DNA of 64,000 nt from IMG/VR virus record IMGVR_UViG_3300046167_000744, positions 1 through 64,000 of that record. One strand, written 5' to 3'. The notes beneath the pieces are model-generated. The model was not told where the DNA came from. It saw only the letters and a list, made by a program, of their open reading frames with translations, and ran no database searches. Each line of letters opens with the position of its first letter. The stretch's first letter is position 1. Below, piece by piece: positions 1-64,000 of the stretch. The stretch is from a virus. The position numbers and the translations under genes were made by a program.

Positions 1-1981
1 TCTTCATAAAGTAACACTCCTGGAAAGCCTGGATAACTGCCTCTTTAGCTCCATCGGCTGAGATACCTTGGAACGGAGTGTTACATCCAACGGTATACTT
101 GCGAAGATATCTAGCTCGGTTACTGACTCGGAATAAGTAGGTGCGTTCAGCTTCGGAGGTAAGCTCATCACCCATAACGTCAGTCTTGAACATCTCTGAG
201 CGCAGGCTGAAATACGTATCCATCTCGGACCATACACGTCTCCACATATCACAGAGCTTCTTGGACTCACCGATACTCATATAGACCTTATAGCCACGAG
301 CGTAATCTACAAAGCTAACGTGACTCAAGCCACCAGCTAAACCAAAGTTGAGGATCTTCGCCAGGGTCCTGAACTTCTTCATGGTCTTATACATCGCATG
401 CTTCTTATCAGCGTATATAGCCTTCGCCTCATCAAAGCTCATATTCGTGTTCTGCTCAATATTGATCATCTGATAACCAGCGTATAGGTGAGGATCGAAG
501 TGCTTATCCTTCCTATACTCTACAGCCAGCATTGACGCAGCGCCCTGAGTATCCCAGTTTTCTTGACCGAGACTACGCATCTCAGCGTTACTGTAATCGT
601 TGATAATGAAGATATGTCCATCAGCAGGGAGGTGATACAATCACGGACAGCGCCACCACGAGGTAGATTCTGCATATTAGGATCACTACTACTAGTGCGA
701 CCTGTGCTGACAAAACCGTTGAGATTGAAGCGGATACGAGCGTCCTGAGATAAGCGTGAGCGTCGTAGGCCCTTAATGAAGGTGTTGATTTCCTTCCATA
801 GTGACTCGCACTCCTGGAACGTGCGGAGCGCATCAGCGAGTAGTGTAAGCTCCTCTTGCTGAGCTTTCTTTAGTGGGACTCTAGTAGTAGGTGTGCGGCC
901 ATGCTCAATACCTTTAGAGATCATACGGAGCAAGTTATCGAGAGGTGCTTTAGCGATGCTGATCTCAGGTTTGTTCTTCTGTAAAGATGCCTCTGTATAG
1001 ATCGAAGGCTCTGTATACTGAAGGATAGAGTAGCAACGGTCAAACACGCACTTGACTCTAGCAGATACAACCTTATGCCCACGCTTATGCTTCTCTACTT
1101 TCTTATAGAATCCGAAGTCACCGATACGAACTAGTATCGCATCATGAGCCTGCATCAAGTGATCGAAAGCAGCTTGGATCTTGGTCTGATCAATCTTAAC
1201 GCCAGTCTTGAAGCTCATATACATAAGGCAGAACTCAGCCACAGCTTGGCGCTGAGCGTCGTCAATGATGGTGCCTTGCGACTTATGATGCCTCATGATA
1301 GGAGCAGATATACGCTCAGCCTTCTTCTGCTGTCTCAGGAATACACCGAGCGCATACTCAGCGTCAGCGATAGCGTAGTCTACAGCAGAGATAGGCCACT
1401 GTTGAATAGGTGTGCCGTGCAACTTATGATAGCTCAGTCGCCATATATCCGCAGCAGGTGAGTTCTTAGTGTTCTTAGCCTGGACCTTCGTAGCGGTCAC
1501 GTCTTTACCGAAGTAGGTATATAGACAACCTGCGAGCGATAGGTAGCTGGTAGGGGACTTTCGTGCCTTTAACTGTTCCACGGATCTCGCCATAGTTATC
1601 GGGACCGCCGACCAGGAGGAGAGCTTCACGGAGCTTAGTGCAGTGCAATCGACCTACACGGTAGGCTCTGAAGATAAGAGCGAATAGAGATGGGTGCATT
1701 ACTGAGCTTGCGATAAAGTCAAACTGAGCGTTGTGAGCGATGATCCAGATAGAGTCGTCCTTAAGAAGCTCTGCGAGATGCACGGCACCGTCTTGAGGAT
1801 CGAGTATATAACCTTTAGATGCTTCACGACGAGGATCATAGAAAGTCATGCATACAACCTGTGGAGCTGTATTGTTCATGATCTTATAAGTCTCAACATC
1901 GAAGCCGATGGGAGTGATGCCTTCAGGCATAGAGTTAGCGTAACTATCAAGTGTGTTACGCATAGTAGGGAAGTTCTGCAT
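1..1981 (-). CDS. polA: Family A DNA polymerase (3'-5' exonuclease + polymerase), runs off the window edge, split by two apparent indels
   Basis: ORF 1505-1981 has Exo I FDVET and Exo II IAHNAQFD. ORF 520-1629 has TGRTSSSDPNMQNLPR. A third frame from ~628 to base 1 reads motif A NDYSNAEMR, motif B RTLAKILNFGLAGG and NTPFQG. Frame breaks at ~1553-1556 (G4) and ~630. Confidence 0.92.
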
Positions 1982-2044
1982 GTTTTACCTCAACGTATTA
2001 TGTTGTGAAGCTAGGTCGGACACCGTGTCTCAACCTCACTATTA

Positions 2045-2072
2045 ACTATAATACCATACGAGATAAAAGCAA
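2045..2072 (-). promoter_or_regulatory. Sigma70-like promoter upstream of polA
   Basis: TTGCTT-16 nt-TATAGT on the minus strand with AT-rich upstream tract; shares ACTTGCTTTTAT and GGTATTATA with the promoter at 57795. Confidence 0.55.
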
Positions 2073-2269
2073 GTATTTATTTTAAATAATGTTCAGGAGG
2101 TTCAACGCCCATAGCAGATAAACACTTGAAACATAACCGAAAATAACCAGGCCGCCGATCTTATCTTTTTTCCTATCGTTCATAAATAAAGTCCTATTCC
2201 AACGGGTAGACAGTGTGCTTTGATGAAGAGGGTTATATACAGCACTCCTACCACTCGTTGCAAGTTTAT

Positions 2270-2691
2270 TTATCGGATCCGCTGATATGGGAATCTCTTA
2301 CGTATAGAATAATAAAAAATACCTCCCCTTACTACCGACACGTTTAAGCACCTCAAAGACTTTAGGTGACACGTTATAATACTGATACTGCCTACCACCT
2401 TTAAAGCCTACACGTAAGACGTTACGGCTGTGACTATATGCTGCGAAGGTGATATTGCTACTAGTAACATACACTACCTCCAGGTCTTTCTTCCCTGATA
2501 TCTCATCCTTGACGAAGAAACGGGACCGAACCTTCTCCATTCTAGCTCTGTCTGCAGGTCGCATACCTGGTGAGTTAGCTGCAGCCTTTATTCATGTGAG
2601 GCTGCATAGTGTTATGCCCTATCTGAACATTACCTCTAGTCCTAGTATTGTTAGCAGTGTGGCCGAAGCCTCTGCGGTCGCCAATGGCCAT
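2270..2691 (-). CDS. KTSC-domain protein (indel-broken)
   Basis: VTSSNITFAAY..LRVGFKGGRQYQYYNVS...SKGRYF. Removing one T from the T6 run near 2315 restores the typical end YYSIRKRFPY. The likely ATG is at 2691. Confidence 0.8.
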
Positions 2692-2692
2692 A

Positions 2693-3508
2693 TCAGCCTC
2701 CTAATAAATAGTTAATAAAGTCTTGTATCCAGTATAGCACAAAGAGGTAGTCGTAAAGATAATATCGGCCTGTCTCGCTTATTATGAAAGGGCCTAATAG
2801 ATAACACCACGCAGCTGCGGATAATATACCTAGTCTCCAGAAGCACCACTTGATCCAATCCCATAGCTTCCTATCTCTAGCTCTCTTCTTTATGAGCTTG
2901 GGACCGCCTAATCTCTTCACTTTATCACTACTAGGTGGAGGCTGTAATGATTCTACTGAATACCCTATAGCGTGAAGCTCGACAGCCTCACGAACGCCTT
3001 TAAACTTATATAGCCCTACGCAGGCATGCATAGCGTCTTTAGTGTCCCTGGTAGCACGAACCTGGGACATAGCGTCTTTGGTGAGCAGCACCTGACCTGC
3101 TCTACATACGCTCATGGTGCGAGCTGCTATATTCTTGCCCACGCCCTCTAGCTCTATCTGCTTAACTCCAGCGATAACATCTAGTTCGTGTTGATGCACC
3201 TCCGCTACAATATCCCAGTGAATACCTATACGGCAGCCTAGCTTGATCTTATCAGGCACCGTCTTCTGATAAGCGAGCGCAAAAGCGACAGCCGCACTAA
3301 CGGAGTCGAAGGATAATAAGAATCCGTCCGACCTGTCTATCTCTCTACCACCGTGCTTATATATCAAGCTACGAGCGAGCCTATCATGGTATTGAAGCCA
3401 CTTGGCCGCCTTTACTCTGCCGACTTTCTGCACAAACCTGGTGCTGCCTATTAAATCTAGTAGCACGATAGCGAGTCTGCGCTCACGGATCTTAGGTTGC
3501 AGCCTCAT
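2693..3508 (-). CDS. Class III adenylate/guanylate cyclase-domain protein with C-terminal TM segment
   Basis: LAIVLLDLIGST (Asp1), IDRSDGFLLSF (Asp2), RIGIH, KNIAAR, GQVLLT, FKGV; hydrophobic C-terminus. Confidence 0.85.
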   Translation of the reverse strand: MRLQPKIRERRLAIVLLDLIGSTRFVQKVGRVKAAKWLQYHDRLARSLIYKHGGREIDRSDGFLLSFDSVSAAVAFALAYQKTVPDKIKLGCRIGIHWDIVAEVHQHELDVIAGVKQIELEGVGKNIAARTMSVCRAGQVLLTKDAMSQVRATRDTKDAMHACVGLYKFKGVREAVELHAIGYSVESLQPPPSSDKVKRLGGPKLIKKRARDRKLWDWIKWCFWRLGILSAAAWCYLLGPFIISETGRYYLYDYLFVLYWIQDFINYLLGG

Positions 3509-3966
3509 TAGTTGTCTCGTGGAGTCCAGGTGTCTATATCTGGATGCAAGATTACAGCGTTAGGATCTTTACTCCGTATAGGCTTCTCGCCCTGGAACAT
3601 ACTCAGCTTATTAATAACGGCGTTCTGTAGCTCAAATATTTGATCGTCCCTTAATTGGTTATTGATCTGACAATCTCTTAGCCTTGCGATTAAGGCTTGT
3701 CTATCCGCATTGGCGGCTGCGAGCTTATCCTTTAGATCATCTAGCTCACTTGGATCTCTACCTGAAGCTATCGCTAGCATATGGGATATAGAGCCTGTGA
3801 GCATACCGATGATCCCTATCAGTATGTCTCTATTCTCATCTACGATCTTGACGTAAGTCAGGAATATGATGAGAGCTACGATGAGGAGCATGAACGTGAC
3901 AGCTGCCCACCATCCACGCTTAGCCTTTTCAGATTGGCTGAACTGCTTCTGTGTTTGACTCATCAC
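3508..3966 (-). CDS. Two-TM membrane protein with C-terminal coiled coil (holin-like or cyclase partner)
   Basis: Two hydrophobic helices around ENRDILIGIIGMLTGS; TAATG coupling to the cyclase gene. Confidence 0.7.
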   Translation of the reverse strand: MMSQTQKQFSQSEKAKRGWWAAVTFMLLIVALIIFLTYVKIVDENRDILIGIIGMLTGSISHMLAIASGRDPSELDDLKDKLAAANADRQALIARLRDCQINNQLRDDQIFELQNAVINKLSMFQGEKPIRSKDPNAVILHPDIDTWTPRDN

Positions 3967-4089
3967 TCAACTCCTATGGCTAGTATTTGGGACACTATAG
4001 GAGTATATCATGCCAAGTGGTTAATATCTAAACCAGTAACATCTCGATACATAGGCACATCTGTAACAGCTCGTCGTAGTAACAATACA

Positions 4090-4332
4090 TTAGGACCGCT
4101 CCTGACTAGTAGTCTTTCGCTTCTCAAGCTCAGTATAGAGAGCCACCAGGTAGCTGCCCATCTCACCAATCCTGGACTGTAGATACTTCTCGTGGCCTGT
4201 CCCTTCGACAGCCTCATAATACCACTCATAGAAAGGCTCTGAGATCCGCTCTACTACGGCTATGTTTATATTTAGGTCTGTGATCTTAAGATCTTTTGGA
4301 TCGCCTAGTATCTCGATATATGATTCACTCAT
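4090..4332 (-). CDS. Hypothetical protein (80 aa)
   Basis: ATG at 4332 overlaps the upstream stop (ATGA); the longer 4461 start is likely spurious. Confidence 0.55.
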   Translation of the reverse strand: MSESYIEILGDPKDLKITDLNINIAVVERISEPFYEWYYEAVEGTGHEKYLQSRIGEMGSYLVALYTELEKRKTTSQERS

Positions 4333-4549
4333 GATATGTATCTCCAGCCTATGGTCCCGACCGCTACGAGCGCTGACGCTATGAGAGCCTCTCGCTTGCC
4401 GTCTACGCCCCAAGTGATAAGAATGAATAGGATAGCATAGCCTAACATTACAGGCCCCCAAACTTGATATAGAATAAGGTTACGGTCGCTAAAGCTATGA
4501 TGGTGCAGCTCAATATTAATAGGTCGTTCATTTTAGTCTCCTTAAACGA

Positions 4550-4588
4550 GAAAACCCCCTCACAACGCTAGGCCATGAGAGGGTCTTC
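4550..4588 (-). terminator. Stem-loop, probable intrinsic terminator after the SSB-like gene
   Basis: GAAGACCCTCTCATGGC-CTAGC-GTTGTGAGGGGGTTTTC followed by TCGTTT. Confidence 0.5.
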
Positions 4589-4652
4589 AAGGAGTCTTAG
4601 CGGCGGAAAGCGGTGCTACTAGGACTCAGTGTAATCTACCGAATGGGTGCGT

Positions 4653-5105
4653 TTAGTCTAAGCTGGTGATCTCCTGATCAACGCTGTAGAAGTCAACGAT
4701 AGTGAAAGGGTTACCCTTGCGAGTAGTAATCTCACGAGCGTTTACTCCGATGTTAAGACCAGCGAGAGGTGACTTACCAGTATCCTCTCTAGGGTCAAAC
4801 GCTTTATCAATCATCTCATCAGTGAGTGACGCATCAGGCACATTCAATGCACGAGAGAGGAACCCACGGATGTTCTTCGCAGCTGTATCAGTGTCTGTCA
4901 TCTGTAACCAAGAGCGCTCAGATCCAACAGGATGATTGCTCAGATCGTCACAGTCAACGATACTCATCTCAACAACAACGAACTCACGACCTTTACGATT
5001 CTCACCCTCTTTGAAATCAATGATTTGGAAGAGGTAGCGTCCAGGTGTTACATACTCTGATTGACGACGTGCTTCGGTGTTCTTAACTTGATCTCTAAAA
5101 CCCAT
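4653..5105 (-). CDS. Putative single-stranded DNA-binding protein (OB-fold, DUF669-like)
   Basis: PGRYLFQIIDFKEGENRKGREFVVVEMSI pattern, acidic tail, AAGGAG RBS, replication-gene context. Confidence 0.6.
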   Translation of the reverse strand: MGFRDQVKNTEARRQSEYVTPGRYLFQIIDFKEGENRKGREFVVVEMSIVDCDDLSNHPVGSERSWLQMTDTDTAAKNIRGFLSRALNVPDASLTDEMIDKAFDPREDTGKSPLAGLNIGVNAREITTRKGNPFTIVDFYSVDQEITSLD

Positions 5106-5212
5106 GATAGGCTCCTTCTTAAAACTTACAGGATTGTTTACCTGCTGTATATCTTATGGTGTTGGGGCGGTCGAACTGACCTAAGAAACTGAATAACCCT
5201 AACCACCTCTAG

Positions 5213-5241
5213 ACTATAACCACCTGGTTCATAGATTACAA
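5213..5241 (-). promoter_or_regulatory. Sigma70-like promoter upstream of the SSB-like gene
   Basis: TTGTAA-17 nt-TATAGT; an IHF-like TCCAAGGACTTA lies upstream at ~5288-5299. Confidence 0.55.
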
Positions 5242-5362
5242 CCCTATTTGTAAACTATTTTACGGTGGATAGAGAAAACCCCATAAATCCAAGGACTTAC
5301 AGGGTCTATTTTATTTCACTTATTATTTTGGAAGGCCTTATCGCTAGCCTTATCGCTAACCT

Positions 5363-6124
5363 TTAGCGGTTCAGGAAGTCTAAAGCTCTCTGAGCTGCGT
5401 TCGTGATTAGCTCCTGCTTTAGCTCTTTAGGCTCTTGATCTACGTCTTCGTCTGCATCCTCTTCGACCTGGACCCCTGCGTTGATCTGAATGCTGCCAGG
5501 ATCAATGCTGTCAAACATCTCATCTAGGTCGTCGCCTTCGATATCATCAGCAGGTGAGCAGAAGTCGTTGATACACTGGTCAAGATGATCTTGGGTGTAG
5601 AATGCGTGAGTTGGGTAGCCGTGCTTCGTGAGTTCCTTAAGTCCAGCTTTAGTGTAGTCTGTCTTGCTCTTCAGATCGTCAATCGTAGGTTTGATTAACT
5701 TTCTAGCTTTAGTAGCGACCGTGATACCCTTGCTGTTGACGGGCCATGCCACGCCAGGAAAGGCTCGCTGTGAGCATAGATCCACTAGCTCAGCTGCCTT
5801 AAGGGATCCTTCTTTACCAGTGTCACGCTCAACTCGTGCGTAGAGTAGGCCGTGTAGGAACTCCTCGATGGTGCAGGTGTTAGGATCAATCTGTAGTGCA
5901 AACTTGAAGATATCTTCAGGCTTACCATTGTGATCCTCATCTGACCACCAGTTGTATCCGTTGAATATACTCATATCTGTCTCCTCTGTAGTTTCGATAA
6001 TATCGTCTTCGCATGATACATCATCTTCACTAGCAACGCTAGTCTCAACTACAGGTAGTGCGGTAGTAACCTCTCCAGCCTTAAGAGCTTTCAAGGCGAT
6101 CCTCGATAACGGTGAGGTTATCAT
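5363..6124 (-). CDS. Hypothetical acidic protein
   Basis: 253-aa ORF in the minus-strand operon; true start may be the internal MSIFNG. Confidence 0.7.
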   Translation of the reverse strand: MITSPLSRIALKALKAGEVTTALPVVETSVASEDDVSCEDDIIETTEETDMSIFNGYNWWSDEDHNGKPEDIFKFALQIDPNTCTIEEFLHGLLYARVERDTGKEGSLKAAELVDLCSQRAFPGVAWPVNSKGITVATKARKLIKPTIDDLKSKTDYTKAGLKELTKHGYPTHAFYTQDHLDQCINDFCSPADDIEGDDLDEMFDSIDPGSIQINAGVQVEEDADEDVDQEPKELKQELITNAAQRALDFLNR

Positions 6125-6617
6125 TTAGGGACTGACCGCAGTTAAGACTCCAGGCCTCTTCGATAAGATCATCAACGGCGGTGATATGCTCATCGCTACC
6201 GTCACCTGAGTCGATAAGCTCGTTAAGAAGCATCACATAGTTTTCACAGGTGAGGTGCTTATACTCTTCAAAGTATTCGTTATAGACCTCCACGTCCCAC
6301 TCTTTAGTAGGTGCGATTATCTCTGCAATCGTCTCGGTTGATGTAGGTGTAGCGACTTCCAAGGGCTTATCGCTGGAATTAGTAGTCTCTACAACATCTA
6401 CAACTGTCTCGATCTCATGATCCACGGAGTCACGCCAATCTGCGAGTAGCTCAGTGTTGACAGCCTTGATGGTGCGTCCGAAGCACTTTTGAAGCTGGCC
6501 CATCTCTACCAAGTAGTTGCTGCGCCACTCGATCTCTGAGTTGAATAGATCCAGGTCTTCGACCATACCGAGCGCTTCTCTAAGAGTGCTAATAGTTTCT
6601 TGCATTTGATTACTCAT
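6081..6617 (-). CDS. Hypothetical acidic protein
   Basis: 178-aa ORF with GAGG RBS directly after the primase gene. Confidence 0.75.
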   Translation of the reverse strand: MSNQMQETISTLREALGMVEDLDLFNSEIEWRSNYLVEMGQLQKCFGRTIKAVNTELLADWRDSVDHEIETVVDVVETTNSSDKPLEVATPTSTETIAEIIAPTKEWDVEVYNEYFEEYKHLTCENYVMLLNELIDSGDGSDEHITAVDDLIEEAWSLNCGQSLNDNLTVIEDRLESS

Positions 6618-6645
6618 ATTTATTACCTCTGATTCTTACTACTGA

Positions 6646-9600
6646 TTACAGGCTAGCTTGGATAGCTTGTGCTTTGTTGATGATATGCTTCGCACATCGA
6701 GCTTTACGAGTTGGCTGATCCTCAGTGATGGACTCATATCGCTCTACGAGATGTCCCTGGTCGTTAGCTGTGAGAAAAGCAAGGGCAGAGTCTAGGGTTA
6801 GCTCTTCAGTGGCTTTAGGGGCCGTCTCAGTGACTACAGGAGCTGCTTTCTTAGGAGCTACTTTCTTAGGAGCTTTACGACGTGGCTCAGGACGCATCTC
6901 AGCGTGAGTTAAACGGTCTTTGAGTTCCTTATTCTCAGCGACGAGGTTAGCCATCATCTCTTTCATATCAGCCATCATCGCTTGCATAGCTGCGATCTGT
7001 GAGCCTTCGTTAGACTTAGCTACATCTCTAGGAGCGTTTAGGACCTCTGCAGTGTGAGTTACTGAGCGTCCCTCTTGCTCTGCTGTCAACTCTCCCTGGA
7101 ACTCGATACAACGGATACCGCCTGGACGCTTCTTAGCCCAGTTACGCTCGCTCAACGCCTCATTGATCTGAAGGTTGCTCTGCACTGAGATCTCATACTC
7201 CTCTTTGAGTTGTTTACGGATAGCGCTGAGAGTAGTGCGAGTTTGACCTTGAGCGACGAGTCGATCCAAGAGGTCGTATACAGACTCAGTTACAGCGTTA
7301 AGGTTAGTATACGCTTTGTTCTTAGTGTTGAGGATATCGACCTCATCAGGTGTGAGGTTCCAGTTGTCTACGAGTTTACCGCAGTAACGGATAGTATGAT
7401 CGAGACGCTCTGCAGGAATACCACGACCTTCAACTGATCGAGCGTGAGCCTCTGCGTAGAGTTGTGGAACTAGGTTTACGAGCGCATCACGGTCCCACTG
7501 ATAAGTCCCTACTTTAGCGTTGCGGTAGTCAGTGTAGAAGTCGATCATGAGGAAGCGACGAGCGCCTGTAGAGTCAGTCAAAGGCTTATATTTGTTGGTG
7601 TTACCAATCATATAAGTAGCTTTCTCAAGGCGTGTCATATTGCGTCCGTATGCTTTACGACCTTCAACAGTGCGTTGAGTGATAAAGTTCTTTACAGTCT
7701 CAGCGTCCTTCTTGCTGAAGGCTGATAGCTCTGGAATCTCGATTACAGTCTTACCAGCGAGAGCCTGGATGATGTCACCTGATCCACGGTTAAGTAGATC
7801 ACTGTTCATCTCAGCGAAGTATTGGGGGCCTACATGATCTACAGCAGCTAGAACAGAAGCCATAAGAGACTTACCGAAGTTCTGATTACCACGCATCAGA
7901 GCCATGTGCTGCGTTGATACAGGGTGACCCTCTACCGCATAGATGTTACGAACGATAGCGAGAAGCATCGCACGACCGATGAACTCATAGTAGTGGAACA
8001 GCTCAGGCTCTACGTCTTTCTTAAGGCCCATGAAGTGACATAGCCAAGCGTTATCACCATCAAGACGGCGACGACCATCCCAAGTTACGGTGCCGAGCCA
8101 CTCTTGAACCGCATCGTGACCGTTCGTGCCAGCGACAAACTCGATAGCTGAGTATAGCTCATCTTTGTTTACGGACGCACCGTAGAACATCTCAAGCTGC
8201 ATCTTGATGTATACGCCGTGACCGTCAGTGAGAGGAAACCAATCGTTCTGCTTAGCTTCAGCTTCAAACTTCTTATTGCCAGGTCTATGGCTGATGTGGA
8301 TATCTGAAGACACCTCAACAGTGTTAGTTCGGTTATTGTAGCGGAGGTTACCTGCTAGTGCAGGGATATACTGCATAAGGATAACGTGGTTAGGTGTATT
8401 CTTAACGAGAGCGCCTTTAGCGGTGCGAGCGAGCTGCGACAGGAGACTACCTTCGTAGAGCCACTTACCTACCAAGCTACCGCCTTCATCAAATACGTGG
8501 CGGTCTTCAGGATCGAGATACTTATCAACGTTACAGATGAAGGTAAGATATCCATCTTCGTCAGCACGGACCCATGCGTTTAATGATCCACCTGATAACC
8601 AATCGAGACGGCACTTGAGTTTGTCACCGTTATCGTCCTGGACAATACCTTGCTCTTTTAGCTCGCTCCAGGCGTTGAAGAGTTCGTCTACAGCAACAGT
8701 AGTCTCTTGGCCGTTATGATCGTAGGTGATGCTCTCGGAACCTGTTAGACGAGCTTTCTCACGCTTTACACGCTTATCATGTCCAGCCGAAGAAGACGTG
8801 TTACCTTTTACACGGTTACGGAATGAGCTGCCTTTACGACTAGTAGTTTTGGACGCAGGAGCGATCTCTACCTGAAGATCAGTGAGTGTGATGCTGCGGT
8901 TCGGATCACAGCGGTCTGACATGATCTCTTTAACGATCTTAGTGTTAGAGCTGTGCTTAGTGTTAGTAGAGTCGATATCACGAGTCACGCCCACGCCTGC
9001 ATCACAACGCTGCTTATCGAAGGTCACGCCTGCATTGTTGCGTCCGATCTCAGTGATGATAGCTTTCTGAGCAACACGGAACTCAGTGCGGTTAGCTTTG
9101 AGTGTTGAGTCACCTGCGAGGATCACGCCTGCATCGGTCCAGCCTTCAGACTCGTCGATGAAGTAGTGCATATGTAGGCCCGTGCCTGTATACGTGATAG
9201 TGTTAGGCTTGCCGATCATCTTGATGAGTTGATCAACGAAGGTTCCGCCTTTAGACTCGCAATAGTCGATAAGATCAGCAGCAGGCTGTGAGGTGAGATA
9301 AGCCTTAACAACATTCGCACGATCACGCTGACGAGCGCTCTCACGTTTGTTGTCGTCCTGGATAGGCTCACTCGTAACGTCAACGATCTGTAGTGGTCGT
9401 CCATCAGAGCTTACGTGGATAGTCTCGATGCCCTGAGCCTGGAACCAAGTCTTAGCGGTGAGTAGCGCCTCGTCAGTGTTGAAGAGGTCGATAAGATCGA
9501 GATCAAAGTAACAGGTCATGCCCTTGATGAGTGTCTTCTTGCTTTGGTTAGAAGTAGGATCAGGGAAGATGCCTTGTGATACGTAGTTGTCCTGGAAGAC

Positions 9601-9720
9601 TGCGCCTGTATCAACGTGATGTGAAGTGACGATGCGACCGCCGAAGAATGCCTTGCCTTGAACACATGCTGGGATTGCTGGAAGGACTTTGATGCTTTGC
9701 GATAATTTTATGTTTGCCAT
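6646..9720 (-). CDS. Primase-helicase fusion (N-terminal AEP/RepB-like primase, C-terminal VapE-like helicase)
   Basis: YFDLDL and YTGTGLHMHY primase motifs; LRYNNRT, WDGRRRL, Walker A GNQNFGKS, VIEIPEL, RKAYGR, LTDSTGARRFL. ATG at 9720 preferred because a promoter lies inside the longer ORF start. Confidence 0.85.
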   Translation of the reverse strand: MANIKLSQSIKVLPAIPACVQGKAFFGGRIVTSHHVDTGAVFQDNYVSQGIFPDPTSNQSKKTLIKGMTCYFDLDLIDLFNTDEALLTAKTWFQAQGIETIHVSSDGRPLQIVDVTSEPIQDDNKRESARQRDRANVVKAYLTSQPAADLIDYCESKGGTFVDQLIKMIGKPNTITYTGTGLHMHYFIDESEGWTDAGVILAGDSTLKANRTEFRVAQKAIITEIGRNNAGVTFDKQRCDAGVGVTRDIDSTNTKHSSNTKIVKEIMSDRCDPNRSITLTDLQVEIAPASKTTSRKGSSFRNRVKGNTSSSAGHDKRVKREKARLTGSESITYDHNGQETTVAVDELFNAWSELKEQGIVQDDNGDKLKCRLDWLSGGSLNAWVRADEDGYLTFICNVDKYLDPEDRHVFDEGGSLVGKWLYEGSLLSQLARTAKGALVKNTPNHVILMQYIPALAGNLRYNNRTNTVEVSSDIHISHRPGNKKFEAEAKQNDWFPLTDGHGVYIKMQLEMFYGASVNKDELYSAIEFVAGTNGHDAVQEWLGTVTWDGRRRLDGDNAWLCHFMGLKKDVEPELFHYYEFIGRAMLLAIVRNIYAVEGHPVSTQHMALMRGNQNFGKSLMASVLAAVDHVGPQYFAEMNSDLLNRGSGDIIQALAGKTVIEIPELSAFSKKDAETVKNFITQRTVEGRKAYGRNMTRLEKATYMIGNTNKYKPLTDSTGARRFLMIDFYTDYRNAKVGTYQWDRDALVNLVPQLYAEAHARSVEGRGIPAERLDHTIRYCGKLVDNWNLTPDEVDILNTKNKAYTNLNAVTESVYDLLDRLVAQGQTRTTLSAIRKQLKEEYEISVQSNLQINEALSERNWAKKRPGGIRCIEFQGELTAEQEGRSVTHTAEVLNAPRDVAKSNEGSQIAAMQAMMADMKEMMANLVAENKELKDRLTHAEMRPEPRRKAPKKVAPKKAAPVVTETAPKATEELTLDSALAFLTANDQGHLVERYESITEDQPTRKARCAKHIINKAQAIQASL

Positions 9721-9776
9721 TGATATGGACTGCTTTCCGCTCTGTCGAGCCGATTGGTTAAAGATTACACTATATA

Positions 9777-9804
9777 AATATAATACCAAGACCGTAGATT
9801 ACAA
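9777..9804 (-). promoter_or_regulatory. Sigma70-like promoter of the primase operon
   Basis: TTGTAA-16 nt-TATATT; GGTATTATATTTATAT is identical to the promoter at 57795. Confidence 0.6.
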
Positions 9805-9916
9805 GGCCTTTTATAAATAAAGTTTTAAGGAACTGCTTAAGTGTATGAAAACTCTAGGGATTTATTTTATTCGGTCCCGAAATGAGTCTCCATGTATTCC
9901 ATAGCGAGCGGTTCGA

Positions 9917-10468
9917 TCATATCCCGTAAGCCTGTATTAGCGTATAAGGATACGGGAAATTAGGTGCAGACTCTCGGAACACCTCATCATAGGCGGCCTC
10001 TATAGTTGCTATCTGCGTGATCTGATCCATCTCACCATCCGTGATGAGCGCCACGATCTCATCCATAGGATTAGTCAACATGTTGCATAGTAGATTCAGT
10101 GCAGGTGTGCTGAAGATCAGACAGAGGTAGTTACGCTTAGCTATGGGGCAACACTCGTTCAGTATAGATAGAGGATAGCCTACTAGCCTGGTAGTGGCTG
10201 CGTTTAAGATGTTCTGCGAGAAGCAGTAGCTGCTCTCTACATCCCAGCCTACTACATCTAAGAGCATACGTGGCATCTCAACTCGCACTATAGAGAGTAG
10301 TTGGACTACAGGAGCTATACGAGTGTTAGATAGGTGACGCATATCCTCACTCAGCATCTCAACAGCCTGGAGCTTCATCTCTACTAGCTCTCTTGAGTCT
10401 GCGTAATCTACAACGGGATAAGCATAACGGTAATCGAAGTCTTCTCTGAATGGCTCTGTAGGGTCCAT
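9917..10468 (-). CDS. Hypothetical protein
   Basis: 183-aa ORF with GAGGAG RBS. Confidence 0.75.
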   Translation of the reverse strand: MDPTEPFREDFDYRYAYPVVDYADSRELVEMKLQAVEMLSEDMRHLSNTRIAPVVQLLSIVRVEMPRMLLDVVGWDVESSYCFSQNILNAATTRLVGYPLSILNECCPIAKRNYLCLIFSTPALNLLCNMLTNPMDEIVALITDGEMDQITQIATIEAAYDEVFRESAPNFPYPYTLIQAYGI

Positions 10469-10479
10469 AATATCTCCTC

Positions 10480-10689
10480 TGCCAAAGTTAGGTCAAAACA
10501 CTGACCGCTCTCCAACATATATAGTTTATCTAGGTGTCTTAGGTAAAGGTATATTACAACTATATATACTCTCTAGCAAGTTTCATTTTTTAGTAAGTTT
10601 GGCATTTAGGTCTTTTTGTGTAGTTAGATCAAGGACTTAGAGTCTGCCACTAGGCTGCCACCTGCCAAGAAGATTCGTGGTTAGAACAC
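10480..10689. other. Origin-like element A (AT-rich core between inverted boxes, IHF site, TGCCA repeats)
   Basis: TGCCAAAGTTA 10480, TATATA-rich core, TAAGTTTGGCA ending 10604, ATCAAGGACTTA 10628-10639, three CTGCCA at 10644-10667. Confidence 0.65.
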
Positions 10690-10881
10690 TAGTGGATAGC
10701 TCACTAGCTCCACTAGCATAGGTTAGAACACTAGTGGATAGCTCACTAGTGGCTCTAGGTTAGTGACACTAGTGGATAGTCCAGTAGCTCACTAGCAAGG
10801 TTAGTGACACTAGTGGATAGCCCACTAGCTCCACTAGCTTTAAGTTAGAACACTAGTGGATAGTCCAGTAGCTCCACTAGT
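10679..10881 (+). repeat. Tandem array A: 5 units of ~37-44 bp
   Basis: Units start at 10679, 10721, 10758, 10799 and 10843; consensus GTTAG(AA/TGA)CACTAGTGGATAGYYCASTAGCTCCACTAG. Confidence 0.95.
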
Positions 10882-10901
10882 CTATCACCAGGTATATAGA
10901 C

Positions 10902-10930
10902 TTGAAGAGCCTCGGTAGATATGATAAGAT
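10902..10930 (+). promoter_or_regulatory. Sigma70-like promoter of the rightward operon
   Basis: TTGAAG-17 nt-TAAGAT with a TGn extension. Confidence 0.5.
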
Positions 10931-10967
10931 ACAAGTATCTTAAACCCATTAACGAAAGAAAAGCAAA

Positions 10968-11204
10968 ATGACAGATGTTCAAATACATTCACTCGTTCTA
11001 TCGCTAGAGATAATCAAGGTCCTTATGGCTGACACTCCAGGGATCTACGCTGATATGGAACACGCCGCACTCACTCATGTATTCAGAGCAGGTGAGCAAC
11101 GTCAACTATCCATGTCTGAACTCACTAACTTGCTAAGATGCACAGCTCAAGAGACAGCTGATAAAATGGCAGCAGTTAGAGTTAGGCTGAATCATGAGAG
11201 CTAA
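10968..11204 (+). CDS. Small hypothetical protein, possibly helix-turn-helix
   Basis: 78 aa, overlaps the nuclease gene start; LSMSELTNLLRCTAQETA. Confidence 0.6.
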   Translation: MTDVQIHSLVLSLEIIKVLMADTPGIYADMEHAALTHVFRAGEQRQLSMSELTNLLRCTAQETADKMAAVRVRLNHES

Positions 11205-12333
11205 ACCAGCTAAACTTAAACACGTCTCAGCATCCTCCATCGGCCTGTTCGATAGATGCCAGACCCGATGGTATTACACCTATCTATTAGGCATGCGTGG
11301 CAAGACTACAGATGCGATGACTAGAGGTAGCCGTGTGCATGAGCAACTTGAGAAGTATCTTAAGGATGGGACCAAGCCTGAAGTGAAGACCACCTCTGGA
11401 CTTATAGCGGCTCAAGGATTGGAGCATATACCTAGCCCGAAGAAGTTTACGAAGAAGGAAAATAAGGTAGAGGCCAGCCTGGCTGAATACCCCGTGCCTA
11501 ACCTACCGATTCCGTTCAAAGGCTTTATCGACTACCTAGTAGTTGACACTGACGACGGTATCATCGAAGTAGGGGATCATAAGACAACCTCTGGCTGGAA
11601 GTGGATCAAGACTGAAGAGGAGTTACGAGAGAATACTCAGCTCGTGATCTACGCTCGCCACGTCTTAGAACACTATCCTGATGCAACTGATATCAGACTG
11701 ACACATGTATACTATCTAACTAGACCGCCTCATAGCTCACGCAAGGTCACGGTAGTTGTGAGTAGACAGCATGTATACGATGAGTTTGATAAGGTTCTAG
11801 CCGCTGCCCATAAGATGATCGAGGCAGCATCCAATACACTTGACCACGCCGACAAAAATAAAGCAGACTGTTTCGCCTACGGCAAACGCTGCACCCAGTA
11901 TGATGAGTGCTGGCACACCATTAACCATACGGAGAAACTACCTATGAGCAATAAGCAAGAAGATATCCTGGCCTTCCTTAGAGGCGAATCGGTCCCACCT
12001 GCACCTGTAGCAGCGGAGCCTGAACCTGTTGTTTCTGAGACTGAGGTTATCAATGAGGCTGTTACTGTATATATAGGGTGTAAACCGCTCTATGGTGAGT
12101 GCAAGTCTCTGATTGATGCGCTCGCACCTCTTATGGCAGAGGTCTGCAGTGATAAGAACGTGAGCCACATCGGGTTCGTTCCATACGCTCAAGGTTGGGA
12201 TATGTTAGCTGCGAAGCTAAGCGCTCAGGGACTTCCCAACGGGGCCTACTATGTGCCTTCGTTCAGTAATGTAGCTCAGCGACTGAGCGACACTCTAGTT
12301 ACAGTAGCTAACCAGGTGGTGATTGCAGGTTAA
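11194..12333 (+). CDS. PD-(D/E)XK exonuclease (RecB/Cas4-like, probable Fe-S)
   Basis: SASSI..FDRC..RW, RGSRVH, FKGFIDYL, VGDHKT, QLVIYA, C-terminal CFAYGKRCTQYDEC. Confidence 0.85.
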   Translation: MRAKPAKLKHVSASSIGLFDRCQTRWYYTYLLGMRGKTTDAMTRGSRVHEQLEKYLKDGTKPEVKTTSGLIAAQGLEHIPSPKKFTKKENKVEASLAEYPVPNLPIPFKGFIDYLVVDTDDGIIEVGDHKTTSGWKWIKTEEELRENTQLVIYARHVLEHYPDATDIRLTHVYYLTRPPHSSRKVTVVVSRQHVYDEFDKVLAAAHKMIEAASNTLDHADKNKADCFAYGKRCTQYDECWHTINHTEKLPMSNKQEDILAFLRGESVPPAPVAAEPEPVVSETEVINEAVTVYIGCKPLYGECKSLIDALAPLMAEVCSDKNVSHIGFVPYAQGWDMLAAKLSAQGLPNGAYYVPSFSNVAQRLSDTLVTVANQVVIAG

Positions 12334-12386
12334 GACCTACTATGTTATACTGTGCTTATACTTATAGACTAAGGAAAGCACGGTAA

Positions 12387-14093
12387 ATGAACGATCAACT
12401 AAAGCATCTCTTCGGAGAAGTAACACCTGAAACAAAAGAGAAGCCTGTAGAGGTATCCGAGCCTGTTAGGATCAAGAGCCTACCTACTTATAACTACACT
12501 CCTGAAGACCTGACGGATCAGCTAAAGACTCCTGAAGGCTTTATGAGCTTAAGACCGCTACAGAATCAGGCGCTCGTTGAGTGTCGTGACGCTAAAGGCG
12601 GAGTCCTACTACTAGGTTGTGGTGTCGGCAAGACACTCGTCTCGTATCTATTGCCAGTAGTTATGAAGGCTAAACAGCCTCTGCTCCTGGTCCCTGCTTC
12701 ACTAGTGGATAAGACTAGAGCTGAGTTCCATAGCTACTCTACCAACTTTAAGATTACGCTACCCACTATATTATCTTATGAGAAGCTATCACGCCGAACC
12801 GCTCAGCAGTTCCTCACACAACTAAAGCCAGACTTAATAATCTGCGATGAGGCTCACCACCTCAAGAGTATGGACTCGACACGCACTTCTCGACTTGGCA
12901 AGTATCTAGTGAATCACCCTAAGTGCAACCTGGTGGTGATGAGCGGAACACTATTTAATAAGAGCGTCGCCGACTTCGCACACCTAGCGGATTGGGCGTT
13001 AGAAGAAGGCTCACCTGTCCCTAATAATCATAGAGACGTAGAGGTGTTCGATCTAGTCCTAACAGGTGAGGCGAATGGATATCAGTATGGCCAGTTTGAG
13101 CCTATGATGGAGTGGGGCCAATCAGCTCGTGAAGCGGTGTATCAACGAATGAAGGCTACTAAAGGCGTGGTGCTTACCACTGACGAAGCCGTGCCTTCAG
13201 CTCTACGCTTGATTAAGATGGAGGGTAAAGTCCCTAAAGAACTCCAGGACGGGATCAATCAATGCTTTGAGTCTGGAGTTATGAGTGAGGTGCTTACAGG
13301 GATGGAGATCGACTTCGATATAAACACCATCAATGCGAGCCAGCATTTGTGGGACGATACAGATCAGTTTGCGTTAAGAGCTTTAGGTCAAATGGTGAGC
13401 GGCTGTCTCTACTTTTGGGAGTGGCCTAATCATACACCTGATGATGAGTGGTTACTTGCTCGTAAAGATTGGCGACGGGCGGTGCGTATTATAAGGGAGA
13501 TGGATCTAGAAGACTACGACTCACCTCATATAATAGAGACTGAGTTCCATCAGTTACCGCCAGATATAGTGAGTGTATTCGAGGGTTCCTACTCCAAGTG
13601 GCAGGCGGTTAAACATCGACCAGCGCCACCTAGAGATAGTGTTTGGGTATCTGATTATATGATTAACTATGTAGCTAACTGGAAAGAAGAGCAGACGCTG
13701 CCGTATATAATATGGGTAGATGGTGTGGAGGTTGGTAATAAGTTGAGCAGTAGATTAAATATACCGTATTATGGAGCAGGGGCGAGCCTCCCTACTATTG
13801 CGGAACCGTGTATTATGTCGATACGATCTCATGGCACTGGTAAGAATCTACAGGCGTGGAGCGTTAATCTAGTATTCGCAGCTCTAGCGGATCCAGCCAC
13901 TTGGGAGCAGATGATTGCTAGAACGCATAGAGCAGGACAGCTCGCTGACGAAGTATTAGTATATACTTTCACTCACTCAATCTTCGGATCTAGTTTTGGT
14001 AAAGCGTATAAGCAGAGCAAAGTTATATCCGACACTACGGGACAGCCGCAGCGTTTAGTTTACGCAGATAAGCTATCCAGGAGATTATCATGA
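12387..14093 (+). CDS. SF2 (SNF2-like) helicase
   Basis: LRPLQ, GCGVGKT, IICDEAHHLK, MSGT, GKNLQ, EQMIARTHRAGQ. Confidence 0.9.
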   Translation: MNDQLKHLFGEVTPETKEKPVEVSEPVRIKSLPTYNYTPEDLTDQLKTPEGFMSLRPLQNQALVECRDAKGGVLLLGCGVGKTLVSYLLPVVMKAKQPLLLVPASLVDKTRAEFHSYSTNFKITLPTILSYEKLSRRTAQQFLTQLKPDLIICDEAHHLKSMDSTRTSRLGKYLVNHPKCNLVVMSGTLFNKSVADFAHLADWALEEGSPVPNNHRDVEVFDLVLTGEANGYQYGQFEPMMEWGQSAREAVYQRMKATKGVVLTTDEAVPSALRLIKMEGKVPKELQDGINQCFESGVMSEVLTGMEIDFDINTINASQHLWDDTDQFALRALGQMVSGCLYFWEWPNHTPDDEWLLARKDWRRAVRIIREMDLEDYDSPHIIETEFHQLPPDIVSVFEGSYSKWQAVKHRPAPPRDSVWVSDYMINYVANWKEEQTLPYIIWVDGVEVGNKLSSRLNIPYYGAGASLPTIAEPCIMSIRSHGTGKNLQAWSVNLVFAALADPATWEQMIARTHRAGQLADEVLVYTFTHSIFGSSFGKAYKQSKVISDTTGQPQRLVYADKLSRRLS

Positions 14094-14749
14094 AAGATTT
14101 AATAGGCGATAAGGTATACGTGCCTGGCGAAGAGCCTATGGAGATAGCTGTTAGCGACTCCGAGGTAATATCTAGTGGTCGGGACCTTCAGGTTATGGTG
14201 CATCACGATATCCTCAGAGGCCTGGATATACCAAATAAAAGAACAGGCGCTCTAGATCCTATAGATAAGGAGCGTTGGTTAGTTGTGGTAGAGACACTGA
14301 TGCAGCGAGGCACTAAGAGTGTATCGCAGCTCCGAGACTATACAGGTCTGACACAACAACGAGCTACCAGGTTTATCCAAGAGGTTCGGGACCGATGGGC
14401 CAACTCCCTAACAATGGGACAGGTTAACTCTAGGCGTGAGCAGCTCTATTTAGAGTGTGAGCGTGTCAAGGAGGAGTGCTGGCGACAGTATCACCTAGTT
14501 GATAGTGAAATGGCTAAGCTAGCCTTTATGAAGATGATTATAGATGCTGGTAAGCGTCAATCGTCCTTGATAGGTGCCGAGCGCATTAACGTCAATGTAG
14601 AGTCTAAGGTGGCAGGCCATAAGACCGCTGAAGAGATGGAGGCTGAAGTAGCTGGCCAACTATCTATATCTGTAGATCAATTTAGCGTGATGGGCGAGAT
14701 GTTATCTAAGCAGATAACCACACTCAGGAAGGATCATAACGATGAGTAA
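14090..14749 (+). CDS. Probable terminase small subunit
   Basis: HTH-like segment plus helical C-terminus; immediately upstream of and overlapping TerL. Confidence 0.55.
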   Translation: MKDLIGDKVYVPGEEPMEIAVSDSEVISSGRDLQVMVHHDILRGLDIPNKRTGALDPIDKERWLVVVETLMQRGTKSVSQLRDYTGLTQQRATRFIQEVRDRWANSLTMGQVNSRREQLYLECERVKEECWRQYHLVDSEMAKLAFMKMIIDAGKRQSSLIGAERINVNVESKVAGHKTAEEMEAEVAGQLSISVDQFSVMGEMLSKQITTLRKDHNDE

Positions 14750-16421
14750 TGTAGATATTAAAAAACTAATGCTGACGAAGGAAGGTAGGAGGCTGTTATC
14801 TATTCACAGCCCTATGTTCTTCGCCACCTATTATCTAGGTTATGATTATGCGAAGCATCAAGATGATTGGCTAAACGAGTGTGAGATACATACCAAAGAC
14901 GCTAAAGCTAAGAACGCTAAGAAGAAGATGTTGCTCCTGGCCCCTCGTGACCACGGTAAATCATTCTTAAGTATAGCGTATACCGTTCGTCGCCTATGTA
15001 TAGATCGTAACGCAAAGATCTTATGGATTAGTGCGAGTTCAGGCCAGGCCGAGAAGCGTGTCCGTATGGTTAAGCAGTTTCTCAATGATCCCAAGATTAT
15101 AGCGGATTGGGCAAGTGACGATCTACCTCCATTCAAGGATGCTGAAACTAAGTGGGTATCAACTCAGATCTATATCGTGCGACCTGATGAGAGTGTTGAT
15201 CCTTCAGTAGAAGCTACTGGCTGTGGTGGATCTATAACAGGCGGTCACGTTGATGTTATCATCATGGACGACCTTGAAGATGATAAGACCGTATATTCCT
15301 CATCAGTGCGAGAGAAGACTCGTGACTGGTTAAGAGGCACGGTTCAGCCTATGCTTAATCGTAACGGCTTTATGTTGGTGGTAGGCACTCGCAAACACTT
15401 TGATGATGTATACGCTCATATGATTAAGGACCCTACGTTCATAGTGATGAATGATCCAGCTATATCGCAGATGCCTGAGAGTTACACTTTTGATATGGCG
15501 ATGGATCGAGATGGTAGAGATATCATTCAGAATGTTGTGGTTAACGGACCCTCCAAAGTCTTATGGCCTCAAGAGCGCCCTATCGAGTATCTACTCAAAG
15601 AGAAACAGGCTGTAGGCGGTCTACTCTTCGCTCGTGAGTTTATGAACCAGGTTCAGTCTGATGATGCCGCAGCCTTCAAGTGGGAATGGCTCGATAAGGC
15701 TAAAGAGCGAGGTCAACATCTAGCTCTAGGTGAGCTGCCTCCCTTCGATGAACTCCAAGTGGTTCAAGGCTGGGACCTTGCACTTATCACTGACGCTAAG
15801 AAAGCTGAAGACCAGGACGGTGACTACACCGTAGGGACGACCTGGGGCAAGGATCAGGATGGGAATAGGTATTTATTATCAATGGTTAGGTTCAGAGGTG
15901 TATCCCCTAATGAGCTGCAGCGTAGAGTGGTGCAAGAGTATGAGCGGTTTAAACAGTTCGTCACTTGCGTGATGATAGAGAAGAATGCTTTTGGTCAACT
16001 CCATCTACTTGAACTACAGAAGAAGACTGATCTACCCTTGAAGCAACACCTCACTACCGCTGGAGCTAAGTCTTCACCCTGGACAGGGGTTCCTGCCTTA
16101 TCCGCCTTATTTGAGAATGGTAAGATTACACTGCCTTACGCAGATCAGGAGAGTAAAGATATTGTAGACGTGTTATGCCAGGAGCTTTATGGGCTAGGTA
16201 AAGAGAAACACGATGACACTGCTATGAGCTTATGGATAGCTGAAACGGCTATGCGTGATGCGTCTTTCCAATATGCGGTAAGTTTCGGAGATGATATAGA
16301 GTATGATATGTTTGGCAATCTGACTAGCCCTGGCCAAGATGAGGGAAGCTACAATGAAGCGGCTGACCGTAAACACCTATCAGGCCTCTGGAGTAACTTT
16401 GATTGGTATAAAGAACATTAA
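14742..16421 (+). CDS. terL: Terminase large subunit
   Basis: LAPRDHGKS Walker A, TGGHVDVIIMDD Walker B, VVGTR, GWDLA, DYTVG, IEKNAFG, KHDDTAMS. Confidence 0.95.
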   Translation: MSNVDIKKLMLTKEGRRLLSIHSPMFFATYYLGYDYAKHQDDWLNECEIHTKDAKAKNAKKKMLLLAPRDHGKSFLSIAYTVRRLCIDRNAKILWISASSGQAEKRVRMVKQFLNDPKIIADWASDDLPPFKDAETKWVSTQIYIVRPDESVDPSVEATGCGGSITGGHVDVIIMDDLEDDKTVYSSSVREKTRDWLRGTVQPMLNRNGFMLVVGTRKHFDDVYAHMIKDPTFIVMNDPAISQMPESYTFDMAMDRDGRDIIQNVVVNGPSKVLWPQERPIEYLLKEKQAVGGLLFAREFMNQVQSDDAAAFKWEWLDKAKERGQHLALGELPPFDELQVVQGWDLALITDAKKAEDQDGDYTVGTTWGKDQDGNRYLLSMVRFRGVSPNELQRRVVQEYERFKQFVTCVMIEKNAFGQLHLLELQKKTDLPLKQHLTTAGAKSSPWTGVPALSALFENGKITLPYADQESKDIVDVLCQELYGLGKEKHDDTAMSLWIAETAMRDASFQYAVSFGDDIEYDMFGNLTSPGQDEGSYNEAADRKHLSGLWSNFDWYKEH

Positions 16422-16485
16422 GGTGAAGTATAGGGCTGTTGATGTTATCATATACCCACTCAACACTTATAATTAGGAGTTCATC

Positions 16486-16812
16486 ATGGCAGATCATAAA
16501 ACCGTAGTTGTGGAGTCTGGCGGCGACACAGTATTCTTAACTAAAGCCAATCTAGGCTTCTCACCAGCTGATACGCACCGTAACTTCCAAATCTCGGTTC
16601 ATAACTTAGATGGTGGAACTTATACAGTGTCCTACTATCCCGTAAACTGCAGCCACTTGATTGAGTTTCAAGATAATGCGCCTGAGTCTGCAGCGGTAGT
16701 AGCCTCTCAAACTATCGACTTCCTATACTCAGGCTTGGTTATATCTTTCAATAACCTGGGTGCAGGAGCTGCCCCGAAGGTCCATGCAACATTCTGGCCT
16801 CGTGGTCTATAA
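16486..16812 (+). CDS. Hypothetical beta-rich protein, possibly virion
   Basis: 108 aa with AGGAG RBS, first gene of the fibre operon. Confidence 0.7.
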   Translation: MADHKTVVVESGGDTVFLTKANLGFSPADTHRNFQISVHNLDGGTYTVSYYPVNCSHLIEFQDNAPESAAVVASQTIDFLYSGLVISFNNLGAGAAPKVHATFWPRGL

Positions 16813-16823
16813 GGAGTTAAACT

Positions 16824-19800
16824 ATGGCTATTTTATCAGGTGATGACGCAACCACCAAGGAGCCAGGACTCGTCAGACTTGCTAGGGTCGATGAGACTTT
16901 AGCAGGTGTAAGTGAGTCCATTGCTACCACGCCTCTAGGTGTGGCTTCCTATGTTGCCCAACTTATAGGAGCGGCCCCTGCTGCCCTTAACACTTTACAA
17001 GAGCTAGCTGAAGCTATCCAGGGTGACGACGACTTCTACGTCCGTGTCCAAACCCTAGAGGCTACAGCTACATCACACGGCACACGCCTCACCTCTGCTG
17101 AAGGTGATATCGCAGTATTGCAAGCGGATCTCAATACCGCCGAGTCTAGCATCTCGACTTTACAGTCGGGCGTTAGCGGTAACGATACTGATATCGCTGG
17201 CATCCTAACCAGGTTGACCGCAGCCGAAGGTGATATTGACGACCTGGAAGCACATACCCATATTGATGGTGGGGGATCTAGCACAGCGCTCCAAGATGAG
17301 GTCGATGATATAGAGGCTGGTGTAGGGCTTGCAACTGACGGATCATACGCTTCACGCAGCGGCTCTAACTATATCGACTCAGCCTCATCTATCGCAGGTG
17401 AGATCGGTCTACTCGATACGCAGGTTAAGAGTAACGCAGATGCTATCTCTTCACTTCAATCAGGTGGCTCAGGTAGCTCCGCTAACCAAGACGAAGTTGA
17501 TGATATTGAATCATCAGTCGGGTTAGATGCTGACGGTAACTATGTATCCAGGTCTGGAACTAACTACCTCGATAGCGCCTCATCCATTGTAGGTGAGATC
17601 GGACTACTCGACGCTCAAGCTAAGATTAGCGCTGACGCTATAGCGAGTAACGATAGTGATATCGCATCTATACAGAGCGACGTGAGCGCAGCTCAATCAG
17701 ATATCTCAACGAACGCATCAGGTATAAGCAGTAATAGCTCTGCTATTTCTACACTTAACTCACTAGCTGATTCTCATGAGGCATCTATCGGACTCAGTTC
17801 TGCAGGGGCCTACGTCACGAGATCAGGTAGTAACTACCTCGACAGTGCATCTAGTATTGTAGGTGAGATCAGCGCTCTCGATACGCAGGTTAAGGCCAAT
17901 GCGGATTCAGCAGCAGCTAACTCTAGCGCAATCTCTTCTAACGATAGCGATATCGCTGGCATCCTAACCAGGCTGACAACAGCCGAAGGTGAGATTGACG
18001 CTCTAGAGATTGAAGCTCATGATGATACCCAAGTAGAACTCGACGCTACTCAAGCTGGAGCTGGACTCGATGCTGATGGAGGCTATACCGCCGATGCAAC
18101 TAGTAACTACTTAACCTCTGCCTCTTCACTGAAGGACGCAGACGATAAGCTAGATGCTCAGATCAAGAGTAATGCGGATAGTATCACTAGCCTTCAAAGC
18201 TCGGTATCATCTACTCAAAGCGATTTGGATACAGCTGAAAGTGCGATCACTAGTTTACAAAGCGATGTAGCTGGTAACGATAGCGATATCAGTGGCTTAG
18301 CGGCACGTATGTCAACGGCTGAAGGTGATATCACCCAGCTTGAGACTGACGTTGCAGGTAACGATAGTGATATAGCGACCAACTTGGCAGCTATACAGAG
18401 TAACGATAGTGATATCACGGCGTTGCAGGGGCGCATGTCAACAGCTGAGTCTGATATAGACACAGTAGAGTTGAGCGTTGCAGGTAAAGCTGATGGTAGC
18501 CTGGTGGATACCATTGAGGCATCTATCGGTATTAGTGCGGATGGGACCTTCTCAGCTAACTCCAGCTCTAACTACTTAGGATCTGCATCTAGTGTCCGTG
18601 GTGAGATCAACGCACTCGACACTCAAGCGAAGGCTAATGCTGACTCTATTGATGCAAACGATACGGATATCCTCGCCATACTGACCACGGTCTCAGGGCA
18701 TTCTACTTCAATCGCAGCTAACAGTAGTGCGATCAGCTCTAACGATTCAGATATCGCTACCAACGTAGCTTCCATCTCGACTCTACAGAGTGAAGTAGAT
18801 GCAGCTCAAGTCGGTGCTGGATTAGATTCTGATGGAGGCTATACAGCTGACTCATCTAGCAACTACCTCACGGCAGCCTCTTCACTGAAGGATGCTGACG
18901 ATAAGCTAGACGCTCAGATCAAGAGCCTATCTGATGATATAGACGCTATCACTTCAGGCACTAGCGGATCAGCTTCACTAGCTACCATCCAGGCCGAGGT
19001 CAATGCGACTCAGGCAGGTGCAGGTCTTGATCCCGACGGCGACTATACAGCTGACTCATCTAGTAACTACTTAGCATCAGCTACCTCCTTGCTCGATGCA
19101 GACGATAAGCTAGACGCTCAGATCAAGGTCAACGCAGACGCAATCGCTTCTAACGACTCAGATATCTCAGCTCTTCAAAGCTCTGTATCAGGTAATGATA
19201 GTGATATCAGTAGTTTACAAAGTTCTGTAGCGAGTAACTCTAGTGCGGTCTCCTCTAACGATAGTGATATCGCTAACCTCCAGGCGCTCGCCAATACGCA
19301 CGAAGCCTCTATAGGTCTAGAGGCTGACGGTTCCTTAGCTGCGTTTACGAACAAGCCTATCATCGCATCTGATACATCTATCAGAGCAGCGGTCGAAGGC
19401 ATTGTAGATTATGTAGGTGAAGCATCTATTTCAGGGACGCTATCGGCCAACCTGGTAACTGCTCAAGCAAGCATCAGCACTAACGCAACTAACATCAGTG
19501 GTAACGACTCAGATATCTCAGCGCTCCAAGCGTCAATGTCTGCAGCCGAGTCTGATATTGATGATCTTGAGACCTTAACAGTCTCTCACACATCAAGCAT
19601 CGCATCGAATGCGGCTAACATCGCATCAAACGATACTGATATAGCGGCTAACCTAGCGTCAATACAGAGTAACGACACTGATATAGCTTCTAACCTAGCG
19701 GCGATCCAGGGTAACGATAGCGATATTGCTGGACTATTGACCCGTATGAATACTGCAGAGTCAAACATAGGCTCTAATGATACGGATATATCTAACATCA

Positions 19801-20822
19801 ATACCAGCGTAGCTACTGCTGAGTCGGATATAGATGATCTTGAGACGCTGACAGCCTCTCATACATCTAGCCTCGCCTCTAACGCTAGTAGCATATCGAG
19901 TCTCTCATCTACGCAGAGTAGTCACGCTTCCACGCTCACGAGCTTGCAGAATCAGATCGACGGGAATGATAGCGATATCAGCACCAACGCAAGTAGCATC
20001 TCTTCTAATGCGAGTAACATCAGTTCAAACGATACTGATATAACTAACTTGCAATCAGAGCTAGACGCTACTCAAAGCGGAGCTGGTCTTTCTGCAGCTG
20101 GGGCCTATCAAGCTGATAGCGGAGCTAACTACATCGCTAGTGCGACTAGCCTTGCTGATGCTGATGATAAACTCGATGCTGCTATTGCAGCTAGAGCTTC
20201 AGCTATCACTGGCTTAGACACTCGACTCTCAGCTGCTGAGTCTACAGTATCAGGTCACACTTCAACCTTATCGTCTCAAGCCTCTAGTATCAGCACCATT
20301 GAGAGTGATCTTAATACAGCTGAGAGCGCTATCGCTACACTAGAGAGCGAAATGGATGCTGTCGAATCTACTAATGTATCGCAGGCATCTACCCTCACTT
20401 CGCATGGCAGCCGTTTAACGTCCTTAGAGTCTAACGACAGCACTCAAGACAGCAGCATTACTAGCCTTGGATCTCGTGTAACCACACTTGAAAACACCAC
20501 TGGTAGTAATACAGCGATCACAGCACTTCAAGGTAGAATGACTACCGCCGAAGGTGATATAGATGATCTTGAGACTCTAACCGCCTCTCACACTACCGAT
20601 ATAGCTATTGCTAATGCACGGCAAGGTGGTATTTGGCATCAGGACACTAATACGGTAGTATACAAATCCAGTGGCTTCACCGTCCGACAATCTTATGGTG
20701 CCTGGGGGTATGAACCGTCTACGAATGATTTCGTATTCATCGCACCCGAAGGCGGCCCTGGTGATCGTCACTGGAATTACGAAGGATCAACTGGTTCAAT
20801 CATTTTCACAGGAGTATCATAA
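16824..20822 (+). CDS. Long coiled-coil fibre protein (1332 aa)
   Basis: Fibre-type N-terminus (ATTKEPGLVRLA; GAAPAALNTLQELAEAI), long IxxNDxDI heptads and about 9 GLxxxGxY..SNYL..ASS....LDxQ modules. Confidence 0.8.
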   Translation: MAILSGDDATTKEPGLVRLARVDETLAGVSESIATTPLGVASYVAQLIGAAPAALNTLQELAEAIQGDDDFYVRVQTLEATATSHGTRLTSAEGDIAVLQADLNTAESSISTLQSGVSGNDTDIAGILTRLTAAEGDIDDLEAHTHIDGGGSSTALQDEVDDIEAGVGLATDGSYASRSGSNYIDSASSIAGEIGLLDTQVKSNADAISSLQSGGSGSSANQDEVDDIESSVGLDADGNYVSRSGTNYLDSASSIVGEIGLLDAQAKISADAIASNDSDIASIQSDVSAAQSDISTNASGISSNSSAISTLNSLADSHEASIGLSSAGAYVTRSGSNYLDSASSIVGEISALDTQVKANADSAAANSSAISSNDSDIAGILTRLTTAEGEIDALEIEAHDDTQVELDATQAGAGLDADGGYTADATSNYLTSASSLKDADDKLDAQIKSNADSITSLQSSVSSTQSDLDTAESAITSLQSDVAGNDSDISGLAARMSTAEGDITQLETDVAGNDSDIATNLAAIQSNDSDITALQGRMSTAESDIDTVELSVAGKADGSLVDTIEASIGISADGTFSANSSSNYLGSASSVRGEINALDTQAKANADSIDANDTDILAILTTVSGHSTSIAANSSAISSNDSDIATNVASISTLQSEVDAAQVGAGLDSDGGYTADSSSNYLTAASSLKDADDKLDAQIKSLSDDIDAITSGTSGSASLATIQAEVNATQAGAGLDPDGDYTADSSSNYLASATSLLDADDKLDAQIKVNADAIASNDSDISALQSSVSGNDSDISSLQSSVASNSSAVSSNDSDIANLQALANTHEASIGLEADGSLAAFTNKPIIASDTSIRAAVEGIVDYVGEASISGTLSANLVTAQASISTNATNISGNDSDISALQASMSAAESDIDDLETLTVSHTSSIASNAANIASNDTDIAANLASIQSNDTDIASNLAAIQGNDSDIAGLLTRMNTAESNIGSNDTDISNINTSVATAESDIDDLETLTASHTSSLASNASSISSLSSTQSSHASTLTSLQNQIDGNDSDISTNASSISSNASNISSNDTDITNLQSELDATQSGAGLSAAGAYQADSGANYIASATSLADADDKLDAAIAARASAITGLDTRLSAAESTVSGHTSTLSSQASSISTIESDLNTAESAIATLESEMDAVESTNVSQASTLTSHGSRLTSLESNDSTQDSSITSLGSRVTTLENTTGSNTAITALQGRMTTAEGDIDDLETLTASHTTDIAIANARQGGIWHQDTNTVVYKSSGFTVRQSYGAWGYEPSTNDFVFIAPEGGPGDRHWNYEGSTGSIIFTGVS

Positions 20823-23800
20823 TGGCTTCAGTCAGACCCGAATCCAATAACACCCACACTCTAGGAACGTCTACTTATAAGTGGGCCACCCTACATAGTG
20901 TGGATGTTCAGGCCGCTACCATCACAACATCAGGCGATGTTGAAATCGGTGGCAATCTTACCGTCAGCGGAACTCAAACCGTTCTTGACGTAACCACCGT
21001 AAGTGTTGAAGATCCATTGCTTCAGCTCGCTAAATCCAACTCAGCTGACAGCGTTGATATCGGCTTCTATGGTCAAATCGTTGACGGGTCTACTACTGAG
21101 TATGTTGGACTCTACCGAGATGCTAGTGATGGTAAGTTTAAGTTATTTGAGAGCGCTTCAGCAGCACCTACCTCTACCGTAAGCGGTGGATCTACCGCCA
21201 CTCTCGTGGCTAACGTAGAAGGTGCCGTCACTGGTAACGCCGACACTGCAACCTCTGCAGCAGCTCTTACAACTGCACGAACTCTCAGCATCAGCGGCGA
21301 CGCATCAGGCTCTGTATCCTTCGATGGATCAGCTGATGCAGATATCGCTATCACTGTAGGTTCTGGAGCTATTGAAAACTCAATGCTCGACAATAGCTCA
21401 ATCACCTTTACCGACGGATCTAACTCAGAGGCTCTTGCACTCGGTGCGACTCTTGAGATCGGCGGAACCTCTGGTGAAGTTGAAGTAGCCTACTCATCGG
21501 CAGCTAATAAGTTTACCGTAGGGCTTCCTGACGATGTTAATATCGCAGGCGACCTCGTAGTATCTGGTATTATCTCAGGAACCGTTCAAGCTAACTCAAG
21601 CACAGCTACTAAGTTAGCTACTGCCCGTAACATCGCACTTGGTGGTGATCTTGCAGGCTCTGCTAGTTTTGATGGGTCTGCTGACGTGAGCATCACGGCT
21701 ACCATCCAGGCAGGTAGTGTCGATAACGCTATGCTCGCTAACGATGGAATTAGCCTCAAGCTAGCTGGTGTTGCTCAAGAAGATATTAACCTCGGTGATG
21801 ATCTTAACTTCGCAGGGCACTAGCAACGAAGTAGAGATCGCCTATGATGCATCTACTAACTCACTTACTTTCGGACTACCTAGTAGCATTACTGCTGCGC
21901 TCGTAGGGAATGCTTCAACAGCATCCGCTTGGGCTAACGCTAGAACAATCTCACTTGGTGGGGATCTTGGCGGATCAGTAAGCATTGACGGATCAGCAGA
22001 TGCGACTCTCACTGCGACTATCCAAGCTGGCTCTGTAGAAAACTCAATGCTGGACAACAGCAGCCTCACTGTTAGCGATGGATCTAATACATCAGCGGTC
22101 GCTCTTGGTGGCACGTTAACTATCGCTGGAACTGCAAATGAGGTTGCGGTAGCTCACTCTTCAGGCGTGACTACCATCGGCCTTCCAAGTAGCATCAGTG
22201 GTCTTACTGCTGTATCTGCTGACGATTTTGTAGGCGACCTCACGGGTAAGGCTGATACAGCTGACGCTCTTGCGACTGCACGGACCCTAAGTATCTCTGG
22301 TGATGCTACAGGATCTGCTAGCTTCGATGGATCTGCAAACGCAGCTATCGCCCTAACCATTGCGGCTGGAGCGGTAGATAACGCTATGCTCGCAAATGAT
22401 GGGATCGGCCTTAAGCTCGCAGGCGTAGCTCAAGAAGACATCAATCTTGGTGATGATCTTAACTTCGCTGGAACAGCTAGTGAAGTCGATATCGCATACG
22501 CATCAGGTAGTAACACGCTTACATTCAGCCTCCCTTCAACTATCAACGCAGCGACTACCGCAAACGCAGCTACATCATCAGCATGGGCCAGCGCTCGCAC
22601 CGTATCTCTCGGTGGTGACCTCGGTGGATCAGTAAGTATTGATGGATCAGCGGATGCGACTCTCAACGCTACTATTCAAAGCAGCTCTGTAGAAAACAGT
22701 ATGCTCGCTAACTCAGGGATCACCATCCAGGACGACAACGCTCAAGCAGCCTCAGTCGCTCTCGGTGGATCTCTTCGATTCAGTGAGGTAGCTAACGAGA
22801 CTACAGTCAACTTCGATTCGTCTGCTGGCTCTATCACTATCGGACTTCCTGATAACATTACAGCTGACGTAACAGGTAATGCTGACTCTGCATCGGCTCT
22901 TGAGACTGCACGAACCATCGCACTTAGCGGTGACGTAACAGGCACAGGCTCTTTCGATGGATCAGCTAACCTCACAATAGCAACTACTTTAGCAGGTGGC
23001 ACGGCGCTCACCTTCGCTGACGGTGACTCAAACTCTGAAGCTCTAGCTTTGGGATCGACTATCACCTTTGAAGGCACTAGTAATGAAGTTGATGTTGCGT
23101 ATGGAGCAGGCTCCAATACATTCACTATTGGACTACCTGATACTATCGCTGCGGAACTCACAGGTAATGCATCTACTGCAACTGCCCTGGCTACAGCTCG
23201 CACCATTGCTCTTAGTGGCGATGTTACAGGTTCGGGTTCGTTTGATGGTAGTGGCAACCTCACCATCGCTTCTACTTTGGCTGGTGGCACTGCTCTTACC
23301 TTTACTGATGGATCTAACTCAGAGGCTCTGGCTCTCGGTTCGACTCTTGAAGTCGGAGGCACCGCTAACGAGGTAGAGGTCGCATACAGCACAGCGGCTA
23401 ATAAGTTTACAGTTGGTCTTCCTGATGATGTAAACATCGCAGGTGATCTCGTAGTCTCTGGAACTATTTCAGGAACCGTAGCGGCTAACTCAAGCACTGC
23501 TACTAAACTAGCTACAGCTCGCACCATCTCACTCGCTGGTGACCTTGGAGGCTCAGTGAGCTTCGATGGATCAGCTGATGTTAGCCTCACTAGCACGATC
23601 CAGGCAGGTAGCGTTGATAACTCAATGCTAGCTAATGATCATATCGGCCTTAAGCTCGGTGGTGTAGCTCAAGAGGATATCGCACTCGGTGATGATCTCG
23701 ACTTTGTTGCAGGTCAGGACCTAGACGTAGCTTATAACGCTAGCACTAACGCTCTTACATTCAGCCTTGAGTCTGAGATTGATAGTGATACTACTGGTAA

Positions 23801-25517
23801 CGCAGCAACCGCTTCCGCACTTGAGACCGCACGAACTCTCAGCATCACTGGTGACGCTACAGGTTCAGCTAGTTTCGATGGGTCAGCTAATGCGGCTATC
23901 GCATTGACCATCGCTGCAGGTGCTGTAGACAACGCCATGTTAGCTAATGATGGAATCAGCTTGAAGCTCGGCGGTGTTGCTCAAGAAGATATCAACCTCG
24001 GTGATGATCTTAACTTTGCAGGGACCGCTAGTGAAGTGGAGATCGCTTATGCTTCTGGAAGTAACACTCTTACTTTCGGACTCCCTGATACTATCGCTGC
24101 AGAGCTTACAGGTAACTCAAGCACTGCTACTAAACTAGCTACAGCTAGAGCTATCTCAGTGAGTGGAGACGCTTCAGGAACCGTTAACTTCGATGGGTCA
24201 GCTGACGCAGATATCGCATTGACTATCGCTTCGGGCGCTGTCGATAACGCTATGCTTGCTAACGATGGATTTAGCCTTCTCGTGGATAGCGTGAGCCAAG
24301 AGGATATCAACCTCGGTGACTCACTCAACTTCATCAGTGGTCAAGATATTGATATCGCTTACAACACTACATCTAACCAACTCAGTATTGCTCTTGAAGG
24401 CACTATTGATAGCGATACTACTGGTAACGCAGCGACTGCTTCAGCATGGGCAAACTCACGCACAATCAGTCTAGGCGGTGACCTTGGAGGCTCAGTTGCT
24501 CTTAACGGATCTGCTGATGCAACTCTCACGGCTACTATCCAGTCTAACTCAGTAGAAAACAGCATGCTGGCTAACAGTGGCGTAACACTAGCAGCTGACT
24601 CAGGTTCAAACGATCCTATAGCTCTTGGTGAGACACTCACTATCTCAGGAACCTCTAACGAGATCGAGACTGCTGCCGCTGGTAGTAATCAGATCACTAT
24701 CGGACTTCCTAATAACGTCACTATCGGTAATAACCTCACCGTAACCAACGACTTAGCGGTATCTTCAGGTGATCTTGAGATTACTGACGGGACACTCTCT
24801 ATCCTCGGTGGTGGAGCTACTATCAACGGAACCGTAGCGATCAACGGAACGCATACCATCAACGGTAGCCTTATCGCTAACTCTGCAACTATGAAGTTTG
24901 AAGACAGCCTCCTTGAGCTAGGTTACACTAACTCAAGCGTTGTCGATCACGGTTTCTTCAGCAAGCATAGCGACGGCGATTACGTCGGTGTAGCTTATGA
25001 TCAGTCAGCTGCTGAGTTTGCGATGTTCAAGACAGGCACCAAGCCTGGAGCGACAGTAGACACTGGTGCTGGTGATTATGAGCTTGCTGATATGCGAGCG
25101 AAGAACATTGCTGCTAACGGTAGCTTGCTCGTGAGCGGTTCCGTTATCAACAACTCTTCAAAGGGTATGTTCGAGAAGCTCAGCTTCGCCTCTGTTACTG
25201 GAGCTAACACCACTCTATCAGGCTCTCAGATGGTCGGTGGTGTGATTCTTCGTGATGCGAGCAACGATGAGACTGATGCAACCGCTACAGCGGCTCAGAT
25301 CGTAGCTGCGATGCCTAGCTCTGCTAGACTTGCAGATATGACTTTCGTGATGCGCTTCATCGTCTCAGGAACTAGCGCTGGATATAGCTTCACAGCTGGA
25401 TCTGGTGTGACTATTGTTGGAGGGTCTTCTTACATGACAGACAAGACTCACTCGTATCTCGTGCGTGTTACTAACGCTACGGGATCTAGTGAAGCGGTCA
25501 CCATGTATAAGCTCTAA
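20822..25517 (+). CDS. Long repetitive fibre protein (~1560 aa), split by one extra G at ~21815
   Basis: 11 repeats of ARTIxLxGDxxGSxSFDGSAD. Internal copies read LNFAGTASEVEIA, so ORFs 20822-21823 and 21768-25517 join into one gene. Confidence 0.85.
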
Positions 25518-25684
25518 GATGATAACCAGGTAGCTATGGTGTTATACTACTTAAATCATACAGGCTGGTGGCAGCATTATTGAAGATGCACAGTCAGCCC
25601 TACCGAACTCCGTGTATTGATACTTCGTAGCTGGGGGTGATACTCTTAGTCTTTTAAACCCACGCTAGATAGTTAGGATTTATT

Positions 25685-26005
25685 ATGGATAAGATTATCG
25701 CCATTGTTACCAGGCATAAGGTGCAGTTGAAATGGACTGTTGTCGGAGTCCTGGCCGTCCTTATCGCCTACTACTCTGTAGAGGCTCTCATGGGCCTCGT
25801 AGCTATTCTATTCGGCAGCCAGGTGCATACGTCGAAGAAACAGCAAGCTGAGCATAGAGAGCGCATTAAAGACGTTGTAGAGCAACAACAGGAAGCTCAA
25901 GAAGATCTAGAGGCTATCCGTAAATCTCAAGTAGAGGCTGTAACTAAAGCAAAAGCTAAGGCAGCCTCAAGAGTTGACGACTTTATTGACGGAGATTGGC
26001 CATGA
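25685..26005 (+). CDS. Membrane protein with coiled coil (i-spanin-like)
   Basis: N-terminal TM followed by a charged helix; overlaps the next gene. Confidence 0.5.
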   Translation: MDKIIAIVTRHKVQLKWTVVGVLAVLIAYYSVEALMGLVAILFGSQVHTSKKQQAEHRERIKDVVEQQQEAQEDLEAIRKSQVEAVTKAKAKAASRVDDFIDGDWP

Positions 26006-26418
26006 TCAAAGCTATACTCCTATCGCTACCTATCATCTTCTCTACCTCAGTAGGTCTATGGATCAATACTGACGGGTCCGAGAAGATGGTGCCTTGCCCT
26101 GAGTCTTTTGATACGGACCGCCTACGATTACCTCAAGGCTGCTCAGCCTACGAACCAGGTGTATGGTTAAGCGTGGATCGTTATCGAGAGATGGATATCG
26201 AGTTGCAGACTTTAGAGACTCAGCTCGCCGCCAAGGATGAGGAGATCAAGCATCTTGAGGCTAGAACTAATCAGCTTCAAGGACAACTTATCCTCTGCAC
26301 CGCAGTTCCTGAGTGTCCTGCGTGTCCAGACAACTTTCTCAAATACACCGCCACAGGCGCTGCTCTAGGCTCTGTTATTTCACTGGGAGGATGCGCCGCA
26401 TGGAATCTATCACAATAA
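25996..26418 (+). CDS. Secreted or membrane coiled-coil protein (spanin-like)
   Basis: Signal-like N-terminus, coiled coil, CPAC, hydrophobic C-terminus. Confidence 0.45.
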   Translation: MAMIKAILLSLPIIFSTSVGLWINTDGSEKMVPCPESFDTDRLRLPQGCSAYEPGVWLSVDRYREMDIELQTLETQLAAKDEEIKHLEARTNQLQGQLILCTAVPECPACPDNFLKYTATGAALGSVISLGGCAAWNLSQ

Positions 26419-26672
26419 ACGCATTAGCTGGAGGGGCCGCTATCATAGGCTTCCTCTATACCTACATTAAGGACCGTTACGAAAACGGTAAGATCATAGG
26501 TAAGCTAGAAGAGCGTGTAGCTAATCTCGAAAGAGGTAATGAAATACTTGATCAACTCACGAATACGCTCACTGAGACTCGTTTGGCAGTTGCTAGGTTG
26601 GAGCAAAAAGTGGATAGTATCTCTACTTGGGTGCAGCAACAGCAGCAGCAAACACCATTACGCAGAGAATAG
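26400..26672 (+). CDS. Small single-TM coiled-coil protein (holin/XhlA-like)
   Basis: MESITINALAGGAAIIGFLYTY with GGAGG upstream; LAVARLEQKVD. Confidence 0.55.
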   Translation: MESITINALAGGAAIIGFLYTYIKDRYENGKIIGKLEERVANLERGNEILDQLTNTLTETRLAVARLEQKVDSISTWVQQQQQQTPLRRE

Positions 26673-26682
26673 GAGCGGATAT

Positions 26683-27378
26683 ATGGATTCGTCAGTTGAC
26701 TTATATAATGATGGTATTGGAATCGTCACTCTCATTGATTACATGGGAGATGATAAACGAGCGCTACATGCGGCTCGTGTCTCTTTCTTAAGAGACGAAG
26801 ATCTATTAGTAGACGACGGTGAGCGTCTCGATCCTAAAGATAAGAAGTTAGCTAAGTTCTTATTGAAGCATCAGCACACCTCACCATTTGAGCATAGCTC
26901 ACTTAGTTTTAGAATTAAGGTGCCTCTATTCATTCGTAGCCAAATAATGCGTCACCGCACGTTCAGCTATAATGAGGTGAGTCGCAGGTATACAGATTCG
27001 TGTATCGAGTTCCATATACCTAAAGAGCTACGCAAACAGTCTGAGAAGAATCTACAATGCAGCGTAGATGAGGTTGTGTTTAATAATGATAAGCTGGTTA
27101 AGGCTATGCGTAACCAGGCTGATTCTGCATTTAAAACCTATCAGATGTTTCTCGACTGTGGAGTATGCAGAGAGCAGGCTCGTGCAGTCCTACCTCAGAA
27201 TATGTATACGACTTTCTATATGACAGGTAACCTCCTCAACTGGATCAAGTTTTTGAAGTTACGGTTAGACGAACACGCTCAGCCAGAGGTGCAGGAGCTG
27301 GGAGTAGCTATTCTATCTATGATGGAAGAGGTATTCCCTGACACTGTAGCTATCTTGAAGGAGCTAGATATACTATGA
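26683..27378 (+). CDS. thyX: Flavin-dependent thymidylate synthase
   Basis: AARVS, HTSPFEH, RHRTFSYNEVSRRY, EQARAVLP, HAQPE; start at 26683 after AGGAG. Confidence 0.96.
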   Translation: MDSSVDLYNDGIGIVTLIDYMGDDKRALHAARVSFLRDEDLLVDDGERLDPKDKKLAKFLLKHQHTSPFEHSSLSFRIKVPLFIRSQIMRHRTFSYNEVSRRYTDSCIEFHIPKELRKQSEKNLQCSVDEVVFNNDKLVKAMRNQADSAFKTYQMFLDCGVCREQARAVLPQNMYTTFYMTGNLLNWIKFLKLRLDEHAQPEVQELGVAILSMMEEVFPDTVAILKELDIL

Positions 27379-27920
27379 AGATCAAGCACTTAGCTCATCG
27401 CATCAAGACCTGCTTATCACTAGCCTCCCTTTCACCCTGTAAGCGGCGGCAGTTCGGCTGCGTGGTTATAGACCCTATCGCTAATATTATACTTAGTGAG
27501 GGATATAACGGCAGCCTTCGTGGATCGACTCAGTTATGCGGTGGATCTAAGTGTGATCGAGAGGGGTTGAAGCCAGGCACTACTTATGAGGTAGGCTGTG
27601 TCCATGCCGAGCAGAACGCTGTATATAATGCAGCTCGTATCGGTAACTCGCTAGTAGGTTCCTGGTTTATCATAAATGGTGAGCCTTGCAGCTTATGCGC
27701 TAAAGCAATCGTTCAGGTAGGTGCTACAAAGGTTATTTGTGTATCGGGAGTGTTCGGACAACTAGACGGCGTTGAGATACTTCAAGACGCTGGAGTAGAG
27801 GTTGTTTTAGTAGAGCCTGATATGAGTGGTCTAGAGCTAGCTCTGCATCAGCCTATGCGATTACCTCGTGTCCGTGAGCAGAAAATACCTAGCAGTCCCT
27901 TTTCTAAGCAGACTACCTAA
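27375..27920 (+). CDS. dCMP deaminase
   Basis: SPCKRRQFGC, GYNG, HAEQNA, PCSLC. Confidence 0.93.
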   Translation: MKIKHLAHRIKTCLSLASLSPCKRRQFGCVVIDPIANIILSEGYNGSLRGSTQLCGGSKCDREGLKPGTTYEVGCVHAEQNAVYNAARIGNSLVGSWFIINGEPCSLCAKAIVQVGATKVICVSGVFGQLDGVEILQDAGVEVVLVEPDMSGLELALHQPMRLPRVREQKIPSSPFSKQTT

Positions 27921-27978
27921 ACTACTGAGGTTATGGTAGTATACAACTACACCCTATATATCTTAACGAGGCTTTAAC

Positions 27979-29412
27979 ATGAACATTTTTGAACGTATAA
28001 GCGGCTACTTCGGTAAGTCGGTTACTATGGATTCCGCCGAAGAGCTAATCAAGGCACTACCGCCACCAACAGGTCCCATACCAGAGGCTAACGCTGTTCA
28101 GATAAACCCTGTAGACGTAGCTAACGCCTTCATGTTGGAAGATAGCGTTGCAGGGGCCGAGTCGCATAGAGGTCTAGATTACGATCAGTTGCGAGCTATG
28201 TCAGCGGTGCCTATGATAGCCTCTATCATTCAGACCAGGATCAATCAGATCGCTGAGTTTGCTAAACCCTCTCAGGACGGTGCTGATATAGGCTTTCAGG
28301 TTCGACTAAAAGATCGAAGCGAGGTTCCTACTGAGGCGGATCTTGATACTATCCAGGACTTCTATACCTTTATGTTATCGTGCGGTGACAACCGTATAGA
28401 TTATGAGAGCAGCTTCGAGGCTTTCTTGCGTATGCTGATACGGGATAGCCTTATGTTTGACCAGGCCTGCTTTGAAGTTATTAGAAGTAGGAACGGTCAA
28501 GTATCAGGATTTATGAATGTAGACAGCGGCACGATCCGTAGATCTAGAATGTCTGAGGCTGAGAAGAAGACTGGTAAACGTGATCCCGAAGGCACTCACT
28601 TTGTCCAGGTAGTCGGTAATAAGGTCCGAGCTGAGTTTGGAGCGAAGGATTTATGCTTCGGTATACGTAGGCCTAGATCAGAGCTTAAGTATCGAGGATA
28701 CGGCTTTCCTGAGCTGCAAGAATGTATAGGTATTCTCACTAACCTACTTAACGCTGAAGTTTACAACGCTAGTAACTTTACGAATGGTATATCTGTATCG
28801 GGTATAGTCGCAGTTAAGACTAAGATGAATCCGCAGCTGTTCAGAGCCTTCCGTAGAGAGTTCTACTCTATGCTTAGCGGTAGCCATAACTCTAAACGCA
28901 CTCCATTGATACAACTCGATCCCGATAGCAACGAAGACCTCAAGGCTCTTAATCTATCTCAGAGTAACGCTGAGATGGAGTTTGAAAAATGGATGAACTA
29001 TAACATTAAGCAGCTCTGCGCTATCTTCCAGATTGACCCGATGGAAGTCGGTTTTAACTTTGGTGAGACAGGTAAGACCCATAGCTTAAATCAACAAGAT
29101 CCTAGCGCTAAGGTATTGATGAGTAAAGAGAAGGGACTACGGCCTTTATTAAGAGCTGTCGAGTCCTGGATTAATAAATACATCATTACCGAGTTAGATG
29201 ATCGCTTTGAGTTGATATTTACAGGGATGGATATCACTCCACCTGAGCGCCAGCTTGAGATGGACGTGAAGAAAGTGGCTGCATTTATGACCGTAAATGA
29301 GCTGCGAGCCATGTATGATATGGAGCCTCTACCTGGAGGTGATATTATTCTTAACCAGGTCGCCGCTGTCACAATGCCAGGTGCGGCACCTACCTGTAGT
29401 GGAGGAGCCTAA
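27979..29412 (+). CDS. Portal protein (SPO1/Twort-like)
   Basis: IIQTRINQIAEF, LIRDSLMFDQ, GYGFPEL, EMEFEKWMNY, SKEKGLRPLL, MTVNELR. Confidence 0.9.
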   Translation: MNIFERISGYFGKSVTMDSAEELIKALPPPTGPIPEANAVQINPVDVANAFMLEDSVAGAESHRGLDYDQLRAMSAVPMIASIIQTRINQIAEFAKPSQDGADIGFQVRLKDRSEVPTEADLDTIQDFYTFMLSCGDNRIDYESSFEAFLRMLIRDSLMFDQACFEVIRSRNGQVSGFMNVDSGTIRRSRMSEAEKKTGKRDPEGTHFVQVVGNKVRAEFGAKDLCFGIRRPRSELKYRGYGFPELQECIGILTNLLNAEVYNASNFTNGISVSGIVAVKTKMNPQLFRAFRREFYSMLSGSHNSKRTPLIQLDPDSNEDLKALNLSQSNAEMEFEKWMNYNIKQLCAIFQIDPMEVGFNFGETGKTHSLNQQDPSAKVLMSKEKGLRPLLRAVESWINKYIITELDDRFELIFTGMDITPPERQLEMDVKKVAAFMTVNELRAMYDMEPLPGGDIILNQVAAVTMPGAAPTCSGGA

Positions 29413-29414
29413 AG

Positions 29415-30871
29415 ATGCCTAATCAATCAAAGACATTTAATGTGCCACAGGCTGTCCGTGATGCTGCCGAGCGTGGCTTAGAACTGCGTCGTAAACACGG
29501 TCGAGGCTGGTCTTGATGCTAAGCAAGCTAAGAAAGAAGGAGTAGGCTCTGGTGTTCCAGCGAGCCTCTAATCTTATGCAAGGCACCGTCTCTTACAAAA
29601 CTGTTAAGCGTATGTTAGCCTTCTTCAATAGACATAAGGCGTTTAAAGAGCATCATAGCGATAAGACGAGTGCTGCTTGGATCTCACATATGCTATGGGG
29701 CGGCAATCCAGGTTATGCGTGGGCTAAACGCATTGTGAAGCAGGAGGAGAAAGTCGAGAAGGGTAGCTTCCTAGCTGCTCACTACTTCGGTGACGACTTC
29801 CCTGATGAGGAGCTTGAGGAGGAGGCTCAGCCTATCGGTGGTTTTGCGGAGTTACTTAAAGCCGCTCGCAGACCTAAAGACTTTATGGATATCGAGGGCA
29901 GGAAACGTATTAAAGCTAAAGCTGGTGACGAGACTGATGTTGTCGCTAGTGATGTAAAGCCTGTCGATGCTCCTAAAGACGCTATACCTGCTGAAGACGA
30001 GCCGCCTAGTAGTAAAGAACTCGATGAGGCCCTTAAGGAGTTCGGTGAGGAATCTGACGACGAGGTAGAGAAGGGTGTAGTGGTTATAGATCTAGTCGGT
30101 GACGACGATGAGCTACCTGATACAGAGCCAGCGGCCCCTGTGCCTCCACCTCAAGTTCCTATGCCTATACCTCCTGAGCCGATGCTCCAAGAGATAGACT
30201 TCGTGCCTGACGTGATCGTGACTCCCTATGATCAAGTTAAGATGAAGAAGATAGCTAAGAAAGGCCGAGCTATCTATGGCGTTGACAGGGTAGCTAAGAA
30301 GCAGGGACTCTATATATGTAGAGGTCAGTGGGACAATGTTGACCTAGATCTAGTTCAGGGCTATCTATCATTTATAGATGAGCCTGGTATGAAGAAGAAT
30401 GCGCTCGCTGTAGGTGGCGAAGCCATGCTCGCTGTGATTGAAAAGGCTGAGCCTAAAGTCCCTGCTAAATATTTAGAGGGATTGACAGGGCAGGAGCGTC
30501 AGAAGCGTAAGCGTGAGATACAGCGTCGGATGAAGGATAAGCAGAGCTATAAAGAGCTGCCAGGTGATAAGGACGCTAAAACTAAACCTAGTAAGTATAC
30601 CCGTAGTAGCTTCGCAGCTAAGGTTCGTGAAGAGATTAAGAAGCCTGGTAAAGATGAGTTCTTACGGGCGGCAGCTAAAGTGAGTGGTATAAGCAAGACG
30701 ATACTAGAGGAGTGTTATGATCGTGGCTTGAAGGCTTGGTCGTCAGGAGGTCACCGACCAGGGGCCTCACCTGCTGCGTGGGCTAGAGCTAGAGTCTACT
30801 CCCTGGCTACAGGAGGCAAGACACGAAGCACCGCTGATAAAGACTTATGGGAGAGACATAAGAGAGGCTAG
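29415..30871 (+). CDS. Multi-domain head-associated protein with DUF5824-like C-terminus (two indels near 29508 and 29557)
   Basis: VRDAAERGLELRRKHGRG...VKRMLAFFNRH...LWGGNPG domain; C-terminal YDRGLKAWSSGGHRPGASPAAWARARVYS. Confidence 0.7.
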
Positions 30872-30875
30872 TGCG

Positions 30876-31038
30876 ACTAGTGAGCTATCCACTAGTGTTC
30901 TAACTTAAAGCTAGTGGAGCTAGTGGGCTATCCACTAGTGTTCTAACCTAAAGTTAGTGGAGCTACTGGACTATCCACTAGTGTTCTAACATGGGAATTG
31001 CTAGTGGAGCTACTGGACTATCCACTAGTGTCACTAGT
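30876..31038 (-). repeat. Tandem array B: 4 units, inverted relative to array A
   Basis: CTATCCACTAGTGT occurs four times; 30885-30941 is the exact reverse complement of 10807-10863. Confidence 0.95.
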
Positions 31039-31335
31039 AACTTTGGCATTCTAGTGGCAGGGTCTAACCTTATGATATAGTTAGCCTATTCGGGCAGAAT
31101 GCCAAAGTTACCCGAAAACTAAGGATGCCCTGGAGTATATATATATTCTACCCTATTTATATTTATACATACTTATATATATATGTTTCTCTGGAACTCT
31201 TTAAAAATAGGTAACTTTGGCATTTTGGTCTTTTTCCGTATACATATCACAGGCTTAAGCCCTGCCACCTGTCTGCCACTTGCCAAGAAGATTCGTGGTT
31301 AGAACACATTTGTTGCTCACTAGCTAGGTTAGTGG
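31037..31335. other. Origin-like element B
   Basis: GTAACTTTGGCATTCT...AGAATGCCAAAGTTAC inverted pair; core 31100-31222; IHF-like sites ~31066-31078 and 31246-31258; TGCCAAGAAGATTCGTGGTTAGAACAC (31281-31307) identical to 10663-10689. Confidence 0.65.
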
Positions 31336-31404
31336 TATACTAAATTGACTCTAGCACTATGGTAGTCCCTACAGACTACCCACCATCTATTAGTAGGAGG
31401 ATAC

Positions 31405-32154
31405 ATGAAGAAGTTCCTGACGCTTCCTTTTATTAACATCACTACGAGCAGCAAGGCTTGGATCACGTTAGCCGACCTAGCTACATATCTAGAAATAGGT
31501 GAGCAGTCACTGAGGCGCAGGATACTATATTCAGACTCGGCCCCGTTCAGAACTATACGCCCTAAAACCAATGAGCTTATAAAAGCTGCCAGGCGCAGTT
31601 CCTTTACGGGCAGACCTAACCGACAATACTTTGATTTAGATTTTGCTCTGGCGGCCTGTTTCAGTATGAGTCACGAACCAGCTCGCAAGATGCGTGATCA
31701 AGTCGTGTATATAATGAACAACCTGTTTTACGACGGGTTCGTCTCTACTAAGAACTACCATTTAAGTATTGAGGTGCGTAGAGCTATAACAGCCTACGTC
31801 TGCGGTGTGGATCATTATTATAAGATCATTGAGGCTCGATGGGACCCGACAGACCAGTGCCACGGCACGACGCTAGCCCCTCTTGAAGTATCCGTTGAGA
31901 AGCTCGTTATCCCAGACTATTACCTGGAACGTGCCGAGATAAGTAAGGTTAAGGCTATAGATTTAGCGATCCACTTGATATTAACGCATTGTTATGTAGA
32001 AGATAAAGGTTCGGCTTTAGTAGACTTACTTGGTATAATAGGTATCACTGTAGACGCTGGTGTCTGCGGAGCTGAACAAACCTCTAACATAACGGAATGG
32101 GTTAAGGAGCGTTACAACGCTTCCTCCTCTACGATTGGAGATTTAAATGTCTAA
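31405..32154 (+). CDS. RhuM-like putative DNA-binding protein
   Basis: WITLADLATYL...YFDLDFALAACFS...ARKMRDQV...LFYDGFV resembles the RhuM-family pattern; AGGAGG RBS. Confidence 0.5.
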   Translation: MKKFLTLPFINITTSSKAWITLADLATYLEIGEQSLRRRILYSDSAPFRTIRPKTNELIKAARRSSFTGRPNRQYFDLDFALAACFSMSHEPARKMRDQVVYIMNNLFYDGFVSTKNYHLSIEVRRAITAYVCGVDHYYKIIEARWDPTDQCHGTTLAPLEVSVEKLVIPDYYLERAEISKVKAIDLAIHLILTHCYVEDKGSALVDLLGIIGITVDAGVCGAEQTSNITEWVKERYNASSSTIGDLNV

Positions 32155-33172
32155 ACATGTTGACCTGTTTTCGGTATGGACACCGATAGACTTAACCAAA
32201 GCACAGGGTGACCCCAATGAACCGCTTAAAGGACCTATCGCTGGGATTGTTAGCACTGAGGGCATAGACCTTCAGGGCGATACGATTATGCAATCAGGCT
32301 GCGATTGGAATTACTTCTTAAGTAAAGGCTGGCTCAACTATGAGCATCAGCAGGGACCTGAGTATATAGTTGGTTATCCTACCTCCGTGCAGCCTACTGT
32401 GCATGAGGGTAAAAATGCTACTATGATCCAGGGCTATCTTTTATTAGATAGGCCTAGAGCTAAAGAAGTATACGAATCCGCTAAAGCTATTCAAAAAGCT
32501 GGCGATGGACGATCCATCGGATTTAGTGTTGAAGGACAAGTTATACAACGGGATCCTAAAAACCCTAAGAAGATAACGAAGGCTCGTATACTAAATGTAT
32601 CAGTTACTGCCCATCCTGTTAATCCTGATGCTCGACTTGAAGTATTGGCTAGATCTTTGATGGCTTTAGATGATACAACAAATACTAGCGATACGTCCGT
32701 TGTTAATGATAGACTAACACCAGCTACACAAACTGAAGGGTCAACAATGACTGACGATACAGCAACTAAAGGTATGGTAGGCTATCAAGCCGCCGCCAAA
32801 CCAGATCCTGAAGCAGCGCTCTCTGAAATGGCTGCTCAATCACTTGACGGGCAACCCTCATCCGCAACCACTGGTAGTAAAGACGAAGATATGTCGTCTC
32901 TTATGGAAGGCATGATGCGTCGTGTTCTGAAAGAAGAGATGAGCAAGATGATGTCTGACGAAGTGGAAAAGATGATGGATCAGGCCAAGGGCTACTACCA
33001 GGGCGATAAAGTGTCGGACGCTCAAAAGAGTGCAGACTTGCGACCACCTATGGTATCATTACCTCAGATGCAGACTTTACTTGGTAAGGTCTTCCCTCAA
33101 CTTCCTGCTTCTGAGCAACGGTCTATGGCCCGTAAGCTGCTCACTGCAGCTAAAAGTTATCACTCTAACTAA
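32147..33172 (+). CDS. Prohead protease
   Basis: GIVSTEGIDLQGD, GWLNYEH, GFSVEG, VSVTAHPVNPDA. Confidence 0.9.
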   Translation: MSKHVDLFSVWTPIDLTKAQGDPNEPLKGPIAGIVSTEGIDLQGDTIMQSGCDWNYFLSKGWLNYEHQQGPEYIVGYPTSVQPTVHEGKNATMIQGYLLLDRPRAKEVYESAKAIQKAGDGRSIGFSVEGQVIQRDPKNPKKITKARILNVSVTAHPVNPDARLEVLARSLMALDDTTNTSDTSVVNDRLTPATQTEGSTMTDDTATKGMVGYQAAAKPDPEAALSEMAAQSLDGQPSSATTGSKDEDMSSLMEGMMRRVLKEEMSKMMSDEVEKMMDQAKGYYQGDKVSDAQKSADLRPPMVSLPQMQTLLGKVFPQLPASEQRSMARKLLTAAKSYHSN

Positions 33173-33203
33173 CTCTCTCTCATCTCTTTTCTGGAGGATT
33201 ATT

Positions 33204-33737
33204 ATGTCTGACCAAACTGAACAGACTGTTGACCTTAACCGTATCGAAGGGCTACTTGTTGATCTTAACAAAAGCCTTTCTGCTCAGCAGGAAGCTGCCG
33301 CAGATGCCGATGTTGAAACCAACGACAGTGTAGAAATCATCGCTAAAGGTGCTGACGCTATTATTGCTCAGAACAAAACTGCGACTGAGGCTCTCACTAA
33401 AGGCATGGACACTATCATGGAAAAACTTGATAGGCTCGATGCGTTCGTAGCTAAGTTTGCTGAACTCGAAGATAAAATCGACAAAGGACTTGCCGAGATC
33501 GGTGCTATCCCTGACGCTCCTAAAGCTGTCGTCGTTGAAGCTGAGCCAGCTCCTAGCGATGTAGTTGCTGTAGAGGCCCCTGCTACTATTAACAAAGGTC
33601 AAGTTTTAGACCTATGTTTAAATGAGTTGCAAGCAGGCGCTATCGGTGACCGTAAGGTCCAGCTCATGAAGGGTATCTCTCAACTTGACTCTAACTTTAA
33701 CCCTGCCGATGTTGCGGCAGCTCTTAACCTCAAATAA
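33204..33737 (+). CDS. Probable capsid scaffold protein
   Basis: Acidic helical protein between protease and capsid; GGAGG RBS before ATG 33204. Confidence 0.7.
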   Translation: MSDQTEQTVDLNRIEGLLVDLNKSLSAQQEAAADADVETNDSVEIIAKGADAIIAQNKTATEALTKGMDTIMEKLDRLDAFVAKFAELEDKIDKGLAEIGAIPDAPKAVVVEAEPAPSDVVAVEAPATINKGQVLDLCLNELQAGAIGDRKVQLMKGISQLDSNFNPADVAAALNLK

Positions 33738-33751
33738 TAGGAGCGATCACT

Positions 33752-35215
33752 ATGATGATTCCAGGACACAATGAAACGGTTAACGTAGAAGACCTCGTTA
33801 AATTAAACGATGCTTTACGCAAATCTAACGTCGGCTACCAAACTCCAGCTGGCACTGCTGGTGGCGAAAATGGCGCTCTTAGCCCACTCGTCCCACAGAG
33901 CATCGAAGGTAGCCTCTCATCTGCTACTCACACTATGCAAGAGCTTAGCCTCTGGCCTATGATGCCTAAAACCAGCGTCAGCTCAACTCTTCACGAGTAT
34001 GTAGTTGTTAACGATCACGGCTTTGATATCGACCCCTTCATCGGTGAAGGTGGCGGAGCAGAGCAAGACTTCGTAACTAACAACAGCCAGTATGAGCGTA
34101 AGTCTGTCAAGATCAAGTATATGGCAGAGCGTCGTCAAGTTAGCGACGTAGCTAGCCTCGTAGGTATGATCGGTGATAACCGTAACGCTATCGCTGAAGA
34201 GACTATGCGTGGAACTATGGGCTTGATGCGTAAGGTAGAGCGTCAACTCTGGTATGGTAACGAGAGTCTTCAAGAGAAGGGTTTCGATGGTATCCTCAAG
34301 CAAGTTCGTGACGGCGCTCCTCAGAACGTCTTAGATCTTAAGGGATCTGCACCTACTCCATTACTTCTCCAAGAGGCTCTTGGCGAGGTTTACTCAGCTC
34401 CTAACTTCGGTCGTCCTGACTGTATCTACGTCGAGCCTCGTATGCATGCTGAGCTTATTAAGCAAAGCGTCGAGTCTGGTCGTCACGATCAGTTCCAGGT
34501 AGCTCAGAGTGGTAGCCTTACTTTCGGTCAGTCACAACTTAACATCATGGCTCCATACGGCGCTGTTCCAGTTAAGGCTGCTCCATTCTTGCACTTCGCA
34601 AGCCGTCTCCCTGCAAGTGGATTTGGTTCTTTAGCTCCTGCAGCTCCGACCATCACTTCAGCGGTTCCTGGTGCAGAGACTGTTGCTGGTAGCTCACAGT
34701 TCGTCGCTGGCGATCCTACCTACAAATATGCAGTAGTTGCTGTAGGCGACCAAGGTTTCTCAGCTCCTAAGAAGTCAGTCCAAATCAATGTTAACGCTGA
34801 TGAGGAAGTTGTTCTTACTATCGCTGCGACTAACCTCGTTCGTGGTGCTTCACAGGCTCCTCGTTACTACCGCATCTATCGCTCAGGCGCTAACCAAGAC
34901 GGAATCGATTCAAGCTATCGCTTGATCGCTGAAATCCCTTGCGCTGGTGGAGCTGCTGCTACTGTCTTTACCGATCTTGACGACGGTAACAACGGTCAGA
35001 AGTATGGCTGCTCACCGATTCTCTTCGCTCAGCACGACCCACAGGTTATGGAGTTTGTTCGTCTCTTAGACTTCATCCGCCGACCTTTGGCTGAGACCGC
35101 TAGCGTTAAGCCTTTCCTACTTATGCTCTTCGGATCACCAGTAGTTAAGGTTCCTGGCAAGATGTTCTTGATGGACAACGCTGGACTTAGCACTACTGAT
35201 CTAATCCGAGCGTAA
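33752..35215 (+). CDS. Major capsid protein (SPO1/Twort-like) with an Ig-like insertion
   Basis: LRKSNVGY, QSIEGSL, LHEYV, FIGEGG, VKIKYM, LWYGN...FDGI; YYRIYRS insertion. Confidence 0.9.
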   Translation: MMIPGHNETVNVEDLVKLNDALRKSNVGYQTPAGTAGGENGALSPLVPQSIEGSLSSATHTMQELSLWPMMPKTSVSSTLHEYVVVNDHGFDIDPFIGEGGGAEQDFVTNNSQYERKSVKIKYMAERRQVSDVASLVGMIGDNRNAIAEETMRGTMGLMRKVERQLWYGNESLQEKGFDGILKQVRDGAPQNVLDLKGSAPTPLLLQEALGEVYSAPNFGRPDCIYVEPRMHAELIKQSVESGRHDQFQVAQSGSLTFGQSQLNIMAPYGAVPVKAAPFLHFASRLPASGFGSLAPAAPTITSAVPGAETVAGSSQFVAGDPTYKYAVVAVGDQGFSAPKKSVQINVNADEEVVLTIAATNLVRGASQAPRYYRIYRSGANQDGIDSSYRLIAEIPCAGGAAATVFTDLDDGNNGQKYGCSPILFAQHDPQVMEFVRLLDFIRRPLAETASVKPFLLMLFGSPVVKVPGKMFLMDNAGLSTTDLIRA

Positions 35216-35238
35216 TAACCGATTGAGGGGATAACACC

Positions 35239-35562
35239 ATGTGGAAATATACTAGACGATTAAGCCTCACTAATAGACCCATGAGTCTCAAGCTAGGCAA
35301 GTTTACAATCCAGCTCAACGGAGTTGGTGTTATCACCTCTAAGGTTAGTGATGAGCTGCTTCTACAGTTGAAAGCTAATCCATTGTTTATCTACGTCCCT
35401 AAATCTGAGCCTAAGCCTGAAGCAAAACCTGTAGAGGTGGCGAAGAAAGCCGAGGCTGTTAAACAGGTTGCGGAGTGTGATATACTAGAGGAGCCAAAAC
35501 CCAGTCGGAAGCGAGCCTCTTCAAGATCACGTCGCAAGTCGTCTACCGACAAGCAGGACTGA
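35239..35562 (+). CDS. Hypothetical basic protein after the capsid gene
   Basis: 107 aa, Lys/Arg-rich tail. Confidence 0.65.
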   Translation: MWKYTRRLSLTNRPMSLKLGKFTIQLNGVGVITSKVSDELLLQLKANPLFIYVPKSEPKPEAKPVEVAKKAEAVKQVAECDILEEPKPSRKRASSRSRRKSSTDKQD

Positions 35563-35629
35563 GAAAAAGGGGGAGGTCAATCGAGCCACTGTAACCCTCA
35601 TCTTTTATATTTATGAAAGGTCTATACGC

Positions 35630-36595
35630 ATGGCTATCAGAGACTTAATCACCCCTCAGTTCATTAAAGATACTTATGTTTTAGGTGTCAACCTCACTCT
35701 AGATGATGGTAGCCCGTATCCTGACGTGTTATTTGAAAACGCTATTGATGCAGCTATCAACACCTTAGAGCTAGAGTTAGGTATCACCTTCGACCCATTT
35801 ACCGTAAAAGGCGAGAGGCACGACGCTCGTATCGAGCATAAGAATGCTTTCTACCCTTTTAGGTTAGATCATAGACCCGTGCGGTCCGTTGACGCTCTCA
35901 AGATTACTATAGGCAATGCACCTGAAGTGGTGATGCCTACAGGCTGGGCGGTCAACACTATGGGACAGCACGGGCAAATCAATCTTATCCCAGCAGGAGA
36001 GACACTAGGATCATTCTTCTTCCGTAGTGGCATCCCTCTCCTATTCGGTGATGTATTCTCACCATACAGTTACGTCCCAGGCTATTTCTCTATTGATTAT
36101 ACATCAGGCTTCACCTTCATTGAAGGGACTGCGGTTATACCACAGGGCGATGTATCGGTAGAGGTGCCTATCACTGCGCCGCTTGAAGGTGTGAAGCCTA
36201 CAATCAGTCTCACTGTAACGGACGCTCAAGGTGGATCTACGCCTAGAGTTAGACGATCAGGAACAGATAGCTTCACTATATCAGTCGGGACCGCACCCAA
36301 TACGGGTGATATGCTTATCAGCTACTCACTACATACCGTAGACCCTGCATTGATCAGGGCTATAGGCTTAATGGCCGCTATCGCACCACTTGATATCGCA
36401 GGTGATCTTATCGCTGGCGCAGGTGTAGGTCAGTTTAGCGTAGGTGTAGACGGACTAACTCAATCTATCGCAACGACAGCCTCGGCCACATCCGCTGGTT
36501 ATGGCGCTCGTATTATCAGTTACCAGAAACAGCTAAAAGACGTGATGGGTAGCCTCAGAGCTAAATATCGCATGATGAATATGTTTAGCGTATAA
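35630..36595 (+). CDS. Head-tail adaptor/neck protein
   Basis: YVLGVNL...ELELGI; LIAGAGVGQFSVGVDGLTQSIATTASA...GYGARI. Confidence 0.8.
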   Translation: MAIRDLITPQFIKDTYVLGVNLTLDDGSPYPDVLFENAIDAAINTLELELGITFDPFTVKGERHDARIEHKNAFYPFRLDHRPVRSVDALKITIGNAPEVVMPTGWAVNTMGQHGQINLIPAGETLGSFFFRSGIPLLFGDVFSPYSYVPGYFSIDYTSGFTFIEGTAVIPQGDVSVEVPITAPLEGVKPTISLTVTDAQGGSTPRVRRSGTDSFTISVGTAPNTGDMLISYSLHTVDPALIRAIGLMAAIAPLDIAGDLIAGAGVGQFSVGVDGLTQSIATTASATSAGYGARIISYQKQLKDVMGSLRAKYRMMNMFSV

Positions 36596-36605
36596 GGAGG
36601 CTATT

Positions 36606-37427
36606 ATGGACTTTCCATCAGTAGAACAGAATCTATCGCTAACTAGAGCTGACTTCGATCCAGCTACATTCCGAAGGCTGATCGCTCAAAAGGGATTGGT
36701 CCTAGAGTGGAAGCAATCAGGGGAGTGTCCCTGTCAGCCTAAATCAGTTGATAGAGGTTTTGATCTCACAGATATTGATGATGTGGATAGTGGAACGGGT
36801 AACTCTATGGGATGCCCAGTGTGCAACGGCACAGGACTCATATATCACTCACCACAGGAGATTCAAGCTATCGTGACCAATGCAGAGGGGGAATACCTAA
36901 ACTCTCGTTACGGTGGATATAGAGAAGGCCTAGTGAGCATCACACTCAATCCTGAACACTTGCCTGTCTTTGGCGACCGCTTTACGCTTAAAGATAGCGT
37001 GATGCTCTACCGTGAGACGATCACCATAGAAGAGAATAAGAATCTGTATAAGCTGCGCTTCCCTATCGCTAGTCGTGACGTAACCTTAAAGACGGGTGAA
37101 GAGACTCACGATATCATCTACCTCCATGTTACAGATCCTGATACGGGACTAGCTATTGAGGGAGGGGATCATACAGAAGACTGGCGAGGCGTAAACCAAG
37201 GATACGTAGTTACCGCTGACGGTAAGTTCCAGCGTAACAACAGTATTCGCTTCTCGACTGGTATGCGAGTGAGCCTGACCTACTTTATCCATCCAGCCTA
37301 CACGGTGGTGAGCTACCCTAACAGTATCCGAGATACTCGCATCCGTAAAAAGTCAAATGTAGATAGGCACCTACCTATGCCTGTCCGTGTCCAGGCTAAA
37401 CTAGAGTTCCTGGAATTGGAGGGATAA
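36606..37427 (+). CDS. Neck/head-closure protein with Zn motif
   Basis: WKQSGECPC...CPVCNGTG; position in the neck cluster. Confidence 0.75.
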   Translation: MDFPSVEQNLSLTRADFDPATFRRLIAQKGLVLEWKQSGECPCQPKSVDRGFDLTDIDDVDSGTGNSMGCPVCNGTGLIYHSPQEIQAIVTNAEGEYLNSRYGGYREGLVSITLNPEHLPVFGDRFTLKDSVMLYRETITIEENKNLYKLRFPIASRDVTLKTGEETHDIIYLHVTDPDTGLAIEGGDHTEDWRGVNQGYVVTADGKFQRNNSIRFSTGMRVSLTYFIHPAYTVVSYPNSIRDTRIRKKSNVDRHLPMPVRVQAKLEFLELEG

Positions 37428-38098
37428 TGTTTGATCTACACTTTATACACGCTATCAAGAATGGTGTGCGATACTTCTCTAAAGACCGCTTCATGTTTGA
37501 TCCGTTGTTTCCCAACGTGAGTGATAATATGAAGGCTCGTATGTTTCAGTATCTGCAGGACACGTCTATCAAGTTTGACGCTGCGTATAATGGAGCTGCT
37601 GCCGAGGGCCTACCACTGGTGACAGTGGAGCTAGCGGAGGCCTACTACGACTCTCAAGGTCTAGGCAACCATGCTTACTCTGCCAGGGATGATGAAGGTA
37701 GAGAGTTTAAACGCTATAGTCTATTCACCTCTCAGGAGGTGCGAGTAAATATCTATGCTAAGGATATGGAAGGCGTTAGACTCATCCATAAACTGATCCA
37801 AGCGACTATGTTATTGTTTCATAAGTCCTTCATCTCAGCAGGTTATCAGAACGTGCTGTATACAGGGACTACTCCGTTAGTTCCAGAGTTAGCCCTGGAG
37901 GGCGAAGGCTTAAATGTATATGGTAGACAGGTTCGATATGCAGCTCTACACCTTATGGAAATACCTGGATACATCGAAGATCTAAACAGTATCGGTGTAT
38001 ACGATCCATTAATGGATATACAGGTCGCTCTCGACGACACCACTCCTGAGAGTGGAGTTCCTGGAGCTATTACGGTATCATCTAACTCAGACTCTTAA
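37427..38098 (+). CDS. Probable tail terminator/completion protein
   Basis: Directly before the sheath gene; LPLVTVEL motif. Confidence 0.6.
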   Translation: MFDLHFIHAIKNGVRYFSKDRFMFDPLFPNVSDNMKARMFQYLQDTSIKFDAAYNGAAAEGLPLVTVELAEAYYDSQGLGNHAYSARDDEGREFKRYSLFTSQEVRVNIYAKDMEGVRLIHKLIQATMLLFHKSFISAGYQNVLYTGTTPLVPELALEGEGLNVYGRQVRYAALHLMEIPGYIEDLNSIGVYDPLMDIQVALDDTTPESGVPGAITVSSNSDS

Positions 38099-38122
38099 CT
38101 CTCATCAACAGGAGATTTACCT

Positions 38123-40168
38123 ATGCCTTCAAGCATTTTCTTCCAAGGACAGCGTGTCTACCGACCAGGCACCTATGTGCGTGTCAACGATACACTCTCC
38201 GCTATTTCCGACCTAACTGGAGGCAACATCGCCCTGGTTGGAGACTTCGCAATCTTCCCTCAAGGCGAGATACAAACATTCTCTACCTTCGACAGCTTTG
38301 TCGAAACCGTCAACCCTGACGGCGTATCTGGACTCTACTATGATGTAGACTATACAGCCTTGGCTGATATAGCGTTTGACGCTTTGGTAGACGCTAACCA
38401 GCAGATCGACAGCCTCTCGATCATCAATACACGAGCTTCAGAGCAGGCCTCTTTCACTAGCAACGGACTCAAGGTTAAGTCGAAGCTCTACGGACCCGTG
38501 GGTAACCGCCTAACCATCACACTAGCTGCATCCTCGGATCGCACAGGTAACGCTGAAGACGACGACTTCTATGATATCTTCGTATTTAACGGCGGTCTTG
38601 ACGCTGTAGAAGAGATGCTCGATATCGGTGACGGTGAGGCTGCTAAGCTCAGCTATGCCTATACCAATGATCCTGCTGGTGATGCCGATGGTGAGTTTGA
38701 CTACGGTAGTGTATCAGCTAGAACCACGGCGACTCATATTGAGGTCGAGGCTCGTAAGACTATTGGTAATGATGAGATCATAGATGCAGCTAACCAGAAC
38801 GCTCAAGGCAACTATGAGCTGGTCTTCAATAAGCAAGTTGAAGGCGTGGTATCTATCACCACATTAGGCCAGCAGGTTGAAGCTACCAACTTTATGGACG
38901 TGATCGGCTTTAACCAAGAAGGAACACTCACCACTGAGCGTGTTACCATGCATGATGCTCAAGGTGGTGAAGTCGGTGATACTTTCACAACTACCAACAG
39001 CTTCGTAAGCATCGAGCGCATCATTATCTCTGCTTTAACTGACGGTGACGTTATTCTGCGCTGGTATCCTAAATCTACTAAACTTGAAGACGTTGGGGAT
39101 CTTGAAGGCTGGCTGGCTGACCTTAGTCGCCGTAACAGTGACTTCACTTATGTATCACCCAGCACCGTGATCACTGGTGATGAGCTAGACTTTGATTCAG
39201 CGCTCAGCTCTATCAACAATGGAGCTAGCTATATCTTCACTACGAATCTGCACCGCATCTCTGAGCGAGCCTTCAACGCATCCAAGTGGGTAGTTGCTGA
39301 GAAGCTCAGTAACACAGCGCCTGCCGTATTTGCATCAGAGCCTCTACTCGGAGGATCTAACGATCCGTCTACACCTATCTCGAAGGTCGAGGAGGCTCTT
39401 GAGGCTATCCTTTATAAGAATATCAACATCGTAGTCCCTGCTACTGATGATATCGAGATTCATAAGCTAGTTAAGCAGCACTGCAAAGATGCTTCTGAAA
39501 AGGCTGGCTTGGAGCGTAACGCATGGTTAGGCACCGAAGCAGACCGATCACTTGACTATGTGCATAACATCTACGTTAAAGAGCTTAACGACCGTAACTG
39601 CGCTGTCGTCTGTCAGGGTGTGAAGCTCGCTAAGAATGGTCGTGAGTTCAGAACACCTTGGTATACCGCACTAGCTCTAGCATCAGTTCAAGCTAGCACT
39701 GCTATCGCTGAGCCTATGACACGCAAGGTTATCCAGGGCATCTCACCGATCCAAACCACTTTCGATCCAGACGCTCAAGCTAACAAGGCTATCCGTCTAA
39801 GCATCGTTATTCTGAACAATGCTAACGGACCCATCCGAGTTGAGCGTAGCGTGACCACCTTCCGACGCAACCTCAGTCACCCTGTGTTCTGCGAGGTGTC
39901 GGCTAATGAGTCGATTAACACATGTCTTCGCACTTTACGCTCAGCGCTAGATGTATTCATCGGTGGTAAAGCGACAGGTAGCCAGGCAGGTATTATCGCA
40001 CGAGCGGCTACAAACCACCTCGACAATCTCAGGGATCGAGGTATTATAGCCAACTACAAAGATGTTTCGGTTGTGCTTAACGGTGATGTTCTTAACGTCA
40101 CTTTTGATGTAGCGGCTATTGAACCTCTTAACTTCATCACAGTCCAAGCTAATCTTGGGCAGTTTTAA
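38123..40168 (+). CDS. Tail sheath protein
   Basis: YRPGTYVRVND, LYGPVGNRL, AEPMTRK, C-terminal VTFDVAAIEPLNFITV. Confidence 0.9.
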   Translation: MPSSIFFQGQRVYRPGTYVRVNDTLSAISDLTGGNIALVGDFAIFPQGEIQTFSTFDSFVETVNPDGVSGLYYDVDYTALADIAFDALVDANQQIDSLSIINTRASEQASFTSNGLKVKSKLYGPVGNRLTITLAASSDRTGNAEDDDFYDIFVFNGGLDAVEEMLDIGDGEAAKLSYAYTNDPAGDADGEFDYGSVSARTTATHIEVEARKTIGNDEIIDAANQNAQGNYELVFNKQVEGVVSITTLGQQVEATNFMDVIGFNQEGTLTTERVTMHDAQGGEVGDTFTTTNSFVSIERIIISALTDGDVILRWYPKSTKLEDVGDLEGWLADLSRRNSDFTYVSPSTVITGDELDFDSALSSINNGASYIFTTNLHRISERAFNASKWVVAEKLSNTAPAVFASEPLLGGSNDPSTPISKVEEALEAILYKNINIVVPATDDIEIHKLVKQHCKDASEKAGLERNAWLGTEADRSLDYVHNIYVKELNDRNCAVVCQGVKLAKNGREFRTPWYTALALASVQASTAIAEPMTRKVIQGISPIQTTFDPDAQANKAIRLSIVILNNANGPIRVERSVTTFRRNLSHPVFCEVSANESINTCLRTLRSALDVFIGGKATGSQAGIIARAATNHLDNLRDRGIIANYKDVSVVLNGDVLNVTFDVAAIEPLNFITVQANLGQF

Positions 40169-40183
40169 TAAGGAGCTATAATC

Positions 40184-40696
40184 ATGGCAAACGGAACTCA
40201 ACAACAACTACGCTCTATCAACGGGTCTAACGCTATCGTGGAGATCGAGATTGAGGGTGAGACTCCTCGTGTTATCGGATACGCCACAGGCGTGACTGTT
40301 ACTGAGGCTATCGCTCTCAACCGTATTGACGTGTTAGGCACTATCGACTCTCAAGATATTGAGCCTATCGGTCGCATCGTGTCAGGGTCTATCGGTATGA
40401 TGCGAATGACAGCTAACGGAACTGATGGAGGCGGTGCATCTAACCAATCACTAGTCCCTACGCATGCTCCTAACGCTGATGCAATCGCACGAACCAAAGA
40501 CCTTATGGACTACATGACAAAAGGCTTCAACCTGGTTATCAAGGACTCCTCGGACTTCGCTGATGATAATGAGGTTAAGACCCGTTATACGATTATAGGC
40601 TGTCGTCCATCATCTCATAGCTTCGCACTTAGCCGTGGTATGCTCATGGGTGTTAACGTGACCTTTGAAGCGTTGAAGCTCGTAGAAGAAAACTAA
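40184..40696 (+). CDS. Tail tube protein
   Basis: SINGSNAIVEI, VIGYATGVTVTE, VTFEALK; follows the sheath gene. Confidence 0.85.
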   Translation: MANGTQQQLRSINGSNAIVEIEIEGETPRVIGYATGVTVTEAIALNRIDVLGTIDSQDIEPIGRIVSGSIGMMRMTANGTDGGGASNQSLVPTHAPNADAIARTKDLMDYMTKGFNLVIKDSSDFADDNEVKTRYTIIGCRPSSHSFALSRGMLMGVNVTFEALKLVEEN

Positions 40697-40773
40697 GATA
40701 CCCTTGCTAAACTCCCTGTGATGCTATAGTATAGAAGCAGTCCTTTTAACTATATCATTACGGGAGAAGCCCT

Positions 40774-41283
40774 ATGGCTCGTAAGAAAACCAATCTAGAC
40801 CTTAAATCATTGGCTGAAGAGGCAACGCAGGAAGTTATTGCTGCTAACGCCGAAGAGATCTCACCTGTTGATGAAGAGAGAGTCAAGCTCACACCTCGTG
40901 AGATCTCATTTAACATAGACTATGATGGGCCTGATGGTGAAGACCACTCAGCTGTTCTTACGTCTAAGGTTATGGATGCTGATGGTAGGCTGGCTAAGGC
41001 CCGTGTAGTCGCACAGCTGACTCGTGGTCTAAATCCCGATAACCTCGGTAATGAGGATCGCTTTAGAGTAGATGCGTTAGGTCGTCTATCTGTCCAGCTT
41101 ATTGAGCCTCCAAAATGGGTCTACGACTTTACAGGTCAGGATCTAGAACTGCTTATACACCTCAATGGTATACTAGTGGAGCATGAAAACCGTTACTTTC
41201 GCTCAAACGCTCGACAGGGTGAGGGAGGCGAGATCAAGGCCAGAGTTCGGTCTACTGTCTCCGCTTTTGAAGAATCAAAGTAA
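40774..41283 (+). CDS. Tail assembly chaperone
   Basis: Position after the tube gene; LSVQLIEPPKW...YFR. Confidence 0.65.
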   Translation: MARKKTNLDLKSLAEEATQEVIAANAEEISPVDEERVKLTPREISFNIDYDGPDGEDHSAVLTSKVMDADGRLAKARVVAQLTRGLNPDNLGNEDRFRVDALGRLSVQLIEPPKWVYDFTGQDLELLIHLNGILVEHENRYFRSNARQGEGGEIKARVRSTVSAFEESK

Positions 41284-41509
41284 TACCGTTACTATAGATA
41301 ATCTCTTCGATCCCAGTAATGTAGAGCTGGCTTTATACCTTTTACCAGAGGAGGCTTGGAAGTCTGTAGATAAACCTACTATACTCCAAAGAGATGATGG
41401 AACTTATGTAACTGGCGACCCTTTCTTTGACGAGTTGGAGGAAGCCCTATCTCAAGGAGAGAATCTAGATGGCATCCTCAAACGACTCAAACTCTCCACC
41501 GAACAGTAA
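41183..41509 (+). CDS. Second tail chaperone ORF (possible +1 frameshift extension)
   Basis: +1 frame overlapping the chaperone by 100 nt; TGDPFFDELEE. Confidence 0.55.
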   Translation: MKTVTFAQTLDRVREARSRPEFGLLSPLLKNQSNTVTIDNLFDPSNVELALYLLPEEAWKSVDKPTILQRDDGTYVTGDPFFDELEEALSQGENLDGILKRLKLSTEQ

Positions 41510-44155
41510 GTTTGGTGGTATAAGCACAATATCGGCCCCCATAGCCATACCTAGACCTGGATCTGCACCCATAGGTGGCAATCCATCTTTAATGGCTGAT
41601 GCGTATCAGCGTCAGGGAGTGCCTTTAAACATGGCATCTACCGCTGGAGCTAGTGGCTTCAGACCTGTTGATATGGCCAGCTCTATTGATGATGCGACAA
41701 CTCAGGGTAGCATGTCACCGCTTCACGCTGCTCAAATGCTCGCACAGACAGGGACTATCACTGCACCTCAGTTCAACACGCCTCAGATGCGAAGGCCTTC
41801 TGAAATGCTTGCACAGGCAGGTGTTTATGGCCACCCTCTTTTCCAGCAGCGAGCTGTAGACCAAATAGCAGCGGAGCCTGCTCAGTTCGGAGCTAAAATA
41901 GCCGCTGTAGACGACCCTGCTAGACAGAGGCAGATGATAGGTCGAGAGGTGCTATCGGCTAATTATAATGAGCAGTTTTATTCTAACTACGGTGTAGGTA
42001 ATCCAAATCAACACATAGCAGCACCTGTTGCTTCCGCTATGTATCATGATGAGTTTAACGACGGCATATTACAGGATATGAATCAGCACTTTGGCAGCTA
42101 TTCATCGGTAGCTGGTCCAAATCAGGGATTGTTTGAGGGAGGCTCAGGACTCAATAGGCTAGAGCCTACAACGGGTTCTTTACTAGACGTGACAGCCGCT
42201 CAGGCTCTGCGACGAGCTAATAAAGAGGCACACCGCAAAGGCGGCGAGCTAGATCCAAGTATTGGGTTTGACCAAGCTCGTCTAGCAGTAGCCTCTGCTG
42301 CCACGAAAAGCAGGTGTTGATCCTTTAATACTTAACAACCAAATAGCGGTAGGTTCTGGATCAGCTAAAACACCTTTAACGAGAGCTGAGATGGAGGCTT
42401 ATGGAGCTTCCCTCGACTACGCCGCACCTGTTCTATCCAACTCTAATGCTCATACTATAGATATAGCGGCTGGATAGGCAGGGTGTATCTGTAGACGCTG
42501 ATGGTAATGTATCCACGGTTGGGTTTGGAACTACCGCTGGAGATAAAAGCAGGAGCAGCGCTGCTGCTGATCAGTCACTTGAGAAGAACACAGCTGCTCT
42601 CAATAAAGTAGCAGAAGCTCTAACCAGGTTCAGTGGCGGCGGTGGTGGCGGCTCGTTACTACTAGAAGGTCCAGGTTCCACAGGTGGTGGAGGCGGTGGA
42701 GGTGGTGGCGGCGGTCCTGTCGCTCAGCCTGGTCAGCCTCTAGGGCCTATACAGCCTGGTTTCGCACCTCCTGGATCTAGTCCGTTCCGAAGGGGTATGG
42801 GCATAGCAGGAGGTCTTATATCAGGTATGTTCGGGGGTCAAGCTACTGATACGGACACCAGAGGAAGGCGTATAGCTAAAGGTATAGGTAGAGCTATACC
42901 TGTCCTAGCTAGAGGTGCAGGGGCCGCCCTGAGAGGTAGAATAGGAGGTGACCTAGCGTCAACACTAGGTTCAGTTCCAGGCTTCAGCCGTGGCTTTGAG
43001 GGTATTGGTACATTCGGAGGGTTTGCGGAGATGGGCGCTAGTGGTGAGCTGCCTGCACTTCAAGCATCCGAGGCTTTAGGGCTAAGTGGATCATCAGGCA
43101 ACTTCCTAACCCAGCAAATGGGAGGCGCTATTGGAGCTGGAGCTGATTTCGGGATATCAGCAGAGCAGATGGGTAGCCTTATGCTACCTCTGGCTCAGAG
43201 TGCTGGTGGTGGCATGAATGTAGGTGATGTCACTAGCTTCACGAGAGCCTTCGCAGGCGGTGAAGATGTAGGTGGTGTAGCCTCTCTTATAGGTCAGCAG
43301 CGTCAAGCTGGATTCAGAGGCAATAGAGCAGCTGAGTTTAACGCAGCTAAAGGACAGGGGCTAAGGGGATCGGCGGCTACTGGTTTCGCATCTAACCTGT
43401 TTGGTGCGTTCAGAGGTGTGTCTGCTGGATCAGGTATTCAGATGGACAGGCTGAAGACAGAGGGACGCATCTTAGGTATGGGAGGCGGTGATATTGAAGA
43501 AGGCTCAGCTCGCTTCCAGCGAGGCATGGGTGTCCATAGAGGAGCTGTCAATCAACTATTCTCAGGATTCCAAGGAGTGTCAGATACGTTGCTTATGGCC
43601 GACGCTATGGGCAGAGCTGACGGTGACTTCTTGCAGGCTCAAAAGCTACTAGAGAGAGATCAAGCTCAAGGTGGAGCTATGGCTCAAAGAAGACTCATGG
43701 GTATGGGTATGGATAGACGCACCGCCCGAACCTTACTTGGGGGCCAACTAACATCTCAGGATCAACGAATGATGGGACGTAATGAGGCTGTCGCAGGTGG
43801 TGACGAGTTTAACTTCAACGAAGCTACTGGTGGTAACGCTACCTTCATTAGCGGAGCTTTAGCTGGTCGTCGTAATGAGCAACTAGGCACGGTCTACTCT
43901 GAGAGAGGCCGCTCCACGTTCCAAGAGATACAGAGGCAAGAGAAGCGAGTAGAGAATGATCTGGTGAAGGGCCTATATGATAATATAGATGAGCTAGGAA
44001 CCTTGACGGGAGCGGTTTTGACCCTTAACAAAACTATAGACGCTTTAGTGAAGCAAGCTCAGAAGCCTGTTAAGGCAGTAGCAGGTAGCAGCATCGGCAT
44101 AGTGCCTGCAATGGGACTATACAACTGGACGCTTAGTCAGTTCGGCATTGAATAA
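41469..44155 (+). CDS. Probable tape measure protein, broken by indels between ~42300 and ~42500
   Basis: Gly/Ala-rich ORFs 41469-42320 and 42797-44155 with coding-like sequence between them; lies between chaperones and baseplate. Confidence 0.6.
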
Positions 44156-44167
44156 GGAGATACATAA

Positions 44168-46339
44168 ATGAGTGATACTGGAAAACCAAACCCTAACTCT
44201 GGGTTATCTCACGATAATCTACCACGCTTCCTACTGCATGGTTTTGAAGCTACGCAAGGGACAGCTGACGCTAGAGCTATTCCTTCAGCTGGTAAGATTA
44301 GAGAATACATCAGTGAGCTACCTCCGTTATATAGCGAGCAGGTGACGACACGGTTGAGCGACGGGACTATACGAGAGCAGGCAAGAACATCTGTCGATTA
44401 CGTTAAGGAAGGCTATTTAGGTCTGGACTTAAATGATGCAGATAAAGCCTATGTTAAGACCGATATAGACCAGTCTCTAGACCTGACTAAGTTTATGGTT
44501 AACTGTCAGTGGGAGACGACCACTACCGCACCCTATGCAAATGCTACTGCTGTATTCACGATGCCGAGTCAGTTAATACCCTTCTTATTTCACGGTGAGA
44601 TCGCTGATCAAGGAGATGGGAAAACGCCAGGTTTCCGCTTTATTGAAGCAGGAGGCTGGGCTAGTATACGCTTCCCATATATCTTTGAAGGTAATAAGGA
44701 TAAGGGTAAATCATATCGCACGGTATTCTTCGGTAAGATATTAGCTATCAATGTAAACACTAGTATAAATACTACCTCAGTCTTTAACAGTGTAGTGTCG
44801 ATCACGGTAGGCTCATTTATACAGCCTATAACACTCGGTGAGACTCGTAAGACCTATAAGCGAGCAGGGAATATCTCACAGATAGATCCTGGAGCTATTG
44901 GAACCTACGACGCTGAGCAGAACGTGATTCTAAAAGGGCTAGTCAATCAGATGCGTCAGATGCGCTCAGGGGCGAATGGCGTGGATATGTATGATTCACT
45001 ACGCTACTTTATTAAATCCTTCGGACATATGGAGGTCCCGACTGATCTAGCTGGCAGGGATAAGTCACTAAAGAAGCCGCAGCGACTAGGTGATAACATC
45101 CATATAATGGGTGAGTATCAAGAGACTACTGTCGGCACAATATACTCGGCTAACGCTGCTGATATAAACACTATACAGGGTAGACCTGAAGAGAAATACT
45201 TCGCTTCAGGGTTCATGAGTAACGGCACCACGATGTGGGGCCTAATCCAAAGTATGTTCCAGCCTTCAAGCGAGCTTATAGAGCTATTTCCAGTATTAAT
45301 ACCTCTCTCAGAGTCTGGTGAGGCTATAGGTCTGGCCGCAGGTGCAGGCACCAACTTGGTAGCTCCTACCGCCCAGGAGTATATAAACGACGATATAGTC
45401 AACTCACTCCAGGCTGTATTGTATATCATGTATAGATATAAGCCTATGCCACCTACCTTCTACGGCGATAAGAATAGTGTAGATTCTAACAATCGACGCA
45501 AGGCAGGATTGCGCCCCAACGTAGTTGGCGCTAAGACTAACCATCATAAGTTCTTCGGAACACATAACACCGTAGACGTATACTCAAGAGCCACTGATGA
45601 GAAAAATCCTGACGGCACCGCTGTTACGGAAGAGAAACTAGAGGTAAACGACTGGAGTCCTGAGTTTCTATATCTAAACGAAGGTCAGGTCACATCTATG
45701 GATCTAACCTGGTCTGATGTAGATCGCTTTAACGCTGTCAACATGAGCCTTCCTCATGCGGAGGGTCAAACAGGTAGTAATCTGCTATTCGGTGTAGAAT
45801 GTGTTCCTGTCTTCAATCAAGAGGATATTAATAGACACGGGCTACGCATGAAAAACCTGCATACACCCTTCGCCTCTAGCGCCACCTCTGAGCATATAAA
45901 AGCGTTCAACAGGGACGCTTCATCAGGTATGGCTGAAAGGCTATACTATCTAATAGGTGAGGGTCACGCCTATGGTCGAGGTCAAATCAACCTGGTATAC
46001 ACACCTAACCCTAGTCTCACTGCTGGCGTTTGGTGTCAGACTCACTTTATGGCGACGCAGCCTGGTGGCGACGCTCGCATAACGGGATCAGGCAATCCCA
46101 ATTCCCTGCGATCTAAACCATTGACCTACTACGTCACAGCCGTTAGGCACACCGTCTCGGTAGATCCCACTACAGGCATGCCTTCGGGATACACTTCCTT
46201 AACCGTGGAGCGAGCTAGTTACGGCAACCGCATACCTGCATTAGCTCTAAACCAGGTCCCTCGACAAATCATACCTCCACCGCCGAAAGATACTAGGCGT
46301 AAAGGTCGGAGACGTAAAAATAGAAAGGTGCGACGATAA
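44168..46339 (+). CDS. Probable baseplate hub protein
   Basis: 723 aa; VFFGKI, INRHGLR, YYVTAVRHTV..GYTSLTVER typical of hub C-termini. Confidence 0.6.
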   Translation: MSDTGKPNPNSGLSHDNLPRFLLHGFEATQGTADARAIPSAGKIREYISELPPLYSEQVTTRLSDGTIREQARTSVDYVKEGYLGLDLNDADKAYVKTDIDQSLDLTKFMVNCQWETTTTAPYANATAVFTMPSQLIPFLFHGEIADQGDGKTPGFRFIEAGGWASIRFPYIFEGNKDKGKSYRTVFFGKILAINVNTSINTTSVFNSVVSITVGSFIQPITLGETRKTYKRAGNISQIDPGAIGTYDAEQNVILKGLVNQMRQMRSGANGVDMYDSLRYFIKSFGHMEVPTDLAGRDKSLKKPQRLGDNIHIMGEYQETTVGTIYSANAADINTIQGRPEEKYFASGFMSNGTTMWGLIQSMFQPSSELIELFPVLIPLSESGEAIGLAAGAGTNLVAPTAQEYINDDIVNSLQAVLYIMYRYKPMPPTFYGDKNSVDSNNRRKAGLRPNVVGAKTNHHKFFGTHNTVDVYSRATDEKNPDGTAVTEEKLEVNDWSPEFLYLNEGQVTSMDLTWSDVDRFNAVNMSLPHAEGQTGSNLLFGVECVPVFNQEDINRHGLRMKNLHTPFASSATSEHIKAFNRDASSGMAERLYYLIGEGHAYGRGQINLVYTPNPSLTAGVWCQTHFMATQPGGDARITGSGNPNSLRSKPLTYYVTAVRHTVSVDPTTGMPSGYTSLTVERASYGNRIPALALNQVPRQIIPPPPKDTRRKGRRRKNRKVRR

Positions 46340-47178
46340 TGATTTATATAGCCACTATCACGGATATACATCTCAATGAAGACGGACTCGTTGTATTCGC
46401 AGCTAGCGATGAGGCTAACAATAGCTATTATCCCTGCGCTATGACTACACCACTCGGAGGCTACGATGGACGCTTTTCTCAACCTTCTCTGAAGGAAGGA
46501 ACTAAAGTAGTCTTGATAGCTTACGGCACAGGTTACATTAGATCTTACTATGCGATCTCCTACCTACTTGATCCCGAAGACAGCCTCGCCGTGAATGTAG
46601 ATGGTGTTAGGACAGCTCTAGAGGCCGAAGCTGCTTCGGGACGCATGAGCCGAACAGAGCCAGACGTAGCAGACGCTCGCACAGCCTATGATAAGAATAC
46701 CGATTACGAAGGCTCTCATGTGGAAGACCTCCATATAGAGGTTCAAGATAGCTTTATGAATATCAGCACGGAGCATGGCTTGGTCCTGCAAGGTGAGCCT
46801 CGTGTATCTGTCCAGATCCCTGAAGATGCTAGTAGGTCTGCCTTTAGAGTTAGCGCTGGCGGTAACGCTAATAACTTCGTGCTTAACGCAGCTCCGCATC
46901 TAAACAGGCTCTTTGATTACATCGGGACACTTGAGAAGAAGATCACGCAACTAGAAACAGCGATGAACTCAATGGCTCCTGGCGTTGTAGCCTCTTATGA
47001 GGCCGCTGCCGCAGCTGCTGATCTAGCAGCACCTGGTAGTGGTCTACCAATAAGAGAGCAATCAACTACGATGTCAACCGCTCTAGCCGAGGCAGCGGCA
47101 CTAGGTCCCTTAACACCAGCTACAGAAGTTCGTGAGCAATCTGATCAAGATGTTAATGCTTATGTTATTATACCCTAA
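46339..47178 (+). CDS. Probable baseplate central spike (gpV-like)
   Basis: OB-fold-like N-terminus PSLKEGTKVVLI; position after the hub. Confidence 0.55.
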   Translation: MIYIATITDIHLNEDGLVVFAASDEANNSYYPCAMTTPLGGYDGRFSQPSLKEGTKVVLIAYGTGYIRSYYAISYLLDPEDSLAVNVDGVRTALEAEAASGRMSRTEPDVADARTAYDKNTDYEGSHVEDLHIEVQDSFMNISTEHGLVLQGEPRVSVQIPEDASRSAFRVSAGGNANNFVLNAAPHLNRLFDYIGTLEKKITQLETAMNSMAPGVVASYEAAAAAADLAAPGSGLPIREQSTTMSTALAEAAALGPLTPATEVREQSDQDVNAYVIIP

Positions 47179-47200
47179 ACACACTTGAGGAGATCATATC

Positions 47201-49069
47201 ATGGCTATATTAACTACAATGAAGGAAGAGAAGACGGACGGCGGCGGCTTTAAAGTAGGCGATATGCTACCTGGAGGCTTCACTGATTTCTTACTAGAGT
47301 CGGGCGCTCTGCAGATAGAGTATTTCTTAGAAGAGAAGATCGGTCAAAAATCTACTCTAGTGCCTCTGCCTGCACAGCCTCAGAATGTATTGGTGCGTCG
47401 TATATATTCTGAGAATCCCATCTACACCTTTGAGCAGAAGTTTGCTTACAGAGAGATAGCTAAGCCTCGTATAGTTGAGGTGCAGCTCCAGGGACAGACA
47501 GGCAGCAGCCTTCGTTTAGGTCTAGATGAGAATGGCCAAGTGACTTATCAGAAAGGCCCCCAACACCTTCAGAACTTTGAGAAGTTCCTAGATAAATATC
47601 ACTTCCATGCAGCTAGTCACGCCACACCTATAGTCTACTCCATCCAGTCTGTTCAGAACGATCTCGATTATGAGAGTCGTCCCTACCTTATCTTCAGAGG
47701 CATTAAAGAGAATCTGCATGGGCGTTGCCATATTACAGACTTCTCTTATCAGCGCTCAGTCCAGCAGCATCGAATAGAGAGCTATCAATGGGCCTTAACC
47801 CTACGCATCTACGACACTGCAGAGGCGGATGATCCCACACGCTTTGAAATGATGAAGAGTCTCGATAAAGCGACCAACGCCGTCAATCAGATCACAGGGC
47901 TTTCGGAGAGTCTTCAACGATCCTTCCAGGCAGGCTTCGGTCAAGTATTTGGTGGTGTTGGTGATGTATTGGAGTCCGTAATAGGTCTATCAGCGAGCGT
48001 AGGCAGAATAGACAACACCGTATATGGCTCACTTGCCCTGGTTACTACGGCTGTAGGTAAAGTGATATCGGCTTTCGACGCTATAGGTAGCCTCGTTGAT
48101 GGGGATGCGTATCTAGCTGACTTTGATCAAGCGGCGGATGGCTTCACTAAAAGCACGGTAGATAACTGGCAACGTAGGAAGTTCATTGAGGCTGTTACAG
48201 CCGACAGGAGTAGGTCTAGCACGGATCAGTGGAATAAGGCACCTGGCACACCTAAACTAGAGGTGCAGAGATTGGCGCTTACTGCGAGTGAGCTACTATA
48301 CCAGTCTTGGTTACTTCTCGGACCTGTAGGTATGGACTCATCAAACCGATCACTGACAGATATCCACGGATTTCTAGGTAGAGAGTATGGTTTCTCTGCG
48401 CTCGCTCTGATGCATGCAGATAGACAGTATACACCTGCGGCGGATCTGAAGGATAATGTATACAACATCAGCTATGAGATGCGTCCAGGGCAGAGTCTGC
48501 TCACTCTAGCTAACTCTTTTCTAGGGAATCCTAACCGTTGGAATGAGCTTGCATCTCTGAATGATGCATCTGATGCCTACACTAAATCTGACGGCACCCC
48601 CTTTCAGGCTGGCGATACTATTTTCATCCCAGCAGCTATCGGTGATTACCAGGGTCAGAACATTGATCTAACTAAGAACACCGATGCAGAGGCTATCATA
48701 GGAACTGATATATCTTTTGTGAATGGTGATATCTTCTTTAGGAACGAGGATATAGGTGTGGTGTCGGGCGCTGATAATCTAAAGCAGGCTATAGAGATGA
48801 GCCTGAAGACAGCTACCGAAGAAGTTACTATGGATCCTAGATATGGAGCTAAGGTAGCTATCATAGGCTCAAAGATTAACACCATATCATCTGCCCTTAT
48901 CGCCACCAGAGTTCGTGAGCAGTTACTTAGAGACAGTCGTATACTCGACGTTATTAACTTCTCAATCGAGCTAGATCCCAACTATAGTGATACTCTAAAT
49001 CTTACCTTGACCTGTGTCTGCATAGGTCAAAATGATATAGTAGTAAACACCGACTTACCTACAGGCTAA
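47201..49069 (+). CDS. Baseplate protein with LysM-like and C-terminal gp25-like domains
   Basis: YEMRPGQSLLTLANSFLGNPNRWNELASLN; VSGADNLKQAIEMSLKT...DPRYG...LLRDSRI. Confidence 0.7.
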   Translation: MAILTTMKEEKTDGGGFKVGDMLPGGFTDFLLESGALQIEYFLEEKIGQKSTLVPLPAQPQNVLVRRIYSENPIYTFEQKFAYREIAKPRIVEVQLQGQTGSSLRLGLDENGQVTYQKGPQHLQNFEKFLDKYHFHAASHATPIVYSIQSVQNDLDYESRPYLIFRGIKENLHGRCHITDFSYQRSVQQHRIESYQWALTLRIYDTAEADDPTRFEMMKSLDKATNAVNQITGLSESLQRSFQAGFGQVFGGVGDVLESVIGLSASVGRIDNTVYGSLALVTTAVGKVISAFDAIGSLVDGDAYLADFDQAADGFTKSTVDNWQRRKFIEAVTADRSRSSTDQWNKAPGTPKLEVQRLALTASELLYQSWLLLGPVGMDSSNRSLTDIHGFLGREYGFSALALMHADRQYTPAADLKDNVYNISYEMRPGQSLLTLANSFLGNPNRWNELASLNDASDAYTKSDGTPFQAGDTIFIPAAIGDYQGQNIDLTKNTDAEAIIGTDISFVNGDIFFRNEDIGVVSGADNLKQAIEMSLKTATEEVTMDPRYGAKVAIIGSKINTISSALIATRVREQLLRDSRILDVINFSIELDPNYSDTLNLTLTCVCIGQNDIVVNTDLPTG

Positions 49070-49079
49070 GGAGTTATTC

Positions 49080-50498
49080 ATGCCGTTTTTACCTAAATCA
49101 GCCAGCGATATTCTGCGGCAGCTTACTATGGCTGTGCAGGGCAGGAGCAAGCTGAGTGATATAAGCCCAGGTTCGGGCATTATGATATTATTACAAGCAT
49201 TTGCGGAGGAGCTAGCCTCTACTGAGCGCAGAATGTTTACCGTCCGTGAATCATTCTTTATGAATGGTGCGACAGGTCTAGATTTAGATCGTCGAGTGGC
49301 GGAGCTTCCTCCCGTCGGTATAGCTCGCATAGCTCAAACCAACGCATCAGGGACCGTGCTAACAATGCGTCGTGATCCTGCTGACACCGCCGAGGCCCTA
49401 CTTATACCTGCAGGCTCTGTGGTCCAATCTGAAGAAGGCACTAGATACAGGACTACGGTAGACGTGGTTATGGTTCAGGGTGATTCAGAGGTTGAGAGTG
49501 TCCATATTATAGCTGAGTCTGGTGGTAGTGGTGGCAATGCCGCTATAGCTAGTATCAATCGAGTAACATCGGCACCTGATCAGATCATAGCCTGCACAAA
49601 CACTCAGCCTATCAGTAACGGTCTTGATCGAGAGACTGATGTAGACCTGCGTGACAGAGCGATGAACTATCTAAAGTCACTCAGCCGTTGTCAATCTGCA
49701 GCTATTGAGTTTATGGCTCGTAGCTTTGTATCTACTGAAGGTGAGCGTTATCCATATGCTCGACTCTACGAAGATCCTGAAGTGCGTGGCTTTTGTGAGT
49801 TGGTTATCGACGACGGTAGCGGAATCACTCAAGAGTCTTTGAGTAGACCAGGGCAGACCATCGTGACTACTATATCTGATGGTGGATCTCGTGTGGCTTA
49901 TCATGAGGCCCCAGCTGTTAGTCCGATGACACCTGATAACATCATCATCCATGTTGGCGGTGATCCTAATACTCAGATCCGAGTAACTGATATCAACTAT
50001 ACCTCTCTACATGAGCGTGGCGTTATCTACTTCAAACCTGGAGTCGTTAATCCTGGCGATAGAGTTATCATTCAAAACTACCGAGTGTATAGAGGTTACG
50101 TTCAAGAGCTACAGCGAGAGATCGAAGGCGATCCCTCCAGCCTTGATCGGATTACGGGCTTCAGAGCTGCTGGGACCCGTGTTGTTGTGACTACCGTTAC
50201 ACCTCAGTATGTCACGCTAGATATAGCGCTGACAGCTAATCCTACAGCCGATTATAACGCAGTGGAGTTCATCGTAACCCAGAGTATCGAAGAGTATATA
50301 TCTAGGCTGGCTCCAGGTGAGACACTATTTATATCTCAGCTGATAGATGTTACTGTAAACTTAGAGGGCGTAGCTGATGTTCAGTTCTACAAACGTAACA
50401 GTAGTGACAGGGCTGATAACATAGATACTTCGTCAGCTCGCCATGCCTTGCGTGTTAGGGCTGGATCACTTCAAATCACAACTTCAAGTAGAGGTTAA
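49080..50498 (+). CDS. Baseplate J-like wedge protein
   Basis: ATGLDLDRR, IPAGSVV, GNAAIASIN, NGLDRETDVDLRDR, RAAGTRV, LAPGETLFISQL. Confidence 0.9.
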   Translation: MPFLPKSASDILRQLTMAVQGRSKLSDISPGSGIMILLQAFAEELASTERRMFTVRESFFMNGATGLDLDRRVAELPPVGIARIAQTNASGTVLTMRRDPADTAEALLIPAGSVVQSEEGTRYRTTVDVVMVQGDSEVESVHIIAESGGSGGNAAIASINRVTSAPDQIIACTNTQPISNGLDRETDVDLRDRAMNYLKSLSRCQSAAIEFMARSFVSTEGERYPYARLYEDPEVRGFCELVIDDGSGITQESLSRPGQTIVTTISDGGSRVAYHEAPAVSPMTPDNIIIHVGGDPNTQIRVTDINYTSLHERGVIYFKPGVVNPGDRVIIQNYRVYRGYVQELQREIEGDPSSLDRITGFRAAGTRVVVTTVTPQYVTLDIALTANPTADYNAVEFIVTQSIEEYISRLAPGETLFISQLIDVTVNLEGVADVQFYKRNSSDRADNIDTSSARHALRVRAGSLQITTSSRG

Positions 50499-50500
50499 TC

Positions 50501-52066
50501 ATGGCTAACGCATCAAACAAAACCAAACTCCACCCTTTAGAGCGCCTAGATCTAGTAGATATTGAGAATCTACAGAACCTGGCGCATAACGCCGCCGATA
50601 ACTATATCGGTGGTGTAGTGGGGCTTACAGGTCTTTTAGATAGACCTACTTCCATCAGTGTTGATAACAGCACGGAACTTATCACTATTAGCGACTGTTC
50701 TTGGTTAGGCTGGCAATCGCACCACGAAGGCTTAAGTGGCTCTAAATACTCAGCATTCTACGGCTACTACCGCTCAGTAGACTTGCGTAACGGTGATATC
50801 AGCTTCGATGCTGTCAGAGCCTTGGTTCAGAGTTACTACAACACAAATGGCAGCCTCCCACCTACTCCGCTAGATACGGATAACTACGTTCCAGGGACTC
50901 ACGGCTTTGCTTATCCTTATGTATACGCCATGACCTCGATAGTGGATGCTGAGATTGAGCCTCGTAGATTCTGGTCTACCAACGACGCTAACGAGACGAC
51001 CAACAACGTAGCTACCGAGATGCAACAGACTCATCAGTTTGCGCTCGTGGCTCGTGAAGATGCAGCTCCTTCTGATGGTGAGTTTCCCTCCATTAAGATT
51101 ATGCGAGTGGCCGCTTGGGAGTTAGACGGCGATGTAGTCAACTTGCTCACCGTTATACCTGTTCAGCTCGCTGACAATATACTTAACATCTATCCAAGGC
51201 ACCTTGACATCTCAGGTAATCCGTTCGGTGTGATCCATCAGAATAGTAAAGAGGGTATCCCTGCGGCCATAGCTTGGTTGAAGGAGCGTCAGGACGCTAT
51301 TGTAGACAGCGGCACGTTTGACCTGGCTGGCACTGATACAGGTGCTTATAAGCATACACTACCTCGCTTCTCTCTACATGGATTAGAGAAGTATCTAGGG
51401 GATCGTATCAACATCCTTGAAGATAAAGTTAAGCGAGCTACCGTGATCGTCAAGACACGCTTTAACAAACCATCGGGGATTAACGATGTTACAGTCCATG
51501 CGTGGGATGATAATGATTTCGTGGTCTTAGCCTATAAAGATTATAGCTATCTCTATGATAACACCTCCACAGGAGGCACAGTATTCTCGGCACCTGTAGC
51601 CGTTTCTGATATCTCTAGCGTAGCCGAGGCGGAGCGCATGCTAGGTGCGTTGTTTATCCGTATCCCTGAAGAGTATGCTGGATATGGTCTGCAGATGAAC
51701 CTGACCTCTATATTTCCAGGTCAGTCCCTATCTTATCTCGATAGCACCAGTGACACCTCTGTCGTATTGACTAACAACAAGCGAGGCTTATCTGAGCATT
51801 GGGTAATCAATCCAGGGACAGGCCACGACCAAGCGGATTCTGTAACTGCTTGGGCTAGAACTATGAACGAGGTCAGTCCTAGTTGGGCTAAGAACGCTAG
51901 TGATGTGACGTATGCTTCCGCTAATGGTGACTATGGCGTATCTATAGCTCATCCTATGGCAGTTAACGAAGACAGTCAGTCTAGATTGACTAACACTATA
52001 CTTACCGATTCAGACGCTATAGCTACCCTGTATCTCAAAGTAGATATCACCCTCATTAGACCTTAA
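50501..52066 (+). CDS. Tail/baseplate-associated protein
   Basis: 521-aa ORF; ERLDLVD N-terminus; tail operon. Confidence 0.6.
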   Translation: MANASNKTKLHPLERLDLVDIENLQNLAHNAADNYIGGVVGLTGLLDRPTSISVDNSTELITISDCSWLGWQSHHEGLSGSKYSAFYGYYRSVDLRNGDISFDAVRALVQSYYNTNGSLPPTPLDTDNYVPGTHGFAYPYVYAMTSIVDAEIEPRRFWSTNDANETTNNVATEMQQTHQFALVAREDAAPSDGEFPSIKIMRVAAWELDGDVVNLLTVIPVQLADNILNIYPRHLDISGNPFGVIHQNSKEGIPAAIAWLKERQDAIVDSGTFDLAGTDTGAYKHTLPRFSLHGLEKYLGDRINILEDKVKRATVIVKTRFNKPSGINDVTVHAWDDNDFVVLAYKDYSYLYDNTSTGGTVFSAPVAVSDISSVAEAERMLGALFIRIPEEYAGYGLQMNLTSIFPGQSLSYLDSTSDTSVVLTNNKRGLSEHWVINPGTGHDQADSVTAWARTMNEVSPSWAKNASDVTYASANGDYGVSIAHPMAVNEDSQSRLTNTILTDSDAIATLYLKVDITLIRP

Positions 52067-52076
52067 GGATAGACCG

Positions 52077-53618
52077 ATGATTATTACAACTATCTCTACA
52101 AGCGCTGGTGCAGCCTCATCGGTTGACAGCCTTATAAATCTTAACTCTGGAGGATCCCTACCCTCAGACGTAAACCTATATGCATCCGCTGCGGATAGCT
52201 CTGATAGCGCAGCTAACTTCAGCTTTAGCTGGCATCTTATCAGCAAGCCTAACGGTAGCTCTGCATCATTAAGTGATTCGCAGATCCAGAATCCCGTCTT
52301 GGAGGGCGTGGATATTTGGGGCGACTACCGACTGTTCTGTATCGCTACCAATATAGCGAGTAACGATACTTCTGAGGCTGATCCCATCAAAGCGCCTAAC
52401 TCAGCCTTCGTTCAGGTCCGTGTAAAATCTACACATAAGGCTCTCGTTAAACCTGCTGCTGGTGAGCGTGACTGGTTCCAATACGCTTATGAGTGGGTAG
52501 ACGCTATCGAGAGTTATGATCCTCTGATAGACGGTCACGAAGAGCGCATCACTATCCTAGAGTCCCAAGTAGGCGTTAACACTTTCGCTAACTTGACGGA
52601 CACGGACTTCTCCACCCTAGTTACTGGTCAAGTGGCTATTTATAACAGCGTGACTAGTAAGTGGGAAAACGGGACAGTGGCATCAGGGGCCTCTAATCTC
52701 TTGCTAGCTGATAGCGATGATAGCTTTACGTTGAGTATGGCTACAGGTCGCCTCACTCTTAGCGGCACCGCTAACGAGATTGAGGTTGTCGGTGTATCAT
52801 CTGCTGGCGGTGTAGTGATGAGCATAGGCCTACCTTCCCAGGTCGCTATCACGGACACGCTTCAAGTAGGCGGTGTGCTTAACGCTCAAGATGAGATTAA
52901 TGTAACAGGTAGTCTCAATATCCTGGGCGATGCCTATCTCACTGGTAAGCTCCGAGACTCAGCGTCACCATACGCTTATCTAATCGGTAAGGCTGATGGT
53001 TGGTATGAGAGCGATGATGGTCAAGAATCATCTGAATGCAAGCTGATGACACGCTGCACAGCTCCTGGCTCTAGCACTACAACTCGTGGCGGTGTGGTAG
53101 CTCCTAATGATAAGTGGAGCGGTTACAACTCTACAGGTAGATTACCATCAGTCCATATACTCAACTATAGTATGGCGGTGGAGCATTCAATCTACACTAA
53201 CAGTTCAGGTGATCCCAATGTAGACCATGTAGACGACACTATAAATAGCAATCAAACAGGTGTCTCTCAGATCACTATCCAAGAGCATATCCTGTTCCAT
53301 AACTCATCAGGCGGCGATATTCAGATTGAGGATATTAGCGTGGTGGTTATGTCAGGTGGTGACATTCAAGGGCAGCCTTATATCTTTGAGTTGACACGTT
53401 ATAACGATATCAATGATCTCAAGTCGTTGACTCAGGTCGCTACTGGCACGTTACTGACAGCGACTCAGAACAGTGCGTGGCTTCCAGCGGTTGCTGAAGC
53501 TACTAATGTTAATCAGGGTGTGCCTGCAGGTGGTTACTTCGGCTTGAGAGTTAATCAAGAGTCGAAGGTCCCTGGCGCTCGTATGATCGCCAATATCACA
53601 GCTATTAGAATACTTTAA
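52077..53618 (+). CDS. Tail fibre/receptor-binding protein with PKD/Ig-like N-terminus
   Basis: FSWHLISKPNGSSASL; LTDTDFSTLVTGQVAIYN; SGTANEIEV..IGLP segment shared with the long fibre. Confidence 0.65.
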   Translation: MIITTISTSAGAASSVDSLINLNSGGSLPSDVNLYASAADSSDSAANFSFSWHLISKPNGSSASLSDSQIQNPVLEGVDIWGDYRLFCIATNIASNDTSEADPIKAPNSAFVQVRVKSTHKALVKPAAGERDWFQYAYEWVDAIESYDPLIDGHEERITILESQVGVNTFANLTDTDFSTLVTGQVAIYNSVTSKWENGTVASGASNLLLADSDDSFTLSMATGRLTLSGTANEIEVVGVSSAGGVVMSIGLPSQVAITDTLQVGGVLNAQDEINVTGSLNILGDAYLTGKLRDSASPYAYLIGKADGWYESDDGQESSECKLMTRCTAPGSSTTTRGGVVAPNDKWSGYNSTGRLPSVHILNYSMAVEHSIYTNSSGDPNVDHVDDTINSNQTGVSQITIQEHILFHNSSGGDIQIEDISVVVMSGGDIQGQPYIFELTRYNDINDLKSLTQVATGTLLTATQNSAWLPAVAEATNVNQGVPAGGYFGLRVNQESKVPGARMIANITAIRIL

Positions 53619-53628
53619 GGAGGCTATC

Positions 53629-54528
53629 ATGAGTGAGACAGGCTTCGGCTCTTTGAGCTACGATCCACTACCAGAGTATAATGATTGGGGCTTCGGGTCA
53701 CCTACTCCTACAACTTTAGGAGAGACTCCAGTGGAGCGTGAGGTAGGCTTCGCTCGTGATACTGGATTCGGGTCACCCTTCGATAACTACCGCTACCCTG
53801 TAGAGTTGTTAGGTGAGTTTGACCTTATCCCTGATGATGGTGGTGTTGTCCTTAAGATAGCTGGTGAATGGGGCGAGCTATGGGACTACGATCAGTTTCC
53901 TACATTCCGTAAAGGCGCTGGCTTTCTAGGTCCGTTCCAAGTTCAATACATCAGTCAATCAACGGGCCAGACCTATCAGGCAGTTGGTGAGCGTCGGACT
54001 CGATGCTTTACTAACTACTCGATGGACATACTATATGCTGGTGTGCAGCCTCTACCGAGAGGCGATTATGATCTTCTGATCAGTTGGCAGGGGATCAACA
54101 CCATCATTATATCGGATGCGTTTACTGTCGGTGTTAGACCTAGAATCCCAGAGGCTTATAATATTAGGACGCACGTCCCATCGCATCTTAAGCGTGGGCC
54201 TCATATCTTAACGAACGATGTTATAGGTGAGTATGTCCCTGAGTCTAATCTTAGCCTTATACTTAAGTCAGTCGGTGAGGCTCTCCAGGTTATAGGCGGT
54301 AGACCTACTACGGGCTTAGCCTCAGAGCTGAATTGGGGCGACTCAACTATGGACGTAGAAAGCACTATCGGCTTCCCTGATAACGGCTCTATACTGATAG
54401 CAGGAATGGCCATAACTTACGGTAGCAAGACCGTGAGTAGCTTCGATCAGCTGAGCTATAGCACCTACTTCCCTGGTTCATTTTCTATCAAAGAGGAGGT
54501 ATCCTGCGATGTTACAGCCATTAAATAG
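53629..54528 (+). CDS. Virion/baseplate protein
   Basis: GFGS repeats; VESTIGFPDNGSILI. Confidence 0.55.
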   Translation: MSETGFGSLSYDPLPEYNDWGFGSPTPTTLGETPVEREVGFARDTGFGSPFDNYRYPVELLGEFDLIPDDGGVVLKIAGEWGELWDYDQFPTFRKGAGFLGPFQVQYISQSTGQTYQAVGERRTRCFTNYSMDILYAGVQPLPRGDYDLLISWQGINTIIISDAFTVGVRPRIPEAYNIRTHVPSHLKRGPHILTNDVIGEYVPESNLSLILKSVGEALQVIGGRPTTGLASELNWGDSTMDVESTIGFPDNGSILIAGMAITYGSKTVSSFDQLSYSTYFPGSFSIKEEVSCDVTAIK

Positions 54529-55363
54529 AATAGAGACGATGCTGAGAGAGACTTATACTCAGCTCGCTAAAGGTCAAGAGCTTAACCGTGTATCGGAGTT
54601 CTTCGGTTTTAGACGACCTCAGTATATTGAGGAAGACTACTGGCGCTCAGCTCTTAATGTAGCTCTGTTTAGCTCTCGTGGCACACCTGGTCCCATCTTT
54701 AGATTCCTAGAGGAAGTGTTCGGTGAGTGGGTAGATGGGATCAGCACCTACTCAGCGGTGGCTATCTCGCCTAACATTATGCAGTTCAGTGGCGTATCCT
54801 GCGCTCACGAAGGTCGCTACGTCAGAATCAATGGCGATCTTTACAGATCCTCAACACTCCGAGGCTCTTCACATCCTAATGATATAGTGTTCCACGCTGT
54901 AGACACTATGATGTTTAAGAAAGCAGCCTTTACACCTGGCGCTGCCTATACTCTCAAGTTCCTGCCCTTCGATATTGAGGAGCATGGCTGCGAGTATCGC
55001 ATCTTGATCGACAGCGGCATACTCAACTTCCCTAAATACTACGTCCCTACCAACGTGGCTGAAGATAGAGCTGGAGGTATACCGCTCAGCGGCCATATCA
55101 TGAACTTCTTCTCTACGGTGCTTGGTGAGCGTTACGGTAATCAAGAAGAGGGGGCCTATCCCATCTACCTGGCGGCTGAAGAGTTCCAGGAGCTTTTCTT
55201 CGACGCTATAGATATGATGCTAGCTGCTGGTGTGCATGAGCGCATCCTGGTCACTACCTGGTGCCAAAGTGAGGCTAGTATCTACGGTAGTATCTTCAAC
55301 CGTAAAGTCTATGGCAGCACAACACCTGCTAAACCCGATATCATTCAACCGTCAAGGAGTTAA
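54509..55363 (+). CDS. Baseplate wedge (gpI-like) protein
   Basis: AKGQELNRVSEFFGFRRP...RGT pattern. Confidence 0.55.
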   Translation: MLQPLNRIETMLRETYTQLAKGQELNRVSEFFGFRRPQYIEEDYWRSALNVALFSSRGTPGPIFRFLEEVFGEWVDGISTYSAVAISPNIMQFSGVSCAHEGRYVRINGDLYRSSTLRGSSHPNDIVFHAVDTMMFKKAAFTPGAAYTLKFLPFDIEEHGCEYRILIDSGILNFPKYYVPTNVAEDRAGGIPLSGHIMNFFSTVLGERYGNQEEGAYPIYLAAEEFQELFFDAIDMMLAAGVHERILVTTWCQSEASIYGSIFNRKVYGSTTPAKPDIIQPSRS

Positions 55364-55365
55364 TC

Positions 55366-55734
55366 ATGGAACCCGAAGTAGTTAAAGTCGTAACCGAGAT
55401 TAAAGATCTTCAAGTCCATAACGGACACTACTATATTGTGTTGGTAGCTAGCATCATCAGCTTCGCTATTACTTATATAGTTAAGCCGTTCGTGAAGAAG
55501 AAGTTTACCGATAAAGAGATGGCTAGCTCAGTCACTAGAGCTTTTGCAGTTGTTACTGGCGCTATCGTCGGCTACTCACTAGAGTTCCAGATTATTGATC
55601 TGTGGCTAGGTGCCGCAGCTGGTGGAGTCAACGCATTCATCGTCAAGATGCTCAAGAAGAAAGCTAACGCTCACTTAGGTGTGTCTGAGTCTGCTGAGTC
55701 TAAAGAAGGCTCTAAGGACGACTCTAAAGGCTGA
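55366..55734 (+). CDS. Holin-like 3-TM protein
   Basis: Three hydrophobic segments and a charged C-terminus at the end of the tail operon. Confidence 0.55.
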   Translation: MEPEVVKVVTEIKDLQVHNGHYYIVLVASIISFAITYIVKPFVKKKFTDKEMASSVTRAFAVVTGAIVGYSLEFQIIDLWLGAAAGGVNAFIVKMLKKKANAHLGVSESAESKEGSKDDSKG

Positions 55735-56069
55735 ACACTTGAGTAGGATCGAAGCATACCTTTGATCTCGCCTAAGTCTACCAGCATCTCGGTCGCCATT
55801 TCGTTCATAGCGTTGAGGTCTTCGTTGATACGGCGGTGGGTCTCTTCACGGGCAGTGACAGCCTCGCTCAGTTCCTTTGTGATTGTGTCTTTACAGGCTT
55901 GAGCTGTAGACGGTGTAGGGAAGGCAAAGCTGAACATAGATACTAGATTCGCCACGAGAGAGATGCAGACGAAGCGGCCCATGAGGTCGTGGTTCTTCTT
56001 GAAGTATTCGTCAACGGCCATGAAGAGGAACACGAAACTTACGGATAGTGCGATATATGATACGGTCAC
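55671..56069 (-). CDS. Two-TM membrane protein with coiled coil
   Basis: GTG at 56069 after AAGGAG; own promoter TTGCTG-17-TATACT at 56135-56107. Confidence 0.6.
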   Translation of the reverse strand: MTVSYIALSVSFVFLFMAVDEYFKKNHDLMGRFVCISLVANLVSMFSFAFPTPSTAQACKDTITKELSEAVTAREETHRRINEDLNAMNEMATEMLVDLGEIKGMLRSYSSVQPLESSLEPSLDSADSDTPK

Positions 56070-56151
56070 GATGAGTCTCCTTGAGTTATTAGGGTGTGTA
56101 TAGTAAAGTATAGCATCCCACATAAACTACAGCAAACTTTGGAGCAGAGTT

Positions 56152-56577
56152 ATGACAGATAAATATGAGAAGGTGAATGAGCCTCAACACTATCAGGGCA
56201 AGGACGGTATGACCGTTATGCAGATCATCCAGGCTTACGAGTGCAACTTCGCAGTCGGTAACGTGATTAAATACATGCTTAGAGCTGGCAAGAAGCCTGC
56301 CGAGGATGCCCTGGTCGATTTGAATAAGGCCCTTAAATACCTTGAGTTTGAGATTACTGAAAGAACACCTATCGAGAAGCGTGTTATCGGAGCTAACCTA
56401 CGCAGCACTCCTGAGAGCCTAAAGGGTTATGAGGAGATGGGTAGATATCACGCTGCGAGCTATACACCTGCCGAGGCTGATCCCTCGTTCGGTAATCCGC
56501 ATCTAGTCTTCAGAGATGAGTCGGAGCCTGTGCGTTCAATCATCGATTTGAGCGAGTTAGTAGACCATGAAGACTAG
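56152..56577 (+). CDS. DUF3310 (SaV-like) protein
   Basis: VNEPQHY, FAVGNVIKYMLRAGKK, DLNKALKYL. Confidence 0.85.
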   Translation: MTDKYEKVNEPQHYQGKDGMTVMQIIQAYECNFAVGNVIKYMLRAGKKPAEDALVDLNKALKYLEFEITERTPIEKRVIGANLRSTPESLKGYEEMGRYHAASYTPAEADPSFGNPHLVFRDESEPVRSIIDLSELVDHED

Positions 56578-56652
56578 AGCCACTACTGGACTATCCACTA
56601 GTGTTCTAACTTATGCTAGTGGAGCTAGTGGGCTATCCACTAGTGTTCTAAC
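56575..56652 (-). repeat. Tandem array C: 2 units (a further unit at ~56907-56938)
   Basis: 56615-56652 is identical to 30910-30947 (38 bp). Confidence 0.93.
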
Positions 56653-56656
56653 GGCA

Positions 56657-56938
56657 AATCTTTCTGGCAGGTGGCAGCCTGCTGGCAGGCCCTTTTCCTC
56701 AACAAGATCAAGAGCTTAGCCTACCAAATGCCAAAGTTACCTATTTTAAAAGAGTCTGGATCAACATATATATCTATAAGTATACTATATACAGATACAC
56801 CTATAATATATATGTATCGGCGTAGACTCTCGAAAAACACAAGTTTGGCAGAATCTTCAAAAACTGCTATGTTATCAACACTTTACACCATGCCACTTAG
56901 TTAGATGAGCTACTGGACTATCCACTAGCGTCACTAGC
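56657..56938. other. Origin-like element C
   Basis: TGGCAG x3 56665-56688; ATCAAGAGCTTA 56707-56718; TGCCAAAGTTAC 56729; AT core; AAGTTTGGCA ending 56850; TATCAACACTTTA 56873-56885; TGCCAC 56891. Confidence 0.65.
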
Positions 56939-56953
56939 AGATAAGATTTAACA

Positions 56954-57403
56954 ATGCGTAAGTTTTGCGGAAGACCTAACTGCTATGCCTCATATTATTG
57001 TGGCTGCGACCAACCTAAACAGAGGAGCCTACCCGTGTTATTACCTCAAGATATTATGATGAAGGTGAGCCAGCATTATTCTGAGCATATAGATGCTGTC
57101 CAGGAGGCTGCTGAGCTAATGTTTAACGAAGATGGTGTCGAGGCTCTCATGCAGCGGCACAATGCGTTCAAGGCTAACGTGAAGAGTCTACTAGATGTAG
57201 AGATGCTGTTCTGCGCTAACACCGCTGAGATAAAACCACCTGCGACTAACCTATTTAGCGTGACAGTCACCTGTGCAGGCGAGCCTATATTTCCAGATTT
57301 CATCGGCAAGCATACTAAACTACTAGTGGCTCGATGGGACGATACATATACAGGGCTTTATAGCCTAGACTCTTGGGAGGAAGATCATGACCCCTTATCT
57401 TAA
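56954..57403 (+). CDS. Hypothetical protein with Cys-rich N-terminus
   Basis: 149-aa ORF. Confidence 0.6.
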   Translation: MRKFCGRPNCYASYYCGCDQPKQRSLPVLLPQDIMMKVSQHYSEHIDAVQEAAELMFNEDGVEALMQRHNAFKANVKSLLDVEMLFCANTAEIKPPATNLFSVTVTCAGEPIFPDFIGKHTKLLVARWDDTYTGLYSLDSWEEDHDPLS

Positions 57404-57725
57404 TTTTATAATGGAGCATTGGCTCCGCATCCTGATCCACCTCTATATAGCTGTAGCCTGTTGGTTCTTTATAGATACTGCGCTCGGCATAGTATTCATG
57501 GCCCCTATCATCGGGTATGCGTATGCCGCCTGGTCAGTAGATATCGAGGAGGAGGGATTCTGCCTAGCTGTCTTTGTGGGTGACGAGTTTACAGAGCCAT
57601 TCGTCAATAAGCTGGCGGAGGATTGCCATAACGAGACAGGTAGAGACGTTAAAGTAATCATCGTGAAGCTGGACCAGGCTGATGATGAGGCTGATGAGGA
57701 GCTAGAGGTAGAGCTAGAGGATTAA
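57387..57725 (+). CDS. Hypothetical membrane protein
   Basis: Two TM segments, acidic tail, GGAGG RBS. Confidence 0.65.
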   Translation: MTPYLNFIMEHWLRILIHLYIAVACWFFIDTALGIVFMAPIIGYAYAAWSVDIEEEGFCLAVFVGDEFTEPFVNKLAEDCHNETGRDVKVIIVKLDQADDEADEELEVELED

Positions 57726-57794
57726 GTAATATATTTATTTATATCCGTAAGTGGGCGAGATCATTCAGTTTTAAAAAATAGTTGTCAAAAAGAC

Positions 57795-57822
57795 TTGCTT
57801 TTATTCCTGGAGGTATTATATT
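57795..57822 (+). promoter_or_regulatory. Sigma70-like promoter
   Basis: TTGCTT-16 nt-TATATT with an A-tract upstream. Confidence 0.6.
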
Positions 57823-57878
57823 TATATGTAGGTAAGCACTAACGCTTAGACTACAACCCACTCCATAGGAGAAGCCCA

Positions 57879-58379
57879 ATGGCTAAAACAAAAAGAGTCC
57901 GTAAAGACAGCATCGTATCGACCACTATGAGTTACAACAATCGAGTGCTACTCGACACTATGGCTGACGCTCGTGGCATGACACGCTCTGAATACATCCG
58001 CTACCTTATCCTCGCTGACGCTGAGCTTACTACACCTCGTGTTGTCGCTGACGCTATGAATGAGCTACTCGCTGGTGAGCGTGGTCGTCCCAAAAATGAT
58101 ATTGCGATGCTTGACAGCTTCCTAATCAATGAGTCTCAGGCTGAGTATGGTCGTCTGCTTCGTGAGTTCGGTATGTTTATCGGTCAGGACCCTATCGGTA
58201 ACTCGATCTTCCAGGATCACGAGGGCGAGCCTTGCATTGTGTGGAACATGACAGCCTATAACTATGATGATTTCATTCAGCTGAGCGAGGAAGACCGTAA
58301 AGATATACTCACCGCTAAGATCGAGCAGTTGAAGGATCAAGAGATTGCTAACGATGATATTAGGGCTAGACGCAAATGA
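57879..58379 (+). CDS. Ribbon-helix-helix DNA-binding protein
   Basis: LLDTMADARGMTRSEYIRYLI; GRP AT-hook-like motif. Confidence 0.7.
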   Translation: MAKTKRVRKDSIVSTTMSYNNRVLLDTMADARGMTRSEYIRYLILADAELTTPRVVADAMNELLAGERGRPKNDIAMLDSFLINESQAEYGRLLREFGMFIGQDPIGNSIFQDHEGEPCIVWNMTAYNYDDFIQLSEEDRKDILTAKIEQLKDQEIANDDIRARRK

Positions 58380-58618
58380 TAAACTTTATAAGAGATGGTC
58401 AGCTCTGGATCAACGTGACAGCTGAGCATGCTGAGCATGGCGGCATGGACCCTACTGAGTTCTACTGGATCTCAGGACTACCCAAGAAGCACTTCAAATT
58501 GAGCGCAGATGAGCTGTGCTGGCACTTCTCGCCTGTAGCGTATAAGAAGTGGCAAGAGACTAACCAAGTAAGCAAGCGATCTATGGATCGTATATTCGCA
58601 GACCTATTCTTAGGCTAA
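58376..58618 (+). CDS. Hypothetical protein
   Basis: ATGA coupling to the upstream gene. Confidence 0.65.
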   Translation: MINFIRDGQLWINVTAEHAEHGGMDPTEFYWISGLPKKHFKLSADELCWHFSPVAYKKWQETNQVSKRSMDRIFADLFLG

Positions 58619-58634
58619 GAAGAGAGAGATTATT

Positions 58635-58973
58635 ATGAATCCATCAAGTGACGTTGACGACGTGTGGCATACGATGTTTTCCGAGATATTCGGTGTTCCG
58701 CCTGTGCCTCTAGCACAACCTAAGCCGCAGCCTGCTCCTAAGCCTGCACCTAAGCCTGCACCTAAACAGGCTAAAGAGATGCATACCTATAGTGGTAAGA
58801 AGCTAGAGCATGGGTTTAACTCTGTATTCAACGTGTTCCACTGGTGCGTTCTAACCAACCTACACAACCTGGAGCCTGTAGAGTTCCACTACGCAGGCCC
58901 CGACGTAAAACTAACTGAGAAGGCTGCTCTGTCCTACGCTCAGTTCTGCCAAACACTAAAGACACAAGGCTAA
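58635..58973 (+). CDS. Hypothetical protein with PKPA repeats
   Basis: 12-nt CCTAAGCCTGCA-type tandem at ~58720-58765. Confidence 0.65.
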   Translation: MNPSSDVDDVWHTMFSEIFGVPPVPLAQPKPQPAPKPAPKPAPKQAKEMHTYSGKKLEHGFNSVFNVFHWCVLTNLHNLEPVEFHYAGPDVKLTEKAALSYAQFCQTLKTQG

Positions 58974-58977
58974 TAAG

Positions 58978-59268
58978 ATGCACTGGATGATCGCTGATTT
59001 CAGAGGTAACAACCTCGACCGTAATATGCGTAAAGACCCTAACCACGCTATCCGCTGTGAGATGTGCTGGAAGCCTCTCTATCCAGAGGCTGGCAACGTC
59101 AAGAACGTGATCGTTATTGATGATGATAACTTCGAGCTTCCCAACACTGAGGCAGAGCTAAGCACCTCAACAAGCGACGTTCCTATCGGACCTCGCTGTT
59201 ACACCGCACTCCGTAAGTCAGCTAAAACTCACGGATTTATTGTGAAAGTGAATACTGAAAATGTTTAA
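58978..59268 (+). CDS. Hypothetical Zn-binding protein
   Basis: CEMC...IGPRC. Confidence 0.65.
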   Translation: MHWMIADFRGNNLDRNMRKDPNHAIRCEMCWKPLYPEAGNVKNVIVIDDDNFELPNTEAELSTSTSDVPIGPRCYTALRKSAKTHGFIVKVNTENV

Positions 59269-60115
59269 AGGTTATACATACACCCTTAATGCAGCGGAGC
59301 GCCAGCTCGCTATTGACACAGGCAAGGCTCGCACCGCTAGAGCTAGAGGCGCTAAACTCGCTTATAGCAAGCTAGCTAAGGACCAATCGCAGGTGTTTAT
59401 TGATCAGAACGGCGCTGCTGGTGAGATTGTCTTCGCCGCTATGTTACTTGATCACGGCTTATATACTAAGGATCAATACAAAGCTGCCCTGGTTACGATC
59501 CGTGAGGCTGGGATCACGTCAGCTTATCAGAATCTTGATGATGGTGACTTGGTATGGAACGGTATGAAGATCGACGTGAAATGCACGGAGTATGTTGATG
59601 GGGGCCTATGGCTCACCAATAATAAGTTCTATGCTAAGAAGCTCGATGCCTACGTGCTTATCACTGGTAGCTCTACGGACTGGACCTACACCTTTAGAGG
59701 CTTCATCGAGTCTAGCTACTGCCTAACCTATTGGCTCAAATCTCAAATTAGTGACGCTCAGGGCCTGCGACTAATAGATCGTTGGAAGCCAGCCTATTTC
59801 TATCAGCGAGAGCTGAACAACCTATGCGAGTCTGTCAGTATCATGAAGGCTGAAGAGACTGCTTATATCCGCAATATCCGAGAGGTTGAAGACCCTAGAG
59901 CCGAGGCTAAGTTCGTTAAAGAGCTAGGCGTGGAGAGTGAGTTCTGGGACCAATGGATAGCCGCTTGCTCTGGTTACTTCGATGAACCGTCGGACTTTTT
60001 TAACGTGATTGATATGGTAGCTGACCAACTCAGTGACGAACTTGCGACCGCAGAGGCACATATTGACGATCTTATAAAGCTGCGGAAGGAAGAGGGAATC
60101 GTAACACCTGCGTAG
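59261..60115 (+). CDS. Putative restriction-endonuclease-fold protein
   Basis: GAAGEIVFA...DDGDL...IDVKCT. Confidence 0.55.
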   Translation: MFKGYTYTLNAAERQLAIDTGKARTARARGAKLAYSKLAKDQSQVFIDQNGAAGEIVFAAMLLDHGLYTKDQYKAALVTIREAGITSAYQNLDDGDLVWNGMKIDVKCTEYVDGGLWLTNNKFYAKKLDAYVLITGSSTDWTYTFRGFIESSYCLTYWLKSQISDAQGLRLIDRWKPAYFYQRELNNLCESVSIMKAEETAYIRNIREVEDPRAEAKFVKELGVESEFWDQWIAACSGYFDEPSDFFNVIDMVADQLSDELATAEAHIDDLIKLRKEEGIVTPA

Positions 60116-60197
60116 GACCTGCTGCGTAATCACTAGCACCTTGATAGGGTTGGTATGGTATGCTTGAGTATACCCTGACTGACTTTGTGGAGGTTCT

Positions 60198-61076
60198 ATG
60201 TTCGATATACAACATATTGAGGTGCCAGGTAAGCTGATTGACGAGCTACACCGAGAAGGCACAATCAACAGAGAGGCCACTATTGATCCTACAGCGGATG
60301 ATGGTGGCTTTTATCTTTTAACGGCTGGTAAGAAGTCAGCACTAGGTGTGGCTATAGGAGACAGTATACAGCGTGTGGTGGAGAAGGGCATGGATTGGCA
60401 AGGTATTAAGCCTAGAGATAAGGCTCAGCTCTGCATGTTCCACTCTCTATCCAACTTCGATCTCACGGTAGTGCTAGGCGCTGCAGGGACAGGGAAGACC
60501 ACTGTAGCTACAGCCTATGCACTGCATCAGTTCTTTAGGCATGAGAAGAAGATCGTGCTTAGTAAGCCGTCTTGCTTTGTAGGTGGTCGATCCAACGCTA
60601 TCGCAGCGGTCCCTGGTGATGCACGAGAGAAGATAGCTCCATACGTAGAGTCTTTTATGGGTGCGTTGCGCTCCATATTAGGGGATCATGCGGAGCATCA
60701 CCTCTATGAGATGGAGGAGAAAGGCAACTTGATGTTCCAGCCTCTGGAGCTTATCCGAGGTCTGAACTTCGATAACCATATCGTTATCATTGATGAGGCT
60801 CAGAATACCACCGCTCATGAGCTGCTATCGCTTATTAGTAGAGTTGGGCAGCATAGCCAGTGTATAGTGATGGGCGATCCATCTCAGATAGATATGGATA
60901 TCACCTGGCAGGAATCAGGACTGCGTAAGCTATTACAGAGTGACTCGTTCTACGACGACCCTATATGCCAGGCTATCAAACTTAAAGCTCAATACCGTGG
61001 GCCACTCGCTGAGCTGGCTCAGGATGTATTGGACGAGTTACTAGGAGACGAAGATGATATCAATCATTATAAGTAG
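60198..61076 (+). CDS. phoH: PhoH-like ATPase
   Basis: GAAGTGKT, RGLNF, IIDEAQN, SRVG, GDPSQID. Confidence 0.93.
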   Translation: MFDIQHIEVPGKLIDELHREGTINREATIDPTADDGGFYLLTAGKKSALGVAIGDSIQRVVEKGMDWQGIKPRDKAQLCMFHSLSNFDLTVVLGAAGTGKTTVATAYALHQFFRHEKKIVLSKPSCFVGGRSNAIAAVPGDAREKIAPYVESFMGALRSILGDHAEHHLYEMEEKGNLMFQPLELIRGLNFDNHIVIIDEAQNTTAHELLSLISRVGQHSQCIVMGDPSQIDMDITWQESGLRKLLQSDSFYDDPICQAIKLKAQYRGPLAELAQDVLDELLGDEDDINHYK

Positions 61077-61329
61077 CGCTGTGCTTATCATTGTAGGGTT
61101 TATAGCTAATATGCTCTGCTTCTCTTTTAGATTGCGGAGCAGCTGGCTAAAGGAAGACCTCAGAGACATGCAGAAAGAGCATAATGAGCGCCTGGAGCGC
61201 CTACAGGAAGCTAGTGCTAGGCTCAGGACCGATGTAAATAAGTTAACCAGTCGAATGACAGGTGTTGAGATCGAGCTACATCAGCTAGGTGTTAAGAGTG
61301 ACCTGGACTATGGTAGGGAAGATCCCTAA
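61054..61329 (+). CDS. Small TM + coiled-coil protein
   Basis: N-terminal hydrophobic helix. Confidence 0.6.
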   Translation: MISIIISSAVLIIVGFIANMLCFSFRLRSSWLKEDLRDMQKEHNERLERLQEASARLRTDVNKLTSRMTGVEIELHQLGVKSDLDYGREDP

Positions 61330-61547
61330 GCCTTGCGTTTACGCTTCCTTGGTAGAGCTGGTTTCTCACCTTCGGCGTAATAGCCTATGTTGTCACGGAT
61401 GGTGATCAGGCAGGTTTTACACATACCTGTCGTGCCGTTATCCCAGACTAAGCCCCAATTATTCTTATACTTAGGCAGGACCTCGCTGCAGCTGGTGCAA
61501 TGCCCGTCCTGTCTCGGTATTCTACTACTGGCGCTACGTCGTGACAT
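61326..61547 (-). CDS. Small Zn-finger protein
   Basis: CTSC...CKTC; AGGAG RBS. Confidence 0.6.
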   Translation of the reverse strand: MSRRSASSRIPRQDGHCTSCSEVLPKYKNNWGLVWDNGTTGMCKTCLITIRDNIGYYAEGEKPALPRKRKRKA

Positions 61548-61556
61548 AAATGGCTC

Positions 61557-61736
61557 CTAGTGTTGAGGTAGTAGCCGCTTCTCCACCTTAACGATGTAGG
61601 TATCATCACTAAAGTAGGCAGCATGTGTGTCTGCATCCACCTTATTAGCGAAGATACGGGCAGACGCAGTGTATTGATTGCCGTCCTTGATGGGTGTTAG
61701 CACCGTAACCAAGTAAAACGCTTTATTCTTCTTCAT
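61557..61736 (-). CDS. Hypothetical protein
   Basis: Fills the minus-strand operon; likely start MKKNKAF. Confidence 0.5.
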   Translation of the reverse strand: MKKNKAFYLVTVLTPIKDGNQYTASARIFANKVDADTHAAYFSDDTYIVKVEKRLLPQH

Positions 61737-62025
61737 CGTAGTCCAAGATAGATAGCCCGTCTTCACGGATATCAGGTCGGATCCCTGCGTCGATGTAGTC
61801 TATACCACGAACCACGTTGTAGCTGATCCACTCAATGGCTGTCTCGTGTTCAAACCCATGATCGTCCAGGCTCTTCATATCTTCGCACTCGTGGAAGTGC
61901 ATCACTAGCTTATTATAATCATAGATGATACGCCCGTCTTCAACAGCTACGACCGCACAGCCACAACCGTCTATCTGAACAGACTCATCTTCATAGGTGT
62001 ATTCTTTTGGTAACTCACAGCTCAT
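61723..62025 (-). CDS. Hypothetical protein
   Basis: IIYDYNKLV...AIEWISYNV, a pattern common in phage small proteins. Confidence 0.7.
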   Translation of the reverse strand: MSCELPKEYTYEDESVQIDGCGCAVVAVEDGRIIYDYNKLVMHFHECEDMKSLDDHGFEHETAIEWISYNVVRGIDYIDAGIRPDIREDGLSILDYDEEE

Positions 62026-62908
62026 CGTCTAAAGCTCCAAATATAGTGTCCCACCAGGGCGCTATATCATATTTACGTTCGTTAACATGGTGATGCCCGA
62101 AGATAGTGAAGTCACTAGTATCTTTATAGACCTCATGATCGTCAGGGCAAACGAAATCCCAGCCTAGAGCCTCAAATAGATCCTCGATAAAGGCGTTGGT
62201 AGCGTCAGCTATGCGAGGGTCTACTGTTACGAGCGCTTTAGGGCCTCTACCAGTAGTGTTATCTAGCTTCTCTACGTTGTAGCCGTTCGTATCATAGTGT
62301 TCCTTCCACTGACGTAGAGGAGACTGACAAACATCAACACCGATAGAGTGATCGTTGACCCAACCGCCATGCCATGCATTTAGGCCCATATCTAAGACCT
62401 GGTAGACGACAGGTTTACCATCTACTAGCCCGATAAGGAAGTGACTCGATACTTGGCGAGCGGTGCTGGCGAATACATTGAAGCAGTGCTTAGGGTTGAG
62501 ACCGCCCCAATGCATGCAGACAGCACGAGGTAGGGTAGATCTGCGGCTAAAGTTACCGAACTTATGTAGGTCCAAGCCTGTAGGCTCATCAAAGGTGATC
62601 AGCTCATATAGATCAGACTTAGGTAGGTGGATACGGCAGCCGTTCTGAACAATATACTCTTCAGTGATAGGCTGATACTTGCTAAGGATAGCTTTGTAGG
62701 TTTGATTACCTAGCTTCCCGTCGCATTCCCACTCATCAAAACCCAACTCTCGCTGAACCTTGACAACCTCCCAGGCAAACGCCTCGGAGTGTGAAGGAGA
62801 GGCTAGTAGTGGTAACTGGTCTAGCACCGCTTGAGGGAAGGCGTGGTTAGCTCGCTTATTATATTTGCAAGCCTTACCTAGATTAAACTTATCAACAACT
62901 TCAGACAT
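62015..62908 (-). CDS. N-acetylmuramoyl-L-alanine amidase (endolysin) with PG-binding segment
   Basis: DGKLGNQT; VCMHW, VSSHFLI, AWHGG..NDHSIGVD, IFGH...KYD. Confidence 0.85.
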   Translation of the reverse strand: MSEVVDKFNLGKACKYNKRANHAFPQAVLDQLPLLASPSHSEAFAWEVVKVQRELGFDEWECDGKLGNQTYKAILSKYQPITEEYIVQNGCRIHLPKSDLYELITFDEPTGLDLHKFGNFSRRSTLPRAVCMHWGGLNPKHCFNVFASTARQVSSHFLIGLVDGKPVVYQVLDMGLNAWHGGWVNDHSIGVDVCQSPLRQWKEHYDTNGYNVEKLDNTTGRGPKALVTVDPRIADATNAFIEDLFEALGWDFVCPDDHEVYKDTSDFTIFGHHHVNERKYDIAPWWDTIFGALDDEL

Positions 62909-63493
62909 TTAGGCCTCCTCGTGTTTGATCTTCCCATCCTCATCAGGTTGGGCGCTGTAGTCACGCTCGTGAAGAAGCCTTAACTTCTCAGCGAGGCACT
63001 GTGCAGGATCGAGGTTGAGTAAAGCAGAGAGGTGAAAGGCTAGCACGAATATGTCAGCGAGTTCGTTACCCACGTCCATACGAGTTTTAATCGTATCATT
63101 CTCTGAGTAAGCGGTAGCAGCCTCAGTGAGTTCCTGGACCTCTTCTTTTAAGTGGTTCAGGACCCCGTTGACGGTAGCTCGATCATCGAGTTGCTGCTGC
63201 CAGTGCCAGATAGCGAGCGCAGCGTCGTCGAGTGGGAGCGCAGCAGGTGTGATAAAGGCAACCTCATCGCACTTCTCTTGGATATCTTCGCTTAGGCCCA
63301 TCTGAGAGAGTATGGTTGAGGAGTAGGCAGCGTGAATCTTGCTACCAACACGGACGATACCTTGCAGGGCTATATCAGCGGCCTCTGTAGCTAGTAGCTT
63401 ACCTTCGTTATTCTTCTCAGAGAGAATCATTTTAGATACGGATGAGCGAGCTTCAAGGCGAGCTTTGAGGTATTCTTCGACAGTAGAGATCAT
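62909..63493 (-). CDS. mazG: MazG-like nucleotide pyrophosphohydrolase
   Basis: HLKEEVQEL...ELADIFV...EKL. Confidence 0.85.
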   Translation of the reverse strand: MISTVEEYLKARLEARSSVSKMILSEKNNEGKLLATEAADIALQGIVRVGSKIHAAYSSTILSQMGLSEDIQEKCDEVAFITPAALPLDDAALAIWHWQQQLDDRATVNGVLNHLKEEVQELTEAATAYSENDTIKTRMDVGNELADIFVLAFHLSALLNLDPAQCLAEKLRLLHERDYSAQPDEDGKIKHEEA

Positions 63494-63533
63494 GTAGGAC
63501 TCCAGATTAGCAGGGTGTTAAATAACTATCCCT

Positions 63534-63770
63534 CTAACTATAGTCTACCGCCCTCTTATTTGCAAGCCTTTTGATAGATCGCAGCTCTTCATCAGATAAA
63601 TCTTGCTCCATGTCCATACCGAAGTCGGATATGCAGGCTATGATGGACCCGTCAGCGTCTAGCGTTATCGCTAACTCCTCGCCTGAGTGTCTTCGTAAGA
63701 TTAAGAACAGATGAACTAGCTCGACTACATAAGTATCTCCAAAGCTAACATCAATAGATGGGTGTGACAT
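63534..63770 (-). CDS. Hypothetical protein
   Basis: 78 aa with AGGAG RBS. Confidence 0.6.
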   Translation of the reverse strand: MSHPSIDVSFGDTYVVELVHLFLILRRHSGEELAITLDADGSIIACISDFGMDMEQDLSDEELRSIKRLANKRAVDYS

Positions 63771-63810
63771 AATAAGCTCCTATTGTCTATTTCCTAGATA
63801 GTAGCATATA

Positions 63811-64000
63811 TCATTTCATATCGTAGCTAAGATCGCACTGACCTCCAGGGCAAGCTACCTCCGCCATAGCCTCTGTATTGTCTTCAGCCTCATGAACACC
63901 ATCTAATTTGATGTTAGGTAGCTCTGATAGGGCGTAGTATAGATCCCTAGTTTCAATCTTAGCTTCGTAGTGAGGGTCCGACGGATCAGGATTGTCGTAA
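63811..64000 (-). CDS. C-terminus of a ribonucleotide reductase (partial, probably class II NrdJ type)
   Basis: Manual translation ends HEAEDNTEAMAEVACPGGQCDLSYDMK*, matching the EDNT...ACxGGxC redox tail. Confidence 0.75.
   Translation of the reverse strand, partial: YDNPDPSDPHYEAKIETRDLYYALSELPNIKLDGVHEAEDNTEAMAEVACPGGQCDLSYDMK

Follow-up and report, generated by a model that had tools for sequence, protein, structure and literature searches.

What would a phage gain from a nucleotide cyclase of its own, and what would the enzyme make? Work on cyclic nucleotides at the interface of phages and bacteria has mostly concerned bacterial signal makers (CBASS, Pycsar, Pucsar, type III CRISPR and Panoptes) and phages that destroy or sequester their products. 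At the locus described here, the synthase is instead carried by the phage. The locus lies in a 64,000-nucleotide stretch of the IMG/VR virus record IMGVR_UViG_3300046167_000744, referred to below as the window, and a first-pass annotation of its sequence had proposed a membrane-anchored class III cyclase coupled to a two-transmembrane (2-TM) protein. The open reading frames it quoted were found on the minus strand, and the motifs LLDLIGST, IDRSDG, AGVKQIELEG, KNIAAR and FKGV are all present in the 271-aa cyclase. The reading we prefer, at a probability of roughly one half, is that the two genes encode a membrane cyclase of two subunits, restricted to phages, with the 2-TM protein acting as scaffold or regulator, both the activity and the binding being predictions.

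A minimal class III cyclase homologue with a C-terminal membrane anchor

The cyclase gene and the segments of its product map to the window as follows.

2693-3508, minus strand: cyclase gene, 271 aa (minimal class III cyclase-homology domain, basic linker and C-terminal TM anchor)
2909-3493, minus strand: catalytic domain, residues ~6-200, from profile alignments to Rv1900c, Ma1120 and GRESAG4
2858-2923, minus strand: basic juxtamembrane linker (residues 196-217, of which 10 are Lys/Arg)
2777-2857, minus strand: single C-terminal TM helix, residues ~218-244, hydropathy peak 1.75

When the AF2 model of the cyclase (pLDDT 82.6) was compared with known structures, the top match was Rv1900c (Foldseek, VIA; rmsd 2.2 over 171 residues), and many adenylyl and guanylyl cyclases were matched with Z >19; the Foldseek E was 1e-11. 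A model of the LipJ cyclase domain also matches the window cyclase (E 2e-12). The fold is the same as that of the Rv1900c/LipJ cyclase-homology domain (1ybt, 1ybu; Z 22.8) and Ma1120 (4wp8, 5d15; Z 22.1), with an rmsd of ~2 Å over 160-171 residues at 22-27% identity, and the metal Asp pair and catalytic Arg of these enzymes align with those of the phage protein. The score of the window cyclase against PF00211 is 13.6 bits, under the gathering cut-off of 21.9 bits; a PF00211 match is precomputed for many homologues that are 55-68% identical to it. At 90% identity, the cyclase family comprises at least 698 clusters, many of them from Tara and other seawater samples.

The membrane anchor postulated in the first-pass annotation is supported by the one hydrophobic segment, which is C-terminal, follows the basic linker and falls within a long helix (residues 203-243) of the model. 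The linker motif KVKRLGGPK.IKKRARDR is conserved in homologues, and by the positive-inside rule this topology signal places the catalytic domain on the predicted cytoplasmic side. Past the TM helix is a variable, presumably extracytoplasmic tail of ~27 aa with an invariant R248. The catalytic domain contains a subfamily-specific C-terminal extension, LQPP..DKVKR, and because the domain starts at residue ~6 the protein lacks a regulatory domain in cis.

Conserved catalytic residues and an unusual base pocket

Profile alignment to reference residues of known cyclases identified D18 and D61 as the metal Asp pair, N126 and R130 as the catalytic Asn/Arg, and K170 as the phosphate Lys. Among 166 distinct homologues, D58, R59, D61, K116, E119, N126 and R130 are invariant, while D18 is Asp in 165 (the remaining one has a gap) and K170 is Lys in 165/166. 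Together, the fold match and this conservation confirm the earlier claim of a phage-encoded class III cyclase homologue that retains the metal Asp pair and the catalytic Asn and Arg. Judged by sequence and model, the fold and active site appear to be those of an active cyclase.

The substrate-Lys position is taken by D58, with R59 beside it, and the adenine-Asp position by E119, so that neither canonical purine pair (Lys/Asp for ATP, Glu/Cys-type for GTP) is present. The earlier suggestion that the purine-specifying motif is replaced and the product uncertain therefore stands: because an invariant Asp58/Glu119 has taken the place of the Lys/Asp pair, the product is not predictable. Relative to Rv1900c and Ma1120, which have neither the Asp at the Lys position nor the Glu at the Asp position, the phage cyclase is also one residue shorter ahead of the second metal Asp and adds the LQPP..DKVKR extension, the linker, the TM anchor and a dedicated membrane partner. 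Rv1900c nevertheless resembles it in having a non-canonical substrate-Lys position.

The D58-R59/E119 pocket fits no characterised cyclase, so the product may be something other than a cNMP. In its strongest form, this idea holds that the domain is not a cNMP synthase, and that it depletes NTPs, makes another kind of nucleotide or binds nucleotides non-catalytically. The absence of the pocket from the characterised specificity pairs is in line with such a role, as is the frequent location of the gene pair near thymidylate synthase, dCMP deaminase and pyrF/pyrE-like genes of nucleotide metabolism; moreover, the catalytic Asn is replaced in the nearest cellular relatives (see below). However, the phage family has kept the canonical catalytic residues, including Asn126 in 166/166, which is hard to explain without standard chemistry. 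Rv1900c, whose structure is the nearest among those solved, has adenylyl cyclase activity in spite of its own non-canonical residues. We consider a role outside cNMP synthesis to be very unlikely.

Relationship to bacterial TIGR04510-type cyclases

The nearest cellular relatives of the catalytic domain are the Xanthomonadales proteins of TIGR04510, a family named 'putative peptide modification system cyclase', and the related cyclase-STAND-TPR proteins of Rubrivivax, at 30-42% identity. The resemblance to TIGR04510 that had been proposed in the first-pass annotation is substantial (E 6.8e-33) and covers model positions 7-204 of 814, i.e. the N-terminal 200 residues. The motifs IDRSDG, GAK..E.EG and AAR are common to the phage family and 61 bacterial relatives. 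In the Xanthomonadales type, the domain likewise leads into a basic linker and a TM helix. The bacterial proteins, however, are 840-1100 aa long and contain TPR or ATPase regions. The long C-terminal region of TIGR04510 members (~840 aa) is indeed missing from the phage protein, which ends ~27 residues past its TM helix. Pro, Ala or Ser stands in place of the catalytic Asn in all 61 bacterial TIGR04510-like relatives, whereas the phage family has Asn. True TIGR04510 members adjoin SagB-like dehydrogenases (TIGR04511 genes at one locus, L071) and the window cyclase does not, nor was a homologue of the 2-TM partner found beside bacterial TIGR04510-like genes. Membership of the window cyclase in TIGR04510 was rejected at 114.2 bits, the curated cut-off being 400 and the score of a true member 700.8 bits. 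A literature search returned no paper mentioning TIGR04510.

The 2-TM partner and a possible signal/effector pair

The partner gene and the parts of its product are located as follows.

3508-3963, minus strand: 2-TM partner gene, 151 aa from ATG 3963 (152 aa if GTG 3966)
3766-3915, minus strand: TM hairpin, residues 18-67 (152-aa numbering), hydropathy peaks 2.71 and 1.96
3598-3753, minus strand: predicted cytoplasmic long helix/coiled coil, residues 72-123, with the conserved motif ADR.ALIARLRDAQI

The open reading frame does extend to 3966, as had been annotated, but the start is most likely ATG 3963, which is preceded by GGAG 7 nt upstream, and not GTG 3966. The ESM Atlas entry of the partner likewise begins at residue 2, and the clusters nearest to it are 100% viral. 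The assignment of two TM segments agrees with the protein's two hydrophobic segments, after which comes a long helix; in the model, the helices span residues 5-39 and 46-67. The short outside loop of the hairpin has an invariant N45-R46-D47, so that, with R248 of the cyclase, both proteins carry invariant charged residues on the predicted outside. TM2 contains TGSIS, an invariant polar motif, with SGRDP after it. Homologues of the partner form at least 1,574 clusters, again with many from Tara and other seawater samples, and distant relatives are 110-127 aa long.

No named family was found for the partner. The distant relatives have no Pfam family, and coiled-coil Pfam matches in partner relatives are sub-threshold. 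A domain search and the model revealed no CNBD, SAVED, beta-barrel or other nucleotide- or ligand-binding domain, and cNMP_binding matched neither the partner nor its 27 homologues. None of the holin families matched, the sole PHROG match being phrog_9990 (function not known; E 0.005). Foldseek found no match to the fold in the PDB, and all structure matches in the ESM Atlas had TM scores <0.5. A search for a cyclase-partner fusion among longer proteins, which is weak evidence, found none.

Given a cyclase next to a small membrane protein, the pair could be a signal and its effector, with a cNMP opening the 2-TM protein or oligomerising it into a membrane pore in the manner of Pycsar, Pucsar and CBASS TM effectors. 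Such a pore might serve superinfection exclusion, host killing when infection is compromised, or lysis timing. PycsarTM and PucsarTM do have this architecture, and Pycsar and Pucsar share with the phage module a two-gene organization, a standalone class III-type cyclase and an unusual nucleotide pocket. In addition, pore-lining helices often carry polar residues, as TM2 does in its invariant TGSIS, and 25/28 partner homologues have sub-threshold matches to the 2-TM effector family SLATT (best E 0.0011). These SLATT matches are all under the Pfam cut-off, however (16.3 bits for the window partner against a gathering score of 26.5), and are equalled by those to an unrelated membrane model, AbrB (26/28); moreover, the invariant neighbour of the partner is a class III cyclase domain and not a SMODS/SLOG nucleotide enzyme. 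The known systems are bacterial and combine a soluble cyclase with an effector that has a cNMP-binding domain and three TM segments (or is CNBD-TIR), whereas the window module is phage-borne and pairs an anchored cyclase with a 2-TM, coiled-coil protein lacking a CNBD. A membrane anchor on the cyclase is also not required for a design based on a diffusible signal. As for membership, the Pycsar-like label of the first-pass annotation was not upheld: PADLOC models matched neither protein (E up to 1), no cNMP-binding domain was detected in the partner or in the 74-kb record (~46% complete), and the module is found in phages, not in cellular genomes. Pycsar cyclases are not among the best 50 structural matches of the phage cyclase, an absence that does not count as evidence. 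A signal/effector pair is an unlikely account of the module, though the main rival to the one we prefer.

Operon structure and linkage of the two genes

Three further features define the operon.

3506-3510, minus strand: stop/start overlap TAATG between the 2-TM gene and the cyclase gene, predicting translational coupling from sequence
4002-4030, minus strand: promoter-like site (TAGATA, 17 nt, TG-extended TATACT), a consensus match only
2298-2689, minus strand: KTSC-domain gene (KTSC E 8.5e-13), directly downstream of the cyclase

The stop codon of the 2-TM gene overlaps the cyclase ATG, as the first-pass annotation had noted in proposing translational coupling, and the ATG lacks a Shine-Dalgarno sequence. 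The promoter-like site, from a consensus scan, precedes the start of the 2-TM gene by ~36 nt. At the other end, the cyclase/KTSC junction reads TGAtATG, with AGGAGG inside the 3' end of the cyclase gene. A probable 1-nt insertion interrupts the KTSC gene in the window record: contigs of three runs have one base fewer at 2585-2587 and one fewer at 2314, and the gene is a single ~125-aa ORF in the related locus L098. It is a third operon gene only in the lineage of the window and L098 and is missing beside the pair in other contexts. Apart from the 2-TM and KTSC proteins, the cyclase has as a neighbour only a weak, sub-threshold DUF669 match. The sole lysis-like gene seen in the window is an amidase at 62015-62908, 58 kb from the pair, and no tRNA genes, CsgG or Phage_lysozyme domain were found in the record.

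In every related locus with enough flanking sequence (~70 viral/metagenomic loci), the cyclase and 2-TM genes are adjacent and co-directional, an obligate linkage that persists through changes in both gene order and surroundings. The annotated position of the 2-TM gene upstream of the cyclase holds for the window and the related loci L098-L101, but in most relatives the gene is downstream, and there the overlap is ATGA rather than TAATG. The pair occurs in at least four genomic contexts: in a replication module, as in the window; between a probable large terminase (it follows the small terminase and has no Pfam match) and the portal gene; beside a dCMP deaminase; and beside a pyrF/pyrE-like gene. 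It has moved between phages with contigs of tens to hundreds of kilobases. Both genes are under purifying selection, with dN/dS values of 0.07 (cyclase) and 0.08 (partner), and because both also have hundreds of homologues, the pair is real far beyond chance. The distance matrices of the two proteins are correlated (r 0.82; 0/2000 permutations as high), which shows co-inheritance, not binding. Modelling of a 1:1 complex from alignments scored 0.00 and speaks neither for nor against binding.

These results bear on whether the two proteins work together at all. Small 2-TM proteins of phages are often holins or exclusion proteins, and curli clusters of pelagiphages are reported to include adenylate cyclases that lack such a partner (PMC9599517), so one could imagine independent functions on one mobile cassette, the 2-TM protein acting as a holin, antiholin or Imm-like exclusion protein and the cyclase alone raising host cAMP or cGMP. 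That the genes stay adjacent despite the order swap and the different contexts, with a stop/start overlap in both orders, argues against this, as do the missing holin match, the distance to the amidase and the placement of the pair between packaging and portal genes in relatives. The possibility that the 2-TM gene would prove an ordinary holin, unlinked elsewhere, was likewise not borne out, the genes being linked at all ~70 loci and the pair not adjoining a lysis gene. We give independent functions little credence. The terminase-portal interval is a typical place for accessory genes, which favours a signal/effector pair, and conserved adjacency is also expected of such a pair.

Distribution of the module

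Among 185,579 species genomes, there was no homologue with >45% identity; the module is a feature of phages (viral/metagenomic contigs), not of cellular genomes. It is abundant; several marine and seawater studies have contigs that contain its DNA, and no RNA datasets are listed as carrying it. The longest contigs are 137-361 kb. In a cultured-phage database, neither gene was matched by DNA or by protein, and the nearest major capsid protein, from SPO1/SP-10-like phages, is only 28% identical; the window phage thus has no cultured relative. Our literature search found no paper on a phage cyclase with a 2-TM partner. Adenylate cyclase genes do occur in the curli (T8SS) auxiliary gene clusters of marine pelagiphages, a precedent for class III-type cyclases in marine phages, but these sit with CsgG, CsgF, FecR and histidine kinase genes, the first of which the window record lacks, and no 2-TM partner is described for them, the comparison being by description only (PMC9599517).

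A two-subunit membrane cyclase as the favoured reading

How might a two-subunit cyclase work? The 271-aa enzyme, minimal and without a sensory domain, would sit in the inner membrane by its tail anchor, the catalytic domain facing the cytoplasm, and the 151-aa partner would form a 2-TM hairpin with its coiled coil on the same side. Translational coupling would supply the two in roughly equal amounts, and they may associate via the TM helices and the juxtamembrane regions of both. Class III cyclases must form a head-to-tail dimer to create their active sites, and as scaffold or regulator the partner could bring two catalytic domains together. Its predicted TM hairpin and coiled coil, with no ligand-binding domain, fit a scaffold better than a receptor. 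Rv1625c and the mammalian ACs are likewise membrane-bound and depend for activity on dimerisation of cytoplasmic catalytic domains. In those enzymes, however, an N-terminal multi-TM bundle and a coiled-coil transducer precede the catalytic domain in a single chain, whereas in the phage module the catalytic domain comes first, there is one C-terminal TM helix, and the coiled coil is on the separate 2-TM protein.

The enzyme would then make a 3',5'-cyclic NMP whose base is uncertain, because the pocket is Asp58-Arg59/Glu119 and not the Lys/Asp of adenine or the Glu/Cys of guanine enzymes. This nucleotide would act on host receptors during infection, or, less likely, on receptors of the phage. 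Overall, marine phages bearing the module probably make their own cyclic-nucleotide signal. A bolder proposal, and a doubtful one, is that several unrelated marine phage lineages use a two-subunit membrane cyclase to make a non-adenine cyclic mononucleotide (e.g. cGMP, cCMP or cUMP) as a phage-owned second messenger, with which the phage could seize control of host physiology, report superinfection at the membrane, or forestall or jam cNMP-based immunity of the host such as Pycsar or Pucsar. If true, there would be cyclic-nucleotide signalling on the phage side, as opposed to the known degrading and sponging of host signals by phages. The module is small (~1.3 kb, two genes) and combines a conserved catalytic site with an uncharacterised base pocket and an obligate membrane partner that belongs to no known family. 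As the IDRSDG/E.EG pocket is common to the uncharacterised TIGR04510 and cyclase-STAND families, identification of the phage product would inform both.

Organization of the gene pair and quality of the record

The genes for the cyclase and its two-transmembrane (2-TM) partner follow one another, both on the minus strand, within the window, which covers the initial 64 kb of a 74,372 bp IMG/VR virus record whose completeness is estimated at 46%. The pair and its upstream sites are:

2693-3508, minus strand: cyclase gene, ORF of 271 aa
3508-3963/3966, minus strand: partner gene, ORF of 151/152 aa
4002-4030, minus strand: promoter-like site with a TG-extended -10 match, ∼36 nt upstream of the partner gene, from a consensus scan
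4132-4160, minus strand: promoter-like site ending in TATACT, upstream of the partner gene

All motifs quoted in the first-pass annotation were found in the cyclase ORF, and the stop/start overlap it described was confirmed in the sequence: the partner stop codon overlaps the cyclase start codon (TAATG), and the cyclase has no ribosome-binding site. GGAG is located 7 nt ahead of the partner start (ATG 3963). Both upstream sites end in TATACT, one of them TG-extended, and an earlier annotation of this genome mentions a similar promoter, TGGTATACT, elsewhere. Sites ending in TATACT may represent a phage promoter motif.

Contigs from three public runs (X1, X2 and X4) cover the cyclase and partner genes without indels. 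Relative to the window, these contigs have one base fewer at 2585-2587 and one fewer at 2314. Other genes identified in the window are:

2-1981, minus strand: DNA polymerase A in three overlapping frames (1505-1981, 520-1629 and 2-640)
2298-2689, minus strand: KTSC-domain gene that follows the cyclase at a TGAtATG junction; AGGAGG lies within the cyclase 3' end
26539-35215, plus strand: thymidylate synthase, dCMP deaminase, portal, head maturation protease and major head protein
60198-61076, plus strand: PhoH-like protein
62015-62908, minus strand: amidase-like candidate lysis gene

The KTSC gene is split into ORFs of 38 and 88 aa in the window and is a single ORF of ∼125 aa in L098, a syntenic related locus. 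Because the KTSC gene is intact there and the three-run contigs lack the extra bases, the window record probably carries 1-nt insertion errors outside of the cyclase and partner genes. The three frames of DNA polymerase A could likewise stem from indel errors in the record or mean that the polymerase is truly split. No tRNA genes were found in the record, and the capsid protein shares only 28% identity with those of SPO1/SP-10-like phages.

A class III cyclase domain with a predicted tail anchor

The Pfam general cyclase model matched the cyclase weakly and below threshold (E 0.05). Residues 13-199 aligned with positions 7-204 of the 814-position NCBIfam model TIGR04510 (E 6.8e-33), so the resemblance to this family noted in the first-pass annotation was correct and concerns the N-terminal part of the model. 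The LipJ cyclase domain model also matched (E 2e-12), and the best solved relative by sequence was Rv1900c (E 6e-9 with a single sequence, 1e-12 with a profile). An AF2 model built with 24 homologues as input (pLDDT 82.6) gave, on superposition, a Z of 22.8 with Rv1900c (rmsd 2.2 Å, 171 residues), 22.1 with Ma1120 and >19 with many adenylyl and guanylyl cyclases.

In profile alignments, D18 and D61 correspond to the two metal-binding Asp residues, N126 and R130 to the transition-state Asn and Arg, D58 to the substrate-defining Lys (after a one-residue deletion), and E119 to the adenine-specifying Asp. Among 166 distinct family members, D58, D61, E119, N126, R130, R59, K116 and K125 are invariant; Asp at position 18 and Lys at position 170 are each kept in 165, the exception at position 18 being a gap. 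A 3',5'-cNMP is the probable product, but its base is not predicted by the Asp/Glu pocket, which follows neither the adenine rule nor the guanine rule. A non-cyclase chemistry has a low probability.

The catalytic domain begins at about residue 6, and the protein therefore lacks a sensory domain. The domain is followed by a conserved LQPP..DKVKR strand, a basic linker in which 10 of 22 residues are Lys/Arg, a single hydrophobic helix (∼218-244) and a short variable tail with an invariant R248. By the positive-inside rule, the cyclase is predicted to be tail-anchored with a cytoplasmic catalytic domain.

The partner is a predicted 2-TM coiled-coil protein of an unnamed family

The partner has two strong hydrophobic segments joined by a short outside loop with an invariant N-R-D. 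TM2 carries the invariant polar motif TGSIS, SGRDP is also present, and next come a 50-residue helix with a conserved ADR.ALIARLRDAQI and a short tail. Searches of Pfam, PHROG, NCBIfam and PADLOC assigned it to no family at threshold; of 28 homologues, 25 gave sub-threshold SLATT matches, the best with E 0.0011, and 26 matched the unrelated membrane model AbrB. Foldseek detected no solved structure resembling the partner, and neighboring ESM Atlas clusters were 100% viral. Against 1.8 billion representatives, the partner profile recovered the core family and, beyond it, unnamed proteins of 110-127 aa that share its layout and motifs. Proteins of this wider 2-TM coiled-coil family (P0283, P0287, P0289, P0290, P0293, P0296 and P0303) share with the partner an N-x-D loop, G..V.S.S in TM2, G(R/K)(D/N)P.E and LQ..VI.KLS.

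The main alternative to a two-subunit enzyme would be a signal/effector pair, with the partner acting as a pore that the cNMP opens. No nucleotide-binding domain was found in the partner and no cNMP-binding domain in the 74,372-bp record, and Pycsar, Pucsar and PADLOC tests were negative; these results speak against the signal/effector arrangement, which is considered unlikely. The Pycsar-like identity initially suggested as one possibility for the pair was not upheld.

The two genes are inherited as a unit

Related loci were collected from IMG/VR (42) and from JGI/ENA metagenomes (46). Gene-pair conservation was evident at all loci where the flanking sequence was long enough: the cyclase is directly adjoined, on the same strand, by a homologue of the partner. 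In the majority, the cyclase comes first with a 4-nt ATGA overlap. The reverse order was seen in the window, L098 and the related loci L099-L101, and in the cyclase tree is limited to one well-supported clade (n = 6 sequences), for which one or two rearrangements suffice.

In the window and L098, the pair belongs to the replication module, flanked on one side by DNA polymerase A and on the other by a gene whose DUF669 match is weak and sub-threshold. In most loci, its neighbors are a Mu-like portal and the gene that comes after the small terminase, which has no Pfam match and is probably the large terminase; thymidylate synthase and DNA methylases are a few kb away. In other loci it adjoins a dCMP deaminase or a pyrF/pyrE-like gene. 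At L100, the latter (187-1311, plus strand) is a fusion of orotidine-5'-phosphate decarboxylase and phosphoribosyltransferase that precedes the pair, an unusual pyrimidine-synthesis gene for a phage.

Median dN/dS was 0.07 for the cyclase and 0.08 for the partner, indicating strong purifying selection on each. The pairwise distances of the two genes are correlated (r 0.82), which shows inheritance as a unit rather than physical contact. An ordinary holin beside an unrelated cyclase is improbable given that the linkage persists through a gene-order swap and four contexts, and that the sole lysis-like gene seen is 58 kb from the pair.

Distribution, cellular relatives and proposed function

Homologues of both genes are numerous in the protein database, with at least 698 clusters for the cyclase and 1,574 for the partner. 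Tara and other seawater samples account for many of these, and the contigs that carry them reach 137-361 kb. Neither gene was found among the INPHARED cultured phages. A pattern scan of one genome per species across 185,579 bacterial and archaeal species returned no protein above ∼45% identity to the cyclase, only N-terminal domains of long proteins at 30-42%. These are of two kinds: the Xanthomonadales TIGR04510 proteins, with a catalytic domain, basic linker, TM helix and ∼600 aa with TPR, a true member of which adjoins SagB-like dehydrogenases; and a Rubrivivax-type cyclase-ATPase-TPR protein. Both share the IDRSDG/E.EG pocket with the phage family, but the catalytic Asn is Pro, Ala or Ser in all 61 bacterial relatives. 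Both metal Asp residues, the Arg and the D-R/E pocket are kept in the bacterial loci L044-L097. Several Rubrivivax MAGs carry many paralogues. No partner homologue was found near the bacterial long relatives.

There is one earlier mention of adenylate cyclases carried by phages, in the curli clusters of pelagiphages (PMC9599517). CsgG, a marker gene for curli, was not found in the 74,372-bp record. The cyclase fold and chemistry are already known; a tail-anchored cyclase obligately paired with a 2-TM coiled-coil protein, the restriction of this pair to phages and its wide spread in marine viromes all appear to be undescribed in the searchable literature.

Active sites of a minimal class III domain without a sensor require dimerization, and membrane cyclases usually carry a coiled coil in cis. 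Because the sensorless domain must dimerize and the coiled coil is on the coupled 2-TM protein, we favor, with a probability of roughly one in two, a two-subunit membrane enzyme. Translational coupling would yield the two proteins in similar amounts, and the partner would provide the coiled coil in trans, scaffolding or gating dimerization of the cyclase in the membrane.

Follow-up and report, generated by a model that had tools for sequence, protein, structure and literature searches.

Four mirror-symmetric non-coding modules as candidate origins for the primase-helicase of an uncultured marine myovirus

Origins of staphylococcal pathogenicity islands (SaPIs) and other PICIs are recognized by Rep or PriRep initiators, self-loading SF3 (or SF6) helicases that bind iterons of 5–6 nucleotides through a C-terminal winged-helix domain (PMC9371898). 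In a SaPI origin, two or more iterons stand to either side of an AT-rich centre, and those on one side point opposite to those on the other (PMC9371898). Among tailed phages, T4 has several origin sites, oriA–oriG; each known origin pairs a promoter with an AT-rich unwinding element, and several lie where the transcribed strand switches (PMC3016281). The T4 origins have no common motif and no dedicated initiator protein. Phage P4 initiates with a primase-helicase and has iteron clusters at more than one genome site: these octamer clusters are ori and, 4.5 kb away, crr, which lacks an AT-rich unwinding core; both are bound by the primase-helicase and both are needed. In herpes simplex virus, oriS has an (AT)n centre between inverted boxes to which an origin-binding protein of helicase type binds, with several copies per genome, and the dispersed homologous regions of baculoviruses are both origins and enhancers. 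The herpesvirus oriS/oriL sets and the baculovirus regions belong to unrelated viruses with unrelated proteins, and their likeness to the modules described here is by analogy only.

We analysed a window of 64,000 nt, starting at position 1 of a 74,372-bp contig (IMGVR_UViG_3300046167_000744) from an uncultured marine phage whose gene content is of the lytic myovirus type. We found no DNA similarity to cultured phages, and its major capsid protein, large terminase subunit (TerL) and primase are at most 29% identical to theirs at the protein level. A first-pass annotation of the window had described three copies of an origin-like non-coding element in an arrangement that it did not recognize from tailed phages. 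The features that it listed were confirmed where it had placed them, but scanning the full contig for more revealed four, which we call A–D, and T4 was already a precedent for a tailed phage with several origins (PMC3016281). Where T4 origins differ from one another, all four copies here follow one composite architecture, and A, like several T4 origins, sits at a switch of the transcribed strand.

Each module is a mirror-symmetric, non-coding arrangement in which inverted TGCCA pentamers 117–121 bp apart stand on both sides of a core, the inner ones pointing at it. An outer set of one to three pentamers, inverted relative to the inner one, starts 45–46 bp from the inner box. Element A (10480–10880) has a right arm only, with pentamers pointing right at 10480, left at 10600 and right at 10645, 10656 and 10663. 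Element B (30865–31340) has both arms, with leftward pentamers at 31044 and 31055, a rightward one at 31100, the core, a leftward one at 31218 and rightward ones at 31263, 31274 and 31281. Element C (56571–56938) is inverted relative to A and B, so that its long arm is the left one; its pentamers point left at 56665, 56672 and 56683 and right at 56729, followed beyond the core by 56846 (left) and 56891 (right). Element D lies outside the window, at genome positions 66290–66730. Pentamers are arranged in mirror symmetry in B, C and D (two to four per side), whereas A has one on the left and four on the right. The annotated box-to-box spans of 125 bp (10480–10604), 123 bp (31100–31222) and 122 bp (56729–56850) were reproduced, as was the contrast between two-armed B and C and an A without the outer left arm. 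TGCCA is concentrated at the elements, with 25 copies in their 1.7 kb, where the frequency in the rest of the genome predicts 2.2, and all six exact occurrences of TGCCAAAGTTA in the 74 kb fall within them (about 0.04 expected by chance).

Between the inner and outer pentamers, most arms carry a sequence resembling a binding site for IHF. Scored against the consensus WATCAANNNNTTR with at most one mismatch, six of the seven arms have a match, where 0.43 would be expected; because the arms are paralogous, this enrichment does not represent seven independent events. In five arms the motif lies 23 bp outside the inner box, as does GATCAAGGACTTA in A (10627–10639, plus strand, one mismatch). B has matches at 31065 (minus strand) and 31245 (plus strand), and the match at 56873 in C is, as had been noted, the only perfect one, the other five each having one mismatch. 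The annotated IHF sites thus stand as matches at a fixed position, although they are mostly near-consensus only and the phage host may lack IHF. Beyond the outer pentamers lie units of 42–43 bp with the palindrome CTAGTG-N7-CACTAG. Element A has five on the plus strand (10679–10880, of 41–43 bp, each with CTAGTG-N7-CA(C/G)TAG) and B has four on its left side; CCACTAG occurs 33 times in the elements against 0.24 expected. The CTAG-rich tandem repeats of the earlier description are present, but their palindromic form suggests operators for a second protein more than iterons. TATCCAC within these units resembles a DnaA box (CTATCCACT fits seven of nine positions, and the relative L021 has TTATCCACT); we rejected this assignment, the motif being lost in the relatives L018, G1 and G2. 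An iteron-plasmid origin of the pSC101 or R6K type, with direct 17–22-bp iterons and DnaA boxes, was also set aside, as Pfam and PHROG scans returned no RepA-type protein. No Rfam family matched in the window or in L001, and no tRNA was found in L001.

The cores are AT-rich and about 100 bp each, and no 60- or 100-bp window elsewhere in the 74 kb is as unstable: they hold ranks one to four. Core B is the least stable DNA of the whole genome and core A (10491–10593) ranks fourth in both window sizes. The cores had been described as differing in sequence, and so they do, but they are not unrelated: every half-core has a (TA)n run ending in an outward-pointing, −10-like TATACT or TATGTT (in core A, TATGTT on the minus strand and TATACT on the plus strand), and the left half of B and the right half of D share a perfect 68-bp inverted identity (31082–31149 with 66574–66641).

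These hexamers raise the possibility that the elements are transcription hubs, with back-to-back promoters lacking a −35 in the AT-rich core and a phage DNA-binding protein that controls them from the inner boxes by looping the core. The hexamers point outward in all eight half-elements and are kept in relatives, and a good canonical promoter upstream of the ribonucleotide reductase (RNR) gene uses TATACT as its −10. The inner box centres are 111–115 bp apart, or about 11 helical turns, and the gal operators have a similar spacing, about 114 bp. As in GalR loops, two operators would thus surround AT-rich promoters with help from an architectural protein, forming a GalR-type repressosome stabilized by the outer boxes and the IHF-like bend; the CTAG operators would regulate at a further level or stop read-through. 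The positions of B, C and D at boundaries between gene modules also fit. Against such hubs, a sigma-70 scan found no more than in shuffled sequence and no −35 element for the core motifs, and promoters in B-left, C-left and D-right would produce antisense transcripts across the 3′ ends of genes. We found no LacI/GalR-type or other dedicated regulator, the only predicted sequence reader nearby being the winged-helix domain of the helicase discussed below, and gal has neither outer boxes nor arrays. Canonical promoters are, moreover, already present just outside A-right, B-right and D-left. On this evidence we take transcription control to be the main rival to an origin role, though a rather unlikely one.

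The flanking promoters and genes nevertheless bear on both readings. Outside A, a sigma-70-type promoter on the plus strand (10897–10942; TTGAAG-17-TAAGAT) overlaps the palindrome TAAGATA-N4-TATCTTA. An alignment with four closer relatives shows this promoter conserved in all of them, and L022 has its own TTGACA-18-TAAGAT version. In the window, the promoter precedes a rightward operon whose first gene (10968–11204, plus strand) encodes a 78-aa protein without a family match that, by eye, may be helix-turn-helix-like. A putative sigma-70-like promoter before the head genes (31313–31341, plus strand; TTGCTC-17-TATACT with TG upstream) overlaps a degenerate CACTAG/TTAGTG unit. With such promoters outside the elements, the modules are not needed merely as promoters. 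On the other side of A, whose left inner box adjoins the ribosome-binding site of the leftward gene, the first gene of the leftward replication operon (9917–10468, minus strand; 183 aa) starts 11 bp from that box. With just 11 bp between the box and that gene's ribosome-binding site, the promoter of this operon must lie in the core. A transcriptional role is therefore a live rival or a co-function, given promoters just outside the elements and −10-like motifs inside the cores. Three other promoter assignments failed: a Bacteroidota promoter, whose −7 box TAnnTTTG is fitted by TAACTTTG, was ruled out because 64 of the 88 called genes have a Shine–Dalgarno motif; a sigma-54 promoter with TGGCA as −24 element has no −12 TTGC and no conserved downstream sequence; and the box works as a −35 in C-right only. 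The 183-aa protein was considered as the binder and dropped, having no Pfam or PHROG family, an AlphaFold2 (AF2) pLDDT of 62 and nothing usable from Foldseek or the ESM Atlas.

The relatives available for comparison are fragments, 30–70% complete; the comparison covered the sites beside the primase-helicase operon and between the portal and head genes, and the module occurs at both syntenic sites. All relatives examined have the A-type module beside the primase-helicase operon, including the most divergent, at 29% protein identity: L028 has TGAACACA, an AT-rich core and TGTGTTCA. Conserved spacing had been named beforehand as a check, and it was borne out: the inner-to-outer distance is 45–46 bp in G1, G6, L018, L021 and L022, the inner-to-inner distance is 118–119 bp in L018 and L021, and the steps between outer boxes are 11 and 7–8 bp. 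The relative G1 (L003/L020) has TATCAAGGCTTTA, a perfect consensus match, at the counterpart of A's IHF-like site. The box sequence itself is lineage-specific (GACCA in G1, and TTCCA, GGGAGGGYAGGGA and TGAACACA in others), uniform inside one genome and different between genomes, as expected for co-evolution with one phage-encoded binder.

This pattern also bears on whether the modules are MITE-like mobile repeats, or recombination boundaries between gene modules, that contribute nothing themselves to the phage life cycle. Such repeats would fit the terminal inverted boxes and the mosaic arms, which have stretches common to several copies, the 68-bp identity between B and D included. However, the syntenic copies persist in relatives as distant as 71% TerL identity, with unchanged spacing and other boxes, which argues for selection on function and not for recent spread. 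Searching IMG/VR for exact matches to the box pair gave only one dissimilar locus (L002, without AT-rich core or arrays, which we judged to be chance), and a 20-nt word from the CTAG unit matched nothing there. We regard mobile or boundary repeats as highly improbable.

The candidate binder is the primase-helicase (6646–9789, minus strand; 1,047 aa), a VapE-like SF3 ATPase (PF05272, 5e-30). Its only sequence match in the PDB is 7PDS, SaPI1 Rep1 (E = 5e-15, over the ATPase domain), and by sequence it is a homologue of this self-loading SF3 helicase. Residues ~830–900 (7090–7302, minus strand) are predicted to adopt a winged-helix fold with H-b-H-H-b-b topology, with AF2 pLDDT of 74–88 in a model built from a shallow alignment of seven sequences (whole-model pLDDT 56). 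Foldseek matches to this region are weak, all with E above 0.01, and comprise mostly winged-helix proteins together with 7PDS. The region is variable between lineages in the alignment; its co-variation with the boxes is descriptive only, as G3 has TGCCA-like boxes despite a very different domain.

The system thus resembles SaPI and PICI origins in its homologous SF3 helicase as candidate initiator (PMC9371898), in the short iterons that flank an AT-rich region in opposite directions (at least two per side in B–D), and in a specificity that varies by lineage and would here depend on the predicted winged-helix reader. The differences are in layout. SaPIs have a single origin directly downstream of rep, whereas none of the four copies here is immediately downstream of the helicase gene: A is 690 bp upstream of it, beyond another gene, and B, C and D are 10–25 kb away, a placement that counts against the origin reading. 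The iterons here also fall into an inner and an outer set, separated by 45 bp with the IHF-like site between them, and arrays of palindromic operators are added.

The precedent of P4, with its two unlike clusters where this genome has four equivalent symmetric modules, suggests that all elements could be bound by the initiator while only A or the repeat-rich D fires, the others regulating initiation or the supply of helicase as crr-like, handcuffing or titration sites. Of the four, only A is next to the replication operon, and D lies within 2.5 kb of gene-poor DNA that has more repeat arrays. Such a division of labour seems quite unlikely to us: B, C and D, where neither arm is missing and the AT-rich core is complete, are fuller copies than A, and a plain titration site has no need of the least stable DNA of the genome. 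Centromere-like or genome-organizing sites, comparable to the dispersed sopC-type sites of N15 or the IHF-containing parS of P1, are brought to mind by the ~43-bp repeat period and the bend between boxes, which recall sopC of F and parS of P1. No ParA, ParB, SopA, SopB, ParM or integrase appeared among the ~65 proteins scanned, the gene content is that of a lytic myovirus and an AT-rich core is foreign to known centromeres, so that we give this explanation very little credence.

We therefore favour, with a probability of roughly 45%, the reading in which each of the four elements is a loading site, that is, a replication origin, for the phage's primase-helicase. As a self-loading SF3 helicase of the SaPI Rep/PriRep type with a predicted C-terminal winged-helix domain, the protein would read the TGCCA pentamers through that domain. 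If the DNA bends at the IHF-like site midway, each outer pentamer set would be folded back onto the inner box, and two helicase assemblies would then face one another across the most meltable DNA of the genome. The analysis establishes the layout of the elements, how far it departs from chance, its persistence in relatives and the kinship of the helicase to Rep1; binding, bending, melting and firing are inferred. [quoted passage not shown] Cumulative GC and AT skews, the former proposed earlier as a check for origins, did not single out four origins, their extremes mostly tracking the coding-strand switch. The earlier proposal of three origins served by this helicase thus gains from the homology to SaPI1 Rep1, the exceptional instability of the cores and the module's place beside the primase-helicase operon in relatives, and is amended in the number of copies. 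The fuller picture, in which this marine myovirus clade has four co-evolving, near-identical origin modules under one PriRep-type initiator, each wired to neighbouring promoters through a second operator system, is one that we advance tentatively and with more doubt than confidence.

We know of no tailed phage whose several origins have one common architecture and a dedicated initiator; if the four modules fire, this phage would be the first, and a bacteriophage counterpart of the baculovirus homologous regions or the herpesvirus oriS/oriL sets. It would offer a tractable system for asking how a self-loading SF3 helicase chooses among equivalent origins, and a way to study how origin firing is coupled with transcription units. 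If the modules instead act in transcription, they would represent an unusual looped promoter-control system common to the whole phage clade. The conserved spacing provides a search rule for origins of VapE/PriRep-type helicases in phages, satellites and islands. Should the origin reading hold, the clade would also illustrate the co-evolution of one initiator with several origins, in which the boxes change between lineages while the 45-bp and ~118-bp spacings stay fixed.

Re-reading of the sequence bore out the layout that the first-pass annotation had described for three non-coding elements, A (10480-10880), B (30865-31340) and C (56571-56938); their number is four, as a further complete copy, D, lies just past the window (genome 66290-66730; L001, the contig piece carrying it, 6291-6731). 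With each half-element read from the centre of its core outward, an alignment of the eight gave one consensus half. First comes a (TA)n run that closes with TATACT or TATGTT, then, 21-26 nt outward, the inner box TAA(C/G)TTTGGCA and, 23 bp beyond that, an IHF-like motif. TGCCA(C) pentamers, between one and three of them, come next; they are oriented oppositely to the inner pentamer, the first starting 45-46 bp away from it and the others at steps of 11 and 7 bp. Outermost are one to five units of 41-47 bp, each around the palindrome CTAGTG-N7-CACTAG. Two of these halves placed back to back make up a full element, and 117-121 bp separate its inner pentamers; in D the pentamers are at 66435, 66442, 66453(<) and 66498(>), then, past the core, at 66619(<), 66664 and 66675(>). 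Element A is without a left arm; 11 bp lie between its left box and the ribosome-binding site of gene 9917-10468. Arms are of two kinds, with the long one to the right of the core in A and B and to its left in C and D, and they are common to several copies as mosaics (B and D share 68 bp of perfect inverted identity; A and C match at 88% over 120 nt).

These features are concentrated in the elements. All six occurrences of TGCCAAAGTTA in the 74 kb lie within them, as do 25 copies of TGCCA (2.2 expected) and 33 of CCACTAG (0.24 expected). An IHF-like match with at most one mismatch was found in six of seven arms (0.43 expected; one perfect), although the arms are paralogues and the matches hence not independent events, and the host may have no IHF. 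By nearest-neighbour energy, the four cores are the whole genome's least stable windows at 60 bp and at 100 bp alike (ranks 1-4).

The window comes from a single virus contig of 74,372 bp, probably a permuted circle because the joined ends are spanned by an open frame of 763 aa on the - strand (genome 72721-74372 plus 1-1629). DNA-polymerase pieces sit at both contig ends, and the polymerase may be split into two or three ORFs even after joining. On this circle the copies lie at 10.5, 31.2, 56.8 and 66.6 kb; - strand genes occupy the arc from ~61.7 kb, past the contig ends, to 10.47 kb, and + strand genes that from 10.9 to 61.3 kb. The gene set is that of a myovirus (TerL, portal, protease, major capsid protein, sheath and baseplate), with a family-A polymerase, VapE-like primase-helicase, exonuclease, helicase, RNR, thymidylate synthase, dCMP deaminase and PhoH. 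We found no DNA similarity to deposited phages, and protein identity to cultured phages is 23-29%. Two giant proteins (1332 and 1249 aa; 16824-25517) with many diverged internal repeats, kept in relatives, are probably fibres. CTAG is over-represented (425 versus 289 expected), which, with the thymidylate-synthase homologue, dCMP deaminase and nucleotide kinase at 26539-27920 and 56152-56577, may be a sign of a modified base or of unusual restriction pressure. D itself lies in a gene-poor zone with other arrays (L001 6052-6204, 6813-6868, 6987-7018 and 8343-8427; genome 66051-68426), comprising 54-55-bp units x2.8, three 16-bp units holding the DnaA-box-like ATATCCAC, CTCGCCA x4.6 and GCCCCTC x4.9; three terminator-like hairpins on the - strand occupy L001 6268-6352.

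Fragments of related phages were retrieved with TerL, the 183-aa protein encoded beside A and the primase-helicase as queries, and gene order is kept in those mapped. An A-type module, beside the primase-helicase operon, was present in all eight distinct relatives examined at that site (G1 (L003/L020), G3, G4, G5, G6, L018, L021 and L022). L017/L021 and L018 carry the same boxes, TGCCAAAGTT(A/G) and TAAGTTTGGCA, and three TGCCA pentamers (as TGCCAC or TGCCAG); their CTAG units differ in sequence. The boxes are GGTCAAATGGTC and three GACCAC in G1, TGTGGCA and TGCCAC in G6 (L025), TTGGAAGA and TCTTCCA in L022, TGGCG and TGCCA in G3 (L005), and inverted GGGAGGGTAGGGA in G4 (L006). The distant relative G5 (L028; primase identity 29%) has TGAACACA, an AT-rich core of ~90 bp and then TGTGTTCA (G005:C1:9311-9416); these boxes resemble the P4 type I iteron, TGTTCACC. 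A B-type module, at the boundary of the portal module and head genes, occurs in G1, G2 and G4, each with its own genome's boxes. Inner-to-inner spacing is 118-119 bp in L018 and L021, inner-to-outer spacing 45-46 bp in G1, G6, L018, L021 and L022, and the outer pentamers follow at steps of 11 and 7-8 bp. Both spacing and position are thus kept at the same two sites. Because box sequence is meanwhile uniform inside one genome and lineage-specific between genomes, the comparison points to a phage-encoded sequence-specific binder that would co-evolve with all copies. The same combination argues against a recently spread mobile repeat, a weak reading given the syntenic positions; a scan of about 65 proteins of this phage found neither ParA, ParB nor an integrase, which leaves a centromere weak as well. 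Separately, an unrelated 172-kb viral contig (IMGVR_UViG_3300046002_005598, 1227-1357) carries the elements' 11-bp inverted box pair at a spacing of 109 bp, with no AT-rich core or arrays at the locus, probably by chance.

A candidate reader of the boxes is the primase-helicase (1047 aa), whose one relative among solved structures is SaPI1 Rep1 bound to DNA (7PDS; E = 5e-15). SaPI Reps, self-loading helicases of SF3 or SF6, double as initiators, and it is their C-terminal winged-helix domain that reads the penta- or hexanucleotide iterons; their origin has a central AT-rich region with at least two iterons per side in opposite directions (PMC9371898). The pentamer map of our elements follows this arrangement. 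Modelled with AlphaFold, residues 500-920 gave a poor overall result (pLDDT 56), but residues 830-900 were well predicted (pLDDT 74-88), in the order helix, strand, helix, helix, strand, strand. Foldseek matches were weak and mostly winged-helix proteins, 7PDS among them; in a purely descriptive comparison, this stretch varies between lineages with different boxes. The 183-aa protein yielded no family and no usable fold. The best supported reading, to which we give a probability of roughly 0.45, is that each of the four elements is an origin-type module at which a helicase of the SaPI Rep kind would be loaded, and that A doubles as promoter/operator of the replication operon. The GC and AT skew profile gives no help.

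Good sigma-70-type promoters stand immediately outside the elements. One (10897-10942) overlaps the perfect palindrome TAAGATA-N4-TATCTTA and, with its syntenic sites in L018, L020, L021 and L022, forms the region's most conserved non-coding block; the promoter (10897-10930) is kept in the four closer relatives aligned, L022 having its own version, TTGACA-18-TAAGAT. It precedes the gene of a 78-aa protein (10968-11204) that resembles a helix-turn-helix in its C-terminal half; this is probably a Cro-like autoregulated switch. Others are TTTACA-17-TATACT ahead of the RNR gene and TTGCTC-17-TATACT (31313-31341) ahead of the head genes. The last of these promoters is overlapped by CACTAG and TTAGTG half-sites, and CTAGTG-N7-CACTAG occurs once more at 72344, beside an early-type promoter, so we read the CTAG units as putative operators of a second protein, not iterons. 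That locus (genome 72124-72386) is a fifth CTAG site, with several CCACTAG or TTAGTG words and without pentamers or AT-rich core. The ordinary promoter class in other intergenic regions is AAATAAA-(C)TTGC(A/T), 17 nt and TATAGT or a similar hexamer; a shared early class (AT-rich AAATAAA stretch, CTTGC(A/T), 17 nt, TATAGT or TATTAT) lies at 2040-2100, 2200-2260 and 57770-57830 and at genome ~68200 and ~72200. The outward TATACT/TATGTT hexamers in every half-core are without a -35 element, and in promoter consensus scans hits were no more frequent than in shuffled sequence. These hexamers may act as factor-dependent promoters, may activate origins as the promoters at T4 oriF and oriG do (PMC3016281), or may simply belong to the unwinding region. 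The main rival, that the elements form a looped divergent promoter/operator hub, is in our view rather unlikely; it is compatible with helicase-loading origins, not exclusive of them. That some copies play a role like that of P4 crr seems improbable to us.

Multi-origin tailed phages are already known, T4 having at least five origins (PMC3016281). T4's origins, however, share no common motif, whereas the copies here share one composite architecture. The novelty here would lie in a single composite, initiator-specific architecture that is present in several copies and maintained across a clade.
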